64,000 nucleotides of DNA from Gammaproteobacteria bacterium. Its GTDB lineage: Bacteria; Pseudomonadota; Gammaproteobacteria; Eutrophobiales; Eutrophobiaceae. Position numbers and translations under genes: made by a program. Below are positions 1 to 64,000 of the stretch, one piece after another. Position 1 is the stretch's first letter. Each line of letters begins with the position of its first letter. The stretch is from positions 1,840,167 through 1,904,166 of the forward strand of contig CBDAPU010000001.1 of the NCBI GenBank assembly GCA_965198875.1, read 5' to 3'. The notes below the pieces were generated by a model, which was not told where the DNA came from, did no database searches, and saw only the letters and a list, made by a program, of their open reading frames with translations.

Positions 1-482
1 AGCTCGTCTTCTGTTGATGGATCGGTGGCTTCATCGGCCTCATCTTCCGGGATCTTGGCGATGCCGTGGGAGATGTAATTAACGACATCGAGACGTGCGA
101 CATCCTGCTGGCCCAGGAAAAAGACCGCATGGGATTCGCGCTCGCCGAAGATGGCGACAAGCACGTTCGCACCGCTGACTTCTTTCCTGCCGGATGACTG
201 CACGTGAAATACGGCGCGTTGCAGTACACGTTGGAAACCTAAGGTGGGCTGGGTTTCCCTTTCATCGTCATCGACCAATACCGGTGAGTTCTCTTCAATG
301 AAGCGGGTGAGTTCACTGTGCAATTCATTCAAGTTGGCGCCACAGGCGCGTAACACCTTTGCGGCGGAGGGGTTATCGAGCAACGCCAGCAGTAAATGCT
401 CTACTGTCATGAACTCATAGCGTTCATCCCGTGCTCTTCGAAACGCATTGTTTAATGTCTGTTCCAGATCTTTATCGAGCAT
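1..482 (-). CDS. clpA: ATP-dependent Clp protease ATP-binding subunit ClpA, N-terminal part (runs off window)
   Basis: Manual translation from ATG at 482: MLDKDLEQTLNNAFRRARDERYEFMTVEHLLLALLDNP...TQPTLGFQRVLQRAVFHVQSSGRKEV; directly downstream of clpS. Confidence 0.95.
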   Translation of the reverse strand, partial: MLDKDLEQTLNNAFRRARDERYEFMTVEHLLLALLDNPSAAKVLRACGANLNELHSELTRFIEENSPVLVDDDERETQPTLGFQRVLQRAVFHVQSSGRKEVSGANVLVAIFGERESHAVFFLGQQDVARLDVVNYISHGIAKIPEDEADEATDPSTEDE

Positions 483-502
483 AATAATCGCCTTCCAGTT
501 AG

Positions 503-823
503 TTAAGCCTTCTCCATCGTACACATCAATGGATGTTCATGCTCACGGGAGTAATGATTTACCTGTGAGACTTTTGTTTCTGCAATTTCATGGGTGAATA
601 TGCCGCATACGCCTTTGCCATGGGTGTGTACCTCCAACATGATCCGTGTTGCCGTCTCTCTGTCCATCACAAAGAAGGCCTCAAGAATATGCACAACAAA
701 CTCCATGGGAGTGTAGTCGTCATTGATGAGGATGACTTTATATAGCGGCGGCCGTTTTAATTTGGGCCTGGCTTCCTGTAACGCCAGCCCCTCATCATAA
801 CGCTCGCTGGTTTTCTCGGACAT
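503..823 (-). CDS. clpS: ATP-dependent Clp protease adaptor ClpS
   Basis: [20 protein letters not shown]...[13 protein letters not shown]...EIAETKV; canonical clpS-clpA order. Confidence 0.97.
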
Positions 824-1395
824 TGCTTATTTACGTGTGCTTTCGTTTCACTCAGTTTAACGAATAATATAATGTTATGGGCATAACCGCCAATACGGCG
901 TGTTTATGCCAGATTTTATACTATTGTTATTGCAAATGTGGGTGATGAGGGATTTTCCGTATCTTCATAAAATCCCTCGAGCAGTGGACTAATTCAATGT
1001 GATCATCGTACCGCCGGTCGGGCATCAGGCAGAGCGCATCGCCAGGACATAGCCGAGTAACGGGATGCGGGCGAGTTTTTCCTTTTAAGTCAAACGGATA
1101 CGGCTAACGATGACGACCCCCAGGCCCGTTTCCAGGTGTTTTTTGATGACTTCCCGGCCGCCACAAAACCAACAGGCAATATTTGAAAATATTAACTTGT
1201 CAAATGATACACGCTGTCTTAGTGTGTGCGCTCTTCCCTACCGATTGTGCTAAAGATCGGCGGGAATGGTCCGGGGAGTATTATGTGCATGAAGCTGTGT
1301 GTCATCAACCGTCCCCATGTATTATCAACTGAATATGACGACATGCCTCAATGTAAGGTTTGGGTGTTGTTTTTGACTTGACGGGAGGGTAGCGA

Positions 1396-2684
1396 ATGCG
1401 TGCCGATGTGAAACAACTGCAGCAGGACTGGGCGGAAAATCCGCGCTGGAGAAGTGTTCAGCGGGACTATAGCGCCGAAGACGTGGTGCGACTGCGCGGC
1501 TCCGTACACATTGAACACACACTGGCGAGACGGGGTGCGGAGAAGTTATGGCGGCTCGTCAATGATGAAGAGTATATTCATTGTCTGGGTGCGGTGACCG
1601 GTGGTCAGGCAGTGCAGCAGGTGAAGGCCGGGGTCAAAGCCATTTACCTGTCCGGCTGGCAGGTGGCCGCCGATGGCAATACCTCCGAGACCATGTATCC
1701 GGATCAATCCCTCTATGCGTGGACTCCGTGCCGGCGATGGTACGCCGGATCAACAACGCGTTCAAACGTGCCGATGAGATCCAGTGTGCGAGAGGTGATG
1801 GTGATATTGATTTCTTCGCCCCCATTATCGCAGACGCCGAAGCGGGTTTTGGCGGCGTCTTAAATGCATTTGAATTGATGAAGGCCATGATCGAAGCCGG
1901 TGCGGCCGGCGTGCATTTTGAAGATCAGCTCGCCGCTGTGAAAAAGTGTGGGCACATGGGTGGCAAGGTGTTGGTGCCGACCCGGGATGCGGTACAAAAA
2001 TTGGTGGCGGCGCGTTTAGCGGCTGATACCATGGGGACGCCGACCATTGTTCTGGCACGCACCGACGCCAATGCAGCAAACTTATTAACCTCTGATGTGG
2101 ATGAGCGTGATAAACGCTTCGTCACCGGTGAGCGCACGGCGGAAGGGTTCTATGTGACCAGGGCAGGGCTTGAGCAAGCCATCGACCGCGGTTTGTCCTA
2201 TGCGCCTTATGCGGATCTGCTCTGGTGCGAGACGGCGGTGCCGGACCTGGATGAAGCCAGACGTTTTGCCGAAGCCATCAAGCAGGCATTTCCGCAGCAG
2301 TTGCTGGCGTACAACTGCTCGCCATCATTTAACTGGAAGAAGAACCTCGATGATCTGACCATTGCGAAATTTCAACGTGAGCTCGGCGCAATGGGTTATC
2401 AGTATCAGTTCATTACCCTGGCCGGTATTCATAACATGTGGTACAACATGTTTGATCTGGCCCATCAGTACACAAAAAAAGGCATGACGGCCTATGTGGA
2501 GATGGTGCAGGAGAAGGAGTTTGCCGCTGCCGGTCGTGGTTATACCTTCGCCTCTCATCAACAGGAAGTGGGCGCCGGTTATTTTGATGACGTCACCACG
2601 GTTGTGCAGGGCGGGGTATCTTCCGTCACCGCGCTGAGTGGTTCGACAGAAGAGGAGCAGTTTGCCGAGGCGGTCAATAACTAG
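1396..2684 (+). CDS. aceA: Isocitrate lyase, split by a -1 frameshift near 1719 (pseudogene or sequencing error)
   Basis: ORF 1396-1863 gives [12 protein letters not shown]...YPDQSLY; ORF 1581-2684 continues [13 protein letters not shown]...KKCGHMGGK...YNCSPSFNW; one G is missing at gcg(g)tg. Confidence 0.93.
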
Positions 2685-3298
2685 GCACAGACAGATCACG
2701 TCAGCGTTCTCTGTGGCGCATTATAACCTTCCCTTAGAAACAGAGAAGGACAGAAGGACGCGGCGCTTATCACTCACCGGCTTTTCAGGTGAGAGAGAAC
2801 CAGGAGGCTAGAAGTTGGCCACCAAAGAGCCATGGAACGTCAGTGAAATGCCAGGTGATTCCAGCCCATGCTTTTATCATCTGTGATCTAAGAGCTTTGC
2901 CCACATGGGTGGTTCGGACAGGGATTAAGTAAAGATAAGCACACTGGTTGGGCAATCGTATTATTTATGCCTGCTGTTATCGCATCACTGCCTGTTGGGT
3001 AGAGGCCTTTAATTCGATAACCGCTGTGCTGATATGGCGCTCGCCTTCCCCTTTGGGCAGTGCAATGTGTTTCCGGGCTTATGCAAGGGGTGCATTATCG
3101 GCATGGGCTCCGGCGCCAGCGGCTGATGGCGTTATAACAGGAAGCGGATTGCATTGTTGTTGACCCGATGAAAGTGCGATGGACGCTGGTTTGATAAGAC
3201 CTGCGATTATCATAACGCCGCACTGGACAGTCGGCTTTCACATTTGCTGTAATGGGTAAACCATCATCAATTCAACGCTCACCATTCCAATATACCCC

Positions 3299-3874
3299 AT
3301 GGACAAAACCTACATCCGCTCACAGCAACTATTGATCGATTCCTTTAAGCTGGCCGCAACGGTTTTCACCAATGGTTTTCGGCCGCATTTTATTGTTGGG
3401 ATATGGCGTGGCGGCTCACCGGTTGGTATCGCCGTGCAGGAGTACTTTGAGTTTCGTGGTGTGCAAACCGATCATATCGCCATCCGCACTTCCTCTTATA
3501 CCGGTATCGGTGAGCAGGCGAGAACCATCCGTGTTCATGGCTTGCATTACATCATCGAAAACGTCAATGCGGATGATGCATTGTTAATCGTGGATGACGT
3601 CTTCGACTCCGGCAGGAGTATCAAGGCGGTGCTCAAAGAGATGCAGGAGAAGACCGGCAAAAACATGCCGCACGATCTGCGTATCGCCTGCCCCTGGTAC
3701 AAACCCGCCAACAATAAAACCGATATCGTGCCGCACTACTACCTCCACGAAACCGATAAATGGCTGGTCTTCCCCCATGAACTCTCTGGTCTGACACGGG
3801 ATGAAATAAAGGCAGGCAAAGAAGACCTCAATGACATTTATAGCCTGTTGTTTGAGCAGTCCCCCTCAAACTGA
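3299..3874 (+). CDS. Type I phosphoribosyltransferase (purine PRT-like)
   Basis: VGIWRGG and LLIVDDVFDSG PRPP-binding motif, WLVFPHE. Confidence 0.85.
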   Translation: MDKTYIRSQQLLIDSFKLAATVFTNGFRPHFIVGIWRGGSPVGIAVQEYFEFRGVQTDHIAIRTSSYTGIGEQARTIRVHGLHYIIENVNADDALLIVDDVFDSGRSIKAVLKEMQEKTGKNMPHDLRIACPWYKPANNKTDIVPHYYLHETDKWLVFPHELSGLTRDEIKAGKEDLNDIYSLLFEQSPSN

Positions 3875-3967
3875 GATGGCCTCTCATCATCCCGAGAGAG
3901 TGATGGGAGTGAACAACAAAAGAGATGAGGCTGCCCAGGCCGTGATCACGCCCCTCTCATTTGCACC

Positions 3968-4906
3968 CTAAACCTGAACAGGCGTATTAAACCCTTCGGG
4001 TTTGACGGCCAATACTGAGCAATCAATACTGCCAATCACCTTCTCGGCGGTATTACCAATGATGAAACCGGGAATGCCTGATCGACCGATTGTGCCCATG
4101 ACGATCAGATCAACGTTATTGTTTATGGCCATATGAGCGATAACATCACCGGCATGCCCTTTTATAACGTGCACGTTTTTCTCTATTGCAGAGTAAGGCG
4201 CCAGCAGCTCGTTGATTTCTCTCTCATGGGTTTGCTGGATCTCTTCGAACATCTGATCCAATCTCGCCTTGGGTATTTGGCCTGTTTTTAACGCCGCCTC
4301 ATTAGGGATCTCCCAGGCATGGACGATATCGAGTTTGCTTTTCTCTTCCCGGGCCAGGGATGTCGCCAGATCGAGTATCAGCTTGTTGAGTGAGGCAGAT
4401 GAAGGATTAGTCGGATCCGGATCAACGGCGGCCAGAATACGGGCGAAATGGGGTTCCTCTGAATGCTTGAAAACCCACACAGGGCAAGGGCATTTACGCA
4501 ACAATTTAAGATCGGCGCTGCCAAACACCATCTGTATACGACCCACCCCACCATTGGCCGCTTTCATCACCAGGTCGTAGCCGTTTTTTATCACGGCGTC
4601 AATCACTTCTATGAATAACCGCCCGGCTCTCACATCCATATCAACCGATACGTCAGGATGATCCTGCACCTGTTGCGCTATGAGTTGCTCAATGCCCTGC
4701 CGAGACTTTCCCAGCATGGTGTCTTGATGAGTTTGTATGCTTTCGATCAGAAACGGATGTTGCGGCAGAGACGCCGTATCATCCACAACATCCATAACCA
4801 TCAATTTTGCGCCGTTGACCTCAGCGAGCCTTAGCGCCCGTTTGAAGGCTAGTCCCTGGCTTGCGCCGCCGTCGGCGATGAATAAAATCTTCTTAAATCG
4901 TTGCAT
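3968..4906 (-). CDS. Universal stress protein with tandem Usp domains (UspE-like)
   Basis: FKKILF...DLKLLRKCPCPVW...RILAAVD...DLIVMGTIGRSGIPGFIIGNTAEKV; ATG at 4906 preferred over ORF-track start 4957. Confidence 0.9.
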   Translation of the reverse strand: MQRFKKILFIADGGASQGLAFKRALRLAEVNGAKLMVMDVVDDTASLPQHPFLIESIQTHQDTMLGKSRQGIEQLIAQQVQDHPDVSVDMDVRAGRLFIEVIDAVIKNGYDLVMKAANGGVGRIQMVFGSADLKLLRKCPCPVWVFKHSEEPHFARILAAVDPDPTNPSSASLNKLILDLATSLAREEKSKLDIVHAWEIPNEAALKTGQIPKARLDQMFEEIQQTHEREINELLAPYSAIEKNVHVIKGHAGDVIAHMAINNNVDLIVMGTIGRSGIPGFIIGNTAEKVIGSIDCSVLAVKPEGFNTPVQV

Positions 4907-5012
4907 TTTCTTAAAATCTCCCGGCATTAAAGAAATGATGTGTTTTAATTCTATCACACAAACCCTGACTCAATCAGAGCGCCCTTATAGATTTGTGATC
5001 AACCACTGATTA

Positions 5013-6170
5013 TTGTTCAATACCGCCATGACCCTTGCACTCACAAAGGAACTCATCGCCAGGGCATCTGTGACGCCGGACGATGCCGGTTGTCAGCAAC
5101 TCATTGCCGAGCGCCTGGAAGAGGTCGGGTTTACCGCCAGGCATCTTCGCTATGACGATGTGGACAACCTCTGGCTCACCCGCGGTGAAGGCGCCCCGGT
5201 GTTTGCCTTTGTTGGTCATACCGATGTGGTGCCGAGCGGGGAGGCGACAGACTGGGATTCAGATCCGTTTCAGGGGGAAGAGCGGGATGGTTATTTATAC
5301 GGTCGTGGCGCCGCCGACATGAAAGGCAGTATCGCCGCCATGATAACCGCCATGGAGCGTTTTGTTGCCGGGAACGATCTGCACAAAGGCACGCTTGCCC
5401 TGTTACTGACCAGCGATGAAGAAGGCGTTGCCGTCAACGGCGCCAGGCGGGTTGTGGCGTACTTGCAGGCGCATCATATCCAGATTGACTGGTGCCTGGT
5501 GGGTGAGCCCTCCAGTTGCGATACCCTGGGCGATGTAATAAAAAATGGCAGACGGGGTTCACTGTCCGGGGTCCTCACTGTCAATGGGGTACAAGGGCAC
5601 ACGGCCTATCCCCAGTTGGCCAAAAACCCGGTCCATCTTGTTAGCCCGGCGCTGACCGAGCTGACGGGGCGGGTATGGGATGAGGGTGATGAGCGCTATC
5701 CCGCTTCCAGTTTTCAGATCTCCAACATTCACGCTGGCGCTGGCGCTGAGAACGTCATACCCGGCTCGGTACGGATCAACTTCAATCTGCGTTTTTCCAG
5801 CGCATGGACGGAGCGACAATTAAAAGATGAAATAGAGCGAACATTGATACGACATGAGCTGGACTACCGGCTTATCTGGCGTCCTTGCAGCCAACCATTT
5901 TTAACGAGGCCGGGGAAGCTACTGGCGGCAGTGACAACTGTCGTCAACAACATAGCAAACATCGACCCGCAACTATCCACCGCAGGCGGTACTTCAGATG
6001 GCCGCTTTATCGCACCCACCGGCGCTGAGATAGTCGAGTTAGGGCCTGTCAACGCCACCATCCATAAGGTCAATGAATGTGTGCGAATTGAAGACCTTGA
6101 CAGGTTATCCAGTATGTATGAAGGTATATTAAATGCGTTAATGAAAAATGAATGCGTTGGCGCCAGTTGA
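5013..6170 (+). CDS. dapE: Succinyl-diaminopimelate desuccinylase
   Basis: GHTDVVP, GRGAADMKG, SDEE, GEPSS, KNGRRGS, GGTSDGRF, TIHKVNE motifs. Confidence 0.95.
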   Translation: MFNTAMTLALTKELIARASVTPDDAGCQQLIAERLEEVGFTARHLRYDDVDNLWLTRGEGAPVFAFVGHTDVVPSGEATDWDSDPFQGEERDGYLYGRGAADMKGSIAAMITAMERFVAGNDLHKGTLALLLTSDEEGVAVNGARRVVAYLQAHHIQIDWCLVGEPSSCDTLGDVIKNGRRGSLSGVLTVNGVQGHTAYPQLAKNPVHLVSPALTELTGRVWDEGDERYPASSFQISNIHAGAGAENVIPGSVRINFNLRFSSAWTERQLKDEIERTLIRHELDYRLIWRPCSQPFLTRPGKLLAAVTTVVNNIANIDPQLSTAGGTSDGRFIAPTGAEIVELGPVNATIHKVNECVRIEDLDRLSSMYEGILNALMKNECVGAS

Positions 6171-6214
6171 GTTTTAACCCATCACAGATATTCACCAAAA
6201 TGGCGATCACATTA

Positions 6215-6355
6215 GAGCTGAACGTGGCCGCATCCATTGTTGCGATTTCATCTATTCGTTTACTTCAGGTTCATGGAAGCGCCAAAGATGGATGAGACCG
6301 ATATCATGTGGCATGTGATCCTGCATGTAACGCCTGTGCTGGCGGCGGCGGATTA
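6215..6355 (+). pseudogene. Remnant of YqhA/UPF0114 (TIGR00645) membrane protein C-terminus
   Basis: Translation LNVAASIVAISSIRLLQV/FMEAPKMDETDIMWHVILHVT resembles the recalled family segment KVAASIVAISSIHLL...LMWYVIIHLTF; frameshifted, no start. Confidence 0.6.
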
Positions 6356-6477
6356 AGACCCTCTTCTTATCCCATAGCGATCACTAATAGATCATCGTCA
6401 TCTTGAGTGAACGATGACATGGATGCAGGAGGGGGAGAACCCGGGGACCTGTTGTCAGCGAATCGCCGGGATAGCGT

Positions 6478-7128
6478 TTATACTTTTAACTGATCAAGCT
6501 CATTCATTTTATGCAGGCGCCGCTGAAACTGATCTGAGGGTTCATCTCTTAACCACAGAAAAAACTCCAGCAGGATATCGGCGGTCAAACCCCAGATATG
6601 CCCACCCTCCCAATCAAACGCATGGGTAGTGCGGCGCATCCCTGCATGTTCAACTTCATGGGTGGTGTTTACCTCAGGTCTTGAAAGGAACGCTACATCA
6701 CCGATAATGACTTCAGCTACTTCTGATCTATCCGGGGTGATCTGAGGCGCTGCATGGGCCCAACCCACATAGGGAATAACATGATGACCGGCAATACTGA
6801 ACGCATCATCTAACCGCCCCATGATGGTGATGAGAGCTGGCTTGACGCCTAGCTCCTCTTCTGTCTCCCGTAAAGCTGTGGCCATCAGATCTACATCACC
6901 AGCTTGATAACCGCCACCGGGGAAACACACTTGCCCCCGGTGATTTGATACGGTTTCCGTACGCCGGGTCAACACCACTTTCACGCTGTCGTCATCCCCG
7001 GGCCAGAACAACAGTAACACGGCGGCGCTGGCATATTTTTCAGGCAACACATGTTGCGGGAAAGTTTTCGGTTGTCGCTCTTGCAACGCCAGCAACCGAT
7101 CATGGAATTGGACTTTATAGCTCATCAT
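6478..7128 (-). CDS. Nudix CoA pyrophosphatase (NudL/PCD1-like)
   Basis: LTRR...HRGQVCFPGG...TALRETEEELG Nudix box; IWGLTA. Confidence 0.9.
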   Translation of the reverse strand: MMSYKVQFHDRLLALQERQPKTFPQHVLPEKYASAAVLLLFWPGDDDSVKVVLTRRTETVSNHRGQVCFPGGGYQAGDVDLMATALRETEEELGVKPALITIMGRLDDAFSIAGHHVIPYVGWAHAAPQITPDRSEVAEVIIGDVAFLSRPEVNTTHEVEHAGMRRTTHAFDWEGGHIWGLTADILLEFFLWLRDEPSDQFQRRLHKMNELDQLKV

Positions 7129-7685
7129 GACACTTTAACTGTGCCGGAGAAAAATGACATCCGTCTTTCAATAGCATGACAGAAAAAATAATGGCTATGA
7201 TACTTTTGTGAGCAAATGTGAATGCGCTTTTTATCAGCATGGAGGAACTGTCCTGCCATCATCAATGCTCGCTCCCGATGCGGTGATCGGGAACCCGATA
7301 CCATTATCAATCTGCTATCGCCTTTATACTTACCCTGACGTCAGATAGCAGTAAAGCGTTTGCCGAGAACAGCATCGTTGCTGACAGACTGAACACCGAA
7401 TGTTACCCTGCCCATCCTTACCCCCATAGGAACGTGGCTTCAATGAAAACACCAGTGCCCTCATTTGCCCGTGCTTCCCTGAAAGCGGAGGCGTTACAAC
7501 CCTGACCGACAAGAAGGGCAAACAGGTTATGACCACACTCAACCCAGGAAAATGTCCTGGTATTAAAACCCCCGATCAGGTATTTTCAGGTATCAAATCA
7601 TCTGTTCTATCTGTTGCACCAGCGAGATGAATGCGCGTTTATTGAGAGATTAAACCGCTTACATAATTAAATAAAACTTAAATCA

Positions 7686-8477
7686 ATGAGCGCATCTACG
7701 CAAAAATTACTGCGAAAATACAATCACGAGGTACTAGATCCGGACTCACCTACGCCCCTCTATCATCAACTCTATACCATGCTAAGGGATTGTATTATTG
7801 GCGGGGTTTTGGAAGATGGCTCCAAAATGCCTTCTGAAAAAGAATTATCCGCCTGCTTTACCGTCTCCCGCATAACTGCAAGACGGGCGTTGCATGATCT
7901 TGCTGCAGAGAACCTGGTGGCGCGTCACCGTGGCCGCGGTACTTTCGTTAATTATCGTTATCAACCGGAACTACTCAACGCCCCTCTGATTGGTACGCTT
8001 GAGAGTCTCGAACACATGGGCAGGGAGACTAAAATTAAAGTGCTCAGCTTACGTTTCTCCCGCCCGCCCTCTTATATCCTTGATGAATTTGAAATCGATG
8101 ACGAACAACAACCCTGCCATATGATTCGGATCAGGAGTAACAAAAGCATGCCTTTCGCTTATTATGAAAGCTGGTCGTTGGGATTGGATAAATCCATCAC
8201 AAAGCAATCCCTGGAGAGGTATCCGCGTCTGCAGTTGCTACGAAAATCGGGTGTGAGAATTGCGCGGGCCGAGCAGACGTTAAGCGCTGAAGCGGCTTCG
8301 CCGACAGCCGCCGACGCCTTGGGTATTATGCCCGGCAAACCCTTATTGAAACTCATTCGCCGTTCCTATGACAGAAAAGGCAAGCAACTCGATCACCTGA
8401 ATGCCGTCTACAACCCCGATCGCTTTCAATATCAAATGACCCTGTCACTTGATAAGAGTAATAGCAGTAAAAAATAG
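7686..8477 (+). CDS. GntR family (HutC/UTRA) transcriptional regulator
   Basis: PLYHQL...MPSEKEL...VSRITARRAL...RGRGTFV winged HTH plus UTRA-like C-domain. Confidence 0.9.
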   Translation: MSASTQKLLRKYNHEVLDPDSPTPLYHQLYTMLRDCIIGGVLEDGSKMPSEKELSACFTVSRITARRALHDLAAENLVARHRGRGTFVNYRYQPELLNAPLIGTLESLEHMGRETKIKVLSLRFSRPPSYILDEFEIDDEQQPCHMIRIRSNKSMPFAYYESWSLGLDKSITKQSLERYPRLQLLRKSGVRIARAEQTLSAEAASPTAADALGIMPGKPLLKLIRRSYDRKGKQLDHLNAVYNPDRFQYQMTLSLDKSNSSKK

Positions 8478-8581
8478 TTTTCAGTAGAAGACGCCGTTGG
8501 CGCCCTGTTTGGCTCGAAAGGGTTTGGCGCCGCCGACATCCATAATGCTGACGGGTAAATCAGCCCGCCCTATTGCCGCGC

Positions 8582-9178
8582 CTATTTCAACTCGGAAAGC
8601 AACTGATTCAACTCCACGACATACCCATCCGGGTCGAGCAGCACGCTGATCCTGACCCGGATCATGCCTTTACCCTGATAGTCCGGATATTGCGTCTCAC
8701 TGGGCTCACTCAGGACTTTCACCCCGAGGGTATTGCGTGCCGCCTGAAAACGCGCCTCAAGGTTATCGGCATTGAACACCAGCACGATACTGCCGATAGA
8801 AAAGGGCTCGGCCCCCTGGTTTATGGGCCGCTTGGCAGGCTTGAGATATTGCAACAGGCCGATAACGCCGATGTAATCATCGTTGGCCTGCAAGAACACC
8901 AGACGCAGGGCGCGCTCGGCGGCGGCAACATCTTTCGCATCGCGCGGGGTGCGGATCTCCCTATCGTAGATCACCTTTAGCCCCAGCGCATCGCGATAAA
9001 ACGCCAGCGATTTATCTATGTCCCGGACCACCAGCGTGGTACGCCGCAGATCAATATCAATGCGCTCGGCCTCCGCTACCGGCGCCGCCTGGACGCCCGC
9101 CACACTCAATGCCTGACCACCAGCCAGAATGGCACACAGCAGGATGCGCCACAGCGTTTTTCGCATCGGACTGGTCAT
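8582..9178 (-). CDS. Exported VOC/glyoxalase family protein
   Basis: Signal peptide; RRTTLVVRDIDKSLAFYRDALG...DPDGYVVELNQ. Confidence 0.85.
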   Translation of the reverse strand: MTSPMRKTLWRILLCAILAGGQALSVAGVQAAPVAEAERIDIDLRRTTLVVRDIDKSLAFYRDALGLKVIYDREIRTPRDAKDVAAAERALRLVFLQANDDYIGVIGLLQYLKPAKRPINQGAEPFSIGSIVLVFNADNLEARFQAARNTLGVKVLSEPSETQYPDYQGKGMIRVRISVLLDPDGYVVELNQLLSELK

Positions 9179-10068
9179 CTCGCTACTGCCCGTTGTTTAT
9201 CAATGAGTTTTTTGAAGTACGTCCAGCTTGTTTCGTTTTTACGATCATCATCACCGGGCGGCGGCCTGGTATATTCAGGGTAGTTGGTCTTGATCTCCTG
9301 CTTGATCAATGTCGGCAGATCATCCCAGCTATCCAGGTTTTTACCGGTGGCGTTCACATACATCAAGCCGGGGCGACTGCCCATCTTCATCCACGGTAGC
9401 CATTGCGCTATCCTCACCCAGGCGATATTCATGGATGCGGTATCTTTCGACAGATCGGCAAAGTCATCAAGCTGGGTGGTGAAATCAAAAATCTCAGTGG
9501 CGTGATAAGTGCCGCCGACATAGCTCTGATAATCGCCGCCCAGCGCATTGGTGTAGAACAACGGCACTTCATAATTGATAAACGCAGTACCATCGATCAC
9601 CTCAAACTGAAACGTGCGCTCCTTACCATCCTTGCCGATGGGAAATTGCGGCGACATGTTCACCGGATCATTGGCCACATGGACCACCTTGACGCGCTCG
9701 CCCGTCCACGGGTTGTCCCATTGCCTGAGGATCTCGCCGCTCTGCGGGTCAAGGTAGAGCATGATCTCGCGGGAGACCTTGCGAAATCCCTCGCCCCGCT
9801 TCTCATCCCTGACCGTGACACATTGGCGCACATTCATGCCAAGCACCCCAAACAGCAGCTTGTCGCGCTCTCCGGGCACCCGCGAATAAGCGCGGCCTTT
9901 CCACATATAGGTCACATGCTCGTTGTCTTTCAGCGAACACAGCAGCTTGCGCTGCGCCTGCATGGCGCCCTCGCCGGTAGCAAAATCAATGGTTTTCGCG
10001 GCATTGGCGGGCGCTGTCAAAACCAGTAGCAGGCTGAACATGAAAAAAGCGGATGGATGATGACGCAT
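9175..10068 (-). CDS. Exported DUF1838-like protein
   Basis: Signal peptide; WKGRAYSRVPGE..KLLF...SREIMLYLDP..GE...WDNPWTGE...HVANDP...WLPWMKMG; stop overlaps the VOC gene start. Confidence 0.75.
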   Translation of the reverse strand: MRHHPSAFFMFSLLLVLTAPANAAKTIDFATGEGAMQAQRKLLCSLKDNEHVTYMWKGRAYSRVPGERDKLLFGVLGMNVRQCVTVRDEKRGEGFRKVSREIMLYLDPQSGEILRQWDNPWTGERVKVVHVANDPVNMSPQFPIGKDGKERTFQFEVIDGTAFINYEVPLFYTNALGGDYQSYVGGTYHATEIFDFTTQLDDFADLSKDTASMNIAWVRIAQWLPWMKMGSRPGLMYVNATGKNLDSWDDLPTLIKQEIKTNYPEYTRPPPGDDDRKNETSWTYFKKLIDKQRAVAR

Positions 10069-10192
10069 GGCATTCTCCCCCAGGGCGGTTGTAGATGAGA
10101 CTGCTGGTGATCATACCTCGGACAGCGTATGTTGTCATCTTTCAATGCCCTATCCAGGTTCTCCACACTTTCGAGTATTTTTTATGTGGTAT

Positions 10193-11353
10193 TTAACTCA
10201 ACCGCCGGAAAATACTCAAAATCGCTACATAAAAACAACACCGATGTTGGCTGGGAATGGGACACAGAAGACAGTCCGCCAAATGATTATTTTCATCCTC
10301 ACCGGACTCTAGCAATGCGTCATATTCTTTCTTTTGAGATGTCAGAGCGTGTTTGAGTTGTTCGATTTCTTTCTCGAAAAGCACCGGCAGATCATCATCA
10401 GATGAGCCGGATTCTTGGGTCTGGCGGCGCCGGAGTTCGGCAGCCATCTGTTTAACCTGCACAAATCCCGGCAGTCTTTGGAGTACACCACTGCCTGCAA
10501 CCGTGCGCCGGAGTACTTCATTGACAATAAAATACTGGAATGCTGCCGGACCGCCATTCGGCCAGTTCCGAATGCGCTCAGCAATACTAAGCGGATGTGC
10601 AAAACGCTGATCTGCATCGGGATCAAATTCGGGCCCGGAGATCAAGACCACATAGGCCGCTCCAGCAAGATCGTGGGCAAGTTTTTCGCTTGAAACCAAT
10701 TCACTGGCGGGGTCGCTGGAGTCCTCCGGTAGCGATATAACAACGACATCGGCTTCTCTGTCCGGCAAACGCAATAATTCGACTAACCGCTTAACCCCTG
10801 TTTCCGTATTGATAGTCCATGGTTTTAATGTCGTTCGGCGCCTGTCCAGTCGTGCATCGCATTGCCGAATCACCCCTCGGACAAAACCCGGTATTGAGCG
10901 ATTATAAGGAGGATTTTCGCCACCAATGGCGCACTGTATCCGGCTACCGAATAACACACAGCCACCGTCTTGCGGGACGCCAAGTGCTGTTTCCATTATC
11001 CATGATCGTCTTGCGACCTGGTTATCCTCATCATCAAAGCGCAGGCTCCAGTAACATGGGGTATCAAGCGCGATGCCCTCAACACGCCGTGTGCCGATCT
11101 CATCCGTGGAGAATGATTCTCCTGCCCATGCCTTGTCCGGCAGTTTGCCTACTCCCGGACGGTTTTCAACGAACCTCAGGATTGCATCACGAGCGGTTTC
11201 AAAAACGACCTGTTCGACCGCGCTATGCAAAGACAGATTGACTTGCGATACTCGCTTAACTGCGGGCAAGTGCTTGCTGATAGCTGGAAGATGGGAACGA
11301 AAAGCCACACCCATAGCGGTTTCCTGATTGTCCATTATGGTATCCCCGTCCAC
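10193..11353 (-). CDS. Hypothetical protein, probably C-terminally truncated (coiled coil then aberrant tail)
   Basis: 386-aa ORF; coiled coil EKEIEQLKHALTSQKKEYD followed by a Cys-rich tail that looks non-coding. Confidence 0.5.
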   Translation of the reverse strand: MDGDTIMDNQETAMGVAFRSHLPAISKHLPAVKRVSQVNLSLHSAVEQVVFETARDAILRFVENRPGVGKLPDKAWAGESFSTDEIGTRRVEGIALDTPCYWSLRFDDEDNQVARRSWIMETALGVPQDGGCVLFGSRIQCAIGGENPPYNRSIPGFVRGVIRQCDARLDRRRTTLKPWTINTETGVKRLVELLRLPDREADVVVISLPEDSSDPASELVSSEKLAHDLAGAAYVVLISGPEFDPDADQRFAHPLSIAERIRNWPNGGPAAFQYFIVNEVLRRTVAGSGVLQRLPGFVQVKQMAAELRRRQTQESGSSDDDLPVLFEKEIEQLKHALTSQKKEYDALLESGEDENNHLADCLLCPIPSQHRCCFYVAILSIFRRLS

Positions 11354-11670
11354 TCAGGCTGGTTGTTGATCATGTTGTGCAGGGCATCTATCATTTTGCG
11401 ACAAAAATGCACTTTTATGTCACAAAAATGTGCAAAAAATCATCTGAAAATGATCACTTTATGCCCAAAAATACCCTGAAAATGATCATTTTAATGCTGG
11501 TTAAAGGGGATTTAATTGGGTTTTAAGGCTATACTAAAGATACCTGCTGCGTAATAGTTTGGAAAATCGTCGCGGCCAACGGGGCTATCCTATCCTGGCA
11601 ATAGTGAAGCCGTATGCGGGGGTGCCAGGCATTGTGACCTGGATGGCGTCCCGCCATGCGGCATAATTCT

Positions 11671-12491
11671 TTACAGCTTGCCGTGGATAAGTTCTAGCTG
11701 TTTATTGTTTTGTAGATTTTCCACTAGCGACACCATCCCGCCGGTACGGACACTGTTAGTGTGCTTTCCCTTCCTCTCATAATTCACCCGAATCACAATT
11801 TTGCCGAGACGATCCTTCTCCCCCGCATCAAAGACATAGAGCAATGCCGGATCAGTTTTATCGAACAGCACGGCTTGCGGGTGTTCGATGTATTCAGATA
11901 GCTTTAGTATATCGGCTTTAGGGATGGCTTGGCCTCGCTTTTGCTTAGGAACTCTATTCATGTGTCGCAAGCCAATATCGGTCATGGTAATGGCGAGATT
12001 CTCAGGTTTCATACCCCTCTGCTCAAGGGCATCCACCACGGTCTTATCCAGGTAGCCCACCACCACCTGTTTGTTTTGTACCTGATAGTCCTCAGCCAGC
12101 ACATCCTGTGCCCAGCTTCTATAGGGTCGATGCAGATGGCGGGTGAAGCCAGGTAACTGTTCCAGGGCGGCGTCACGCAGGGCCTTGGGCAAGCTGGCGA
12201 GCCTTTGCCCGAACACGCTTTCCGGGGCCAGCCAGGCTTTGCCGACGTTGTAATCCCAGCCCACACCGATGCCTTTGGGCACAGCGCCATAGACTTCCCC
12301 GGTGCGGGCATTGATGCGCTCCGTCCTATGCAGAGGTGGGGCTTTACCGACCTGCCTGCCTTCCCGTTCTAGCTGCCTGTCGCTTAGGGTGCGTACTGTG
12401 CAGCGACAGCCGAAGCCATTCGGGGGGTAGTGGGTATCCCAGAAGGGGTCATCAAGGGCTAAGATGAGGCTATGCCAGGCGGCGTGGTCGG
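11671..12491 (-). pseudogene. 5'-truncated phage MuF (Mu gp30-like) head morphogenesis protein with putative RelE/PBECR-like RNase C-terminal domain
   Basis: Frame stays open upstream of ORF 12282: DHAAWHSLILALDDPFWDTHYPPNGFGCRC (MuF motif), then GWDYNVG; C-tip HPQAVLFD..LLYVF..KIVIRVN..NSVRTG. Confidence 0.8.
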
Positions 12492-13560
12492 CACCGCCCC
12501 GGACGCCGATGAGACGGCCTTTCCCTTAAACGAACCGGTACTGATTGCCGGTTCCCGCACGAAAGCCGCCAAACTGGACACGGCGGGTAACGGCCAGGGC
12601 ACTCTGCCGGCCGTCATGGACGCCATCTTCGATCAGATCGCCCCACTGATGGTGGTGGTGCGGGTAGAGGGTTCTGAGGATGTCGACACCCAGCAGTCCA
12701 ACCTTATCGGCACAGTCGATGCCGCCGGACGCTACACCGGCTTGCAGGCGCTGCTGGCCACCCAGAGCCAACTGGGGGTCAAACCCCGTATCTTAGGCTG
12801 CCCCGGCTTCTCACATCGTCCGGCCGTGGCCACCGAACTGGCGGCCATTGCCGAGAAACTGAAGGGCTTCGCCTATGCCGATGTGAATGCCGCGACCTCT
12901 GATGCGGCCGTTACCTATCGAGCGCAGTTTGGCCATCAACGCCTGATGCTGATCTGGCCGGGGTTTACCGTCTTTGACGTCAGCAGCGCCCGCTATGTCA
13001 ACCAACCAGCATCAGCAAGAGCACTGGGACTGAGAGCCAAGCTCGATAACGACATCGGCTGGCATAAGACCCTCAGCAACATTCCCATAAACGGGGTCGC
13101 CGGCTTAACCCATGATGTGGACTGGGACCTGCAAAACCCGGCCACCAAAGCCGGTTATCTCAATGCCAATGAGGTCACCACGCTGATTAATCACCAAGGA
13201 CATCGCTTCTGGGGCTCGCGCACCTGCTCAAGTGATCCCAAGTTCGCCTTTGAGAGTGCGGTACGCACGGGCGATGTCCTCGCCGAGACCATTGCCCGCT
13301 CGCATCTGTGGGCGGTGGACAAACCCATGTCCAACACCTTAATCGAAGACCTGATGGAAGGGGTGAACGCCACATTCCGCGAGCTCAAAGCCCAGGGCGC
13401 TATCGTGGGCGCCGAGTGCAGCCTCGACCCGGAGCTCAACAGCCAGAGCGCACTGCAAGCGGGCAAGCTGTGGCTGAACTACGACTACACCCCGGCGCCA
13501 CCCCTGGAGCAACTGAGCTTCCAGGCCCGCATCACCTGCAGTGCTAGCGGCTTGCTTTAA
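12481..13560 (+). pseudogene. Contractile phage tail sheath protein (P2 FI-like), missing N-terminus and normal C-terminus
   Basis: GVVGTAPDADE.AFPLNEPVLI, KPRILGCPG, GWHKTLSN, GHRFWGSRT, YDYTPAPPLEQL. Confidence 0.85.
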
Positions 13561-13739
13561 ATTATGCAGGGTTCTTTGTATGGATTGCTTCAAGGGCGGC
13601 AGCACCCATTGCTGGTAGTCACTTGGCTGGGTAGCGAGGGTGGCGGTCACTCTCGTGGCTAGGATGGCAGATGAGACCCCGGACAGGACGCCTGTCCAGT
13701 ATAATGTTAAGACCTTCAACGGCCGCCCGTGGCGTAAGA

Positions 13740-14376
13740 AAATTCATATCCTTCTTAACGTACGGATACCCCTGTCAGCCCTTTTCTTCTGCTGATAAAG
13801 GGCTCGGCGAGCGAGACCCCCGCCACCTGTGGCCCGATATCGGGCGCATCATCCGGCAAGTCAAAGCGCCCCTCGTCTTCCTTGAAATGTCGAAGGCCAT
13901 ATCCACATCGGCTTCGAGCAGGTCGCAGGCGACTTACGAAGCATGGGTTACCACATTGAGGCGGGACTCTTTGCAGTGGCTGAGGTCGGCAACGCATCTA
14001 CGCAAACGCCTGTTCCTATTGGCCTGTACCCACCGTGGTGCAGACAGGCACACCCCAGGTTCGGCGCATTGACGAGTCAATACGGCATACAAAGCGCCGT
14101 GGAGGTCTGGGCGTTGCTGTAGAAACTGATGAGAACAACAGGACTCAGACCCATGCCAGGCCGAGGAGCAATGACTGTTCCCGCCCGCTCCGTTTGACCT
14201 TAAACGATGGCAACAGACACTACGCCAATGTCCAGGCCTTAAACCCGCAATTCCTTGAAGCCATGATGGGCCGGCCTTTCGGATGGGCAGATCCTAACTC
14301 GCCGGTAACCGGGTTTGTAGCCTGGCGGCAACGTATGCGTTCAGCGCTCTACTCGCTCAAGCACACGCCAAAGTAG
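13740..14376 (+). pseudogene. Phage-type DNA (cytosine-5) methyltransferase remnant
   Basis: GYPCQPFSSA catalytic PC motif, DPRHLWP, H.RKRLFLL, LNPQFLEAMMG; frameshifted and deleted. Confidence 0.75.
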
Positions 14377-14879
14377 AGATGTAACTCTCGACATGCTGAA
14401 ACGATTTTCAAATGCCTGAAAATCACAGACCTCTATTTATCACGTTCTGAGGCAGAATTTATCATGCGCCATTACATCGTCTGGCAGTGATACGCTTTAC
14501 AAAACAACAGTGGTAGCAGGCCATAGTGCTGGCAAAAGAATCAACTTCGCTGGCGGCCAATATCGCACACTTGCAAAAGGCCAATGCCGATCCAATAAAA
14601 AAGGCGATGTTGAAAGTGAAGCATTGGTTCTCGGTCACTAAAGACAAGGCAATATCGCCAATGCTGATGGTTTCAACGGGCTTCCCTGCTTAAACGTTCG
14701 ACGCTTTGATGATGCCATATATTTGCGGCCTTTCAGGTCATGGCGGTTTATCAGTAGCCCGATTTATTCGAGCATGTCACAGGGGCAGACGATCACGACA
14801 ACGGCAAACCTGGCCCTTAAAAGCCAGGCAAATAGCGATTTATGGATCCCAAGAGTGGGGTGATGACAGGCTAAAATGA

Positions 14880-15430
14880 CTCTGCATGGTACTGCCAAGC
14901 CTTTGCTAGGAGGCCTGCTTTCTTCATGCCCGACTTTAATTCCAGTTGCTGTAGAGAGGCATTTTTTTAAGAGCAGGCTCTCCCGGATTGCAGGCAGAAA
15001 CGTTGCCTTGCGATCCCATCCTCAATGATTAACTCGTCGAGATCCACTCGCACTTGTGCCAACTAATCTTCTTCAGGTTCGAATGGTATTTCTGTGCGGG
15101 GCGAGAGCAGGGAAAGACGCAAATGTGCCTGCGGGTATTCATCTTCCATCAGTGGTTTGAAACATGGATCTTGAAATGCAGCCTTGCAGGCGCCGTCTAT
15201 CACGCTTTCAGCAAGGGGTGATGTACTCATACACCCACGTCATCTCTCGTCTATTTTTGAAGGTTATAACTATCGCCCGAGCCTGCTGTGTGCATGATGT
15301 GAAAGCGGTGGTAGTGACGGCGGACTGCATCTGCAAAGCACACTGGCAGGGATTTTTCCAGCACATGGACGTTGCAAATGCGGATCACAAGGCATCTATG
15401 GATAAAGTGCTAAAGGCATGTTACCGGTGG
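14880..15430 (-). pseudogene. AMMECR1 domain protein (AmmeMemoRadiSam protein A) remnant
   Basis: Pieced translation RGCMSTSPLAESVIDGACKAAFQDPCFKPL...LSLLSP..IPFEPEED*LAQVR...LIIEDG..KATFLPAIRESL...LQQLELKSGM matches the AMMECR1 pattern LRGCIG..AAF.DPRF..ATFLP; stops and frameshifts. Confidence 0.75.
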
Positions 15431-15582
15431 GTCTGCTTTGGGAGCAGTGTTATATCTCAAAAAAGAGACAACAGTGTGGTTCGAGATGAGCAACTTGTTG
15501 ATCCTTGGTGAAAATCATAACAGCAAAGAAATCGATGCCATGGTGACATGGTAATGCTGAAAAAATTGATCAGTCCATGCAC

Positions 15583-15611
15583 TTGAAAATCATTATGGGG
15601 CGCTGTAGTAT
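15583..15611 (+). promoter_or_regulatory. Sigma70 promoter of tRNA-Met
   Basis: TTGAAA (15583-88), 17-bp spacer, TAGTAT (15606-11), then GC-rich discriminator GCGCCG. Confidence 0.7.
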
Positions 15612-15623
15612 GCGCCGACTTGT

Positions 15624-15700
15624 TGCGGGGTGGAGCAGTCTGGCAGCTCGTCGGGCTCATAACCCGAAGGTCGCAGGTTCGAATCCTGCCCCCGCTACCA
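15624..15700 (+). tRNA. tRNA-Met(CAT), initiator type
   Basis: 77-nt cloverleaf TGCGGGGTGGAGCAG...CTCATAA...GGTTCGAATCC...CCCGCTACCA; three G-C pairs in anticodon stem, 1-72 mismatch, encoded CCA. Confidence 0.97.
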
Positions 15701-15994
15701 TGATTTTCCGTGCGTTTCAGCTCCCCAGCTTCGCGTTCGCTCTCCCTGCTCATAGGCAGTCCCGTTGAAAACGCATCGGCTTTAACTGGTATGCAGTAGC
15801 CGATTTTGAAAAACCAGCAGAAAAACTGGCGGGATGCTATTCCATGTCCTGGTTGTTTTTGCTGTATGCCTGTCATCGTTGCAAAGATTTTTGTCGTCCC
15901 CCTCGTAATTCTGACGTCAACCTTCTTAGCAATAAAATCAATGCTCTAAAGTAGCAATCACAATGGAGAGATTTATGAAACATGCCTCGGCAAA

Positions 15995-16300
15995 CGGCAA
16001 AGCGCGGGAACCTGGTTACATTTAGCGCACCCCGCATCTTGACGGAAGTGATGACTGAATTGACCGAGCTAAAACAGGGCAAAACTGTGCTCAAGCCATC
16101 CTGAGGAACAGACGGCTTTATTGACCGCCTTAAACAACCCGGATCCAGACGTGGTGGCAAGAAAGACCATCGCATGAACGTTGGGAAAGTCAACGACATG
16201 GTATCGCAGATGGATATCGAAGCCATCAAGGCCAGCGGTGACAATCTCGATATCAAAAAACCCCACCAGGCGGAAGCAGCATACCTGAAAACCCACCGTG
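15995..16300 (+). pseudogene. Heavily deleted type I R-M modification subunit (HsdM) remnant
   Basis: GNLVTFSAPRILTEVMTELTELKQGKTVLKPS*GTDGFI (cf. GEFYTPR...GETVLDPACGTGGFL) and IEAIKASGDNLDIKKPHQ (cf. HsdM C-terminus NLDIKNPH). Confidence 0.6.
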
Positions 16301-16542
16301 ATGATGATGATGACCATCCGACCGGGTGCGTCCTAAAGGGGCAGGGGAAGAATGGATTTTGCTCTTCCTCTATGGCGAGGTTGATAGCAGTGAATAAACA
16401 ACGACAACCTTGGTGAACAGAACTGCCTTGTTTGTAGAAGAGGTAGAGAAAAATCATCTCATCAGGCTGTGCTAAACAAACGCAGATGGATAATCCCCCA
16501 TCTATAAATTAAACTAATAACCATAACCCCGTGGATTAGCTG

Positions 16543-17424
16543 ATGAGCATAGCCGCTAAAGACAACACGCACTTCGATAATTCACTTAATGAGGCCATCG
16601 TCCGCGTTGATGCCGAGCATTATGCGGGCCGGCAATGCGCCCACTTCCAATGCAAACAGATTGAATTGCCCGGTGGTTTGATCATTTACGACATCATCAT
16701 CGACCCGGTGATCATAAAACGCCATGCCAACCATATTGTTGAAGATTCCGTGCATGATTATTTTCTCTCCACGCTGCTGGAAGGCACGGCACACATTGAA
16801 CAGGCGGGCAGAAAACACACCTTAAAGCGGGGCGATCTGGCCCTCATCGCCAGTGGCTTGCCCTACACCACGGAATATGAAGAGCCCAGTCGCCGCCTGA
16901 TAGTGCGCATTCCCAATCAGGTGTTCAGGGAGCGGCTGATTCATAGTGAGCAGATAGTGATAACCGGTACATTGCCCAGAGATGGTCTGGGCAGGATTGT
17001 GAATGAGCTGTTGAAGTCGGTGGCCTTTGAGGCTTCGGCCTTACCGTCGACCGATCAGTACACGCTGGTGCAAAGCCTGCTGGAATTAACGGCTGCCTTG
17101 ACCCGCTCATCATTGAAGCTGGTTCATCCTGCGCCCAGACACGCTGATCTGTTGAAGCGCATTCTCAATTATCTGGAAGCGCATTTTATGGACAGCGATC
17201 TCAATCCGGGCAAGATCGCTGCCGCTCACGGGATATCCACCCGTTACCTGCACAGCCTGTTCAGGCAATCCGGCACGACCGTGTTCAAATGGCTCTGGGA
17301 GCGGCGTCTTAAAGCAACGCGAAGCGAGGGGTTTAGCGCCCCCGCCCATTTCAGCCGCACCTTTCGTAAGCGCTTTGGGATCACGCCCACCCAATTAAGG
17401 GCCCGCACCGTCAACACGCATTGA
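16543..17424 (+). CDS. AraC family transcriptional regulator (FeaR-like ligand domain); second HTH appears shortened
   Basis: Cupin-like N-domain; IAAAHGISTRYLHSLF...GFSAPAHFSRTFRKRFGITP. Confidence 0.85.
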   Translation: MSIAAKDNTHFDNSLNEAIVRVDAEHYAGRQCAHFQCKQIELPGGLIIYDIIIDPVIIKRHANHIVEDSVHDYFLSTLLEGTAHIEQAGRKHTLKRGDLALIASGLPYTTEYEEPSRRLIVRIPNQVFRERLIHSEQIVITGTLPRDGLGRIVNELLKSVAFEASALPSTDQYTLVQSLLELTAALTRSSLKLVHPAPRHADLLKRILNYLEAHFMDSDLNPGKIAAAHGISTRYLHSLFRQSGTTVFKWLWERRLKATRSEGFSAPAHFSRTFRKRFGITPTQLRARTVNTH

Positions 17425-17623
17425 TTCTTCTCAAGTGAATTGGCTTCTTTTCATTGCCCATCATCTCATCTCCCGGCCAATGATTTTCATGCGCTTCCAG
17501 TCAATACCTTTGGCGTTAAAAGACAAGACAGATCGCCATCCGGCTACTATCATCTATACATGAACAAGGGGCGATTGCCCGCCCTTACAGACCATCCCGT
17601 GAACACATCGGAGAAGCCATAAA

Positions 17624-18712
17624 ATGAACACACCAGTCACCCCCAAAGTCGGGGTTATTTTCAAATCCTACGAGCCCTTATCCGCCATGCAACGCTACGC
17701 CCGCCAGGCCGAGGCGGTCAACATGACCGGCGGCTTCTGGGTCGCCGAGGCCTATCACTGGTTTCGCCAGTATGGCCTCGAGGCCCGCGGTTGTTTCACC
17801 ACCCTGGCGGCGATCAGCATGGCCACTGATACCATCCCCATTGGCCTTGGGATCACCTCGCCCTATATGCGTCATCCCACCATACAGGGCTCCGAAGCGG
17901 CCGCCATCGATGAGTTATGCGGCGGGCGTTTTATCATGGGTCTTGGTGTGGGCAAGGTCGGCATTGAATATCTGGAATACGACATTGATGTGATGAAACC
18001 GGTGCCTGTCCATGCCGAGTCCATGGACATCATGCGTAGAATTTTCAGTGGTGAGGCGTATCGCTATCAGGGTAAATTCTATGAATCCACCATGCCCGCC
18101 TATGATCGGGCGGCCGATGGCCTGCGTACCGACATTCCCATTTATGTGGGCGCCACCGGGCCCTTTATGCAAAAGCTCAGTGGTCGGGCAAGTGACGGCA
18201 TGTTACTGGCCGGGTTGACGTCACCGGCCTTTGTCAAGTATGCCCGCAAGAACATGAATGCCGGCGCCGAGAAGGCGGGGCGCAGCCTGCCCGCTGATTT
18301 TCCCGTAGGCGGGGTGATACTTTGCGCCTGCGCCAGGCAGGGTGATAAAGCCCGTGACGCCACCCGCTCTTACACTGGCACCTACATCGTCAACAAGATC
18401 CGCAACATCAAAAATGACGTCATCCTCGCCGGCTCCGGCTTGCCCGACTCCGCCTGGGCGCCGTTTCGAGCAGCGATCGAGGCGGGTACTCAGGATAACG
18501 TCACCCATCTGGTCACTGATGAGATGATGCGTAAGTTTACCGTCATCTCCGGCACGCCGGAGGAGTGTCTTGAGATCACCCAGGAGCTGATCGATGCCGG
18601 GCTGAACCTGCCGCTGCTGGAAGTGGTGGGCGCCAGCGAGGAAGACAACCTGGAGACCATCCGCCTGATGGGTGAAGAAGTGACGCCCCATCTTAAACCC
18701 GCCACCGTGTGA
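17624..18712 (+). CDS. LLM-class (luciferase-like/Mer-like) oxidoreductase, possibly F420-dependent
   Basis: WVAEAYH, IPIGLGITSPYMRHP, GRFIMGLGVG, IPIYVGATGP; fbiC in the same cluster. Confidence 0.85.
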   Translation: MNTPVTPKVGVIFKSYEPLSAMQRYARQAEAVNMTGGFWVAEAYHWFRQYGLEARGCFTTLAAISMATDTIPIGLGITSPYMRHPTIQGSEAAAIDELCGGRFIMGLGVGKVGIEYLEYDIDVMKPVPVHAESMDIMRRIFSGEAYRYQGKFYESTMPAYDRAADGLRTDIPIYVGATGPFMQKLSGRASDGMLLAGLTSPAFVKYARKNMNAGAEKAGRSLPADFPVGGVILCACARQGDKARDATRSYTGTYIVNKIRNIKNDVILAGSGLPDSAWAPFRAAIEAGTQDNVTHLVTDEMMRKFTVISGTPEECLEITQELIDAGLNLPLLEVVGASEEDNLETIRLMGEEVTPHLKPATV

Positions 18713-18724
18713 GGAACGAAAACC

Positions 18725-19672
18725 ATGAAATTAGCCACCTTTAAGATAAACGGGCAGGCTGCGCCCACCATCGGCGGCCTGGTTGCTGAGACCTACATCG
18801 ACCTGCACGGCTTATCGGGCGGTGCGTTGCCGAATGCAATGTCGGCCTTTTTGAGCGCTGGCGAGCAGGACCGGGCGAGGGACCTGCTGGCCGATGCGAA
18901 AGCCGCACTTCAGGGGCGGGAGCCCGCCTCGCTTGAGGCCGACGGCAGGCGTTACGCCTACCATGCCGATGAGATTGAACTCATGGCGCCAGTGCCGATG
19001 CCGGGCAAGATCATCCACACCGCCTGTAACTTTGACGCCCACCTGGATGAGCTCACCACCTGGAAAGACCCGGAGTGGGAGTCGCACAACTGGGGCGATT
19101 TTCATTTTGAACACCCCACCGGCTTTTTGCAGGCGCCGTCTTCCGTTTGCGCCCACAATGCTGGTGTGGCGGTGCCGAAATTCACCAGACAACTCGATTA
19201 TGAAATCGAAATTGCCATCGTGATCGGCAGGGAGGCGTATGAGGTCAGCGTTGATGAGGCGCCTCACTACGTGGCCGGCTATACGATCTTCAACGATCTC
19301 TCGGCGCGGGATATTCAGGGGCGCGAGCATTCGAACAAGGTGATCCTGATGGGCAAGAGCTTTAAGAACTCCTGTCCTCTGGGGCCCTGGTTGATCACGC
19401 CGGATGAGTTATCCGATCCGCATGATCTGGCCATGCGGCTCAAGGTGAATGGCGAGCTGCGCCAGGACTCCAATACGAAGATGATGCATTACAAAACCGC
19501 CGAGCTGGTGTCCTGGTGGTCATTGATGGGGCTGCAACCCGGCGATGTGATCACCAGCGGCAGCCCGCCCGGCGTCATCGCCGGTATGGAAAACCCGCGC
19601 TGGTTGCAAGCGGGCGATGTCATCGAGGCCAATGTGGCGGAGCTGGGTACGCTGGTGACGAGGATTGTGTAG
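18725..19672 (+). CDS. Fumarylacetoacetate hydrolase family protein
   Basis: LDYEIEIAIVIG, GYTIFNDLSARDIQ, GKSF..CPLGPW, PGDVITSGSPPG. Confidence 0.92.
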   Translation: MKLATFKINGQAAPTIGGLVAETYIDLHGLSGGALPNAMSAFLSAGEQDRARDLLADAKAALQGREPASLEADGRRYAYHADEIELMAPVPMPGKIIHTACNFDAHLDELTTWKDPEWESHNWGDFHFEHPTGFLQAPSSVCAHNAGVAVPKFTRQLDYEIEIAIVIGREAYEVSVDEAPHYVAGYTIFNDLSARDIQGREHSNKVILMGKSFKNSCPLGPWLITPDELSDPHDLAMRLKVNGELRQDSNTKMMHYKTAELVSWWSLMGLQPGDVITSGSPPGVIAGMENPRWLQAGDVIEANVAELGTLVTRIV

Positions 19673-19673
19673 G
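19617..19673 (+). repeat. 57-bp direct repeat copy 1 (3' end of FAH gene)
   Basis: ATGTCATCGAGGCCAATGTGGCGGAGCTGGGTACGCTGGTGACGAGGATTGTGTAGG; copy 2 at 21499-21555. Confidence 0.95.
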
Positions 19674-19717
19674 GGGTAGATAGGGTGCTCAGGTTAAAAC
19701 CAGAGGAAATACTACTA

Positions 19718-20484
19718 ATGAGCTATGAAAACCTGAATTTGAAAAAACCAATAGAATCCGAAGACTATGAAGAATGCTCGGATTTCGTCATAAGTTCTAT
19801 TGAGGGCATTATGCAAAATGCTATGGATAGCGGGGGGAACAGGATTGTCATTAACACGAATCTCAAATACGGCATCCCAATGGAAAATATAAATAAAATT
19901 GCCGGGCCTTTTGTCGAGGCATGGGTATATGAGATATTTACAGGGTGTCTTGAAGATAAAAGTAATAAATATCAACTGATTAATGTTGAAGCTGGTGAAC
20001 GTCTGAATATGGCAGACGTCATTTTGCAGTTTAAGAAAACCAGAAAAAGAAATTCCAGCGTCACTGGCCATGTTGATGTTAAGGCCACTTCAAAGGACAT
20101 TGAGAATAGTGGAAAGTCTCCAAATATTACTTCATTCGCTCGTATCCGCTCGGCCTATGTGACTGATCCGGATTATATATTCATCATCTTATCTATTAAA
20201 CACAGAGTATTCAGCACCAGGGATAATGCAACTGCAATGATGATGGGCGTTATGGAAGTAGTCGACTTAATGCTTATGATCTGAAGTACTTATCCGATTT
20301 CGATATTAACTACAATCCTGCATTGGGAACCGGGCAAATTCAAGTACGTGATATTCATTATATTTCAGTACAAAAAAGGAGTGCCTGGGAGTTTTGCAGA
20401 CTACTCGATAGAAAGTTTATTGCATCAAAAAAAGGTTATGAGCAATGGGCTGAATATGCAGAACAAAATGGGTGGATTAAGTAA
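19718..20484 (+). CDS. Type II restriction endonuclease, HpaI-like (GTTAAC), -1 frameshift at ~20267
   Basis: RIVINTNLK.G.P.ENINKIAGP..EAW...VDVKATS.DI..SGKSPNITSF.RIR; after restoring one T it continues FNAYDLKY..YNPALGTGQIQ, matching R.HpaI as recalled. Confidence 0.85.
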
Positions 20485-21411
20485 ATGAAAAAAATCGACC
20501 TGCGCTGTGGTGATGCACTGGAATTGTTTCAGGAAATAGAAGGCGAATCAGTTGATGTGGTTATTGCGGACCCGCCATATAATCTGGGAAAGGACTATGG
20601 CAACAACCATGACTCAAAAGCGTTTGAAGATTATTTGAAGTTCACGAGAAAATGGCTGTCCGAAGCCAAAAGAACATTAAAACCCACTGGTACTATATAT
20701 GTCTTTATGGGCGTCAGGTTTATATCATATCTCTATGACATTCTCGATAAAGAACTGGGCATGTTCTTTAACAGCTGGATAGTATGGCACTACACGCAGG
20801 GATTGGGGAAAACAAGGGGGTTCTCACCCAGGCATGATGATATTTTAATGTTTACAAAATCAGATAAGTTTATATTTAACCTGGATGACGTTCGTGTCCC
20901 GCAGAAATACTACCGCGCAAGGAATAACATGCGTGGCGCTAATCCCGGTGATGTCTGGAAATTTTCTCATGTTCATTACTGTAATTCTAACAGGCAAAAT
21001 CATCCTACTCAAAAACCGGAAGGTCTGATAGAAAGAATGGCATTGGCATCCAGCAATGAGGGCGGAGTGGTGCTTGATCCTTTTTCTGGCAGTGGGACAA
21101 CTTTGAGGGTATGCCAACAAGCCAAACGAATGGCTATAGGGTTTGAACTGAACCCCACTTATATGGAAATAACCCGTGCACGCCTTTCTGACAGGTTTAT
21201 TGGATTTGACAGTATTGACTCAAGAATGGAAAGGGTGCCAAACGACTTACGAAAACCTGAGATCAGAGATGAATATCTGGAAAATCATGTTAAATGGTTC
21301 TTGCACAATCATGAAAATGCCTTGGAAGTATTCCAGAAAGCTGTCAAGGAGAAATATGGCATTGACGTTGATACTGCTTCGATGAGTTCCGGTCAGATAG
21401 AGATGTTGTAG
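20485..21411 (+). CDS. Beta-class N6-adenine DNA methyltransferase, M.HpaI-like
   Basis: DPPYNLGKDYG, YTQGLGKTRGFSPRHDDILMF, HPTQKPE, LDPFSGSGTT. Confidence 0.9.
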   Translation: MKKIDLRCGDALELFQEIEGESVDVVIADPPYNLGKDYGNNHDSKAFEDYLKFTRKWLSEAKRTLKPTGTIYVFMGVRFISYLYDILDKELGMFFNSWIVWHYTQGLGKTRGFSPRHDDILMFTKSDKFIFNLDDVRVPQKYYRARNNMRGANPGDVWKFSHVHYCNSNRQNHPTQKPEGLIERMALASSNEGGVVLDPFSGSGTTLRVCQQAKRMAIGFELNPTYMEITRARLSDRFIGFDSIDSRMERVPNDLRKPEIRDEYLENHVKWFLHNHENALEVFQKAVKEKYGIDVDTASMSSGQIEML

Positions 21412-21498
21412 TTTATATGCTTGAGCAGGCTGATTTTTGAAATACGGATAGACTTGTGCATAGGTGGGAATTACATCCTTGATTTGTCAGATGAAAGA

Positions 21499-21555
21499 AT
21501 GTCATCGAGGCCAATGTGGCGGAGCTCGGCACGCTGGTGACGAGGATTGTGTAGG
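21499..21555 (+). repeat. 57-bp direct repeat copy 2 (orphaned FAH 3' end)
   Basis: Identical to 19617-19673 except CTG>CTC and GGT>GGC. Confidence 0.95.
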
Positions 21556-21651
21556 AAACTTTCATTAAGGTAAAAGTCGGACAGCCTTGTCAGGCTTTAC
21601 CCAACTTGAGATGATCAGATACTTCTTTTAAGTCAATTTTGAAACAGCTTT

Positions 21652-23439
21652 ATGCCAATGAACAACACAGATTGCAAAAAATGGACGTTCTTTGAATATC
21701 AAGAGGGAGAAACGCGACGGGATTCAGGCAGTGAGAAAAACTTCAGGGATTTGGATATACACGCCAGCCTGATCAGGGAATTGATCCAGAACTCTCTGGA
21801 TGCTGTCAGTGATAGCAGTAAGCCTGTTGAAATTAAAATACGCTTTACGGAGTCAGGCAAAAACGACTGTGCGCGGTATTTTCAAGATCTGGAACCGCAC
21901 TATAAGGCGAGCTTCGGGCAACCTCTGAAAATAGCTGAGAAGCTAAGGTTTCTAGTTTTAGAGGACTTTAATACAACGGGTCTTAAGGGAAAGAAACAAG
22001 ATGACTTTTTCCTGAAAGACAATATAAGAAGTGACAGTAACCGTTCCAGCGGCGGCAGTCATGGCATCGGTAAAATTGTGTTTTATCGGGCAAGCCGGAT
22101 CCGTACTTTTGTTGCTTTTTCTGTCTATGACAACGGCAGCGTCTTCAAAGCATGCTGTGACTTTAAGACGCATGAGATTGCAGGAACAGCGTTTAAGGAA
22201 GATGGGCGACTGGCACTGTGTCCTGAAAACGATGCCGGTTTTATGCAGACGCTTTTTGTCAGAACCAGGCAACAAAAAGGATTATCTATTGCCATTCCCT
22301 TGCCCGATACAGAGTTAAGCACGAAAGGTTTGGAACAGGCCATTACCAATGAGTATTACTACCCCTTGATCAATGAAAAATTGGTTGTTGCGCTTGGAGA
22401 TACCAAGAAAGCTATAAAAATTGACTCAAACTATATCCTTGAACAGGAAACAGCAAAGCGAGAATTAATATCCCATTACCACGCTTTATCGTCGGAAAAA
22501 TATCTACAGGTAAGCATTGGGGAAGCCTATACAAGCCCGGGCAGGGACGAACCTCTAAACCCGCAACAAAAACAAGACATCATCTCAAGGCTTGAAAATG
22601 ATGAGGAAGGGGTCGTCATTCGATTTGCGCTTTCCGTAAAACTTAAAAGTCGGCAGCGCGAAGAGGGCTATTTGGACCTGGCACTGTCCAGGAAAAAGGA
22701 CGAGAAAGATAAAGACAGCCATTTCGATTTTTGGCGGGAAAATTTACTGATCAAAGACGCTGCCGGGCGGAACAAAGGCTCATCAGACTACAACGCCATC
22801 GTACTCATCCACGGCCAAGACAATGCGTTGAGCCATCTGCTGCGCGAACTGGAAAACCCCTCTCATACCCGGTGGGAATACCGTAATCCAAACGATGAAG
22901 TTAAAAATCGGTACCGGAATATACTGCAATTAGTCCCCTTTATTACCCAACTGCCGAGCAAGGTTATACGTTCCGTTATGCAGGCGGGGGTTACTCTGGA
23001 CAGTAATTTCTTTAGCGATTTCTTTCCGGATACATCCGCCGACGGAAGAGCATCAGATCAGGGTCAGCCCTCCGGCAATACGGACGATAAAACGCCTGCC
23101 GATATTAAGGCCAACTCCAACTTTTATTATCGCGAGAATCGGAAAAACAACGGCTTTATTTTATCCCTGTCCGATAAAGGCAAGCGGAACGATTTTGCCA
23201 AAATAAGCATCACCATTGCCTACGGGACGAATAGAGGTAATTCATTCAAAAACTACGATACCCGGGATTTTGACTTGCGGGAAAATATAAAAATAGACCT
23301 CAAAGGCGGCCAGCAAATAGAAAAGCAGGCAAATCGCCTGCTGTGTCACATTAAGGATAAAGATGATTTCAAGGTGACCCTATCGGGTTTTGATCCAGAC
23401 CGGGAATTGAAGATAGACGCTAAAGAGGAAGCCGAATAA
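21652..23439 (+). CDS. GHKL (HATPase/MORC-like) ATPase domain protein, function unknown
   Basis: RELIQNSLDA (motif I), LEDFNTTGL (motif II variant), GGSHGIGK (motif III); AT-rich. Confidence 0.8.
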   Translation: MPMNNTDCKKWTFFEYQEGETRRDSGSEKNFRDLDIHASLIRELIQNSLDAVSDSSKPVEIKIRFTESGKNDCARYFQDLEPHYKASFGQPLKIAEKLRFLVLEDFNTTGLKGKKQDDFFLKDNIRSDSNRSSGGSHGIGKIVFYRASRIRTFVAFSVYDNGSVFKACCDFKTHEIAGTAFKEDGRLALCPENDAGFMQTLFVRTRQQKGLSIAIPLPDTELSTKGLEQAITNEYYYPLINEKLVVALGDTKKAIKIDSNYILEQETAKRELISHYHALSSEKYLQVSIGEAYTSPGRDEPLNPQQKQDIISRLENDEEGVVIRFALSVKLKSRQREEGYLDLALSRKKDEKDKDSHFDFWRENLLIKDAAGRNKGSSDYNAIVLIHGQDNALSHLLRELENPSHTRWEYRNPNDEVKNRYRNILQLVPFITQLPSKVIRSVMQAGVTLDSNFFSDFFPDTSADGRASDQGQPSGNTDDKTPADIKANSNFYYRENRKNNGFILSLSDKGKRNDFAKISITIAYGTNRGNSFKNYDTRDFDLRENIKIDLKGGQQIEKQANRLLCHIKDKDDFKVTLSGFDPDRELKIDAKEEAE

Positions 23440-24158
23440 TGAAGCGGACAATGGCGCCCGAGCAGAGGCGAAAATTTTTGCAAAAGAATATTGTTCTAAA
23501 CATAGAGGAAGTGAATGACCAACTATCGGTTAAGGTGCTGTTACATAATGTTCGCCAGCAAAATTATCCGGGCAATTCAAACATCATTCTGGAAGCCTAT
23601 AACAGAGTCGATATTGAACGGCTGCAACTGGGAAATGTGGCGGATTATCAAGAAGAAGAGCGGTCTCATAAGCTGCCTTTTGCGACACCGCTCAGATCGA
23701 AAATAAATTTCAGGTTAAAGATTATCGACCCGCACAGCTTCAAGCTATTGGGGTATGCCGAAAACTTAAAAGAAGAAAAGTACGCCACATCAATGCTGGA
23801 GATTGATACCGATAATGAGCGTGTCAAAAACATCTATAAAATCGATCTCGATAATCTGCAACATCCCGTTTTCCATCTTAACCCGCAACTGAAACCCGTT
23901 GCCGAGCAATTAAAGCCGCTGCTGGCTGAAATGGCCTTGAAAGACATATTGACCCACCTGCTCGCATCAGATCAAGATGAAGCCCTGGAAGACAACAAAT
24001 GGTTTCATTTTGCAAACAGGCTTCATCCCTACGATGAGACTGAAAAACAGCATGATGATGGCTACAACTCAGACTGGATAAACCGGGTTTTATGTGCATT
24101 TGCGGAGAAAAACAAACTGATAAAAACGCTGATCAGGGAGTACCGGGCGGATGGTTAA
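23439..24158 (+). CDS. Hypothetical protein, translationally coupled to the GHKL gene
   Basis: TAATG stop/start overlap; 239-aa ORF with the same AT-rich composition. Confidence 0.75.
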   Translation: MKRTMAPEQRRKFLQKNIVLNIEEVNDQLSVKVLLHNVRQQNYPGNSNIILEAYNRVDIERLQLGNVADYQEEERSHKLPFATPLRSKINFRLKIIDPHSFKLLGYAENLKEEKYATSMLEIDTDNERVKNIYKIDLDNLQHPVFHLNPQLKPVAEQLKPLLAEMALKDILTHLLASDQDEALEDNKWFHFANRLHPYDETEKQHDDGYNSDWINRVLCAFAEKNKLIKTLIREYRADG

Positions 24159-24861
24159 ATTAAGAAAGCTGACAGCGAAAGAAAGTGTGCAGTTTCAGAG
24201 TCTGTGTAAAGAGGATGCGCTGTTAGCCTGCAATCTGGATGCGGGGGATTTTGCAAGCGGGGAGATTTTAGCCGACATAGAAATTGACCCGGACAGGGAA
24301 TTTGACAATAAACTGCAACTGGGCGCTTATCTTTATGAGAAATTAGGCGGCGTATCATCGGTGGACAATGAGGTCTGGCATTTTCTGGTCATTGTCTACC
24401 ACAGGCAATTGCTGAAGAACGGGAAAATAGGGCAGACTGATCGATTTTATATTGACCCGCAAAAGCCATATTACCCTTTTACGCACCTGTTAAAACCGGT
24501 ATTTGATGTATACCGTTTTTATCACGACAAACAAACGCCGATCGACTTTTTGTTATTGAACCCGGTGAATGAATCCGGGCGGCTGTTTTTAGAAACCGTA
24601 AAGCGTCAGGACATAATGAAAAATGAAAATTTTATTCAGGCGAGCAGAAGCCTTTTTTACGATGAGGAGAATAAAAAAATAAAAACAGGCATAGAAGACG
24701 ACTTTCTAAGACTTATCGCTTTGCTGAAACAATATGAAAGAACCTATGATTTATACAGCATGCCCGCCGAGCGGATTCTAAAAAATCTCATTGCCAGGCA
24801 CGATCAGTTTCATAAATATAATCTTAATCCAACCTCGGGCAATACAGAAATTTCCGATTGA
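24151..24861 (+). CDS. Hypothetical protein, third gene of the GHKL module
   Basis: Start overlaps previous gene by 8 nt; 236 aa; W..L...Y..QL, HLL, QYERTYDLYSM segments look conserved. Confidence 0.75.
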   Translation: MVKLRKLTAKESVQFQSLCKEDALLACNLDAGDFASGEILADIEIDPDREFDNKLQLGAYLYEKLGGVSSVDNEVWHFLVIVYHRQLLKNGKIGQTDRFYIDPQKPYYPFTHLLKPVFDVYRFYHDKQTPIDFLLLNPVNESGRLFLETVKRQDIMKNENFIQASRSLFYDEENKKIKTGIEDDFLRLIALLKQYERTYDLYSMPAERILKNLIARHDQFHKYNLNPTSGNTEISD

Positions 24862-24869
24862 AGGCGAAG

Positions 24870-26144
24870 ATGACAAACAACATAAACAAACAACTCATCG
24901 ACAAGGCCATTGCCGGGATCGATCGCGACAGACTGGTAAAACTGGTGATGGACCTGGTGGATATTCCCAGCCCGACCGGCTATGAGGGCGATTGCGCCCG
25001 TGCCGTTCACAGCCTGCTGCAGGAAGCCGGCTTTGACGCCACCTTACAGCCGATCGGTGATGAGCGTTACAATGCCGTTGGCCGTCTGCAAGGTGCGGGC
25101 GGCGGCAAGTCGCTGATGTTCAATGGCCATCTGGACACCTCCTTCGGCCCGGAGCAGGCGCATCGCGGGCTCGGCTATCAGTGCAAGGCCACCTTGATCG
25201 ATGATGAATGGATCTACGGCATGGGCTCGTTCAACATGAAGAGCGCCATGGGCACCTATATCCTCGCCGTTGAGGCCATTCAAAAGGCCGGGATCACACT
25301 GGGGGGCGATGTCGTGATTGCCGCTGTCGCCGGTGAGATTGAGAAATCACCGGTCAATGAACACGAAGGCCGACAATACCAGGGCTATGGCGTGGGCACG
25401 AAATACGCCATCACCCACGGCGCCATTGCGGACTATTGCATTCTGGGGGAGCCGACCAATTTAATGCTCATCCCGCGCCATTGCGGCAGTTGCTGGATCA
25501 AGATCACAGTGCCCGGCCACCTGATCCACACCGCCTGGTCGGAGGTGGAGAGAAACGCCATCCATAAAGCGCGCAAGGTGCTGGACGCCATCCATGACTG
25601 GATCCCGGGGTATTGTGAGCGCAACACCCTTGCCGATGGTTTTCAGCCGAAGGTCAATCTCTCGGCCATTGAAGGCGGCTGGTCCTGGCGCGGGGCGCGC
25701 ACGCCGGATAACTGCGTGATCTACATGGATGTCCGCACCCTGCCGGATGCGCTGCCGCTGCTGGCCTATAACGAGGTACGCGAGATGATCGCCGCCCTCA
25801 TCGCCCGGGAGCCGGCGTTGCAGGGGACAAAGGTGGAGACCTTCATGACCACGCCGGGCGCCTCTATTGCCGATGATCATGCGCTCATCAAACACATCGT
25901 GCAGGCGCACACCGAGCAGCTGGGCGAGGCGCCGAAGATGGGCACGGAGGTGTGGATGTCGGATGCGGCGCACATGAACCGCTACGGCATACCGACGGTC
26001 AATTATGGCTCCGCCGGTCGTATTCGAACGGGCGGCGGCGGCTTCTCCACCCACCAGGGCGAGGCGGCGCACATTGGCGATATGCTCGACATCATCAAGG
26101 TCTATATTCAGTGCATCGTGCAGATCTGCGGCGTGGTGCAATGA
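24870..26144 (+). CDS. M20/ArgE-DapE family amidohydrolase with non-canonical metal ligands
   Basis: FNGHLDT, YGMGSFNMKS, AGEIE, GEPT, SDAAHM. Confidence 0.85.
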   Translation: MTNNINKQLIDKAIAGIDRDRLVKLVMDLVDIPSPTGYEGDCARAVHSLLQEAGFDATLQPIGDERYNAVGRLQGAGGGKSLMFNGHLDTSFGPEQAHRGLGYQCKATLIDDEWIYGMGSFNMKSAMGTYILAVEAIQKAGITLGGDVVIAAVAGEIEKSPVNEHEGRQYQGYGVGTKYAITHGAIADYCILGEPTNLMLIPRHCGSCWIKITVPGHLIHTAWSEVERNAIHKARKVLDAIHDWIPGYCERNTLADGFQPKVNLSAIEGGWSWRGARTPDNCVIYMDVRTLPDALPLLAYNEVREMIAALIAREPALQGTKVETFMTTPGASIADDHALIKHIVQAHTEQLGEAPKMGTEVWMSDAAHMNRYGIPTVNYGSAGRIRTGGGGFSTHQGEAAHIGDMLDIIKVYIQCIVQICGVVQ

Positions 26145-28549
26145 GCCCCGCTGCACCGATGGAGCCGCCGGAGGCCATCATCGACAGGGCAAGGCAGGGC
26201 GCCTGTCCGAGCGCCGAGGAGGCCCTCTCGCTGGCGGGGTATGCTGATCTCCCGTCTCTGACGGCGGCGGCCGCAGCAATCCGCGACTGTGGTCATGGCG
26301 CTTTGATCAGCTACTCGCCCAAGGTCTTTATTCCCCTCACTCGGCTCTGTCGTGACGTCTGTCATTACTGCACCTTCGCCCGCCCCCCGGCAAAGGGTGG
26401 GAAGGCGTATCTCACTGCCGATGAGGTGCTCGCCATCGCCCGTGCCGGCGCCGATGCCGGCTGCCATGAGGCGTTGTTTACCCTGGGCGATAGGCCGGAG
26501 CGGCGTTATCAGGCGGCGCGTGATGCGTTACAGGCCCTGGGGCATAAGAGCACCCTGTCCTATCTGGCCGAGATGGCGCAGCGGGTGTTGGATGAAACCG
26601 GTTTATTGCCGCATCTGAATGCGGGTGTTGTGGCGGCCGATGAGCTGCGTGCGCTTCGCAAGGCGTCCGTCTCCCAGGGGCTGATGCTGGAGAGCAGTGC
26701 ATCGCGCCTGTGCGATAAGGGACAGGTGCATTACGGCTCGCCCGATAAGGCGCCGGCAGTTAGAATCCAGAGCATTCATGACGCCGGCAGGGCACAGGTT
26801 CCTTTTACCTCCGGGATTTTAATCGGCATCGGCGAGAGCCGACGCGAGCGCATTGCATCCCTGCTCACCCTGCGCGAACTGCATGAGACCCACGGCCATA
26901 TACAGGAGATCATCATTCAGCGCTTTCGCCGCAAGGCGGATACGAAAATGCACAGCGCGCCGGAGCCGACCCTGGATGAGTTGTTGTGGACGATTGCCAT
27001 AGCGCGGATCATCTTCGGCGCCGGCATGAACCTTCAGGCGCCGCCGAATCTCTCTCCCACCGCCCTGCCGCAGTTGATTCAGGCGGGGATCAACGACTGG
27101 GGCGGGATCTCGCCAGTGACGGCGGATCATGTGAACCCGGAGGCGCCCTGGCCAAGCCTTGCCAGCCTGACCGAGGCCACTGCATTAACCGGTAAGCAAC
27201 TGCTGGCGCGCCTGCCCCTGTACCCGCAGTACATCCATGCCATGGATACCTGGCTTGAGCCGGAGTTGCAACAACACGTACTGCGCCGCATCGATGCGGG
27301 TGGCTACGCCAGAGACGATCCCTGGTCGCCCGGCGTCTCTGCACCCCCGCCGCTGATCAGGCCGCAAAGCCCGGCCCTGCCCCTGGTGAAAAGTCCGCTA
27401 TCGGTGTTCATTGACAAGGCGGCGAGCGGGCGCCGACTACAGGAGCGGGAGATTGCCGCGTTATTCCTTGCGCGCGGCCGGGACTATGAGCGGATCCGTC
27501 AGGCCGCCGATGCCCTGCGCGCACAAATAAACGGCGATGTGGTGAGTTATGTCGTCAATCGCAACATCAACTACACCAACATCTGCCACTTCGGCTGTGG
27601 CTTTTGCGCCTTTTCAAAGGGGCGGGTGGCGGAGCGCTTGAGGGCGCGCGGCTATAAGCTGTCGCTGGATGAGATAGGGCAACGCAGCCGTGAGGCCTGG
27701 GAAGGCGGGGCCACGGAAGTATGCCTGCAAGGGGGCATTCATCCTGAGTACACGGGCGAGACCTATCTGGCCATTGTGCGGGCGGTGAAACAGGCGGCGC
27801 CGGACATACATGTCCATGCCTTCTCGCCACTGGAGATCAGGCACGGCGCAGAAACACTGGGCCTGTCGGTGGCGACGTATCTGGCGCAATTAAAACAGGC
27901 GGGGCTCGGCACGCTGCCCGGCACGGCGGCGGAGATCCTGGACGATGAGGTGCGGGATGTACTGTGCGCTGACAAACTCAACACCCGGGAATGGCTGCAT
28001 GTCATCGGCAGCGCCCATCAGGCGGGATTAAAAACCACCGCCACCATCATGTATGGCCATGTAGAGCAGCCCGTGCATTGGGCCAGGCACCTCTTGCATG
28101 TGCGTGATCTGCAGGAGCGCACTGGTGGCTTTACCGAGTTTGTCCCCCTGCCGTTTGTGCACATGGAGGCGCCGATCTATCGCCAGGGCAGGGCGCGCCG
28201 GGGGCCTACTTTTCGAGAGGCGATTCTCATGCACGCCATCGCCAGGCTGGTGCTCTATCCGCACATTAGCAACATCCAGGCGTCCTGGGTGAAGATGGGG
28301 ATTGAGGGCGTCAAGGTATGCCTGCAATCGGGGGTGAATGATCTGGGCGGCACCTTGATGAACGAGAGCATCAGCCGTGCCGCCGGCGCCGCCCACGGGC
28401 AGGAATTCACCGCAGCGGCCATGCAGGCGCTGATTCATTCGGTGAACAAAGTGCCGCAGCAGCGAACCACGCTTTATGAAGCCCTTGCTCCGGCCGCCGC
28501 CTTCACCACAGCAGATAGCGAGACAGCGTTGTCGTTTATGTCTGTTTGA
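26141..28549 (+). CDS. fbiC: Bifunctional FO synthase (CofG-CofH fusion)
   Basis: Two radical-SAM motifs CRDVCHYC and CHFGCGFC; QAPPNL, NDWGG, NIQASWVK, NDLGGTLMNESISRAAGA; ATGA overlap with M20 gene. Confidence 0.93.
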   Translation: MSPAAPMEPPEAIIDRARQGACPSAEEALSLAGYADLPSLTAAAAAIRDCGHGALISYSPKVFIPLTRLCRDVCHYCTFARPPAKGGKAYLTADEVLAIARAGADAGCHEALFTLGDRPERRYQAARDALQALGHKSTLSYLAEMAQRVLDETGLLPHLNAGVVAADELRALRKASVSQGLMLESSASRLCDKGQVHYGSPDKAPAVRIQSIHDAGRAQVPFTSGILIGIGESRRERIASLLTLRELHETHGHIQEIIIQRFRRKADTKMHSAPEPTLDELLWTIAIARIIFGAGMNLQAPPNLSPTALPQLIQAGINDWGGISPVTADHVNPEAPWPSLASLTEATALTGKQLLARLPLYPQYIHAMDTWLEPELQQHVLRRIDAGGYARDDPWSPGVSAPPPLIRPQSPALPLVKSPLSVFIDKAASGRRLQEREIAALFLARGRDYERIRQAADALRAQINGDVVSYVVNRNINYTNICHFGCGFCAFSKGRVAERLRARGYKLSLDEIGQRSREAWEGGATEVCLQGGIHPEYTGETYLAIVRAVKQAAPDIHVHAFSPLEIRHGAETLGLSVATYLAQLKQAGLGTLPGTAAEILDDEVRDVLCADKLNTREWLHVIGSAHQAGLKTTATIMYGHVEQPVHWARHLLHVRDLQERTGGFTEFVPLPFVHMEAPIYRQGRARRGPTFREAILMHAIARLVLYPHISNIQASWVKMGIEGVKVCLQSGVNDLGGTLMNESISRAAGAAHGQEFTAAAMQALIHSVNKVPQQRTTLYEALAPAAAFTTADSETALSFMSV

Positions 28550-28605
28550 TTTATGGTGTTGATGAACAGGCAAATTTAATTTTTCAGATATAAGGAGGGA
28601 TTGGC

Positions 28606-29445
28606 ATGATCATGCTAAAAGACATCTGGCCGTGGCCGGTTGATAAGCAGAAAGAATACAAAGTCCATCTGGCACAAAAATCCGGCAGAACCGGGTTTGA
28701 ACCCCTGGATGTCTGGGTAGAAAGCGCAGATAAATGGCGAGCATGTCAGGAAGACACATTTTCAAAGGATGTCTTTAATCGCCCGTATATTTTTGCACTA
28801 ATGGACTGTTACCATCAAGCCAATGCCGGGCTGTGGCTGTTCGGCGGCATATTCAAGGTGCTGCACCGAACTCACAATCCAGGCAAGGTCCACTACGATG
28901 TCGAACTGACCGAATTTGGGCAAGACTTCATTGGCCGTCTGAAAATTCACTCACCTTATAAGTCCCGCCAGACCTACTTAAAGATGGAAGGGCTATACGA
29001 TGGGTTTGAAGTCAGGGAAATATTGCCTGAGCGCTATTCAGGCCAAACATTCCCCGGGTTTAGAAAAATCAATCTACCGTTCGCTGAGCTGGCAGGGCTG
29101 ATTAAAAAAGACAAACTTGACTGGAAAGCGGCGCTGGAAAACGTGAAGGGGATCTACCTGCTGACTGATAAAAAGTCCAATAAACGCTACGTCGGCGCTG
29201 CGTATGGTGAGGATGGGGTCTGGAAGCGCTGGGGGGAGTATGCCAACGGAGACGGCGGCGGCAATAAAGGAATGAAAGCGCTGCTTAAAGACAAAGACCC
29301 GAATTATTTTCGGGAGAATTTTCAAATTGCCCTGCTGGAGCACTGGCCCTTCAATACCTCAGATGATGAGATTATAGCCCGAGAAAACCATTGGAAGGAG
29401 GTGCTCAGAAGCCGTGTCGAGGAGGGCGGGCTGAATCGAAACTAG
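28606..29445 (+). CDS. GIY-YIG nuclease family protein
   Basis: KGIYLLTD..KRYVGAAYG..GVWKRW.EY...IIARENHWK...LNRN; AT-richer than flanks. Confidence 0.85.
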   Translation: MIMLKDIWPWPVDKQKEYKVHLAQKSGRTGFEPLDVWVESADKWRACQEDTFSKDVFNRPYIFALMDCYHQANAGLWLFGGIFKVLHRTHNPGKVHYDVELTEFGQDFIGRLKIHSPYKSRQTYLKMEGLYDGFEVREILPERYSGQTFPGFRKINLPFAELAGLIKKDKLDWKAALENVKGIYLLTDKKSNKRYVGAAYGEDGVWKRWGEYANGDGGGNKGMKALLKDKDPNYFRENFQIALLEHWPFNTSDDEIIARENHWKEVLRSRVEEGGLNRN

Positions 29446-29456
29446 CGACCCCAACC

Positions 29457-30326
29457 ATGCCACTTCCCCATGAACGGTTTGCCTTCTCCGCCATGCCGGA
29501 GCGGGCGCCGATTACATTTCCCCATGGTGAGAGGCTGGCCGTGTACCTCATCGTCAATATCGAGGAGTGGGACATTGAAAAACCCCTTGCCAGGGAATAC
29601 GTTACCTCGCCTGCCGGTGTTAAGACAGTGCCGAACATTCCCAACTGGGCCTGGCATGAATACGGCATGCGGGTGGGCATCTGGCGGATTATGGACGCCC
29701 TGGAGAAGCGCAGGATAAAAGCCAGCGCTGCGCTCAATGCCCGAGTGTGTGAAGGGGCGGGCGAGCCGGTCGCCCGGGCGATGCTGCAGGCCGGCTGGCA
29801 TTTCATGGGACATGGCTACGCCCAGGCGGCCATGCACGTTGTGGAAGATCAGCAGGCCGTGATCCAGCAGTCCTTTTCGGTATTAAAACAGTACACTGGC
29901 AAGGCGCCCAAAGGCTGGCTGGGGCCCGGCCTGCATGAAACCCTGGACACGCTCGATCATCTGGCGCAAACGGGTTTTAAGTATGTCTGCGACTGGCCTA
30001 TGGATGAGCACCCGGTAGCGATGAACACCCGCACCGGGACGATGATGGCGATGCCTTATTCCCTTGAGCTCAGCGACTTGCCTTTGATGGTCGTGCATCA
30101 GCATGAATCCGAGGTCTGGTTAAAGCGGGCCATGGCGCAGTTTGACCGGCTCTATGAAGAAGGGGCGAGACAACCCCGGGTGATGTCCCTGAGTGTGCAT
30201 CCCTATATCATGGGCGTGCCCCACAGAATACAATACTTTGAAGCCGCCTATGATTACATGATGGCAAAAAATGATGTGTGGTTCGCCACTGCCGATGAGT
30301 TATACGACTGGTTTAGTCAGCAGTGA
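29457..30326 (+). CDS. Polysaccharide deacetylase family (PuuE/allantoinase-like) amidohydrolase
   Basis: VNIEEW, NWAWHEYGMRVGIWR, MGHG, GWLGPG, DW..DEHP, LSVHPYIMG.PHR. Confidence 0.85.
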   Translation: MPLPHERFAFSAMPERAPITFPHGERLAVYLIVNIEEWDIEKPLAREYVTSPAGVKTVPNIPNWAWHEYGMRVGIWRIMDALEKRRIKASAALNARVCEGAGEPVARAMLQAGWHFMGHGYAQAAMHVVEDQQAVIQQSFSVLKQYTGKAPKGWLGPGLHETLDTLDHLAQTGFKYVCDWPMDEHPVAMNTRTGTMMAMPYSLELSDLPLMVVHQHESEVWLKRAMAQFDRLYEEGARQPRVMSLSVHPYIMGVPHRIQYFEAAYDYMMAKNDVWFATADELYDWFSQQ

Positions 30327-30491
30327 TGAAAGTTCTCTAAAATAACCGCAAAATGAGACGTTTTCGCCCAGGCAGGGCCGTAGCCTTTCGATGATCGGAG
30401 CTTGCATGAAAGTAAATAAGCATTTGAGAGAAGGCGAGGGCGCAGCATAGGCGGAACATAACCATGTTGATGTAACAAGTGAGTGAAGATA

Positions 30492-31691
30492 ATGAACAAA
30501 ACCCTGTCCCCGGATCAGATCTGGACCAGTGCGTTAAACCGAAGGGATGAGATCCTGTCCGGTTTTGATCGCACAATACCGGTACGTTTTTATGACACCA
30601 CATTGCGAGATGGCGAGCAGTCCGTTGGCGTGTGCTTCACGCCGGAGGAGAAATTCAACATCGCCTGCAAGCTGAGCGAGCTGGGCGTTGGCAGGATTGA
30701 GTCCGGTTTTCCACGGGTCTCCGCAGATGACACAGAGGCGGTAAAACGGATCCTGAGTGCCGGACTGGATGCGGAGATCTGGGGTTTCTCACGGGCAGTG
30801 CAGGCCGACATCGACGCCCATATTGAACTGGGTACGGAGCAGGTGTTGATCGAGATCGCCACCAGCGACTTGAAGATGGACGCTTATGGTTTCACTCGGG
30901 ATAAAGTCCTGCAACGGGTGACGGAGGCTATTCAGCACGCCAAAGACAAGGGCGTAAAAACCGTGAACTTTTTTGCCGTGGACTCAACACGCAGCGACCT
31001 GGCGTTCCTGAAAGACGTGTATCTCACGGCGCTTGAACAGGGCGCCGATGAGGTCTCCGTAGTGGATACCATTGGCGTGTGCTCGCCGGAGGCCGTGCAG
31101 TGGTTGATCGCTGAAGTGGCCGGTTGGGTGGGGCCGAACATCCCCATCCACTGGCACGGGCACAATGACTTTGGTCTGGCCACCGCATCTGCAGTGGCGG
31201 CCGTCAGGGGCGGCGCCCGCTGGATCCAGGGCACCATCAACGGCATGGGTGAGCGTGCCGGCAATGCCGACATCTGCGAGGTGGCGCTGGCCCTGCAATG
31301 CCTGTACGACATGCCCGTTGAGTTGGACTTGAGCTATGCACGCGAGGTCTCAAAGCTGGTGCAAGAGGCGGGCGGCTACACCGTTGATGGCTGGAAGCCG
31401 GTCGTCGGCGAGTTCCTCTATACCAGAGAGAGCGGCGCCGTGGCCAATCAGTTTCACATGCCCTCGGCCATCGAGCCCTATTCCGCCGACATCGTACAGG
31501 CCGAGCGCAAAATCGTGCTGGGCAAGAAGAGCGGTCTGTCCAATATCAAACTCAAGGGTGAGGAATTAGGGCTCACTATCCCGGCGGACAAATGCGCCGA
31601 GGTGCTCGCCGAGGTCAAAGCGATGGGCACGAGACATGCGCGCCTTCTCAGCGATGAGGAGTTCAGGCATATCGTCCAGCAGGTCGTTTAA
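30492..31691 (+). CDS. DRE-TIM Claisen condensing enzyme (homocitrate/isopropylmalate synthase-like, no LeuA regulatory domain)
   Basis: DTTLRDGEQS, HGHNDFG, NGMGERAGNA, IVLGKKSG. Confidence 0.88.
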   Translation: MNKTLSPDQIWTSALNRRDEILSGFDRTIPVRFYDTTLRDGEQSVGVCFTPEEKFNIACKLSELGVGRIESGFPRVSADDTEAVKRILSAGLDAEIWGFSRAVQADIDAHIELGTEQVLIEIATSDLKMDAYGFTRDKVLQRVTEAIQHAKDKGVKTVNFFAVDSTRSDLAFLKDVYLTALEQGADEVSVVDTIGVCSPEAVQWLIAEVAGWVGPNIPIHWHGHNDFGLATASAVAAVRGGARWIQGTINGMGERAGNADICEVALALQCLYDMPVELDLSYAREVSKLVQEAGGYTVDGWKPVVGEFLYTRESGAVANQFHMPSAIEPYSADIVQAERKIVLGKKSGLSNIKLKGEELGLTIPADKCAEVLAEVKAMGTRHARLLSDEEFRHIVQQVV

Positions 31692-31814
31692 TGATTACGA
31701 GAACTGCGAGAGAGCCGGCAGAGATAAGAACCCCGCCATTGTGAGGGAATATTATTCTGCTTGTTTGGGATGAGGCGGATATATCCTCGGTGATAAATGA
31801 AGTTGGCATAAAGA

Positions 31815-32783
31815 ATGAAAGCGATCAAGCGGGTCTGTGTGGTTGGCGCCGGCGCCATCGGCAGTTTGCTGGCCGGTCATCTGGGCGGGGTAGTGGAGAC
31901 GACCGTGTTGACACGAAGAGAGGCCCATGCAAAAGCCTTAAATGAACATGGCCTGAGCGTGAGCGGCAAGTCTGAGCGGCACGTTCGTCTTAGCGCCTCT
32001 GTTGAGCCGGCGGCCTTGGGTGATATGGATTTAGTCATTATCGCCACCAAGGCCTTGGCGGTTGAGGCCAGCGCCAAAACCATCGCCGGCCATTTCCCCG
32101 GCGCCCATCTGCTGATGATGCAAAACGGCCTGGGTTGTGAGGAGGTGCTTGGCCGTTACGGGGATTGGCCGATCATCTCCGCCGTCACCTTTATGAGCGG
32201 CACCAGGCGCTCCGATACCCATGTGGAATATGAGTTGGATACCGCCACCTGGATGGGCCCCTGGGCCGGGCGCCATGCAACGTATGAATACGTTAAGCAA
32301 GTGGCGGCGTTGCTGAGCAGGGCGGGATTGAAAGCGGAGGCGTATGAAGATTTGTTACCACAGCAATGGTCAAAACTGATCTTCAACTCCGCCGTCAACA
32401 GCATTGCCGCCCTTACCGATCTTCCTCACGTCAAAGCATATGCGATACAGGATAAGCTCGAAGACCTGGGGCATCTGGTCTATGCCATGATGGATGAGGC
32501 GAAGGGTATTGCCAAGGCGCGCGGCGTCACTCTGGCGGACGACCCCTGGGAGATGAATTGTCGCGCCGTGGGGCAGGGGATAACCGGAGGTGAAGACTAC
32601 GCCCACATCCCGTCCATGCTCGATGATGTGCGTAATCAGCGGTTAACCGAAATCGACTGGATAACCGGTGCGATAGTACGGGAGGCGAGGAAGGCGGGAC
32701 TGCCCGCCCCGTATCACGAGACCATGTATCGACTGGTGAAGGCCCATGAGTCCTCATGGGCACAAAAAGATATGCGCTGCTGA
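31815..32783 (+). CDS. Ketopantoate reductase (PanE/ApbA) family oxidoreductase 1
   Basis: VVGAGAIG, TK, MQNGLG, WSKLIFN, PSMLDD..RLTEID. Confidence 0.9.
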   Translation: MKAIKRVCVVGAGAIGSLLAGHLGGVVETTVLTRREAHAKALNEHGLSVSGKSERHVRLSASVEPAALGDMDLVIIATKALAVEASAKTIAGHFPGAHLLMMQNGLGCEEVLGRYGDWPIISAVTFMSGTRRSDTHVEYELDTATWMGPWAGRHATYEYVKQVAALLSRAGLKAEAYEDLLPQQWSKLIFNSAVNSIAALTDLPHVKAYAIQDKLEDLGHLVYAMMDEAKGIAKARGVTLADDPWEMNCRAVGQGITGGEDYAHIPSMLDDVRNQRLTEIDWITGAIVREARKAGLPAPYHETMYRLVKAHESSWAQKDMRC

Positions 32784-33086
32784 AAAAAAAGCACATGCTG
32801 GTTTAATCAGTGTGTCCTAAGGGATAAGGGAATTATATGCTTAACCATTGCATAATTCTCCAAAGGTTGCTTCTTCCGAATACTCAGAAGGAACACAGCT
32901 CGCCTTGAAACACTACTATTTGTCAGGGAATAGTCCGGTTTGAATATTTGTTTGATATAGTTATGCTTGAGCAGTGACAGGATGAAAATACAAGCATAAT
33001 ACACTATCCGTTTGAAGCGATGAGATATTGCAATTATCTTTTGTTTTGTCGCCAAAAGTAATATTCAGCAATGCCGAAAATAATAT

Positions 33087-33614
33087 CAAAAAGACTTCAA
33101 GGTTCAAGCGATGGACAACTGGAAGCATGGCAAACCATACGCTATGGTTGTTTGCCCTATCTACCAACTGCCAAGTCGTGAAAGTCAGATTTACAAGCAA
33201 GCGTCGACAAGAAATGTTTGCATATTCACATACTCTCACTTATCCCTTTTGGTCAATTATGCACAAGCAGAAGGCCATGAAAAATCTCAAAATCTTTTAC
33301 ATGAGGTGTTTCGGACTATTTCAGCCTTGAACCCTTCAAAAAGTGCAGCCGACTATTGGATGGCCGTCAATAAAACCATATTGAACTTTTCAAAAATCAT
33401 TCAGGATATCTGGAACACTGAAAAAATTGCCGCAACAGAATCAATCGAAGTAGCGAAACGGGAAGGGTTAAAATGCCTGGCAGCAGAGAGGGAAAGGATT
33501 ATGGAAATGAACCATGAGCAAGCACTACAGGAGCTGATTACGATTAACCGGATAGAGGGCAAAATTAAAACCATTAAATCAATCCATGATAATGGACTTT
33601 TCGCCATACAATAG
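33087..33614 (+). pseudogene. 5'-deleted HindIII-family type II restriction endonuclease
   Basis: QKDFKVQAMDNW...YAMVVCPIYQLP..SQIYKQA...NVCIFTYSHL resembles R.HindIII (NQKDFKV..W..YAVL.AP.FQYP..SQIFKQ); in-frame TAA immediately upstream. Confidence 0.75.
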
Positions 33615-33626
33615 AGCGTTCAAGTA

Positions 33627-34433
33627 ATGAAAAAATACATCAACCGGATTATTGAAGGCGATTGTGTTGAGGTTATGAGAAGGTTTGAACCCGACTCAAT
33701 AGACCTGACTGTTACCTCGCCGCCATATGATAATCTAAGGAGTTACAAAGGTTTTGAATTTCCCTTTGAGGCCATTGCCAAAGAGCTCGTTCGGGTGACA
33801 AAAGACGGCGGTATTGTTGTTTGGGTAGTAGCGGATGCGACCATTAACGGCAGCGAAACAGGAACGAGTTTTAGACAAGCCCTTTATTTCCATGAGCTTG
33901 GTCTCAATCTTCACGACACCATGATTTTCCAAAAGACAAACCCCATTCCGCAGATTTATCGCAAACGCTACAACAACATCTTCGAGTACATGTTTGTGTT
34001 TAGCAAAGGAGAGGTTAAAACCCATAACCCCATTAAAGTTGGCTGTCTCCACGCAGGACTTGAGTTAAGTGGTACAACATATAAAAATTATTCAAAGGGA
34101 GATCAGAGGCGTGAGAAGATGGCAAACCCGGTCAAAAAGGAAAAAATCAAAGGCAACATCTGGGAGTATGTGGTTGGCAAAAAGGCGGAAGACCAGGAAG
34201 CAAAAAGACATTCTGCGCCATTCCCCTGCGCTCTTGCCAGAGACCACATCAAGTCATGGACCAATAAGGGCGACATTGTGTTTGATCCCATGTGTGGTAG
34301 TGGGACGACTTGCAAATCTGCCCTCCAGCTAGAAAGAAAATACATCGGCATTGATATAAGTCATGAGTATTGTGAGTTAGCGAGAGAGCGAATCAGCAGG
34401 CATGAACCACAGTCAGCCTTTGACTTTGAATGA
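33627..34433 (+). CDS. Beta-class DNA methyltransferase (N4-C/N6-A)
   Basis: TSPPY, HSAPFP, FDPMCGSGTT, GIDIS. Confidence 0.9.
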   Translation: MKKYINRIIEGDCVEVMRRFEPDSIDLTVTSPPYDNLRSYKGFEFPFEAIAKELVRVTKDGGIVVWVVADATINGSETGTSFRQALYFHELGLNLHDTMIFQKTNPIPQIYRKRYNNIFEYMFVFSKGEVKTHNPIKVGCLHAGLELSGTTYKNYSKGDQRREKMANPVKKEKIKGNIWEYVVGKKAEDQEAKRHSAPFPCALARDHIKSWTNKGDIVFDPMCGSGTTCKSALQLERKYIGIDISHEYCELARERISRHEPQSAFDFE

Positions 34434-35082
34434 TACCGCTCTGATCATGACCATTTGACGCCCAAACAGCATCACTTGATCAAAGGCATTTTCTGCATGC
34501 TAGGTTTAATATTGAATTACCCCGCATGGGCAAAAAGCGGATACAGCAGCCCAAAACCAACCCATATAAAGAATTGCCATGAACATATCATGGAATAAGA
34601 TTTAAAAAGATGATCCACTTGGGGCTAAACAAGCCTTTGAGTATTTCAACGTTACTCGAAATAAACTCATACTCTCAAGGTATTCCGGGGGCCATTCTTA
34701 ACGATGGGTCAAAGAGCTATAAGATTGAAAAGTGGTTTGCCTGTCAGATCGTGCGGTTACTCTGGAGCCGGAAAACTACTCAAATCTGAAATTGCTTGTG
34801 CAGAAAGCAAATAGCTGGGTTGTTTCAGAATTCGATGCAATGTGTAATAAAGTAACGACATCGCTTGAAAAGGAGCCATATAAAAAGTTACTCGATAGAA
34901 ATGGCCTCAATGATAGCAAACCTGATATTAACGAAATCGACCAGCGTAGAAGTTAATATCTAACAGGGCTGAACGCATGGATACAGAATACTTCTAACCC
35001 AAACATGACGAGTTATGAGCGCCATCAAAGCCCATGCCGCCAAGTTTAAGTATATAATTCCCTAAAAAAACAGAGGCCATCA

Positions 35083-36012
35083 ATGAAGGTGTGTATTGTG
35101 GGTTGCGGCGCCATTGGCAGTTTGTACGCCGCACATCTGGCGAAGCTGGATGATGTTGAAGTGTGGGCCTATGATCTCTCCCAAGCGCATGTGGATGCGA
35201 TCAATCAACATGGCCTGCGCCTCACCGGTTTAAGCGATTTTACCGCCCGATTACATGCCCGCACGCATCCGGGTGACATACCGAAATGCGAGCTGGGGAT
35301 CATTGCCACAAAGACCCTGTCTACCCGCCCGGCCATGGCGGCCATAGCGGCGGTATTCAAGGATGGCGCCGTTTGCTCCATACAAAACGGCATCGGCAGT
35401 GAGGAGATCGTGGCCGAATATGCGCCCCGTGTCATTCAGGGGACGATCTTCCCGGCCGGGCACATCACCGCCCCCGGCGTGGTCAACCATGATGCCGGCG
35501 GCAAGACCTGGATCGGCCCTTTCGCCACCCACCCGGCCACCATGGCGGAAGTGAAAAAATTAGCCGACGCCCTCAACCGCAGTGGTCTGGAGTGTCTGGC
35601 GATGGCGGACGCCCGCGGCGCCCAGTGGACCAAGCTGATCTTTAATTCCGCCTCCAATGCGATGGCCGCCTTAACCCGACTGCCCCATGGCGTGGCCTGT
35701 GATCAGGCGGGCGTACGCAAGCTGATGTCGGTACTGGTGGCCGAGGGTGTGGCGGTGGCCGATGCCTTGGGGATCACCTTAGATAGCGATCCGGAGGCAC
35801 TGCTCGATTACGGTCGGGAGAAGGCCTACTACCACCCGCCGAGTATGCTTCAGGATGTGTGGGCGGAACGGCTCACAGAAGTGGACGCGCTGAACGGCGG
35901 TATCGCCGGGCTGGGCAAAGAGCTCGGTGTCCCCTGTCCCATGAATGAGGCCTGTGTGGCCATCATCAAGGGTCTGGAGGCGTCCTGGTCTTTGCAATAC
36001 CCGGAGGGTTAA
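35083..36012 (+). CDS. Ketopantoate reductase (PanE/ApbA) family oxidoreductase 2
   Basis: IVGCGAIG, IQNGIG, WTKLIFN, PSMLQD..RLTEVD. Confidence 0.9.
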   Translation: MKVCIVGCGAIGSLYAAHLAKLDDVEVWAYDLSQAHVDAINQHGLRLTGLSDFTARLHARTHPGDIPKCELGIIATKTLSTRPAMAAIAAVFKDGAVCSIQNGIGSEEIVAEYAPRVIQGTIFPAGHITAPGVVNHDAGGKTWIGPFATHPATMAEVKKLADALNRSGLECLAMADARGAQWTKLIFNSASNAMAALTRLPHGVACDQAGVRKLMSVLVAEGVAVADALGITLDSDPEALLDYGREKAYYHPPSMLQDVWAERLTEVDALNGGIAGLGKELGVPCPMNEACVAIIKGLEASWSLQYPEG

Positions 36013-36102
36013 TCAGAGTGCTCTATAAACCGGCATAATGGTCGCTGATGAAGTCAGCTTCTCCCTGAAATCCATCGATACTTAAATAAAGAGGAAATAA
36101 CC

Positions 36103-37257
36103 ATGACCGATCATACCAATCGTTTTCGCCCAACCCAGGCTGAAATTGACCGCCGTTATACCAACATCCGCGCCGCCATGGCAAAAGCCGGGCTGGATGC
36201 GCTCATCGTCAGCGGCAGTGAATACACCGGTTTTGAAGGGGCGGTACGTTATCTGTGCGGCTTCGTTATTTTGCACCGCTATGCCTATGTCGTGATCCCG
36301 GCCGATGCTGATCCGGTCTGCGTCTTCCCGCGCGAGGCCACCTGGGTTGGCGATCACGCCGCCACCTTCATTGAGAACCGCGAGTTGCCCGCCCATTGCG
36401 GTGAATGGATGGCCGACTATCTAAAAGCCCGGGGCGTTAAAAAGCTGGGAGTCTATGGCTTGCAGTACATCATCAACGTGCGCGACTACTCGGCGTTGGC
36501 GGCCCGGGATTTTGACATCATCGACTTTGAAACCGAGTTTGACTACGCCCGTGCCCAGAAGAGTGAGGAAGAGCTGGCCTCCGTCAGGCATTCCATGGCC
36601 ATCAACAAACAGGGCGTGCTCGATGTGATCAGGGCCTATGAGCCCGGCAAAACAGAAGCCGAGTTAATGGGTGTTGCCGAGCACACCTTTGCCGCCGCCG
36701 GTTGCGCCCGCAACACCATGGACATGGTGCAGATCGGCGCCAATGGCTCGCTGGCGCCGCAGATGGTCTTCCCCACGAACCGACCGGTTGAGGACTCAGA
36801 CGGGCTCATGTACGGCTTGGAAATATCCGGTGAGGGCGGCCACTGGGTGGAGTTCTCGCGCCCCATGTTTCCCGCTGGCATGGACGCCACCACCACCGAG
36901 ATGATGACGGCCTATCAGGAATTCCATGAGCTGGCCAAGGAGCACATGCGGGCCGGCAACACTGCCGAGGCGGCGGCCACTGCCTGCATGAAACCCATCT
37001 TTGATCGTGGCTATCGCTCCGGCCATGTGTGCGGGCATTCCATCGGCATGACCATGATCGAAATGCCCCGCATCGGCGAGGGCTTTGATTTCGTCTTGCC
37101 GGAGAATATGATCTGCTCCATGCACCCGCACTTTATGAATCAGGAGCGCACGCACTCGTTATATTTTCAGGAAACCTACCGCGTGGGCAAAGACGGCGGC
37201 GAGCCCTTGTCCGGCGTACCGATCAAGGCGTATGAGGGTGGGGAGGGGAGTTTTTAA
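36103..37257 (+). CDS. M24 (creatinase/Xaa-Pro peptidase fold) hydrolase
   Basis: Creatinase-like N-domain, RAQKSEEE, GHSIG, MHPH, QETY. Confidence 0.85.
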   Translation: MTDHTNRFRPTQAEIDRRYTNIRAAMAKAGLDALIVSGSEYTGFEGAVRYLCGFVILHRYAYVVIPADADPVCVFPREATWVGDHAATFIENRELPAHCGEWMADYLKARGVKKLGVYGLQYIINVRDYSALAARDFDIIDFETEFDYARAQKSEEELASVRHSMAINKQGVLDVIRAYEPGKTEAELMGVAEHTFAAAGCARNTMDMVQIGANGSLAPQMVFPTNRPVEDSDGLMYGLEISGEGGHWVEFSRPMFPAGMDATTTEMMTAYQEFHELAKEHMRAGNTAEAAATACMKPIFDRGYRSGHVCGHSIGMTMIEMPRIGEGFDFVLPENMICSMHPHFMNQERTHSLYFQETYRVGKDGGEPLSGVPIKAYEGGEGSF

Positions 37258-37532
37258 ATAGTCTGGACTGGGGGCGAAGACGACAAAGTCTGTACAGTAA
37301 ATGATCAACCATAATAAAAGGCAATTCTTCACCCCGTATCATTAATGAATGATAAAGACGTTTAGAAAATAAAAGTGAATGTTGTGTGAGTGTTTGAAAC
37401 TAACTGCCCAAGAAATTCTTTGCAAAACTATCTTGCACACTTCTCTTTTGTATCAAAAGCAGTTATTAAACCCATAGTAATGCTGCTATAGTAAGCAATG
37501 GCATACTCAAGTAACACGCAGGAGAACCAGGT

Positions 37533-37913
37533 ATGAAGGCCTTAGCAATTGTCGCTCTCGTGTTTGTTGCTCTTTCTCTTTTCATTCCGGTGTTGGGCGT
37601 TTTCTTAGCTATGCTTTGCAGCATTTTTGCGCTGATTTCCTTCAGATCGCAGGCTACACTTTCTGGGATAACGTTCGGAATCAACATAATCAATACGGCA
37701 TTTCTTAGTCCTAGTATTATGTTAAGTGACGCGGCATCATCCACCGGGGCATTTGAGTTGGATATTGTCGATGAGACAGCGATAATTGAAATGGGTAATA
37801 TCTATCTATTCTATGTTGGTTTTCACATCGTCCTTATTAGCAGGAGCAATGTTGTGGCGTCTAATTAGGGGGGCTCCGAATAAAGTGGCTGATAAAATAG
37901 CGGACGGTGCGTA
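37533..37913 (+). CDS. Small membrane protein, probably frameshifted near 37835
   Basis: Hydrophobic helices; alternative frame continues LLAGAMLWRLIRGAPNKVADKIADGA* to 37913. Confidence 0.55.
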
Positions 37914-38251
37914 ACAAAGCACACCACGACAACTACGCAAAGTACCCTCCGTGAGTTTAACTATTATTTTATGAAAATGAATAGCACAATAGCCACGCCG
38001 TCGAAGGCAGCAAAATAGTCGGTTACGATCTTAAAAAATTCTGATAAGAAAACGTAAGCGCTGTCTGCGGACAATATCGTAATCTTGCCGCAACACGGCG
38101 ATACTCGCCAAAATTTGGCGGGCGGGGCGAGTGAAATTTCCGCCTTCATAGTTTGCCCAGGTTTACAAAAATGACAGCCTTGTCTGCTCATTTCAGAAGC
38201 CCATCTCCTTTTCACTGAATGCTTAAACTTCTTGATTATTCCACAGCCAAA

Positions 38252-38532
38252 TCACAAATGTCCCGGCCATTTTCGTGCAGTATGAAAAACACTGAGTATG
38301 TGGGGATCTCGTCACCTTTGATCCTGTAAGGGATGATATAAGGAATGTCTGAGATCACCAATTCACAGGAATTTTTGACCCGGCCTGTACGCCCCATCTT
38401 TGGATATGTTATCAGGTTTCGCACGGCGGCTTGATTGCTAACATCATAAGCTGCGACCGGGTTATCTTGAGCGATATAATCCTAAGTCTGTTCTAATGCT
38501 TTTGCCGCTGGTTCCGTCCAGATGATCCGCAT
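38252..38532 (-). pseudogene. RelE/ParE family toxin, inactivated
   Basis: MRIIWTEPAAKALEQT*DYIAQDNP...YPKMGRTGRV...PYIIPYRI...(frameshift)SVFHTARKWP. Confidence 0.85.
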
Positions 38533-38534
38533 GG

Positions 38535-38771
38535 TTACTTTTTGTACTTGTTGAAGATGCGTTCCATTTCTGCATCGCCTACAAACCGGCCTTCATCAGC
38601 GGCCTTGATCCCATTTTTGATTTGTTGAATTTGCCAGGCATTAAGATCCAGGTATTGTTCAATGGCCTGATTGACAAGGTAATTTCGCGAACGATCCAGT
38701 TTATTCGCCAGTTGATCAAGTTTTTTAACCTTCTTGCTATCAGCACGAATGGTAAAGGCTTCGGTTCTCAT
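38535..38771 (-). CDS. CopG/RHH antitoxin
   Basis: FTIR...LDQLA..LDRSRNYLVNQAIEQYL..WQ..IKNGIKAADEGRF; immediately upstream of the toxin. Confidence 0.88.
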   Translation of the reverse strand: MRTEAFTIRADSKKVKKLDQLANKLDRSRNYLVNQAIEQYLDLNAWQIQQIKNGIKAADEGRFVGDAEMERIFNKYKK

Positions 38772-39664
38772 TGGTTCTCTGTGGTGCATAATGGTTCAAT
38801 GCCAAACATAGCAGAAAATGATCAATCTGTAAGTGGACATGTCAGCTGGGACAATGACAGGAGTATTTTTTGCGACACACATGAAAAACTGCTAGTTCGC
38901 CTTATCAGCACTCATGCTTTTACAGCACTCCAAGTAATTCGCTTGTGCGCTAAGATTTCTCTTCCAACTCTGGATAAGGTTTCAGCATGAGGATGAACAG
39001 GGCGCTGTTGCTGGGTCATAGGCGGAACGAGATGGATGTTGTGCTCGCAAGGCCATCATCGCAGGGCATGTATTTCTGATCATCCTTTTTCCTCTTTGCC
39101 TTTCTCCTGACGCCTGTCTGTGGTACGGGGCAATATCACCAGTCAGGTTTTATCCGTTGTGCCCGTTGAGGGGCGGAAAGAATTCTGCCCTGATCTTCAT
39201 GATCTGATCCCTTTCCCGAGTTGCTGCGCCCTTGACCATCATCACCTGACCGCTTCTACATGATGAGGGAAAGGCATTCGCCCTCCTGAGCCTTCCGCAG
39301 GGTGATGTTCTTTATCGTTGTCTTCTGTGTCCTTCTCCTGATCTCTGTCTACGACACCGGGCAATATCACCGAGCAGGCTTTCTCGCAAAGACCCTGCAG
39401 GGTGCCTGAACGGGTTTAAGGATACCCGCATTAACATCAGGGATGGGGTGAGTGGCGTCAATGTTGGAGGTGATCCTGGCCTTAACATTAAGTCGGCAGG
39501 GTTGCTTTAGGGTCAATCAATCTTGGGGCCGGGGGATCGGGATTGGCTCGATAATTTGTTGATGTCATGATACGAAATAAAGGGTTGGGTTCTTCTTGAT
39601 CCGAAGCTGAGGGTTTCCACAGCCAGGTGCCATCAGTTCTGGCGGTGCTCCCTGTACCGCTGAC

Positions 39665-41053
39665 TTAATCAGCACTTCGGTTAGGGGGTAGATGCTCGAT
39701 GCGGTTGCCAGCCAGGATCTGCGTGTACTCTTCTTCAAAGAAGAACTGCTCTTCACCAAAGGCGGGCGTTAAATCGTCCAGCCATGTGGCTTTTTCGTCG
39801 TATTTTGCAAAGAATGGCCGTTGCGTCCAGTTTTTATTACGGCCTTGCAGGAAGCGTAGCACAAATACTTTTTCACCCTTGATTTGTGTCACACCCTGTA
39901 CTTCCACTTTGCCCGGGCCGGCGCTCATGGATGGCCCCCTGGCGGTGCGCGCCAGCCCCGATACTGACTGGATCGCTTCCTGGTATATCTCCCAGGCCGC
40001 CACCAGCGGGACTTCAAAATAGCGGCGTGCGCCAGTGTCTCGTTCTACAAACATGTAGTAGGGGATCATGCCCAGTTTGACCTGTTCACGCCACATACGT
40101 GACCAGACGGCATGGTCGTCATTGATGTTGGCCAGTAGCGGGCCTTGGCAACGTATTTCAACGCCGGTATTACGGATCTGTTGAATGGCTTTTTGGGTCA
40201 TGCGTGGCGCCAGCTCCCGCCAGTGGTTCAAGTGGGCCATAAAAGAGACGTGTTTGCCCGCATTAACCAGTTTTTCCAATAACTTGAGTAATGCACCGGC
40301 GTCTTCATCGGTGACAAAACGGTGCGGCCAATAGGTGAGCGCCTTGCTGCCGATCCGCAGTGTTTGTACATGTTGCAATGCCGGATCGGTTAGTGGTTCC
40401 AGATAATACTTCAGATTGCTACTCTTCATGACCATGGGGTCGCCACCGGTGATCAACAGATCGGAGACTTCTTTGTGTTCTTTCAGATACGCATACAGGC
40501 TACCCACGTCATGGCTGGCGAAACGCCATGATTTATCGCCAACAAACTGCGCCCAACGAAAACAGAACGTGCAATAGGCATGACACACCTGGCCTTGGGA
40601 TGGAAAAAATAACACCGTCTCGCGGTATTTGTGTTGCATGCCGGCCAGTTTCTGGGCGCCCAGTTGCGGCACGTTTAATTCCATTTGTCCGGCCGGATGC
40701 GGGTTGAGTTGTTGACGGGCCTGGCCTGCCATGTGCGCTATGGTTTTTTGATCGGCGTTTGCCCGCAATAGCTCGGCTATCTGCGTGAAGGACTCAGTGC
40801 TTATCATGTCTTTTTGTGGGAAGGTGAGGATAAACATGGGATCGGTCTCGGCATTATCCCAATCGATAAGTTCATCAAGGAAATACTGGTTTACCCGAAA
40901 GGGCAGGATCTGTGCGACCACCCGGATATCGAATTTCAGTTGCTCCGGCAGGTATTGCAGATGGGGTATGTGCTCAATGTGTTTTTGTGTGTAGACCTTG
41001 AATTTAGGATTCGATACGATCTCAGGTCGTTGCACAGAGGCGGTATAATTCAA
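39665..41053 (-). CDS. KamA/lysine 2,3-aminomutase family radical SAM protein
   Basis: HKYRETVLFF, CHAYCTFCFR, LITGGDPM, PYYMFVERDTG. Confidence 0.88.
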   Translation of the reverse strand: MNYTASVQRPEIVSNPKFKVYTQKHIEHIPHLQYLPEQLKFDIRVVAQILPFRVNQYFLDELIDWDNAETDPMFILTFPQKDMISTESFTQIAELLRANADQKTIAHMAGQARQQLNPHPAGQMELNVPQLGAQKLAGMQHKYRETVLFFPSQGQVCHAYCTFCFRWAQFVGDKSWRFASHDVGSLYAYLKEHKEVSDLLITGGDPMVMKSSNLKYYLEPLTDPALQHVQTLRIGSKALTYWPHRFVTDEDAGALLKLLEKLVNAGKHVSFMAHLNHWRELAPRMTQKAIQQIRNTGVEIRCQGPLLANINDDHAVWSRMWREQVKLGMIPYYMFVERDTGARRYFEVPLVAAWEIYQEAIQSVSGLARTARGPSMSAGPGKVEVQGVTQIKGEKVFVLRFLQGRNKNWTQRPFFAKYDEKATWLDDLTPAFGEEQFFFEEEYTQILAGNRIEHLPPNRSAD

Positions 41054-41374
41054 TTATTCTCTCCCGGTAATGTGTGTGGGCAAGGTGTTATCCTTGACGG
41101 GGCGGTTGCGGGTTGTTTTTGTTATCTACTCCGGACTTGGGATCATAGCAAAAACGCCGTTTCTCTGGAACCTTTAACCTAAGAAGGTGAATAAGAAATA
41201 TACTATAATGCTATGATTTATAAATAATATTTAATTCAAACTCTGTTGAGTTTAAGAGCTGGCGGGTGTTGATAGTGATTTATGTAAATGTCGCATAAGG
41301 CAATGATATTTCACCGATTCCCATAACCACGGGTGGATCCAGGTGAGACCCGTCATATCGATCTAAATGGTGAG

Positions 41375-42007
41375 ATGATGTTCGCTTTTAAGAATAACCC
41401 AATGCCGACACCGGAACAGGCCCTGCCTGGTCGTGCTATGGCCATGCCGGTACCGGAAGCACACTTCGTTAATGGTCATTCACTGGTGGGGCCATTTCCT
41501 GAGGCCATGGAAAAAGCGCTGTTTGGTCTGGGTTGCTTTTGGGGCGCTGAACGAGCATTCTGGCAACTGGACGGTGTTTATGTCACCGCTGTGGGCTATG
41601 CGGGCGGATATACCCCCAACCCGACTTATCAGGAGGTCTGTACCGGTATGACAGGCCATAATGAGGTGGTTCTGGTTGTGTATGAGCCGGATGCGATCAG
41701 CTATGAAGCGTTGCTCAAGGTGTTTTGGGAAGCACACAACCCCACCCAGGGTATGCGTCAGGGTAATGATGCAGGGACACAATATCGCTCTGGTATTTAC
41801 GTCTTTAATGGGGCGCAAAGAGAACTGGCCGAGGCGTCATACCAGCGCTATCAGGCCGACTTGTCCGCTAACGGCTACGGCAGGATAACCACTGAATTAC
41901 TCGATGCGCCGGAGTTTTATTACGCAGAGGATTATCACCAGCAATATCTCGCCAGGAACCCCGGCGGGTACTGTGGATTGGGTGGGACGGGGGTTAGTTA
42001 CGGTTAG
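41375..42007 (+). CDS. msrA: Peptide methionine (S)-sulfoxide reductase
   Basis: [32 protein letters not shown]. Confidence 0.96.
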
Positions 42008-42014
42008 GGGGAGT

Positions 42015-42530
42015 TTACAGATCAGGCACATGGCTTGCGTTTTTGCTGATCCACTCCGCCGCCGCGCGCTCCGGGTTTAACACATAAGGCCCGTCGCGAA
42101 ACTTTTTCTCTTTCAGGTAAGCCTCAATGTGGCAGAGTTGCTCCACAATCCGGGCGCGGCTGGCGTCTTCATGGCGCCCTAGCCATAGCCCAATCTCAAA
42201 ATAATCACCTTTATTTCGAACCATCACGACTTTACCGCGAAACTTTTCCATCCCATGACGCACGGGGATGGTGAGCTCCACCATCGCCCCCGGTTTTAGG
42301 TATTTGTCTGATTGAAATATCAAACCCATATCGCTTTGGGTCTCACCGGGATGGGGCATTTTTCCTGCAAACCAGAGGCGTTTGTACTTGAGGGGAAAGC
42401 CACGGGGGTGATGGATAAACCCTGTCTGGGGATCTGTAATGGGTTTGTCAGCGCCGACACCGTTATAGTGGATCCCGTCCCCATCTTGATGGTATTTCTT
42501 TTTTATCCTGTTAAGTCTTTGATGTCCCAT
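42015..42530 (-). CDS. PilZ-like domain protein
   Basis: FIHHP..FPL, FRGKVV, FEIGL, RARIVEQLCHIEAY, AAEWI. Confidence 0.65.
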   Translation of the reverse strand: MGHQRLNRIKKKYHQDGDGIHYNGVGADKPITDPQTGFIHHPRGFPLKYKRLWFAGKMPHPGETQSDMGLIFQSDKYLKPGAMVELTIPVRHGMEKFRGKVVMVRNKGDYFEIGLWLGRHEDASRARIVEQLCHIEAYLKEKKFRDGPYVLNPERAAAEWISKNASHVPDL

Positions 42531-42937
42531 TGATTATCCCCGTCCCATTTTCATAACCGTTAGGATATTTTCAGGCTGTTGTAGAAAAAATCAAGCAAAA
42601 AATGATATAAATCGGATAGTTATTTCACATATATAAAGTTAATTTTTAGCTAAATTCGCTGGAGAGATCATATAAACTGCCGATAAATAAGAAATGGCAG
42701 GGAGGGCCTGTCCAGGTGACGGTCGAGGAGTTCAGCCTTCGAGGTTCAAGGAAACATCATCACATCGGCCTTTTTAGCTAGATCAGCGGGTTATTTGCCG
42801 GGTACACAGTTGGTTATACCCAAAGTGCCATTCTCACTTGGCGCAGTAAGTCTCTGGATGGATACTGGCGCATTATCGAAAACACAGCAGGTGAGATCGG
42901 CGTTATTGTCTTGTTCGGCAACAACAGGCGGGTCTGC

Positions 42938-43420
42938 ATGAAAACGCAATTACTGGCGGGTTTGTTCATATTCATATTTATCGCGTTCGGCCTTATGTTG
43001 TTTCGGCCGGGCGGGGTGAGCGATTCGGATTCAACCTCTGATTTATCGATAACCGATGAGACTGATCGGGTTCAGCAGTACCACCAGGTTGACGAGCGGA
43101 GCGACCGTCTAGCGGAGGAGGAGAGACGTATTGAGAGAATGCGTGCTGAATATGCCAGGCTGGAGATGGTGCGTGATAGCGTAAGGAAGCAATTAGGAAA
43201 ACTAAAGGCCCGGCTCTGGGGTCTTACGTTGCCCGTTGAGCAGGCAAATGAAGTGACCGAGAGGATGCAGCAAGGCCATGCTGCTCTAAAAGATCCATTG
43301 CTGTTAGGGGCTTTCCACAGCACCGATGACATACGCAGAGAGATTGAGAAAGTAGAAAATATCAGCGCCGGGCTTTTAGAGGCGGAGTCGATCATTTTAG
43401 CGGCGCCGCCAAAGATGTGA
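42938..43420 (+). CDS. Hypothetical membrane-anchored coiled-coil protein
   Basis: N-terminal hydrophobic helix followed by coiled coil. Confidence 0.6.
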   Translation: MKTQLLAGLFIFIFIAFGLMLFRPGGVSDSDSTSDLSITDETDRVQQYHQVDERSDRLAEEERRIERMRAEYARLEMVRDSVRKQLGKLKARLWGLTLPVEQANEVTERMQQGHAALKDPLLLGAFHSTDDIRREIEKVENISAGLLEAESIILAAPPKM

Positions 43421-44345
43421 GTCGATGATGCTTCGCTCGGGCAAATCCGGCGCCATCGTCGGACGGGGAAGTGCGAAAGGCACATTTGGTCCGAATAAAT
43501 CCTGTCCAAATAAACTCAGTCCACCGGAGCTACGTCCGGGAGAGAGAAGATTAAACGGATTGCCATGCGGCACCAATATCTGGGTCGGTCGCTGCGGGGA
43601 AAAATAACGGTTATCACGCCGCCCGTACATCGCCTCAAAATACAACTCGGTATCATTGGCGTCTTGTAGATTGTAACTGCCAAGCCCAACGAAGTTTATA
43701 CGTTTTAGCTACGGGTATATATGCCCCTGCCGTGAATGAGCAGAGCGGTTAAAATTATACAAAGGTGATTGCCCATCAATATCCGGAATACCGTCCTGGT
43801 TGCCGTCAACGAAGGGGTCCGGCATGCCATCACCGTCAATATCGATACCAAGCCTGGTACTGATATCAGACCCCAACCGACTGATGGCCTCTGGTGGAAC
43901 CATGCCCGATTGAACAGCAAAGTCTAAATAACGAGGGTCAATACCACCAAAACCCGCCGATCAGCCCGGGCTGCCGATATTACTGGTGCCCGGCGTTGCC
44001 CACACAGTGCTAACAGGCAAAACCCCGTGGGAATATCCACAAAGTTAATGGCGTCTATAAGGCAAGGACTTTCCGAGGCGCCCGGAAACTCAGCGCCCAG
44101 GTTCGGCGTGATGATGTTGCCCTGTTCATCCTCAAGGCGCTGCTCATTGCACTCGTTAATGGATTCGCTCTCCTCAAAAGATAGTGGGTTTCGATGCTCG
44201 TAGTCAACGGCCGCCGTTATATTCCAGTTATCGCCGCTTTTGCCGTAAAGGGCGGATAAGCCGTACTTGCTATTTCCAGACAACCCACTTTGTTCCGGTA
44301 TGCTACCGTTGGCATGAAGCTCAGGACCGTCAATAGACGTGCAAG
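43420..44345 (-). pseudogene. TonB-dependent receptor remnants
   Basis: Fragments GKSGDNWNITAAVDYEHRNPL, LYNFNRS, YFEAMYGRR, VPHGNPFN in different frames. Confidence 0.6.
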
Positions 44346-44531
44346 GCTGTTAAACCAAGGGTAGTTAAAGACCCTGCCGGGTTCTATTTGCGGTTGGGAT
44401 ATACGGCGTGGGAGTGGTTTTATAGCCCATCAGCGGCATCGCTCGCTTGAGCGGTTTATGAAAGGCAACACGAGGCGGGCGAGATGGTGAGTGTCTAAAG
44501 CAAGATCGCAGGGTTCTCTCCCTTCATACTT

Positions 44532-45119
44532 CTAGGATGCCGGGGGCGATGGATTATCCGGCCACAGCGCACTGAGAGGGAAGCTGATGGCGTCAAAGGG
44601 GGGCAGGGAGACGGGGGCATCACCGGCCAGTGAGGCATGCAAAACCCAGTGATCCTCTTTGAGTTCAAAGGCTTCTAACGTGTGGGCGTCCGGATCAACA
44701 AACCACAGATGTGAAACCCCCTCACGGGCATAGATATCGCGTTTATCCGTCAAGTCAAGTTGACGAGTGGAAGGCGAGAGCACCTCACATACCCAGTCCG
44801 GGGCGAGTTCGAAGAAGGCCGCATTGGGCAGCGTGGGCAACCGCTCCCGCCGCCAGCCGGCAAGATCAGGAACGAGAATATCCTCCCCTAGATGTAGCTC
44901 CGGTTCATCGATAATCCACCAGCCACCCGGGCCGCCATCGCCATATCCAAAGGGCGGCGAGATTTTAGCCCCTATCCCGGAACTTGCCAAAGCATGGGGG
45001 ATAGCCGGGCGTGGGTTCATCTGCAATACCCCATAGACGACCTCCGCCACCTTGTGCGGCGGTGCATCGAGCACATCCTGATAGCTGGCTTTTCGGGGTT
45101 TATAAGCAGGGGCGGGCAT
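44532..45119 (-). CDS. Uma2 (DUF820) family endonuclease, copy 2
   Basis: EPELHL..ILVPDLAGW, APDWVCEVLSPST, K..IYAREGV.HLWFVDP. Confidence 0.9.
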   Translation of the reverse strand: MPAPAYKPRKASYQDVLDAPPHKVAEVVYGVLQMNPRPAIPHALASSGIGAKISPPFGYGDGGPGGWWIIDEPELHLGEDILVPDLAGWRRERLPTLPNAAFFELAPDWVCEVLSPSTRQLDLTDKRDIYAREGVSHLWFVDPDAHTLEAFELKEDHWVLHASLAGDAPVSLPPFDAISFPLSALWPDNPSPPAS

Positions 45120-45127
45120 CAGGGTTT

Positions 45128-45700
45128 TTATGCCGTATCCGGCCACAGCGCACTGAGAGGGAAGCTGACGGCGTCAAAGGGAGGAAGAGAAACAGGGGCA
45201 TCATCGGCCAGTGAGGCAATCAACACCCACTGTGCTTCTTTGAGTTCAAAGGCTTCTAACGTGCGGGCGTCCGGATCAACAAACCACGGGTGCGAGACCC
45301 CCTCACGGGCATAGATATCGCGTTTGTCGGTCAAGTCCATCTGCCGGGTGGAAGGTGAGAGTACTTCGCACACCCAGTCCGGGGCAAGCTCGAAGAAGGC
45401 TGCATTGGGCAGATTGGGTAACCGCTCCCGCCGCCAGCCGGCCAGGTCGGGAACGAGGATATCTTCACCCAGATGCAATTCCGGCTCATCGATAATCCAC
45501 CAGCCACCCGGGCCGCCACGACCACCATCGAAAGGGTCAAATAGCTTGCCGCCCATGCTGGAACTTGCCCTGGCATGGGGGATAGCCGGGCGTGGGGTCA
45601 TCTGCAACACGCCATAGATGACCTCCGCCACCTTATGCGGCGGGGCATCGAGCACATCCTGATAGGTGGCTTTGCGGGGTTTATAAGCAGGGGCGGGCAT
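45128..45700 (-). CDS. Uma2 (DUF820) family endonuclease, copy 1 (tandem duplicate)
   Basis: Same motifs; highly similar to copy 2 except one variable segment. Confidence 0.9.
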   Translation of the reverse strand: MPAPAYKPRKATYQDVLDAPPHKVAEVIYGVLQMTPRPAIPHARASSSMGGKLFDPFDGGRGGPGGWWIIDEPELHLGEDILVPDLAGWRRERLPNLPNAAFFELAPDWVCEVLSPSTRQMDLTDKRDIYAREGVSHPWFVDPDARTLEAFELKEAQWVLIASLADDAPVSLPPFDAVSFPLSALWPDTA

Positions 45701-45784
45701 GGGTCACAATCTTAACGATATTTAAGCGGAAAAACCAATGACCGCCGTTTAGCCGTCTTTGAGTATTATTCTTAAAATCCCCAT

Positions 45785-47080
45785 CTATTGATGGATCCCG
45801 TCAGCAACGAGCAGGGCCCGGCCTTCATCATAAGAGTTAATACGCACCGGTTTTATGTTATTGACATGTTGATTGGGAATGGCCACTGGCACCGCTACAC
45901 GCAAGTAGTTAGGTGAGTAGCCGAACTGAGCCGTTTGCCCATCAACATGGCCCGTATCATTTTCTATCAACACGGGTAATGTATGTCCTATATGCGCCCT
46001 GGCAAAATGGTGTTTCAGTTCTCGTGTCAGGTTATGCAATTCCCGGCTGCGGGATTTTTTTATTTCACTGCTGATGTGCCCCGGCAGCGTTTCAGCATAG
46101 GTGCCTTTACGGGGAGAGTACGGGAAGATGTGAATGTGTGAGAATGCCATCTGCTGGCAAAACGCCAGGGTATCGCGCCATTCCCCATCCGTCTCACCCG
46201 GGAAGCCGACAATGACGTCCGTTGTGATGTTCATCTGTGGTGCGGACCGCCTTGCTTTTTCGACTAATTTTGCAAAGTCAGCGGTTTTGCATCGTCTGGC
46301 CATACGTTTTAGCGTTGTATCGCTGCCGCTTTGCAATGGCAGGTGCAGATGGGGCATGAGTCTTGGGTTATCAAATAAACTGAAAAACCCATCATGTAAG
46401 TCCCAGGGCTCCAGCGACCCAAGTCTTATGCGCGCTATAGCCGTCTCCGCAAGTATGGTTTTCAGTAAAACGGTGAGATCGGTATTGAGATCACGTCCAT
46501 AACCGCCAATATGCACGCCGGTCAAGATCACCTCGAGAATATTTTGCCCATGCAGGGTGTTAATCTCGGTCACGATATCCTTGATGGTACGGCTTCTCTC
46601 TTCACCACGGGCCACGGTGACGATGCAGAAGGTGCATTTATGCCGACAGCCATCTTGCAGTTTCACAAAGGCACGGTTTCTACCGCGGGCGAACAGGGCA
46701 ATCTCTCCGGGCTCCGTTGCGATCGCCGGCATGGAGTGAATGGCCAGCTTCTGTTTAACGATGTCAACCAGCCGGTCTTTCTCGGCGTTATCAATGAGCA
46801 GATCAATCCCGGCTATATCGTTTTCCAAGTTCGCATCAAGGCTGGCGTAACAACCACTGACGATGAGTTTTGCTTTTGCATTTTGCCGCTGGGAGCGACG
46901 AATAAGCCGCCGTGATTTCCTCACCGCCTCCTGCGTTACCGCGCAGGTATTGATCACGATTAAATCGGCATCTTCAGGGGAGCGGACAAGTTGATGCCCA
47001 TCGGCGATAAAACCCGCTCCCCAATGCTCAAGCTCGGCTTCATTTAATCTGCAACCCAAAGAAGCCAATGCAACCCGCAT
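45785..47080 (-). CDS. mtaB: tRNA t6A methylthiotransferase
   Basis: LGCRLN..E, INTCAVT, KLQDGCRHKCTFC, HLPLQSGSD, HIFPYSPRKGT. Confidence 0.9.
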   Translation of the reverse strand: MRVALASLGCRLNEAELEHWGAGFIADGHQLVRSPEDADLIVINTCAVTQEAVRKSRRLIRRSQRQNAKAKLIVSGCYASLDANLENDIAGIDLLIDNAEKDRLVDIVKQKLAIHSMPAIATEPGEIALFARGRNRAFVKLQDGCRHKCTFCIVTVARGEERSRTIKDIVTEINTLHGQNILEVILTGVHIGGYGRDLNTDLTVLLKTILAETAIARIRLGSLEPWDLHDGFFSLFDNPRLMPHLHLPLQSGSDTTLKRMARRCKTADFAKLVEKARRSAPQMNITTDVIVGFPGETDGEWRDTLAFCQQMAFSHIHIFPYSPRKGTYAETLPGHISSEIKKSRSRELHNLTRELKHHFARAHIGHTLPVLIENDTGHVDGQTAQFGYSPNYLRVAVPVAIPNQHVNNIKPVRINSYDEGRALLVADGIHQ

Positions 47081-47210
47081 CAACTGTGGCCCGGGTGTTG
47101 CGTTAAGACTTGCAGATCCTCGCCAATACACAATGGCAGCGCCGTCAGGTTATAACCACCTTCAAGGGCAGATAAGAGGTTTCCTTTTGCGTGTTTATCC
47201 GCCATGTCCA

Positions 47211-47515
47211 TCATGCGCTCCTCATCCAGCCATAACACCCGGTTGACAGGTTCATCTGCCCCAGGGGGTCATCAATATGGGGATCAAAACCCGCCGAGAT
47301 AATAATAAACTGCGGTTTGAACGCCTGTATTTTTGGAATGATCTTTGCTAAGAAGATGTTTTCGTAATCGCCATCAGCGCTGCCCGCCGACAGGGGACAA
47401 TTCAACATTGCGCCCTTGCCAATCCCGGTTTCTGAATAGGCCCCGTAGGGGTATTGATGAGTGCTGATATACAACACCGATGGACGGGCCTTGAAGGCAT
47501 GTTGGGCGCCGACAT
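47211..47515 (-). pseudogene. Histone deacetylase/AcuC family C-terminal fragment
   Basis: VLYISTHQYP, ETG.GKG, IIISAGFD.H..DPLG; N-terminal half absent. Confidence 0.75.
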
Positions 47516-47639
47516 CTGTGTTGTGCGATAAGAATGTATCACTGAATACAAAACCGCTCGTCAATGTCATCTTTCCTGATAAGAAATGATACATTTCAGT
47601 TTATAGTGTATTTTTTATCCATCCACAAACAATGGGTCC

Positions 47640-49097
47640 ATGGCAGAGCAGAAGATGACATTATGTCCCGTTATCCTGGCAGGGGGTGAAGGCGCCCGGC
47701 TGTGGCCCTTATCACGTCGAGATTTTCCCAAGCAATTCACCCGTTTGCTTGGCGATCACGCCTTGCTACAGGAGACGTTATTGCGTTTTCAGAAAATAGC
47801 GCCCGGTGTGGATGTAGCGCCCCCGTTGATCATCTGCAATCAGGCCCACCGCTTTATTGCCCTGGAGCAGGCGAGGGAGATCAACGCCGTCATCAAGCCG
47901 ATTATTTTAGAGCCGGTTGGACGCAATACCGCCCCGGCTTTAACGGTGGCGTCACTGGCGCTGTCGGAGCAGGAAGCGGATCCGGTGTTGATCATGCTGC
48001 CGGCTGATCACCTGATTGAAGATAGGGACGGCTTTCAAAGGGCCGTTGAAGCCGGTTTTGAATTGGCGAAGCAGGGCTTTATCGTCACCTTTGGCATGCA
48101 GGCGAGTGCGGCGGAGACGGGTTACGGTTATATTCAAAAAGGCCAGGTATTGAGCGCGGCGGATGCGGTATTTAAACTGGCCGGGTTCACCGAGAAGCCG
48201 GATATCGCCTTGGCGCAGGAATATATCAGTAACGGCGGTTATCTCTACAACAGCGGGATCTTCATGATGCAGGCGTCCACCTGGATAACCGCTATCAAGT
48301 CATTACATGGGGCGATCTACGAGGCATGCGAGGCGGCGTATAAAAAGGGCCGTCTCGATGATGATTTTTTCAGGCTGGATGAGCAGGCGTTTGCTGATTG
48401 TCCGAGTGACTCCATTGATTATGCCGTGATGGAGAAGATCGCCGGCATAGAACACATTCCTGCTGTGGTTGTTTCAGCGGATGTTGGCTGGTCAGATATT
48501 GGCGACTGGAATAAGGTGTGGGAGAGAAGCGCCACAGATGAGCATAATAACGCCTGCACAGGGGATGTGGTAACGGTTGCCACCGCCAACTCGCTCATCT
48601 TCTCGGAGAGCAGACTGGTGGCCACAGTCGGGTGTGAGAGTATTGCGGTCATTGAAACGGCGGATGCGGTCATGGTGTTGAATAAAGACCGAGCCCAGGA
48701 TGTTAAAATGCTGGTGAACAGGCTGGCCGAGCAGGGCCGGGATGAGCTAGAGCAGCATCAATATGTGAGGCGCCCATGGGGCGGATATGCAACCATCGAG
48801 ACGGGCGCCGGTTATCAGGTGAAGCGGTTAAGCATCCATCCGGGCAGGCGCATATCCTTGCAGCTACATCATCAACGCTCAGAGCACTGGGTGGTGATAA
48901 AGGGCAGGGCGACTGTGACCAAAGATGACGCCGTCTTTGAACTGGGCGTCAACGGATCCACCTTTATCCCACTGGGCATGAAGCACAGGCTTGAGAACCG
49001 TGCCGCCTCGGTGTTGGAGATCATCGAGGTGCAGGTTGGGGCGTATGTGGGTGAAGATGACATCGTGCGGTTTGAAGATGATTTTGGCCGGCACTGA
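47640..49097 (+). CDS. manC: Mannose-1-phosphate guanylyltransferase/mannose-6-phosphate isomerase
   Basis: PVILAGG.G.RLWPLSR..PKQF, EPVGRNTAPA, SIDYAVME, RPWG, LQLHHQRSEHW. Confidence 0.93.
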   Translation: MAEQKMTLCPVILAGGEGARLWPLSRRDFPKQFTRLLGDHALLQETLLRFQKIAPGVDVAPPLIICNQAHRFIALEQAREINAVIKPIILEPVGRNTAPALTVASLALSEQEADPVLIMLPADHLIEDRDGFQRAVEAGFELAKQGFIVTFGMQASAAETGYGYIQKGQVLSAADAVFKLAGFTEKPDIALAQEYISNGGYLYNSGIFMMQASTWITAIKSLHGAIYEACEAAYKKGRLDDDFFRLDEQAFADCPSDSIDYAVMEKIAGIEHIPAVVVSADVGWSDIGDWNKVWERSATDEHNNACTGDVVTVATANSLIFSESRLVATVGCESIAVIETADAVMVLNKDRAQDVKMLVNRLAEQGRDELEQHQYVRRPWGGYATIETGAGYQVKRLSIHPGRRISLQLHHQRSEHWVVIKGRATVTKDDAVFELGVNGSTFIPLGMKHRLENRAASVLEIIEVQVGAYVGEDDIVRFEDDFGRH

Positions 49098-49265
49098 TTA
49101 ATAAAGAGGATAGCCCCTCGGCGGTCACTGCGTTATCATCGCTTTGGCAATGCAACCTGCGTACAGGCAGACTGCTGTGGTATATTGAATAGGGGCGGGG
49201 CATTACACGAAGGGGGGCGATTGCATGACGCCCGTGTCGCTGTATCTTAACAATAGGAAAATGAC

Positions 49266-50063
49266 ATGAAGCGAGTGTTACAGATGATCCTTGCCATCGC
49301 CCTGCTTTCAGGGTGCGCTCCTATTGCAAATGAAGCAGGCGAGGGGCATGTAACAATACTGCCCGTATCCCGGCTACACTGGGAGCCATTAAATCCAGCG
49401 CGAGGCGATAAAGGGCCACAGGCGGCCACGCTTTGGGGCGATAGAGCAGGCACGGCCGCCACGGGTTTTTTAGTCAGGTTTGTCGATGGTTTCTCATCAC
49501 CGGCGCATGTTCATAATGTCTCATACAGGGGTATTGTGATGGCTGGTTTGATTCACAATGGTGATCCAGGAGCGGTCAGTTTATGGATCCCTAAGCGCTC
49601 ATACTGGATGCAACCGGCAGGGGGGGTGCATATCACCGCCGCCAGGGGAGAGCATAATATCGCCTTTATCGAAATCGATAGCGGCCCTTATCTGGTGCTC
49701 CCGCAGAAGCGTGCGTTTGATAATGGCGAGAGGCCGTTTAATACCCATGCTGAGGACATAATCTGGGATCAGCATGGCCATGTGGAAATTGCCTCGCTCT
49801 GGAAAAACAAGACCGGCCGGGTGAGCGGGTCCATGCTCAGGTTTAGAGATCGCATTGAACTTCAAGCCGAAGCGGCGGACATCGTCCTCATTGAGGGCAG
49901 CATAAGGGTAGGCGGGCATGATCTCAATCCGGGCAGTCTCATTCGCGTAGGCCGACGGTCAAACATGGGATCAAACATCGGGATCGCCTGCGCCGGCGAG
50001 TATGAATGTGTCCTGTACGTGAGATCAGATCAGCCATTCACGGCCTTAGCGAAGGATACTTGA
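49266..50063 (+). CDS. DUF4437-like cupin lipoprotein
   Basis: Lipobox LSGC; LNPARGDKGPQAATLWGDR, GFSSP.HVHNVSYRG, GPYLV. Confidence 0.75.
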   Translation: MKRVLQMILAIALLSGCAPIANEAGEGHVTILPVSRLHWEPLNPARGDKGPQAATLWGDRAGTAATGFLVRFVDGFSSPAHVHNVSYRGIVMAGLIHNGDPGAVSLWIPKRSYWMQPAGGVHITAARGEHNIAFIEIDSGPYLVLPQKRAFDNGERPFNTHAEDIIWDQHGHVEIASLWKNKTGRVSGSMLRFRDRIELQAEAADIVLIEGSIRVGGHDLNPGSLIRVGRRSNMGSNIGIACAGEYECVLYVRSDQPFTALAKDT

Positions 50064-50097
50064 TCATCTGCCTGTGTTTACGCCGCCATGGCGGCGC

Positions 50098-52249
50098 TCA
50101 AGTGGTGGGCAGACGCACTGCGGTTTTTTGCTGAGGGGCGATCAGATCAAAGAGGATGTGTGCGGCCTCTTCAAGCAACATATCCATTGGTTCGAGTTCT
50201 TCTTCCTCTTTATCGTATCTGCCGTCTGCTTCCATGTCGGCGTCTTCCGGGATGGGGGCCAGCCCCTGTGCAAGACGAAATTGATTACGCAGGCGCTTCC
50301 TGGCGTCCATGAGCGCTTCACGCTCTGATTTACGTTGGCTTTCAAGCAGCGAGATGGTTTTCCTGTTGTTGTTCTCGTGGGTTCTCTCAAGGTCGGCAAG
50401 CAACAACTGGATCAGGCGATGGTCTTTGATCCGCCGCTCATGTGACTGCCTTGCATAGACAAAACGCTCTACCGGCGCACTGGCGGGGAGATAGCGCGCC
50501 GGCTTCACCCTGTCCCAGGGCAGGGCGTTATCCAGGGCTCTCTCACCGTGTTCATCGCCATGCCGGGCTGTGGGGAAGATGATATCAGGCGCCACGCCCC
50601 GGTGTTGATTACTGCCGCCACTGATCCGAAAAAACTGTGCGATGGTGGTTTTTAATCTGCCATGTTCATCATCAGATGAGCGAACGAATCGATTGAGATC
50701 AACAATGTTCTGCACCGTGCCCTTGCCGAAGGTGGGCTCGCCTATGATGACGCCTCGCCGATAATCCTGAATAGCGGCGGCGAAAATCTCTGAGGCGGAC
50801 GCACTGTTTCGATCCACCAGGACGGCTATTGGCCCGCCGTAGGCGATGTCCGGGTCCGGGTCGTGATTGATTTCGATCTTGCCCGATGAGTCTTTGGTTT
50901 GAACGATAGGGCCGGTCTCGATAAACAGACCGGTAAACTCCAGCGCCTCCGCCAGTGAGCCGCCGCCGTTGCCGCGCAGATCGATGATCAGGCCGTCCAC
51001 GTCTTCATCCTTTAATTGCTGCCAGGATCTCCCTGACGTCACGGCTGGTACTGCGATAGTCTCTCTCGCCTCTGGCTTGCGCTGCGAAATCGCTGTAGAA
51101 AGTCGGCACCTCAATAACACCGATGATCCCGCCGCCTTTGATCTCTATGACGTCCGATTTGGCGGCCTGCTCTTCCAGCTTGATTTCATCCCGGGTAATG
51201 GTGATCACCCGGCTCGGCCCTTCAATACCCACATCCTCCGATAAAATCTCCAGCCTGACGATGGAGCCCTTGGGGCCACGGATCAAATCGACGACGTCAT
51301 CCAGCCGCCAACCGATGACATCGACAATGTCACCTTCCTTATCCTGGCCGACACCGATGATTTTATCCTCTGCTTTTAACTCACCACCAAGCTCCGCCGG
51401 CCCTCCGGGGACTACTTTCTGCACCAGGGTATGATCCTGATCCGCGCGCAGAACGGCGCCAATGCCTTGCAGGGAAAGACGCATGCTGATGTCGAAGTTT
51501 TCAGAGGAGCGGGGAGAGAAATAACGGGTATGGGGCTCTATGGAAGTCGTATACGCATTGATAAAGGTTTGAAAGACATCGTTTGAGTCTAGCTGAAAGG
51601 TACTGGTTTTCAGCCTTTGATAACGCCTCTTCAAGGTGGAGGCGATTTCATCCGCCGCTTTATTCGCCAGTTTCAAGTTGAGATAATCGTTTTTAACCCG
51701 CTTTCGCCAGGTTTCATTTAATGCCTCCTCGCTCGCCGCCCAGGGCTCATCACGCCGGTCGAATTGGTAGTCCTCCGCCAGCGATAAGTCAAATTCTGTT
51801 TTCAATAATTGCAACGCCTGATCAACTCGCTCGTGCACACGCTGGCGGTAGATCTTGAAAATCTCAAAGGCCAGATCAAGATTGGCCTCTTCCAGCGCAT
51901 CATCAAACAGATAGCGATAGGTATCAAAGCTGGTTATGTCCGATTGCAGGAAAAAGCTGCGGTTGGGATCCAGGCTGGCTAAATAGTTATCCAGAATTTC
52001 ACTGGATAATTCATCGTCCAGGGGTTTCTTCTTGTAATGATAGGTATCGATAATGTGCAGGATGATCTCGGTTGCCCGTTCATGTTTGGATCCCGCATGC
52101 AACGTCTCATCAGAGATAACAGGCGGTATAGCCGACGCCCGCATCATGTAAAACAACACAAACAGCGGCAGTAGTCTTCTCATCATGGCCGGGGCTCTCA
52201 TGGCGCACATTATAACCATTAAAAGAGGCCGTGATCTATTTAACATCAC
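50098..52249 (-). CDS. prc: Carboxy-terminal processing (tail-specific) protease, +1 frameshift at ~51022
   Basis: LDPNRS, EPHT.YFSP, PDZ GIGA...IRGPKGS, then DLRGNGGG, SASASEIFA, GKGTVQ in the second frame. Confidence 0.9.
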
Positions 52250-52716
52250 GGCTCGCTTTCCTGATCATCCGCTGTGTGATGGGCCACATTCTCCACAGCC
52301 TGCAACCGGGCCGACAGGCGTTCGGCCTCTTTTTTATTGCCGCCCACTATGCCTGGTGCGGTGTTGTAGTAGGTGATCAGATCACGCATGGCGTCATGGT
52401 TGTGCTCGTCCAGTTCAACGGCACGTTGCAAGTATTTCAGGGTTTCTCTGGAATAGGCCAGGGCCTTCAGGAAGCGGCTGCTCTCGGCCAGACGGCCATA
52501 ACTTTTTCCTAACCAATGGTGTAACACCGGATCCGCTGGTGAGGCCAGCAGGACGCCTTTGAAGCGATTAACGGCATCTTCATAATCGCCGTTTTCATAG
52601 GCAAAGACGCCCTCATTTAACAATGGATTGGGCGGCGCCTCGGCAGATACACAAACACCAGGCAATAGCGCACACCAGCCCAGGGCCAGCTTAAAGAACG
52701 CATCGATAAGTTTCAT
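52246..52716 (-). CDS. Exported tetratricopeptide repeat protein
   Basis: Signal peptide, HHWLGKSYG, RAVELD, APGIVGG. Confidence 0.7.
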   Translation of the reverse strand: MKLIDAFFKLALGWCALLPGVCVSAEAPPNPLLNEGVFAYENGDYEDAVNRFKGVLLASPADPVLHHWLGKSYGRLAESSRFLKALAYSRETLKYLQRAVELDEHNHDAMRDLITYYNTAPGIVGGNKKEAERLSARLQAVENVAHHTADDQESEP

Positions 52717-52745
52717 GGTTCGGTTAGGAGCCGGCCCTGTTTTGA

Positions 52746-53414
52746 TCAGTGAACGTCAATCAATTCAATATCGAAGATCAGTGTCTCATTCGGACCAATC
52801 GTGCCCTGTCCGTTACCGCCATAGGCCAGCTCCGGTGGAATATAAAGCCGCCATTTTGCACCTGCTCTCATTAAGGGCACGCCTGATTGCCAGCCTTTAA
52901 TGACACGGTTGAGTGACAGACGGGCGGGTTCATTGCGTGAGTAGGAGCTGTCGAACTCCTCACCATTGATATGCGTGCCCCTGTAGTGCACGGTGACCTC
53001 GCTATTGGCCGAGGGGCTCTTACCTTCACCTGCCCTCAGGATTTCATATTGCAAGCCGTTATCGAGCACGACAACGCCCGGGTTTGATTTGTTGCCCTCA
53101 AGAAACGCCTTGCCCGCCCGCCTGTTTTCGCTCGCTTGTGACGTCCTCTTTTGCTGCGCCTGTTGTCGGAACTCGGCAAACAGGGTTTGTATCTCTTCCG
53201 GGGTTAATTTGGTTTTATTGCCTTTGAGTTGATCTTCAACGGCCATTAAAAAATAATCATTATCCAGATCTATCGTCTGTTGCATGACGCTCTGTGAGAA
53301 AAAAACACCCAATGCGTAACTCAATTTCTGCCGATCGGTCATCGCCGTATCCTCGGCGCCCACCAGCGTTAAATGTGAAATCAGGGCGATGCCCATGATG
53401 ATGTGTTTGCTCAT
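52746..53414 (-). CDS. FKBP-type peptidyl-prolyl cis-trans isomerase (Mip/FklB-like)
   Basis: SYALG, GLQYEIL, VHYRG..FDSSY, VIKGW, LYIPPELAYG, LIFDIEL. Confidence 0.93.
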   Translation of the reverse strand: MSKHIIMGIALISHLTLVGAEDTAMTDRQKLSYALGVFFSQSVMQQTIDLDNDYFLMAVEDQLKGNKTKLTPEEIQTLFAEFRQQAQQKRTSQASENRRAGKAFLEGNKSNPGVVVLDNGLQYEILRAGEGKSPSANSEVTVHYRGTHINGEEFDSSYSRNEPARLSLNRVIKGWQSGVPLMRAGAKWRLYIPPELAYGGNGQGTIGPNETLIFDIELIDVH

Positions 53415-53447
53415 GTTGTTTCCTGTTTGGGGATGGAAAGTGCGTGG

Positions 53448-54044
53448 TTAAATGACGTCATAATCCTGCAAAAGTTCGTGTATTTCTTCGGCCATCAGAC
53501 GATAGCCATGCTTGTTGGGATGCACCGTATCTGATTTAAGCGAGCGCTCAGATAGAATATCCGCTATTAAATCACCCATGTAGATGACCCCGGTTTCTTT
53601 GGCGATTCTCGGATAGATCTCGGCGGCGGATAAAATAAGCCCGAGTTCAGGCACGCCCAGCAAAATCACGGCAATGTCTTTTTCCCGGGCCATCGCTATC
53701 ATCGCCTTGATGTTCTCCGCCGCGGCATTGATGCTCTGTTTCCTCAGGATATCGTTGCCACCGTGGCAGAGGATCAAGATGGCGGGTTGGTGTTCATCTA
53801 AAAACCTGGGCAGTCGTTTTAACCCCGCTTGGGAGACTTCCCCCGGCACACCGGCGTTGATCACTGTGATCCCGGACAGCGTTTGCAATACCGACGGATA
53901 GCTTTCGCCTTCCCCGGCGCCGGTGCCGTAGGTGAGGCTGTTGCCGAAGGCGAGGATCACATCGCCGCGGGATAGGGGCGGTAATTCCCCCTGTTTGCCA
54001 CAGGATAAGAGAAGTAAACACAAGGACAGTAATACGTATTTCAT
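53448..54044 (-). CDS. GDSL/SGNH arylesterase lipoprotein
   Basis: FGNSLTYG, NAGVPG, GGND, DTVHPN. Confidence 0.88.
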   Translation of the reverse strand: MKYVLLSLCLLLLSCGKQGELPPLSRGDVILAFGNSLTYGTGAGEGESYPSVLQTLSGITVINAGVPGEVSQAGLKRLPRFLDEHQPAILILCHGGNDILRKQSINAAAENIKAMIAMAREKDIAVILLGVPELGLILSAAEIYPRIAKETGVIYMGDLIADILSERSLKSDTVHPNKHGYRLMAEEIHELLQDYDVI

Positions 54045-54298
54045 AACGATCAGTATTCATCGTTCACGCTAGTTATTCAACGGATAATTTTATTGGCGAG
54101 CGATCATTCCCATTCCTTCTCGGCGGGAGAGAGAACGATTAAGCCAGCTCACTTAATGAATGCAGCCCTTGAATGCGTTGATAACAGCACAGCAGCAGTG
54201 ATTGGGGGGCGATCTTGCTCGATCCGATACCACCGTCAATCAGGGCGGATCATTAGCGCATGCCTCACCCATCTACATGTTACTGTGCCTGGTGTATG

Positions 54299-55279
54299 CT
54301 AAGCCGTCCTGAGATAAGACAGGGCCTGTTCAACCACCCCGAGGCCCGCTCCTTTCTGGCCGACATGTTCACTCAGATAACGCCGACAGGCCCTGGCGCC
54401 ATGTTGTCCCCGGCACATCGGCAAAATATGCCGCGCCATGGCATACAGGCTCTCACCTCTGGCCATCTGCCTCTCCATGTACTGCATATACCGGCTAAGC
54501 GCCTCAGAGCGACAGATCACCGCATCATCCCCGCCGAATAGAGACTGATCCGCCCGGGCCAATAGACAGGGGTTATGATAGATCGCCCGCCCCATCATGA
54601 CGCCGTCGACATATTGAAGATGCGCCTGTGCATCAACAAGCCTGTTAATGCCGCCGTTGATGATGATCTGCAGATGGGGCAGGTCCTGTTTTAAGCGATA
54701 GACAACATCATATCGCAGTGGCGGCACTTCACGATTTTGCCGTGGGCTCAAACCCTGTAACCAGGCTTTGCGGGCGTGGATCATAAACGACTGGCAACCC
54801 GCCGCCGATACCGTTTTGATAAAATGCAGCAGATGTTCATAGCTGTCCCGGCGATCAATACCGATCCGTGTTTTCACAGTGACGGGAATAGCCACCGCTG
54901 CTGACATGGCATGGACACATTCTGCCACCAGCTCCGGCTCGGCCATCAGACAGGCGCCGAACCGCCCTTTCTTTACCCGATCGCTGGGACAGCCGATGTT
55001 CAGATTGACCTCATCGTAGCCATATTGCATCGCCAATTTTGCACATGCCGTTAAGTCCTGCGGATCATTCCCGCCCAGTTGAATACCCAGCGGATGTTCT
55101 TCTTCATTAAATCGCAGGTGTTTATCCGTATCGCCATATAGCAACGCGCCTGTCGTCACCATTTCCGTGTAGAGCAGGGTGTGTTTTGACAACAGCCGTA
55201 ACAGGAAACGAAAATGTCTGTCCGTGTGGGACATCATGGGAGCGACACATAATCTGTGATTTAATGCCTTCATGATCAC
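54299..55279 (-). CDS. dusA: tRNA-dihydrouridine(20/20a) synthase
   Basis: VAPMM..TDRHFR, NLNIGCPSDRV, HARKAWLQGLSP.QNR.VPPL. Confidence 0.95.
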   Translation of the reverse strand: MIMKALNHRLCVAPMMSHTDRHFRFLLRLLSKHTLLYTEMVTTGALLYGDTDKHLRFNEEEHPLGIQLGGNDPQDLTACAKLAMQYGYDEVNLNIGCPSDRVKKGRFGACLMAEPELVAECVHAMSAAVAIPVTVKTRIGIDRRDSYEHLLHFIKTVSAAGCQSFMIHARKAWLQGLSPRQNREVPPLRYDVVYRLKQDLPHLQIIINGGINRLVDAQAHLQYVDGVMMGRAIYHNPCLLARADQSLFGGDDAVICRSEALSRYMQYMERQMARGESLYAMARHILPMCRGQHGARACRRYLSEHVGQKGAGLGVVEQALSYLRTA

Positions 55280-55487
55280 TTCTCGCTATGCCGTGGCGCC
55301 CGGATACATTTTTTCATCCACTTAACAATCAGCAATGTTAAGGATAGCCGCTATCTTCATCTTCATAAATGAGCCGGCAAAACTTAAATCATTCCAAACT
55401 TGAGAGTTGATCACAATCCGGCCACAGGGAAGCGCTGATATGGAGAGCATTCCCTGTCCCCGGTGATGGGTCGCACTTGCCCTGAGA

Positions 55488-56147
55488 TCAGAACGATCTA
55501 CGCAGTGTTAGCAGATGCGTAGCGGTTGAGTTTATCTTGGGTGGTTTGAAAAAATCTTTATTGAGCTTTGCCAGTGATTTATTTTCGGGAATAATCAGCA
55601 GGATTTTGCCTTTTAAGTTCTCATCATCGCGCATTTCCCACATGGACTTAAAACGGCTTGCTGAAAATGTTCGGTTTCCCCATGAGGGATCGCCCAGCCA
55701 TACCAGGCCATGCTCGTTGACGCCACGGATAACAGAAAAATGATCTTTATCCCGGTAACGGAGATAAACAATCGCCGGGATTTTAATGCTTTTGAGTTTT
55801 TCAAAGTCCAGTGTCAGGCCAACGGCTTTGAAGCCAAACCTCTTCACGGCCTGTTCAAGGTCTGCAAAAGAGGCCGTGCCATCATCGCCTGCTTTGATCA
55901 CCTCATCGAGAATGTCTTTCTCGTACACCGCTTGCCCGTAAAAAGAACGCAAAATTGTAGCGACAGAGGCAGAGCCACAAGAGAAATCCTCATCCTGTTT
56001 TTCAATATTGCTATCCCTTAAATCTTTCCAGGTTCTTATGGGAAGGTTGCCGGTGGCGGTTTGATAAGAAAGATGTATGGAAGCATCTTTTGCGTGAAGA
56101 CAGGCAGGCAACATCAGGCATGTGATAAAGACAAGGCTATAGCGCAT
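55488..56147 (-). CDS. Stand-alone exported C39 family peptidase (FapD-like)
   Basis: Signal peptide; KQDEDFSCGSAS (catalytic C), DHFSV (H), GDPSWG (D); no ABC domain. Confidence 0.9.
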   Translation of the reverse strand: MRYSLVFITCLMLPACLHAKDASIHLSYQTATGNLPIRTWKDLRDSNIEKQDEDFSCGSASVATILRSFYGQAVYEKDILDEVIKAGDDGTASFADLEQAVKRFGFKAVGLTLDFEKLKSIKIPAIVYLRYRDKDHFSVIRGVNEHGLVWLGDPSWGNRTFSASRFKSMWEMRDDENLKGKILLIIPENKSLAKLNKDFFKPPKINSTATHLLTLRRSF

Positions 56148-56155
56148 GTTGCTGT

Positions 56156-56254
56156 TCAAACTGGTTTACAGGAGGTGGTTATCGCCCTGCTCAAGCGATC
56201 CGTCCAGTGTGTCGCCAAGCCTGCAAGCATTAGCACGGCGAAAAGCTGTTTCAT
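56156..56254 (-). pseudogene. 5' stub of a second secreted precursor gene
   Basis: MKQLFAVLMLAGLATH... repeats the N-terminus at 57329; its ATG overlaps the upstream TAA; diverges after ~16 codons. Confidence 0.75.
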
Positions 56255-56790
56255 TACAGAAAGTTGACTAGTTCTTTCGGGGCGTTTATGCCGTATGACA
56301 CATATTCCTGGAAGCCAGAATCTGTGTCTTGGGAGTCTGTATCTATACCATATACAAAATAACGACTGTCTCGTGTTACAGGCTCTATGTATGCGAGTCC
56401 TTTTTCTTTTGTCATTTCCTCTAAAAATATAGATTCAAGTTCCCTGTTAAAAATATAAAAGGTGATTATTGAAATATTGTTTATTGAGCTATAGAAATCT
56501 TTTAGTAATTGAATGTTATTTATTTTTATCAGAAAATAATTTGGTGCTGGTATAGGTATCACTCGCCATATACCCATTCTAGCTGATGCCACTGCTTTAA
56601 TTTCAACTGGAAAATCTTTGCTTAGTAATTCAATCCCATGTCTGGACTTAAAGGTATTTCCCCTGGCATAGACGCAAGCATTCATATTGTTATCATAATT
56701 TGAGAGATACTGTAGTATCCTGATACTTCTTAAAAAAGTAGTTTCACGAAAATAATGCTTGCAGGTATATGAGCTAACACTTTTTTTCAT
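56254..56790 (-). CDS. Very AT-rich hypothetical protein, candidate immunity protein
   Basis: 178-aa ORF directly downstream of the toxin-like precursor. Confidence 0.55.
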   Translation of the reverse strand: MKKSVSSYTCKHYFRETTFLRSIRILQYLSNYDNNMNACVYARGNTFKSRHGIELLSKDFPVEIKAVASARMGIWRVIPIPAPNYFLIKINNIQLLKDFYSSINNISIITFYIFNRELESIFLEEMTKEKGLAYIEPVTRDSRYFVYGIDTDSQDTDSGFQEYVSYGINAPKELVNFL

Positions 56791-56867
56791 TGAAGAATGT
56801 GATTTTATAGCCCTTGCCTCCCCTGTATTAAGGAAAATGCAAGAGAGGAAGGGTGCGAGTTAGAGCT

Positions 56868-57329
56868 TTATTTCCACCATAAATGGAAATGACCCGGGTC
56901 ACGGGTTCTCCAGTTACCTATTGGAATTCTGGTATTGTGTAATCTTTCGTTCAAATTCCTGAGACGAGGGTTGCCTATTTTAGCCCTCCAATGTGGGTTA
57001 GAACCCTACCGAATGGCCTGAGTATCAAATCCGCCTGCCCTGCTATAGCTTGTCCCTACTCTAAACCACGCACCAGCCGGCCCTATAGGGTGTCTTGTAT
57101 ATCTCCATGCCCGAGGGATATAACTAAATGTCCGAGGGATGTAACTAAACCAAGCCCATTCCCCTTCCGTCTCCCTCATTTACTGATCAAAGAGCAGGGC
57201 GAACTCGCCAAGATCATTGTCCTCCGCGGCGCCAAAGGCAAAAGCCATATCGTCTTGATTGAGGCTTTCGGCCAGAGTGGGTTGTGTCGCCATGCCTGCC
57301 AGTAGCAACACGGCGAAAAGCTGTTTCAT
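56868..57329 (-). pseudogene. Secreted bacteriocin/polymorphic-toxin-like precursor with two nonsense codons
   Basis: Single 154-codon frame MKQLFAVLLLAGMATQPTLAESLNQDDMAFAF...ALLFDQ*MRETEGEWAW...QAIR*GSNPHW...DPGHFHLWWK; stops at 57180-82 and 57006-08. Confidence 0.75.
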
Positions 57330-57563
57330 TTTCTCTAACATGATGGGCTATCTAAAAGCATTTTTTTATTATTACTTGCGTTCTTGAAGAATAATTCGCG
57401 CTGGCGAGAAGCGTCTCATCATAAGCTAATCGGGCTATTAAGAAAAACCGCAAACTTATCCTTGAAATATATTATGAGATGATGGGGGCGGGCTCCCATT
57501 TCGGTTATTTGGCAAGGCCAGGGCCCATCAGGGATGATGCTGTTTTTTTAAGATCACCCGGCA

Positions 57564-58253
57564 CTAGCGATATGTATTGCTTAAATACGCCTGAAGCAGC
57601 ATATTGGTAAATAGCGTGCGTAGATAAAACCCCCTGGGCAACGTCAGGCCGGGTTCACCTGAGGACAGGGTGGCTTTGACCAGGCTTCTTGAATCAGCGG
57701 CTTTGGGTCTTATCTGCAAATAGGCGCCGTGACCGGTGCTGATGGCGTCATGCTCTCCAAAGCAGATCATGTCCATCAATTCCCGCCAGTCCTGTTTTAG
57801 TATTTTCTCCTGGACCCGATCAGGGCTCCACAGAAACCCATTGCCAATGCGTCTGTTTTCCAGCTTGATATTGGCGTCGGCTTCGATGGGCACCCAAAGA
57901 ACACGCGCGAGTTTATTTTTCACATTGGAGTTTTCCCAGCAAACACCCGGGGAGACCGTCATCGGTGCTGTGCAGACAAAGGTGGTTTCTTTTGCCTTGC
58001 CCTGTTTGTTGATCGGGATGGTCTTGAGCTCTATTCCCAGATGTTGGAAATCCGGGGCGGGGAGGGAGGCTGCCGTTGCGCCAAGATAGTATTCGATGAG
58101 CTGGCCGGCCCAACCTTTGGCCCTTGTTTGATTATCAGGAATGATGATATCCATCTCATTGGCGATCTGTCGTAATGACATGCCGGACAGATCAGCGCAG
58201 CGAGACAGGAGCTCAGGCTCGGAGGCGGGCGCTGTGGGTTTAGCTGTAGCCAA
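57564..58253 (-). CDS. mutH: DNA mismatch repair endonuclease MutH
   Basis: KGWAGQLIE..LGA, PDF..LGIELKTIP, ETTFVC, LQIRPKAA, PRGFYLR. Confidence 0.95.
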   Translation of the reverse strand: MATAKPTAPASEPELLSRCADLSGMSLRQIANEMDIIIPDNQTRAKGWAGQLIEYYLGATAASLPAPDFQHLGIELKTIPINKQGKAKETTFVCTAPMTVSPGVCWENSNVKNKLARVLWVPIEADANIKLENRRIGNGFLWSPDRVQEKILKQDWRELMDMICFGEHDAISTGHGAYLQIRPKAADSRSLVKATLSSGEPGLTLPRGFYLRTLFTNMLLQAYLSNTYR

Positions 58254-58260
58254 GCGATCT

Positions 58261-60915
58261 TCAATTCACGTCTAAGGATTGGGTGATGGTGTTGATCAGG
58301 CATTCGAGTTTTATCTTATCTTCAATGACGTCATTGTTTGTGTCGGTGATAAAAAAAATATCTTCAATGCGCTCACCGTAAGTTGCAATTTTTGCGCCCT
58401 GTAGTCTTGCGCCACAACACGCCAACGCCATACCGATGGATGAGAGGACCCCGGGCCTGTCGTTTGCGCTCACTTCCATAATAGTGCGCCGGTTTTTCTC
58501 ATCCGTGCTGAAATACACTCTCGTGGGCACGGAGAAATGCCTCATCTGCCGTGGTTTGATTTTGTTCACAACCTTGGCCGGTTTGTCCAGGGATAGAAGC
58601 CCCTGTCTCAGGGCGTTTTTGATCTCTTTCCTGCGCTCCCGGCCCTTGACGTTGGAGCCGTCCTTCTCCAGCACAATGAAGGTGTCCAGGGTGTAGCCGT
58701 GATTGGAGCTCATGATCCGCGCATCGACAATGTTCAGGTTCAATAGATCCAATGCCCCGGTCATTCTTGAGAAGAGGTTGTCGTGATCATGGGTGTAGAT
58801 GAAAATTTCCGTTGCCCCGCGGTCGGTTTTCTCACGAATGAGGATCAGCGGCAGGCGGGCCTCACGGCTCTTACTCATCGCGCGCGTGTGCCAGGCAATC
58901 TCATCGGCGGAGTAGTGGATAAAATAATCATCACTCAGGTGCGACCAGACCGAGCGGGCGTCAATGCCGCCGCGTATTTTACTGCGGATAAGATCAAGGG
59001 CATGGGATTTTGTCTCGTTAATGCGCTCATTTTTATTGATCGGATCCTCCAGCCCCCGGCGCAACGCCAGCAGTGTTTTTGTATACAGATCCGCCATCAA
59101 GGCGTCTTTCCAGCTATTCCACAGTTGCGGGCTGGTGCCATTGATATCGGCCACCGTCAATAAATAAAGGTGGTTTAAATGCACCGTATCCCCCACCTTT
59201 TGGGCGAACCGGTTGATGACGTTCGGATCATTGATATCTTCTCTTTGCGCGGTTTTCGACATGAGAAGATGTTGCTCCACCAGCCAGGCGACAAGTTTTG
59301 CATCATATTCACTCAAGTGGTGGCGTCGACAAAACGCCAGGGCGTCTTTTGCCCCCAGTGATGAATGATCCCCGCTACGGCCTTTCCCCATGTCATGGAA
59401 CAGGCCGGCAAAATACAGCAATTCCCGTTTTGGTATTTGCTGTAGCACCCGATAGCACAGCGGGAACTTCTCTTTGTATTCATCTAAACCAAACCGCCTA
59501 AGGTGCCTGACGACAAAAAGAATATGCTCATCCACCGTATAGATATGGAATAGATCAAATTGCATTAACCCCTCGATTTTCGCAAACTCCGGCAGGTATG
59601 CGCCGAGCACGCCGTATTTATGCATACGGCTTAATTCATGACCGACACGATGTGGTTGTCGGATGATCTCCAGGAACAAACTCTGGCTCTTTATATCGTC
59701 TCTGAAACGCCCATCGATCAAGCCCAATGATTCGCGGATAAATCGGATAGTGCCGGCTTTCACGCCTTTGATATGCGGGTGTTGTTGCAACAGCAGAAAG
59801 ACTTCCAGCAAGGCCAGGGGGTGGCGCTTGAAGACCTGCCTGTCTTTCACTTCAATAAAATCATTCCTGATGTGAAATCGATTGTTCAGGGGCTTGATCT
59901 TCTCCCGTCTGCGCGCATAGAGGATTTCATCGTGAAGGTGTTGCAGGAGGATCTCATTTAGCCAACTGAGCTCTTTGACCGTTCGGTAGTACCGCTTCAT
60001 GAATTGCTCGACTGCAGTATTATCCTCGGAGTCGTAACCGAATTTTCGGGCGATGTTCTTTTGGTGATCAAACAGCAGTTTATCCTCACGTCTTCCCGAT
60101 ATGAGATGCAACGCATAGCGCACCCGCCATAAAAAACTGCGGCCCTTATCTAAGGTGTCATACTCTTCTTCGGTGAGAAAATCATAGCTAACGAGCTCGC
60201 TTAATCTCGTTGCGCCGAAATGCCGTTTCGCCACCCAGTCTATGGTTTGAATGTCGCGTAAACCGCCCGGCCCTTCCTTAACATTCGGCTCCAGGTTGTT
60301 TTTGCTGTTCTCATACTTGTTATGACGCCGGGTTTGTTCGGCCCATTTTGCGGCGAAGAATTTTTTCGACGGCCAGATCTTCCTGGAGCCGGTTCGCCTG
60401 CACATGGATTCATATAACCTCTCATTGCCGCTGATCAGCCTTGACTCCATGATGTTGGTGGCGATGGTGATGTCGGCCTTTGCCTGGGTGATACAGTCTT
60501 TCACGCCTCTGACGCTGTGTCCGACTTCAAGACCCATATCCCAGAGAAAGGCCAGGAAGCGTTCTATTTTCGGCTTTAGCTCCTTTTGTTTGCGGGTTTC
60601 AATCAACAACATCAAATCGATGTCTGAGGCCGGTAGCAGATCGCCACGACCGTAGCCGCCCACCGCCACCAGCGCCATATCATCACTGTTGATGTGCTCC
60701 GCCCATGCGCTGATCAGCAGTTGATCTATCAGCCATGCGCGTTTGTAGACCAGTTCTTTAACCGGGGCGCCGCGTTCAAACTTATCCGCCAGGTATTGAC
60801 TGCCCCGTGCTAATGCGGCTTTATAATGGGTGATAGCCGATGGGTTCTCGGTGGTGTCATTTAAGAAGGCATGCTTGTCAAATAACTGCGGATCGTCCAC
60901 TTCAACAGGCCACAT
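58261..60915 (-). CDS. glnD: [Protein-PII] uridylyltransferase
   Basis: AVGGYGR..L.P.SDID, EPNVKEGPGGLRD, HD domain, two ACT domains; downstream of map. Confidence 0.96.
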   Translation of the reverse strand: MWPVEVDDPQLFDKHAFLNDTTENPSAITHYKAALARGSQYLADKFERGAPVKELVYKRAWLIDQLLISAWAEHINSDDMALVAVGGYGRGDLLPASDIDLMLLIETRKQKELKPKIERFLAFLWDMGLEVGHSVRGVKDCITQAKADITIATNIMESRLISGNERLYESMCRRTGSRKIWPSKKFFAAKWAEQTRRHNKYENSKNNLEPNVKEGPGGLRDIQTIDWVAKRHFGATRLSELVSYDFLTEEEYDTLDKGRSFLWRVRYALHLISGRREDKLLFDHQKNIARKFGYDSEDNTAVEQFMKRYYRTVKELSWLNEILLQHLHDEILYARRREKIKPLNNRFHIRNDFIEVKDRQVFKRHPLALLEVFLLLQQHPHIKGVKAGTIRFIRESLGLIDGRFRDDIKSQSLFLEIIRQPHRVGHELSRMHKYGVLGAYLPEFAKIEGLMQFDLFHIYTVDEHILFVVRHLRRFGLDEYKEKFPLCYRVLQQIPKRELLYFAGLFHDMGKGRSGDHSSLGAKDALAFCRRHHLSEYDAKLVAWLVEQHLLMSKTAQREDINDPNVINRFAQKVGDTVHLNHLYLLTVADINGTSPQLWNSWKDALMADLYTKTLLALRRGLEDPINKNERINETKSHALDLIRSKIRGGIDARSVWSHLSDDYFIHYSADEIAWHTRAMSKSREARLPLILIREKTDRGATEIFIYTHDHDNLFSRMTGALDLLNLNIVDARIMSSNHGYTLDTFIVLEKDGSNVKGRERRKEIKNALRQGLLSLDKPAKVVNKIKPRQMRHFSVPTRVYFSTDEKNRRTIMEVSANDRPGVLSSIGMALACCGARLQGAKIATYGERIEDIFFITDTNNDVIEDKIKLECLINTITQSLDVN

Positions 60916-60919
60916 CGCT

Positions 60920-61687
60920 TTAGAATGCCTCCTCAGGACGCCTCGTCAGCACATCGAAACCATCCTCGGTAACGAGGATGGTGTGCTCCCATTGGGCCGA
61001 TAAAGCGCGATCCCTGGTCACCACAGTCCAGTTATCCGAAAGTAACTTAACGTCACGTTTGCCGGCATTGATCATGGGTTCAATGGTAAATATCATGCCG
61101 GGCTCCAGCGCAAGGCCGGTGTCTTTTTCGCCGTAATGCAACACCTGCGGCTCTTCATGAAACGCCCTGCCGATACCATGACCACAGTACTCACGGACAA
61201 CAGAAAATTGACTGGCCTCAGCATGGGACTGTATGGCATGACCAATATCACCTAGTCGTGTTCCGGGCTTGATCAGCTCTATGCCGATTGCCATACATTC
61301 ATAGGTGATGTCCACCAGACGTCTGGCGCGGATAGAGGGCTCACCGACAAGGAACATCTTGCTGGTGTCCCCATGGAAGCCATCTTTAATGACGGTGACG
61401 TCAATGTTGATAATATCCCCGCCTTTTAACTTCTTATCGCCCGGGATCCCGTGACAGACGACATGATTGATGGAGGTGCATATGGATTTCGGGAAGCCGC
61501 GATAATGCAAAGGCGCCGGTATGGCGTTAAGATCGTTGGTGATGTAGTCATGACAGATCGCATCCAGCTCGCCGGTGGTGGCCCCGGCTTTGACATGGGG
61601 CGCTATCATGGTGAGCACGGAAGAGGCCAGGGAGCCGGCAATCCGCATTTTCTCAATCTCGTCGTCTGTTTTTATCGACACCGACAT
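60920..61687 (-). CDS. map: Methionine aminopeptidase
   Basis: CHGIP, DVTVIKDGFHGD, YCGHGIG, FTIEPMIN, SAQWEHT. Confidence 0.97.
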   Translation of the reverse strand: MSVSIKTDDEIEKMRIAGSLASSVLTMIAPHVKAGATTGELDAICHDYITNDLNAIPAPLHYRGFPKSICTSINHVVCHGIPGDKKLKGGDIINIDVTVIKDGFHGDTSKMFLVGEPSIRARRLVDITYECMAIGIELIKPGTRLGDIGHAIQSHAEASQFSVVREYCGHGIGRAFHEEPQVLHYGEKDTGLALEPGMIFTIEPMINAGKRDVKLLSDNWTVVTRDRALSAQWEHTILVTEDGFDVLTRRPEEAF

Positions 61688-61835
61688 AAATAGCCAATAT
61701 CCGCTTGTTTTTATAACATTATTTGTTGCCTGATGGCTTCTATGGTATAAAGCGCCCGCTATTATGGCAAACGTGGTGGCGGTGTAAATGGCCTGTTGCC
61801 TTTATGTTTACCGCTACAGATAATTTCACTCAACT

Positions 61836-61932
61836 ACACACGCACATTGCATACGTATATTGGGGTGCCGGGCGTCCCTCTCAGGCAGTGAGTACTGCCG
61901 GGAGCCCCGGTCGGTGTGCGCGGGCTTAACCC
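61836..61932 (+). promoter_or_regulatory. rpsB 5' leader (S2 autoregulatory/t44-like RNA)
   Basis: CACACGCAC...GGGGTGCC...GTGTGCG paired stems just upstream of rpsB; extended -10 TGGTATAAA at 61743. Confidence 0.7.
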
Positions 61933-61950
61933 TGATCAGGAGTATAACTT

Positions 61951-63006
61951 ATGTCTAACGTCAGCATGCGCGATATGCTGGAGGCGGGTGTGCATTTTGG
62001 TCACCAGACCCGCTATTGGAACCCGAAGATGGCCGGGTATTTATTCGGTCACCGCAACAACATCCATATTATCAATCTCGAGAAAACCCTGCCCCTGTTT
62101 GAGGACGCCCTGAACTTCGCCAGTAAATTATCGGCCAACAAGGGCGCCATCCTGTTTGTCGGCACTAAGCGGGCGGCACAACAGATAATCAAGGAAGAGG
62201 CGCAGCGTTGTGAGATGCCCTACGTCAACCTGCGCTGGTTGGGCGGTCTGCTGACGAACTATAAAACCGTCAGGCAATCCATCAATCGCTTGCATGACTT
62301 GGAAGAGATGAAAACCGATGGCTCTTTGCAGAGAATGAGCAAAAAGGAGGCCTTGCAATTTACCCGGGAGCTGGAAAAACTGGAGCGTAACCTCTCCGGT
62401 ATCAAGGCCATGAATGGCGCTCCCGATGCGTTGTTTATTATCGATGTGGGTTATGAAAACATTGCCGTGAGTGAAGCGGTGAAACTGAAGATCCCGGTCA
62501 TCGGCGTGGTCGACAGCAACAACAGCCCCGATGGTGTGGATTATGTTATTCCGGGTAATGATGACGCCATCCGCTCGATTAAGTTATATGCAAAAGAAAT
62601 GGCCGACGCCATTATCGCCGGTCGCGGCTCTGTGGCCCATCTCGGTGAAGGTCATGATAAGGACGAGTTCATCGAGCTGGATGCAGAGGGTGCGCCGGTG
62701 ATCAGCAAGAAAAAGAAAAAAGTGCAGGCGAGGAAGAAAACCGCCAGGAAAAAAACAAAGAAAACATCAGCCCAAACAGTGAGTGAGAGAAGTGAGGCGA
62801 ACGCCAACGATGGCGAGCGTAGCGAGGAGACTGAGAGTGTTGTTGCGGATAAGGATGTTGTTGCGGATAAGAAGAAAGTGACGAGAAAAACCACGCCGAA
62901 GAGGAGCCTTAAAAAAACAGCCGGTCGGGATGATAATGATACAGAGACGGATGCGCCGACAGACAAGGTTGGCGCCGATGACATCACCGAAATAAAGGCG
63001 GATTGA
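61951..63006 (+). CDS. rpsB: 30S ribosomal protein S2 with long charged C-terminal extension
   Basis: [32 protein letters not shown]. Confidence 0.98.
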
Positions 63007-63019
63007 GGATAACAGGTTT

Positions 63020-63928
63020 ATGCAGATCACGGCGGCATTGGTAAAAGAGTTACGCGAGATGACGGGCGCCGGCATGATGGATTGCAAAAAAGCGTTGCAG
63101 GAGACGGCGGGGGATATTGAAGCGGCGGTTAAGGCCATGCGTCAATCCGGCATTGCCAAAGCGGTAAAAAAAGCCGGACGTATCGCCGCTGAGGGGGCGA
63201 TTGTCGTCAAGACAAACGACAGTGGTAGTAAAGCAGTTTTATTAGAGGTCAACTGTGAAACGGATTTTGTCGCCAAAGATGCGAGTTTTCAGGGTTTCTG
63301 CCGCCAGCTTGGCGAGGCCATACTGGCACATGCGCCCGCCGATATGGAGGCGATGAAAGATACGTTATGCGATACCGGCGCCACTGTCGAGCAAGCCAGG
63401 CTGGAAATGGTCTTGAAGCTGGGAGAGAACATCCATATCCGCCGTTTCGATGCCGTAAAGCGGCCCGATGCAGGCGCCCTGGGGGTCTATTTGCATGGTG
63501 GCCGTATCGGCGTAGTTCTCGCCCTGTCGGTAGATAATCCGGCCCTGGCCAAAGACCTGGCCATGCACATCGCCGCCACCAACCCCCTGTGTATCAACGA
63601 GGAAGACATGCCCGAAGCCGTACTGGAGCAGGAAAGAGAGATCCAGGCCGCCAAGGCAAGGGCCTCTGGAAAGCCGGATGATATTGTTCAGAAAATGGTC
63701 GCCGGGAGGATGAGGAAGTTTCTACAGGAGAACACATTATCGGGCCAGGGCTTCGTCAAGGACCCGGACATGAAGGTGGCCGATCTGCTAAAAGAGAACA
63801 ATGCGGTGGTGCAGCGTTTTCTCCGATATGAAGTGGGTGAGGGGATCGAGAAAAAAGCCGATAACTTTGCCGCCGAGGTCATGCAACAGGCGGGGATGGC
63901 CGGGGATGATAAACAGGACGATGCGTAA
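63020..63928 (+). CDS. tsf: Elongation factor Ts
   Basis: VKELREMTGAGMMDCKKAL, EVNCETDFV, AMHIAA. Confidence 0.98.
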   Translation: MQITAALVKELREMTGAGMMDCKKALQETAGDIEAAVKAMRQSGIAKAVKKAGRIAAEGAIVVKTNDSGSKAVLLEVNCETDFVAKDASFQGFCRQLGEAILAHAPADMEAMKDTLCDTGATVEQARLEMVLKLGENIHIRRFDAVKRPDAGALGVYLHGGRIGVVLALSVDNPALAKDLAMHIAATNPLCINEEDMPEAVLEQEREIQAAKARASGKPDDIVQKMVAGRMRKFLQENTLSGQGFVKDPDMKVADLLKENNAVVQRFLRYEVGEGIEKKADNFAAEVMQQAGMAGDDKQDDA

Positions 63929-63951
63929 CCTAACCCGGGGTCAACAACGCC

Positions 63952-64000
63952 TTGTCTGAAACCCGGGAACTACACTATCGACGAGTCCTGATAAAACTGA
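63952..64000 (+). CDS. pyrH: Uridylate kinase, N-terminal start (runs off window)
   Basis: TTG start, then SETRELHYRRVLIKL; canonical rpsB-tsf-pyrH order. Confidence 0.75.
   Translation, partial: MSETRELHYRRVLIKL

Follow-up and report, generated by a model that had tools for sequence, protein, structure and literature searches.

Small defence cassettes at three junctions of a conserved accessory operon in a gammaproteobacterium: a probable case of serial insertion

Results

The operon and its inserts

The window is a 64,000-nucleotide stretch of DNA from an uncultured Gammaproteobacteria bacterium (GCA_965198875.1, CBDAPU010000001.1:1840167-1904166), and positions are counted from its first letter. 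It contains a co-directional cluster, here called the backbone, with the order AraC, LLM, FAH, M20, FbiC, deacetylase, HMGL synthase, KPR, KPR, M24. Cargo lies at three of its intergenic junctions: J1 (FAH/M20), J2 (FbiC/deacetylase) and J3 (KPR1/KPR2). The features are as follows.

16543..17424, + strand: AraC/FeaR-family regulator (Pfam AraC_binding_2 3e-13, HTH_18), first gene of the conserved cluster, adjoining the LLM gene in relatives too
17624..18712, + strand: LLM, luciferase-like (F420-type, Mer-like) oxidoreductase, backbone (Pfam Bac_luciferase 1e-47)
18725..19672, + strand: FAH, fumarylacetoacetate-hydrolase-family enzyme, backbone, left flank of J1 (Pfam FAA_hydrolase 2e-63)
19617..19673, + strand: direct repeat copy 1, made up of the final 56 nt of FAH with its stop codon, plus 1 nt (repeat search, 57 nt, 96% identical to 21499-21555)
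19674..21498, + strand: type II restriction-modification (R-M) unit, 1825 nt (PADLOC REase_II PDLC03492 8e-69, profile positions 1-181/254; MTase_II 2e-86)
21499..21555, + strand: direct repeat copy 2, the duplicated FAH 3' end (repeat search)
21556..24861, + strand: three-gene cassette, with a GHKL-type ATPase at 21652-23439 (PADLOC PDC-M33A, 4e-25), then genes at 23439-24158 and 24151-24861
24870..26144, + strand: M20 (ArgE/DapE-family) deacylase, backbone, right flank of J1 (Pfam and NCBIfam; aligned with relatives from residue 1)
25952..28549, + strand: FbiC, fused CofG/CofH FO synthase, backbone (NCBIfam NF006687, 1129.6 bits, above its cut-off)
28606..29445, + strand: UzuA (Uzume, GIY-YIG), candidate single-gene defence cassette (PADLOC UzuA 2e-49, profile positions 29-278/278; Pfam GIY-YIG 4e-6)
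29457..30326, + strand: polysaccharide-deacetylase / PuuE-like hydrolase, backbone (Pfam Polysacc_deac_1; 75% amino acid identity to relative G015 over residues 1-287)
30483..31691, + strand: HMGL-like (isopropylmalate/homocitrate-synthase-type) enzyme, backbone (Pfam HMGL-like 1e-66)
31815..32783, + strand: KPR1, ketopantoate-reductase-family dehydrogenase 1, left flank of J3 (Pfam ApbA, ApbA_C)
32792..35063, + strand: decayed HindIII-like R-M insert (Pfam RE_HindIII 3e-54, only profile positions 125-284/285)
34434-35063, + strand: rest of the same insert beyond its methyltransferase
35083..36012, + strand: KPR2, ketopantoate-reductase-family dehydrogenase 2, right flank of J3 (Pfam ApbA, ApbA_C)
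36103..37257, + strand: M24 (creatinase/prolidase-type) hydrolase, last gene of the backbone (Pfam Peptidase_M24, Creatinase_N)

Several gene calls of the first-pass annotation were corrected. The gene at 16543 had been labelled FAH; Pfam classifies it as an AraC-family regulator, and FAH lies at 18725-19672. The luciferase-like oxidoreductase at 17624-18712 had been left out; it shows 81-86% amino acid identity in relatives and matches NCBIfam F420 LLM families, each below its own cut-off. Homology of the FbiC reading frame to relatives starts only at residue 61-79, and its true start is probably near 26140. The 156-nt and 123-nt stretches taken for spacers are normal gaps between genes; in relatives the corresponding medians are 123 and 28 nt. 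Other parts of that description held. No enzyme gene is disrupted, since alignments to relatives cover every backbone gene over essentially its whole length, and two inserts do end close to the next gene, at 24861 (M20 start 24870) and at the UzuA end, 29445 (deacetylase start 29457). The alternation of GC-rich and AT-rich DNA on the plus strand was also seen, with backbone genes at 0.574-0.624 GC, cargo at 0.387-0.449 and UzuA at 0.492. Against a genome mean of 0.530 and 1-kb window percentiles of 0.444 (2.5%) and 0.605 (97.5%), backbone and cargo deviate in opposite directions, so the contrast is exaggerated.

The cargo-free state and variation among strains

Relatives were aligned as had been proposed, and the backbone was found conserved and contiguous without cargo. 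This arrangement occurs in 4/40 relatives; 36/40 are without the full cluster, some with isolated pieces. Gaps were counted in 160 M20-anchored loci. FAH and M20 are adjacent in 146/147 related loci (median gap 37 nt) and an insert separates them in 1/147. For KPR1 and KPR2, 68 loci gave a median gap of 18-28 nt, and 1/68 has an insert. The FbiC-deacetylase gap is under 500 nt in 33 of 38 related loci; other genes occupy the five larger gaps. Judged by gap size and content, none of the 38 has an UzuA-sized gap. One of the five, in the sister L016, holds MFS and Uma2 genes (Uma2 / PDC-S03), the sole defence candidate (1/38), and the other four contain transport or metabolic genes. Among related loci, the operon is commonly uninterrupted.

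Junction cargo had been expected to vary, and it does so both between lineages (J1, J2) and between co-occurring strains. At J1 the present genome (G000) has the R-M unit plus the GHKL triplet, and L021 has the R-M unit plus orf132 and a GmrSD-like gene. Contigs in the public runs X3 and X4 connect 19674 directly to 21550 and are therefore variants without the R-M unit; 9 additional letters at their joint mean that the site is not cleanly empty. An X4 contig connects 32815 to 35079, a strain variant without the HindIII-like insert. UzuA and the GHKL cassette are at the same positions in the X3/X4 variant strains as here.

Unitigs from X1 span 24824-30357, 31932-33114 and 33085-37350; they show 0-3 differences and have the depth of the backbone, ∼60. 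X1 may be the sample of origin; its assembly would then be a second one from the same data, not an independent sample.

Junction J1

The R-M unit bears the signature of insertion with long target duplication, the duplicated segment being the 57-nt FAH 3' copy. The 2 differences between the copies are both at synonymous third-codon positions in the FAH frame, and one X1 unitig spans 19617-21526 with 0 differences. The restriction gene (19718-20284) is frameshifted near 20266-20270, its remainder continuing in another frame to ∼20481; the N6/N4 methyltransferase (20485-21411) is intact. The enzyme had been called HpaI-like; a Pfam search gave no match for it, and the PADLOC model is REase_II PDLC03492.

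L021 carries the same R-M unit at J1 with its own 112-nt direct repeat, 99% identical, and both repeats terminate at the FAH stop +1 nt. G000 and L021 are not sisters, and the site is empty in their respective sisters, L016 and L053, within a 10-tip clade. Comparing G000 with L021, the R-M genes have a dS of 0.57-0.66 against 0.85-1.79 in the backbone, lower than in each backbone gene tested; the gap is modest, so the R-M unit may instead go back to a single old insertion with several later losses. FAH beside the shared R-M unit is 63-79% identical between the two genomes. Since the remainder of the backbone is at least as similar, no co-transferred flank can be made out. The R-M family also occurs in unrelated contexts (G463, G019).

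The GHKL label for the first gene of the adjoining cassette proved sound, conserved motifs and predicted fold being in agreement. Across 28 homologs of this 595-aa protein, E43, N47, D50, D105, G110, G135, G138, G140 and K141 are invariant, and they match the Bergerat-type motifs N-box E..N..D, G1 D.G.G and G2 G..G.G. Pfam HATPase_c matched 3/28 family members, all at E ≥0.11. The AF2 model has a pLDDT of 84.6, and the Foldseek matches listed for it are Topo VI-B, Hsp90, ParE and MORC2 (E 5e-10 to 3e-7, TM ∼0.3). The two genes 3' of PDC-M33A (23439-24158 and 24151-24861) matched no PADLOC model. All three genes are linked in the sister genome too, where the five-gene module sits at a different locus, together with a remnant of the M20 5' end and a weak trace of the FAH 3' end. 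Cassette depth in X1 is 4-6x that of the backbone, which points to close copies in other genomes.

Junctions J2 and J3

The J2 insert occupies 28550-29456. Its gene combines a full-length UzuA profile match with a predicted GIY-YIG nuclease domain, as would be expected of Uzume. No diagnostic junction signature was found at the ends of either UzuA or the GHKL cassette.

The J3 restriction gene is a remnant (33087-33614) without ∼130 N-terminal residues; in homologs of 305-310 aa the alignment begins only at residue 131-136. The methyltransferase (33627-34433) is intact and scores best in PADLOC against an orphan-methyltransferase model (7e-78). J3 does not hold a complete RE_HindIII enzyme with its partner methyltransferase. 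The insert is flanked by a duplicated A-run (32784-32791 and 35064-35070), of which the uninterrupted KPR1-KPR2 intergenic region of G017 has only one. Inverted repeats of 25 nt lie at 32827-32851 and 35039-35063. Since the two arms match imperfectly (84%) and the left one is set 35 nt into the insert, we rate a transposon-like origin as possible. At J1 and J3 alike, the restriction gene has been inactivated since arrival, with the methyltransferase still intact.

Low-GC islets and mobility genes across the genome

The first-pass annotation saw the operon as a special scaffold for defence genes. This was not upheld: 74 similar AT-rich islets are present genome-wide, and local density is ordinary for the chromosomal region (P for at least three = 0.18). 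PADLOC matches were found in 17/20 islets sampled. Flanking direct repeats occur at 5/74 islets versus 1/222 random controls; a CRISPR array accounts for one of these five, and among the other four are two methyltransferase or R-M islets with repeats of 130 nt and 495 nt.

The reported absence of integrases and transposases was confirmed for reading frames of at least 70 aa in the 12-42 kb interval. A genome-wide six-frame search found neither rve nor DDE_Tnp_1. All Phage_integrase matches fall in three tyrosine-recombinase loci, at 364, 393 and 785 kb, well away from the window (1.84-1.90 Mb). A repeat search of the window found no common repeat family or attC-like site at the cassette ends. 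The proposal of an integron-like array was not supported, as the cassettes have no common recombination site and the inserts differ from one another in junction signature.

The four cassettes are all oriented with the operon, for which the chance is 1 in 16, and two of four end 8-11 nt before the next gene start. Such co-orientation would fit selection.

Discussion

We consider it probable that a conserved accessory operon took up at least four small foreign defence cassettes serially, at three junctions, by recombination free of integrase and transposase. The DNA may have entered by transformation or a similar route and been joined by illegitimate or short-homology recombination. The survivors would be only insertions between genes, mostly co-oriented with the operon, because others would break or silence it. 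A survival filter of this kind, not a dedicated cassette-capture machine, could have produced the tidy alternation.

A dedicated integron-like platform, in which conserved genes act as homologous-recombination anchors, cassettes are swapped between strains and the operon promoter drives them, is unlikely in our view. It would account for junction cargo that differs between lineages (G000 vs L021 at J1, G000 vs L016 at J2) and for presence and absence at the strain level (X3, X4), as well as for four cassettes co-oriented with the operon, two ending 8-11 nt before the next start. The relocated module of the sister, with its M20 and weak FAH relics, keeps the idea of anchors alive, and flank-mediated transfer of defence hotspots is proposed in the account of Johnson et al. 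(PMC10250203). However, the integron integrase and any common repeat or attC-like site are absent, the junction signature is different for each insert, and FAH identity of 63-79% beside the shared R-M unit reveals no co-transferred flank. Inserts at these junctions are also rare (1/147 and 1/68 loci), the same R-M family is found in unrelated contexts, and similar islets occur throughout the genome, including some opposite to both flanking genes.

Alternatively, the cargo, or at least the J1 R-M unit, could be ancestral to the G000-L021 clade, with precise excision elsewhere and gene conversion keeping the repeats alike. The carriers share a site at which both repeats finish at the FAH stop +1 nt, direct repeats favour precise deletion, the sister module implies an older J1 composite, and an R-M dS of 0.57-0.66 is not small. 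Nevertheless, the R-M genes have a lower dS than any backbone gene tested, and at least two to three independent losses would be needed in the 10-tip clade. The repeats are 96-99% alike within a genome, whereas FAH 3' ends are ∼63% identical between genomes, so continuous conversion would be required. We find this history quite unlikely.

An assembly chimera of contigs from different organisms is very improbable: the sample is a mixed community and the GHKL cassette has 4-6x backbone depth in X1, but X1 unitigs bridge the junctions with 0-3 differences at a depth of ∼60 (X1 being possibly the same data), the R-M unitig is bounded by its two repeats at backbone depth, and the X3/X4 variants keep UzuA and the GHKL cassette in place.

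Comparison with known systems

Integron cassettes are co-directional, short and tightly packed, some apparently without a promoter of their own. The cassettes described here are likewise co-directional, short and tightly packed. Unlike integrons, the locus has no intI, attI or attC, resident enzyme genes separate the cassettes, and the junction signatures are heterogeneous. No IntI-type tyrosine recombinase adjoins the array, and a general repeat search found no attC-type imperfect inverted repeats at each cassette end.

In natural transformation, homology-facilitated illegitimate recombination inserts foreign DNA at microhomologies beside a homologous anchor without an integrase. Such a process would give integrase-free inserts like those seen here, and ComEC and DprA are encoded in this genome, though both also score in control genomes, so their presence says little about competence.

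Insertion of R-M systems with long target duplication was reportedly the subject of earlier work in H. pylori. Furuta, Abe and Kobayashi (2010, PMC2853133) describe the class by insertion of both R and M homologs, a size below 20 kb without another mobility element, a duplication of more than 30 bp and an empty single-copy site in a related genome. At J1 both R and M homologs are inserted (R frameshifted), in 1825 nt without an integrase or transposase domain. The duplication is 57 nt at 96% (112 nt at 99% in L021), and the flanks are adjacent in 146/147 loci, with X3/X4 skipping the unit but for 9 extra letters. As in the class described there, the J1 unit is a low-GC R and M insert without a mobility gene, and two further islets in the genome have 130-nt and 495-nt repeats. 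As in the H. influenzae cases of that paper, the repeat overlaps the 3' end of a host gene. Unlike the class as presented there, the unit lies inside a conserved operon and adjoins a second defence cassette, a non-sister genus has it at the same junction with a different repeat length, and the restriction gene already carries a frameshift.

Core defence hotspots, or defence islands between conserved genes, are treated by Johnson et al. (2023, PMC10250203). As described there, low-GC defence cargo of variable content lies between conserved host genes (J1: G000, L021, X3/X4; J2: G000, L016) and is not bound to one mobile element family. Unlike the hotspots of that account, the sites here are very short junctions within one operon, three in 20 kb, and the islets have 1-5 genes each. 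The Pseudomonas hotspots are reported there as occupied in most isolates; occupancy across relatives is rare here (1/147 at J1, 1/68 at J3 and 1/38 with a defence candidate at J2). We read the locus as serial R-M-type insertions at a local hotspot. It clearly illustrates a process that is already known and does not amount to a new integron-like system.

Layout and composition of the locus

Between 16.5 and 37.3 kb all genes lie on the + strand and their GC content alternates sharply. Gene identities across the locus were assigned using Pfam, NCBIfam and PADLOC.

Features of the locus, in window coordinates
16543-17424, +, AraC-family regulator (backbone)
17624-18712, +, luciferase-like F420-type oxidoreductase, LLM (backbone)
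18725-19672, +, FAH-family hydrolase (backbone)
Between FAH and M20, +, insert 1: type II REase, N6/N4 MTase, 595-aa PDC-M33A protein and two unknown genes
19674-21498, +, type II R-M unit of insert 1, between two copies of a direct repeat
21556-24861, +, three-gene cassette of insert 1, directly after repeat copy 2
24870-26144, +, M20 deacylase (backbone)
25952-28549, +, FbiC (backbone)
28606-29445, +, insert 2: UzuA, between FbiC and the deacetylase
29457-30326, +, polysaccharide-deacetylase-type hydrolase (backbone)
30483-31691, +, HMGL-type synthase (backbone)
31815-32783, +, ketopantoate-reductase-type gene 1, KPR1 (backbone)
32792-35063, +, insert 3: HindIII-like unit (HindIII-type REase remnant and MTase) between KPR1 and KPR2, with an A-run on both sides
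35083-36012, +, ketopantoate-reductase-type gene 2, KPR2 (backbone)
36103-37257, +, M24 hydrolase (backbone)

Backbone genes have 57-62% GC, cargo genes 39-45% and UzuA 49%. The source genome, G000, has a mean GC of 53.0%, and the 2.5th and 97.5th percentiles of its 1-kb windows are 44.4% and 60.5%. Backbone and cargo are therefore both atypical, in opposite directions. The first-pass annotation had described enzyme genes alternating with AT-rich inserts on the same strand, and the gene-by-gene values (57-62% versus 39-49%) confirm this. The tight insert ends it reported, 24861/24870 and 29445/29457, were also recovered. Its gene list required correction: the first gene, at 16543, is an AraC-family regulator rather than FAH, the luciferase-like oxidoreductase had been omitted, and two of its "spacers" are normal intergenic regions.

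A scan of 17450-37440 found 21 promoter-like sites, with 19.9 expected from shuffled sequence, and 25 terminator-like sites, with 21.4 expected; both counts agree with expectation. PADLOC and Pfam gave no match in 34434-35063, within the HindIII-like insert, or in the AT-rich stretch that follows M24 (37.3-39.6 kb). A tRNA-anchored island was rejected because the tRNA-Met 3' end has no second copy within the window.

The backbone cluster in relatives

By DNA search the whole cluster was contiguous and free of cargo in 4/40 relatives (G015, G017, G018 and G034); the remaining 36 did not show the cluster as such. With the M20 protein as anchor, 80 loci were obtained on genome contigs and 80 on metagenome contigs, and the ten backbone proteins were mapped to them. 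Four of the 160 are duplicates with identical FAH plus M20 sequence. The alignment check on these 40 relatives and 160 loci thus bears out the proposal that the enzyme backbone is conserved and occurs contiguously without cargo.

The junctions occupied in G000 are usually short. The FAH-M20 gap has a median of 37 nt (n = 147 loci) and exceeds 500 nt in one, L021 (4394 nt). The KPR1-KPR2 gap has a median of 18-28 nt (n = 68 loci) and exceeds 500 nt in L065 alone (1000 nt), where it contains a D12-class MTase. The FbiC-deacetylase gap has a median of 62 nt (n = 38 loci), with five at 2.1-3.8 kb that are filled mostly by transport or metabolic genes. About 7-8 of the 160 loci (L021, L039, L041, L065, L101, L016, L087 and perhaps L034) have inserts of lower GC than the backbone, carrying genes of defence systems, toxin-antitoxin pairs or transposases.

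Gene order in the cluster varies by lineage, with FbiC and the deacetylase as optional members, so the cluster is a shuffled accessory unit. It is widespread among uncultured Gammaproteobacteria and has at least three arrangements: the KPR-KPR-M24 block can follow the FAH-M20 block, precede it or diverge from it. In this gammaproteobacterium a fused FbiC (FO synthase, 25952-28549) shares the cluster with an F420-type LLM oxidoreductase, and a CofD above the family cut-off is encoded elsewhere in G000 (G000:C1:2191139-2192047). Judged from this gene content, the enzyme cluster may be dependent on deazaflavin.

The type II R-M unit at the FAH-M20 junction

The R-M unit lies between two copies of a 57-nt direct repeat (19617-19673 and 21499-21555; 96% identity), which is the FAH 3' end including the stop. 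Its REase is split into two frames by a 1-nt deletion near 20266-20270, and the unitig sequence from a public sequencing run, X1, agrees.

L021 carries a full-length REase of the same family (258 aa) and an MTase at its own FAH-M20 junction. Downstream of the MTase come a 132-aa ORF, a second copy (112 nt, 99%) of the L021 FAH 3' end and, last, a GmrSD-like gene. In G000 and L021 alike, the repeat finishes 1 nt past the FAH stop. Between G000 and L021, DNA identity is about 88% for the R-M genes versus 72-74% for the backbone, and dS is 0.57-0.66 versus 0.85-1.79 for LLM, FAH and M20. Next to the R-M unit, FAH shows no higher similarity between the two carriers than the remaining backbone does.

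A FastTree phylogeny of FAH plus M20 (125 rows) paired G000 with L016 (support 99) and L021 with L053 (support 100). The FAH-M20 junctions of both sisters, L016 and L053, are empty. The carriers are not sisters, so the unit was either gained twice or gained once and then lost several times. R-M homologs in two other genomes, G463 and G019, had no flanking direct repeats.

The three-gene GHKL cassette and its relocated relative

In the 595-aa protein of this cassette (PDC-M33A) the Bergerat-type motifs are invariant in 28 homologs. Its AlphaFold model has a pLDDT of 84.6, and the Foldseek matches listed from the PDB are the GHKL ATPases Topo VI-B, Hsp90, ParE and MORC2. A PDB sequence-profile search gave a single weak, unrelated match, and the protein atlas yielded no functional lead for the two downstream genes. 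Among 399 other class genomes one has a homolog, at 29% identity. A search for a vehicle returned one viral contig (27%) and two plasmids (about 25%), none identified as the vehicle. The cassette ends share words of 6-7 nt at most, with no diagnostic microhomology.

All five genes of insert 1 are present in G423, the genome of sister locus L016, but at another locus, where they follow rhodanese-secB-gpsA and precede a SpoU-type methylase gene. In G000 the gpsA junction has no insert. Amino acid identity between the two genomes is 89% for the REase, 88% for the MTase, 63% for the GHKL protein, and 69% and 66% for the downstream genes. The GHKL three-gene candidate system (PADLOC PDC-M33) is thereby shown to travel together with the type II R-M unit. 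The right end of the G423 module retains a ~90-nt relic resembling the M20 5' end. Its MTase-GHKL spacer weakly resembles FAH 3' ends (local score 29 versus a null of 21.7 ± 2.4, reached by 3/200 shuffles). These likenesses imply that the five-gene composite was formerly at a FAH-M20 junction and would have left it carrying pieces of its flanks.

G000 and L016 show no synteny upstream of AraC. Two tandem Uma2-family genes of the window (44532-45700, - strand) have about 70% protein identity to the Uma2 gene in the FbiC-deacetylase junction of L016 (L016:15309-15884).

The UzuA and HindIII-like inserts

UzuA has no diagnostic junction signature; the longest words common to its ends are 6-7 nt. 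The HindIII-like unit has imperfect 25-nt inverted repeats close to its ends, and its two flanking A-runs compare with a single A-run in the uninterrupted intergenic region of G017. Its REase lacks about 130 N-terminal residues. A search of 400 class genomes for its origin gave only short, weak matches, in seven genomes besides G000.

Strain variation and assembly support

Eight public runs contain parts of the stretch, none of them listed as RNA, and four were compared with the window. X1 unitigs span 24824-30357, 31932-33114 and 33085-37350 with 0-3 differences at a backbone depth of about 60, and the R-M unit is one unitig bounded by its repeats. Unitigs bridge junctions that an assembly chimera would leave unspanned, though X1 is possibly the sample of origin and hence not independent support.

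Strains in runs X3 and X4 are 95-99% identical to the window. Their contigs join 19674 to 21550 with 9 other letters between, variants in which the R-M unit is missing and the GHKL cassette adjoins FAH. One X4 contig passes from 32815 to 35079 through 146 other letters and represents a variant without the HindIII-like insert; a 4-kb X4 contig covers FbiC, UzuA, deacetylase and synthase. Together with the different cargo of L021, these contigs substantiate the suggestion that junction cargo varies. Depth over the GHKL cassette (21396-24881) is 4-6x that of the backbone in X1 and about 8x in X4, with variant letters. The cassette is single-copy in G000, so near-identical copies must reside in the genomes of other, more abundant community members.

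Low-GC islets and mobility genes in the genome

At a minimum length of 900 nt, G000 contains 74 low-GC segments (147 kb in total). Outside the window, 17 of the 20 largest have a PADLOC match (E ≤ 1e-5); the types in islets include R-M, GmrSD-type, AbiU, Tiamat, PsyrTA and ThsB. Direct repeats (22 nt or longer) flanked 5/74 segments versus 1/222 random controls, one of the five being a CRISPR-like array. An MTase islet (G000:C1:1200889-1203284) has a 130-nt direct repeat (97.7%). A C5-MTase plus REase islet (G000:C1:1323212-1326595) has a 495-nt direct repeat (97.2%) that duplicates the 3' part of a neighbouring gene. The enzyme cluster holds three flagged islets, which is unusual at the genome-wide rate (lambda 0.62, P(3 or more) = 0.025) and not unusual at the rate of its 200-kb neighbourhood (lambda 1.45, P = 0.18).

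In six-frame searches of G000, three tyrosine recombinases, two of them complete and one broken, were found far from the window, and there was no rve or DDE_Tnp_1. ComEC and DprA are present; the same families also score in control genomes.

Several smaller features were recorded. Exact repeats of 36-38 nt with a period of about 66 nt at G000:C1:811500-812700 look like a CRISPR array. Another small foreign islet, at 55488-56790 (- strand), holds a 178-aa ORF of 33.7% GC with no Pfam match, adjoining a Peptidase_C39-domain gene. Gene remnants in 12472-14376 and 47211-47594 comprise a lone phage tail-sheath gene and fragments of a C5 DNA methylase (133 aa) and of a histone-deacetylase-family gene (127 aa). 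A tail-specific protease (50098-52249, - strand) appears to be divided between two overlapping ORFs, its N-terminal and PDZ domains lying in one and its S41 and C-terminal domains in the second, which suggests a frameshift.

Origin of the inserts

The locus is best accounted for by serial, integrase-free insertion of foreign cassettes. Defence cassettes would have entered one after another and, most simply, a survival filter would have retained those lying between genes, mostly in the operon direction. Both endonucleases then decayed, with the methyltransferases staying intact.

We considered whether the module carries its flank pieces, the FAH 3' end inside and the M20 5' end at its tip, as portable homology arms, by which host RecA would home it, with no integrase, to the FAH-M20 junction of any operon-bearing strain. 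Homing by such arms would explain why two genera that are not sisters have the R-M unit at the same junction and why each has a host-like long duplication. Three observations go beyond the ordinary: three junctions are occupied within one operon, two non-sister genera have the same R-M unit at the same junction, each time with a host-like duplication, and a relocated module has relics of its former flanks. They leave the homology-arm mechanism a small chance, and we regard it as unlikely. The integron-like array of the first-pass annotation is not supported, as the cassette ends have no repeat in common.

Under serial insertion, the locus documents in a small space how a bacterium almost without integrases and transposases builds an anti-phage repertoire. 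Small cassettes would be inserted between genes even in a working operon; they differ among strains living side by side, and later decay reduces them to orphan methyltransferases. The locus does not reveal a new mechanism of cassette capture. The R-M unit agrees with each of the four criteria taken from PMC2853133 for the class "insertion with long target duplication". This class is extended to uncultured marine-type gammaproteobacteria, with three cases in G000 plus one common to another genus at the same site. The locus joins two known things, R-M insertion with long target duplication and defence hotspots between conserved genes, as described in PMC2853133 and PMC10250203, respectively.

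Follow-up and report, generated by a model that had tools for sequence, protein, structure and literature searches.

The question raised by this locus was what a short run of minus-strand genes, among them a broken precursor gene and a stand-alone peptidase, represents between dusA and mutH in the stretch of gammaproteobacterial DNA analyzed (64,000 nucleotides, referred to as the window). The answer that we consider probable is that this region, gained by horizontal transfer, is the decaying remnant of a Nap/Fap-type island for two-step peptide export. This reading draws on the observed anatomy, breaks and insertion of the cassette, and on the homology, synteny, modularity and cargo/partner co-variation of its relatives. 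The gene order on the minus strand was precursor frame, partner gene, second leader remnant and C39 peptidase, and the features were located in the window as follows.

54299-55279: dusA, flanking gene
55280-57563, minus strand: whole cassette, 2284 bp, foreign insert between dusA and mutH
55488-56159, minus strand: C39 cysteine peptidase, putative, 223 aa from a TTG start or 219 aa from the ATG at 56147
56156-56254, minus strand: 5' remnant of a second precursor, 32 codons, a signal-peptide start followed by unrelated sequence
56254-56790, minus strand: partner gene, 178 aa, intact open frame, 33.7% G+C, single-copy in its own genome
56871-57341, minus strand: precursor pseudogene, 157 codons, with its final TAA at 56868-56870
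57270-57341, minus strand: predicted signal peptide of the precursor, codons 1-24
57159-57269, minus strand: pro-region of the precursor, codons 25-61, ending LLFDQ(stop)MRETEGE
57180-57182, minus strand: in-frame TAA, codon 54, within the leader motif Q-stop-M-R-E-T-E-G
56871-57158, minus strand: predicted mature region of the precursor, codons 62-157, with the type-A C-terminus
57107-57149, minus strand: tandem duplication of 21 nt at the start of the mature region, FSYIPRT / FSYIPRA (TRF)
57006-57008, minus strand: in-frame TAG, codon 112, within the conserved type-A domain, R-stop-G-S-N
57564-58253: mutH, flanking gene

In seven of the nine mutH loci from relatives, glnD, mutH and dusA are contiguous, and about 0-130 nt separate mutH from dusA. 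Against this arrangement, the 2284-bp block is inserted sequence. Its G+C content was 43.7%, compared to 51.7% for the 64-kb window, and the C39 was found in 0 of 24 genomes of the same family. The cassette is a 2.3-kb foreign insert that was acquired horizontally. Scanning for promoters and terminators gave 6 and 3 sites, respectively, numbers that were not above those from shuffled sequences (4.8 and 2.6).

The first gene of the cassette had been described in the initial annotation as a 154-codon minus-strand frame with a Sec signal, an acidic pro-region ending LLFDQ(stop)MRETEGEW and a basic end, GHFHLWWK. The frame, both of its stops and all three of these segments were found where they had been placed, but the start was not retained. 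Since the homologues conserve a start four codons upstream of the second ATG (57329, MKQLF), in the form MLxK[IM]K with an invariant M1, a start at 57341 is likelier, giving 157 codons. Read directly from the sequence, the N-terminus resembles a signal peptide (MLEKMKQLFAVLLLAGMATQPTLA followed by ES), the pro-region is acidic, and the C-terminus is basic and rich in Trp and Arg.

Among 26 candidates, the read-through frame, with X in place of both stops, matched six proteins at E≤0.01, the strongest with 5.8e-51. These homologues ruled out a chance open reading frame. Intact relatives include P0002 (152 aa, 62% identical, 99% coverage) and P0003 (157 aa, 55% identical over the full length). 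Codon 54 is Glu in six of six homologues and codon 112 is Trp in five of the six same-type (type-A) homologues, in agreement with the original guess that the stops arose by GAA>TAA and TGG>TAG changes. The defects comprise these two point nonsense codons and no frameshift. Contigs from other public runs showed no differences over the stops; X1 record 6 and X2 record 14 span both, while X4 record 23 spans only the TAG, and all three runs belong to a single study that possibly contains the source sample. The nonsense codons are reproduced in these contigs, and so are not an error of one assembly. Judged from its reading frame, the cargo gene has been inactivated by the two nonsense codons.

The duplication at the start of the mature region (period 21, 2.0 copies, 90% matches) was similar, by eye in the homologue alignment, to the start of type-B cargo (EWAFFRYVPRAWGY). 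Because a type-B-like start is joined to a type-A C-terminus, the precursor gene looks like a B/A chimera. The precursor had no Pfam or NCBIfam match, a PDB sequence search with a type-A profile gave nothing significant, and the Protein Atlas returned no usable match to the type-A mature part.

At the cassette's opposite end, the product of 55488-56159 matched the Pfam family Peptidase_C39 (PF03412) over residues 51-175 with 70.7 bits (cut-off 22) and E = 1.4e-19, consistent with its earlier description as a stand-alone C39 peptidase with a signal peptide. Gln55, Cys61, His140 and Asp157 are in place, which we take to be the oxyanion Gln and the catalytic Cys, His and Asp, and the Cys, His and Asp blocks align with the ComA peptidase domain 3k8u. 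The best solved relatives were the peptidase domains of ComA, PCAT1 and LahT150. By inspection, the N-terminus ahead of the domain (MRYSLVFITCLMLPACLHA followed by KD) reads as a signal peptide, and the homologues (182 among 397 candidates, up to 86% identity) have the same layout. FapD (NF058616, an equivalog model) was the best NCBIfam match at 80.1 bits, below its cut-off of 330, followed by FilB (NF050078) at 70 bits, below its cut-off of 475. The gene was the only C39 match in its genome and carries no ABC transporter fusion. We assign it as a putative stand-alone periplasmic C39 peptidase of the NapP/FapD class.

The partner gene lies directly after the precursor and encodes a protein that is predicted to be soluble, having neither a signal peptide nor a transmembrane segment. 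The very AT-rich gene that had been noted at this position is borne out by its 33.7% G+C against 51.7% for the window. Its homologues were 77, 57 and 53% identical; in loci L018 and L033 the homologue is directly 3' of a type-A precursor, and in L020 it is an orphan, located after a type-G precursor and an unrelated 86-aa open reading frame. No type-A remnant was detected in the gap before the L020 homologue by tblastn at E≤0.01. The L020 arrangement would suit an orphan immunity gene, without proving that it is one. The partner gene probably encodes the cognate immunity protein of the type-A cargo, and the copy in the window, known from its open frame, is best read as a retained (orphan) candidate immunity gene.

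No Pfam, NCBIfam or PHROG match was found for the partner, the PHROG search being run on seven partner and accessory open reading frames. Its AF2 model had a mean pLDDT of 45.5 and no recognisable fold, and the Protein Atlas gave only unnamed viral clusters (at 0.91), with a recognition value below the mark. Complex prediction for the L018 partner with its type-A mature peptide gave run scores of 0.00, 0.33 and 0.00, and no verdict in either direction on binding. The nearest DNA-level relatives of the C39 and partner genes are about 70-77% identical in protein, a distance at which synonymous sites would be saturated.

The ATG of the second leader overlaps the stop codon of the partner gene (TAATG). 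The claim that this coupled start repeats the first was upheld: 42 of 48 nt are identical to 57283-57330 (pairwise E 5e-13), after which the two diverge. This copy was also the second, weak match to the leader in its own genome (E 0.0129).

Searches with the leader identified a family of 132 library representatives at E≤1e-3, including 43 at E≤1e-10, in which the leader was always N-terminal. In 127 of the 132, the pro-region behind the Sec signal ended in the distal motif L-S-x-Q-E-M-x-E-T-E-G-x, with the Gly invariant (127/127). The residue after the Gly was E in 55, A in 26, D in 12, K in 9, N in 6 and R in 5, and the second residue was W in 28, F in 26, L in 15 and V in 13. Counted upstream from the Gly, the conserved positions are T (+2), M (+5), L (+10) and a hydrophobic residue (+13), a spacing equal to that counted from Gly(-2) in the canonical double-glycine consensus, LSxxELxxIxGG. 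Because this spacing puts the invariant Gly at position -2, cleavage after ETEG-E/A is more likely than cleavage after ETEG. With that cut, Glu, Asp or Lys would often occupy -1, an uncommon situation among C39 substrates.

The proposed interchangeability of the C-termini was examined across the family. Leaders were at least 80% identical in 25 of 231 pairs, and in all 25 of these the mature parts were less than 30% identical. Reciprocally, five pairs had mature parts at least 45% identical but leaders less than 60% identical. In the metagenome contigs from X1 and X2, other, deeper leader-bearing sequences diverge at 57162 and 57170, both inside the codons for T-E-G. The leader is decoupled from its cargo, and the claim of exchangeable C-termini stands.

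Among the 111 mature parts of at least 25 aa, 93 had a net positive charge (median +5); the median length was 73 aa, and the cargo ranged from tens to about 130 residues. Single linkage gave 48 clusters, 41 of them singletons. By these comparisons the mature parts are mutually unrelated, mostly cationic and aromatic-rich, and 24 of the 111 contain at least 20% Gly. Precursor and partner family searches across the loci (Pfam, NCBIfam) found nothing significant, and neither cargo nor partners showed a known toxin or immunity domain with Pfam, NCBIfam, PHROG, the PDB type-A profile or the Protein Atlas.

The order in related loci was a FapF-like barrel, one or more precursors, type-specific small genes and the C39 peptidase. 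Blastp linked the downstream open reading frames only within a cargo type: for type A in the window, L018 and L033 (3/3), for type C in L015 and L025 (2/2; 66% identical), and for type E in L022 and L024 (2/2; 59% identical). Both type-E frames were also linked to that of the Gly-rich type M in L028, a cargo type that is related to type E. The exception was type H, where the candidate partners, L016 6552-6992 and L032 313-891, had no similarity; L016 has a transposase (IS) interruption. The nature of the partner also followed the cargo, being rich in transmembrane segments for Gly-rich or hydrophobic cargo and soluble for types A, B, C and I. The downstream gene varies with the type of cargo, as had been anticipated in the suggestion of an adjacent small gene matched to each C-terminus. 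A leader survey for C39 linkage, also proposed at the outset, showed leader and C39 in one locus in the window, L014, L015, L016, L020, L028, L030 and L034, and a C39 peptidase in five of five other leader-positive genomes.

The FapF-like barrel that had been expected beside the leader was present in relatives, where 16 of 20 loci with a leader have it upstream of the first precursor. The barrel protein is about 295 aa; the top matches of its AF2 model (pLDDT 72) in the PDB were to FapF (E 3.1e-14, TM 0.70), with 16% identity over the fold match, and FapF was the sole match in a PDB sequence-profile search (E 0.014). Neither single-protein nor profile searches detected a barrel in the 64-kb window or in the rest of its genome, which is 97% complete; as a positive control, the same profile gave barrels in five of five other leader-positive genomes. 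The leader-bearing peptide of a Nap-type island is present in the window but is broken by the TAA.

Because no barrel was found in its genome, the cassette is read as a remnant and not as an otherwise working system in which a single toxin has died. The initial annotation had seen a dead toxin gene beside a retained immunity candidate and peptidase; the stops and the open partner and C39 frames agree with that description. The intactness of the C39 and partner genes is read from their open frames, which do not by themselves speak for expression or selection, and the peptidase is probably a leftover that has not yet decayed. It is highly improbable that the cassette is functional as it stands, with the stops read through or the C39 and partner co-opted for another substrate. 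The C39 (223 codons) and partner (178 codons) frames are open with the catalytic residues in place, and the precursor has only its two point defects; however, the two stops are different codons, the first is inside the recognition motif, and the genome has neither a second leader-bearing gene nor a barrel. Stop-codon reassignment or read-through was ruled out, since TAA ends the partner gene, TAG ends mutH and TGA ends the C39 gene. Relatives show parallel decay: in G053 the C39 gene has three stops and the barrel survives as a remnant, in L012 the C39 gene is broken, and in L017 the barrel is split.

For the family, an intact operon comprises a FapF-like outer-membrane barrel, one or more precursors, a small gene particular to each type of precursor and a periplasmic stand-alone C39. 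The precursor consists of a Sec signal, a conserved acidic pro-region ending in the double-glycine-type motif L-S-x-Q-E-M-x-E-T-E-G-(E/A), and a variable mature peptide. In the proposed mechanism, Sec would export the precursor, the C39 would remove the pro-region in the periplasm, probably after the residue following the invariant Gly, and the mature peptide would then pass through the barrel. Leader and cargo recombine at the motif, with each cargo type carrying its own downstream gene; this pairing logic is that of polymorphic toxin/immunity (bacteriocin-like) modules, in which case the cargo would be toxic and the partner protective. The copy in the window would be such an operon with its cargo gene dead, its second precursor reduced to 32 codons and its barrel gone, but with the partner and C39 genes still open.

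The closest described system is the nap island of Neisseria, composed of NapF, NapP, NapA/B/C and NapI (PMC11798529; PLoS Biol 2025). As presented in the parts of that report covered here, it is also horizontally acquired and encodes NapP, a C39 peptidase with a signal peptide, and NapF, an outer-membrane channel resembling FapF, together with small cationic peptides and a small immunity-like gene; its model has NapP cleaving in the periplasm and NapF exporting. In agreement with the earlier statement that Neisseria loci encode precursors with an LS..EM.ETEG motif beside a C39 peptidase, the supplement prints an N. lactamica NapB, with NapP and NapF, in which a signal peptide is followed by ...LSQKEMKETEGEW... 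(PMC11798529). By eye from the printed sequences, its leader motif is the same as that of the present family, the mature start of NapF (ADLPLTIED...) is as in the L014 and L016 barrels, and the NapP blocks around the catalytic Cys and His resemble the C39 of the window. In the same parts, cleavage is assigned to GG sites in the short peptides of the gonococcus, a holin-like NapH is invoked for inner-membrane crossing, and N. lactamica NapB is treated merely as a longer allele; no Sec plus LSxxEMxETEG leader is described there. A literature search whose coverage left out subscription journals returned no description of such a leader save the sequence in that supplement. The present family differs in that its cargo types and partners are unrelated to NapA, NapC and NapI and its hosts are marine Gammaproteobacteria, and the copy in the window in that it has no barrel and a dead cargo gene.

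The gonococcal peptides, the sole studied relatives, suggest a different role. In the parts of PMC11798529 covered, competitors were not killed by the synthetic mature peptides, which instead promoted autolysis in stationary phase, and napI was deletable only in the absence of napRABC. The cargo might likewise act on the producer population, through regulated autolysis or membrane and envelope remodelling, with the downstream genes tempering self-action; the shared machinery (a C39 with a signal peptide and a FapF-like barrel) and leader motif fit such a role. We consider it unlikely, since cargo diversity behind near-identical leaders, together with type-specific and orphan partners, is a hallmark of inter-strain conflict and not of a housekeeping role in lysis, and since the gonococcal peptides have no Sec/leader part and may be atypical derivatives.

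The Fap system of Pseudomonas, as far as covered in PMC5557850, has Sec-exported substrates, an active periplasmic C39, FapD, that is required for amyloid-subunit secretion, and a trimeric barrel, FapF; the same route is predicted here, with a barrel of the FapF fold. A role as Fap-like structural or adhesive peptides, self-assembling into an amyloid-like matrix with the downstream genes acting as chaperones or assembly factors, would accord with this likeness, with FapD as the best NCBIfam match of the C39, and with the Gly-rich cargo types. It is nevertheless quite improbable. The FapD score of 80 bits is far under the equivalog cut-off of 330, no precursor had a Fap-type repeat or family match in Pfam or NCBIfam, and the cargo is hypervariable, short, strongly cationic and not FapB/C/E-like. 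Furthermore, the Gly-rich types are paired with small proteins of several TM segments, in the manner of bacteriocin immunity proteins, and wholesale exchange behind a constant leader is not expected of a structural subunit. The substrate and recognition sequence of FapD are given as unknown in the covered parts of PMC5557850, whereas a conserved candidate recognition site is evident in the present family.

Peptide export by peptidase-containing transporters (ComA, PCAT1, LahT) involves the same peptidase family and the same spacing of conserved positions before the invariant Gly. The present system departs from these: its C39 has a signal peptide and stands alone, with no ABC transporter attached; its leader does not form the very N-terminus but comes after a Sec signal peptide; the predicted -1 residue is mostly Glu or Ala and not Gly; and the predicted outer-membrane exit is a FapF-like barrel as opposed to TolC. 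Small Gly-rich or cationic cargo with small immunity genes downstream is also typical of class II microcins and bacteriocins. Polymorphic toxins (CDI, Rhs and others; PMC3482391) share a constant N-terminal trafficking part with interchangeable C-terminal modules, a small gene after each module, arrays and orphan modules, and AT-rich modules, but the present cargo is far smaller and follows another trafficking route.

Returning to the preferred reading, a decaying remnant of a two-step export island, a wider proposal can be framed, for and against which we see the evidence as evenly poised. It holds that the L-S-x-Q-E-M-x-E-T-E-G-(E/A) pro-region behind a Sec signal is the recognition sequence of periplasmic C39 peptidases of the FapD/NapP class. 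The motif would define a route from Sec through a periplasmic C39 to a FapF-like barrel for a large, recombining family of cationic peptides with cognate immunity genes, and the short gonococcal Nap peptides would be 5'-truncated derivatives.

A decayed cassette has in this way exposed the common leader of a large family of variable peptides, and the leader family offers a concrete, conserved candidate site for periplasmic C39 peptidases. It also makes possible a reinterpretation of the nap island, in which the long NapB of N. lactamica would appear to be the ancestral form, dependent on Sec. For the source genome the meaning is modest: a decaying insert whose partner gene may still protect against the type-A peptides of neighbours. 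For marine and symbiotic Gammaproteobacteria it points to more than 100 clusters of variable secreted peptides with matched partners, which are candidate narrow-spectrum antibacterials exported by a route that does not use an ABC transporter.

The elements listed in the initial annotation were recovered on the minus strand, and their description (coordinates, motifs and ORFs) proved correct. The precursor frame and its features also stood; its start did not, since homologues conserve a start four codons further upstream. The features of the cassette were as follows.

57341 (start), minus strand: precursor frame (the leader-bearing secreted peptide gene), 157 codons with an in-frame TAA and an in-frame TAG
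Precursor N-terminus, minus strand: signal-peptide-like MLEKMKQLFAVLLLAGMATQPTLA, read from the translation
Precursor acidic stretch, minus strand: ESLNQDDMAFAFGAAEDNDLGEFALLFDQ, then TAA, then MRETEGEW, read from the translation
57180-57182, minus strand: in-frame TAA, codon 54, between the acidic stretch and MRETEGEW
57107-57149: 21-nt tandem duplication within the precursor frame
57006-57008, minus strand: in-frame TAG, codon 112, inside the basic region
Precursor C-terminal region, minus strand: basic, Trp/Arg/Tyr-rich, containing the TAG; last residues GHFHLWWK
56254-56790, minus strand: partner gene, open, 178 codons, 33.7% G+C (window 51.7%)
56156-56254, minus strand: second-leader remnant, a 32-codon ORF whose ATG overlaps the preceding stop (TAATG)
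55488-56159, minus strand: C39 peptidase, 223 codons; the N-terminus is signal-peptide-like and a Peptidase_C39 domain was matched (E 1.4e-19)

The first 48 nt of the 32-codon ORF repeated the precursor start (42/48 identical). When the read-through precursor frame was used as query, with X at both stops, six proteins among 26 candidates were matched at E ≤ 0.01; the intact homologues P0002 (152 aa) and P0003 (157 aa) were 62% and 55% identical to it, each over 99% of the length. In the alignment, Glu was found at the TAA position in 6/6 homologues and Trp at the TAG position in 5/6 same-type homologues, in line with the two codons that the initial annotation had proposed as lost. Both stops recurred with no differences in assembled contigs of public sequencing runs (X1 record 6, X2 record 14), and the TAG alone was covered, also without difference, by X4 record 23; these contigs come from one study, possibly with the source sample, and do not represent independent biology. 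Their agreement excludes an error of a single assembly. Recoding of the stop codons was ruled out, since TAA, TAG and TGA alike terminate neighbouring genes. Judged from its homologues, the precursor frame is a broken gene and not a chance ORF. It also looks chimeric: its mature start, WAWFSYIPR...AWRY, resembled the type B cargo (the variable region after the leader) WAFFRYVPRAWGY when aligned by eye, and the remainder is of type A.

The leader survey that had been proposed was carried out with a profile of 14 leaders (A2), searched against 1.84 billion representative proteins. There were 132 matches at E ≤ 1e-3 and 43 at E ≤ 1e-10, in proteins of 41-292 aa and at the N-terminus in every case. 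The leader ended in L-S-x-Q-E-M-x-E-T-E-G-x in 127/132 (L 118, S 109, Q 98, E 115, M 126, E 82, T 116, E 105, G 127/127). Gly was most often followed by E (55), A (26), D (12) and K (9), and the second residue past Gly was hydrophobic or aromatic (W 28, F 26, L 15, V 13). The TAA of the first window precursor falls inside this recognition motif. Classical double-glycine leaders have the consensus LSxxELxxIxGG, with conserved positions -4, -7, -12 and -15 and Gly(-2). Here, counting upstream from the invariant Gly, T, M and L were conserved at distances of 2, 5 and 10, and another hydrophobic residue at 13, a spacing equal to that of -4, -7, -12 and -15 from Gly(-2), so that the cut would be expected after the residue following Gly (ETEG-E|W). 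The ETEG motif of the initial annotation was conserved; the predicted cleavage site would lie one residue further downstream. C39 domains are described as cutting at GG, sometimes at GA. Further upstream, the pro-region (57233-57268) contained a sequence resembling the double-glycine-type pattern, (F/L)-N-x-x-D-M-A-F-A-F-G-(D), which was also present in 41/132 family representatives; it may serve as a second site for the peptidase or as a docking helix, or descend from an old duplication within the gene.

The mature parts behind these leaders were diverse. Among 111 of at least 25 aa, the median length was 73 aa and the median net charge +5; 93 were positive and 24 Gly-rich, and loose clustering gave 48 groups, 41 with a single member. 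Leaders were at least 80% identical in 25/231 pairs of precursors whose sequence was known, all 25 of which had mature parts less than 30% identical. Reciprocally, cargo at least 45% identical was found behind leaders less than 60% identical in five pairs (L015 versus L025: leaders 34%, cargo 80%), in agreement with the interchangeable C-termini claimed earlier. Other leader-bearing contigs in the metagenome runs, at far deeper coverage, diverged from the window at 57162 and 57170, both within the T-E-G codons. Contigs in runs X1 and X2 with few differences over the leader (57204-57331) and part of the C39 gene (55511-55900) were covered 4- to 60-fold more deeply than the remaining cassette, so this leader and peptidase must also occur in other, abundant carriers in those samples.

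For each of 24 precursors, and for that of the window, the first ORF downstream on the same strand was taken as the partner, and these partners were compared by blastp (E ≤ 1e-3). As the initial annotation had anticipated for small genes beside variable C-termini, links were confined to within a cargo type, save type E to type M: type A (window, L018, L033), type C (L015/L025, 66% identical), type E (L022/L024, 59% identical, both related to the L028 partner of Gly-rich type M) and type F (L022/L023, whose sequences are identical, so that this link is not independent). Small proteins with 2-4 predicted TM segments accompanied Gly-rich or hydrophobic cargo; the partners found with types A, B, C and I were soluble. 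For the type-A partner, nothing usable came from structure prediction, family searches or complex prediction. By these comparisons the cargo is modular, with its own partner gene. Two results cut against strict cargo-partner pairing: the candidate partners at the two type-H loci were dissimilar, L016 holding a transposase at that place, and in L020 a type-A partner homologue stood downstream of both a type-G precursor and an unrelated 86-aa ORF. No type-A remnant was detectable in L020, and such a layout would be expected of an orphan immunity gene.

Related loci were gathered via C39, via the precursor alignment and via a class-wide search, and annotated with the leader HMM and phmmer. A gene, or gene fragment, for a FapF-like outer-membrane barrel of ~295 aa lay directly upstream of the first precursor in 16/20 leader-bearing loci; there were 1-3 precursors, and a small ORF came after every one of them. 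C39 was last wherever the contig extended far enough (L014, L015, L016, L020, L028, L030, L034). The leader profile matched 6/400 sampled genomes of the class, own genome counted, and 5/5 of the others carried barrel and C39 near each other; the leader-C39 linkage and the adjacent barrel were both upheld. The distribution of the system is sporadic. At least the ten top-ranked PDB matches of the predicted barrel model (pLDDT 72) were FapF (E 3.1e-14, TM 0.70), and FapF was the only PDB sequence match of the barrel profile, a weak one (E 0.014).

Several loci had further peculiarities. Genome G085, from the same class (contigs including C111, C125 and C183), had 10 barrel and 7 C39 matches, many as adjacent C39-barrel pairs, which amounts to an expansion of the system. 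In L024, a second barrel gene (2522-2772) started ~260 nt beyond the first module's partner gene, placing two systems in tandem on one contig. L015, from an Alteromonadaceae MAG, contained a truncated 106-aa C39 fragment (3166-3486, minus strand) with an N-terminal part near-identical to the window C39, closer than the full-length C39 of L015 (6920-7576); this similarity points to a recent swap of island parts between distant hosts. A conserved ORF of 86-91 aa (MY..YPFPEMP...AE.LAE.LL.LEE), with no family match, occurred in three islands whatever the cargo type (L020 722-982, L017 8593-8868, L015 2524-2790) and may be an accessory gene.

Gln55, Cys61, His140 and Asp157 of the window C39 aligned with the catalytic blocks of the ComA peptidase domain, and its closest solved relatives were the double-glycine peptidases ComA, PCAT1 and LahT150. 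It fell below the cut-offs for FapD (80 versus 330 bits) and FilB (70 versus 475 bits) and is an equivalog of neither. The closest described system is the Neisseria nap island, reported to encode NapP (C39 with a signal peptide), the FapF-like NapF, small cationic peptides and the immunity-like NapI (PMC11798529). By eye, from the printed sequences (PMC11798529 and its supplement), the NapF mature start ADLPLTIED... was the same in the barrels here, the NapP blocks around Cys and His matched the window C39, and N. lactamica NapB had a signal peptide and ...LSQKEMKETEGEW..., in keeping with the motif-bearing Neisseria precursors beside a C39 peptidase named in the initial annotation. In the nap paper, this NapB is regarded as an allele of greater length, the short gonococcal peptides are taken to be cut at their GG sites, and a holin-like protein is put forward for inner-membrane crossing; synthetic gonococcal mature peptides are reported to promote autolysis and not to kill competitors (PMC11798529). 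No description of the Sec-plus-leader architecture was found in the available text of that paper (PMC11798529) or in the literature searched. Fap secretion is reported to need active periplasmic FapD, the substrate site of which is given as not known (PMC5557850).

The gene order glnD-mutH-dusA was found in 7/9 mutH loci of relatives, with a mutH-dusA gap of ~0-130 nt; in the window, 2284 bp separate the two genes (55280-57563; G+C 43.7%). The window C39 matched 0/24 same-family genomes. The cassette is a foreign insert. Its own genome contained one C39 domain, one leader plus the remnant and one partner gene copy, and a profile that recovers barrels in 5/5 control genomes found none in this genome, which is 97% complete. 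The window cassette is a remnant, because the sole full-length precursor is dead, the second is cut to its signal peptide and the barrel was not found. Decay was also seen in G053, a genome of another family: at one locus (L028, G053:C1:683381-686566) the barrel was reduced to 66 aa and the C39 was interrupted by three stops, beside an 82-aa precursor and TM-rich partners; at the other, the barrel contained a TAG. L028 also lies beside glnD, as the window cassette does, either by chance or because the region is favoured for insertion. In Candidatus Spongiihabitans (OZ253450.1), both copies were damaged and adjoined transposase-like ORFs; the C39 of L012 was broken into 50- and 135-aa pieces, and L017 had a split barrel (234- and 111-aa pieces) and only a short C39 fragment, 89% identical.

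The open partner gene would fit a kept immunity against type-A peptides of neighbours, the cargo being a putative toxin. The window cassette is a degenerate member of the Nap/Fap type, and the leader family with its modular cargo is a more interesting by-product than the cassette itself.
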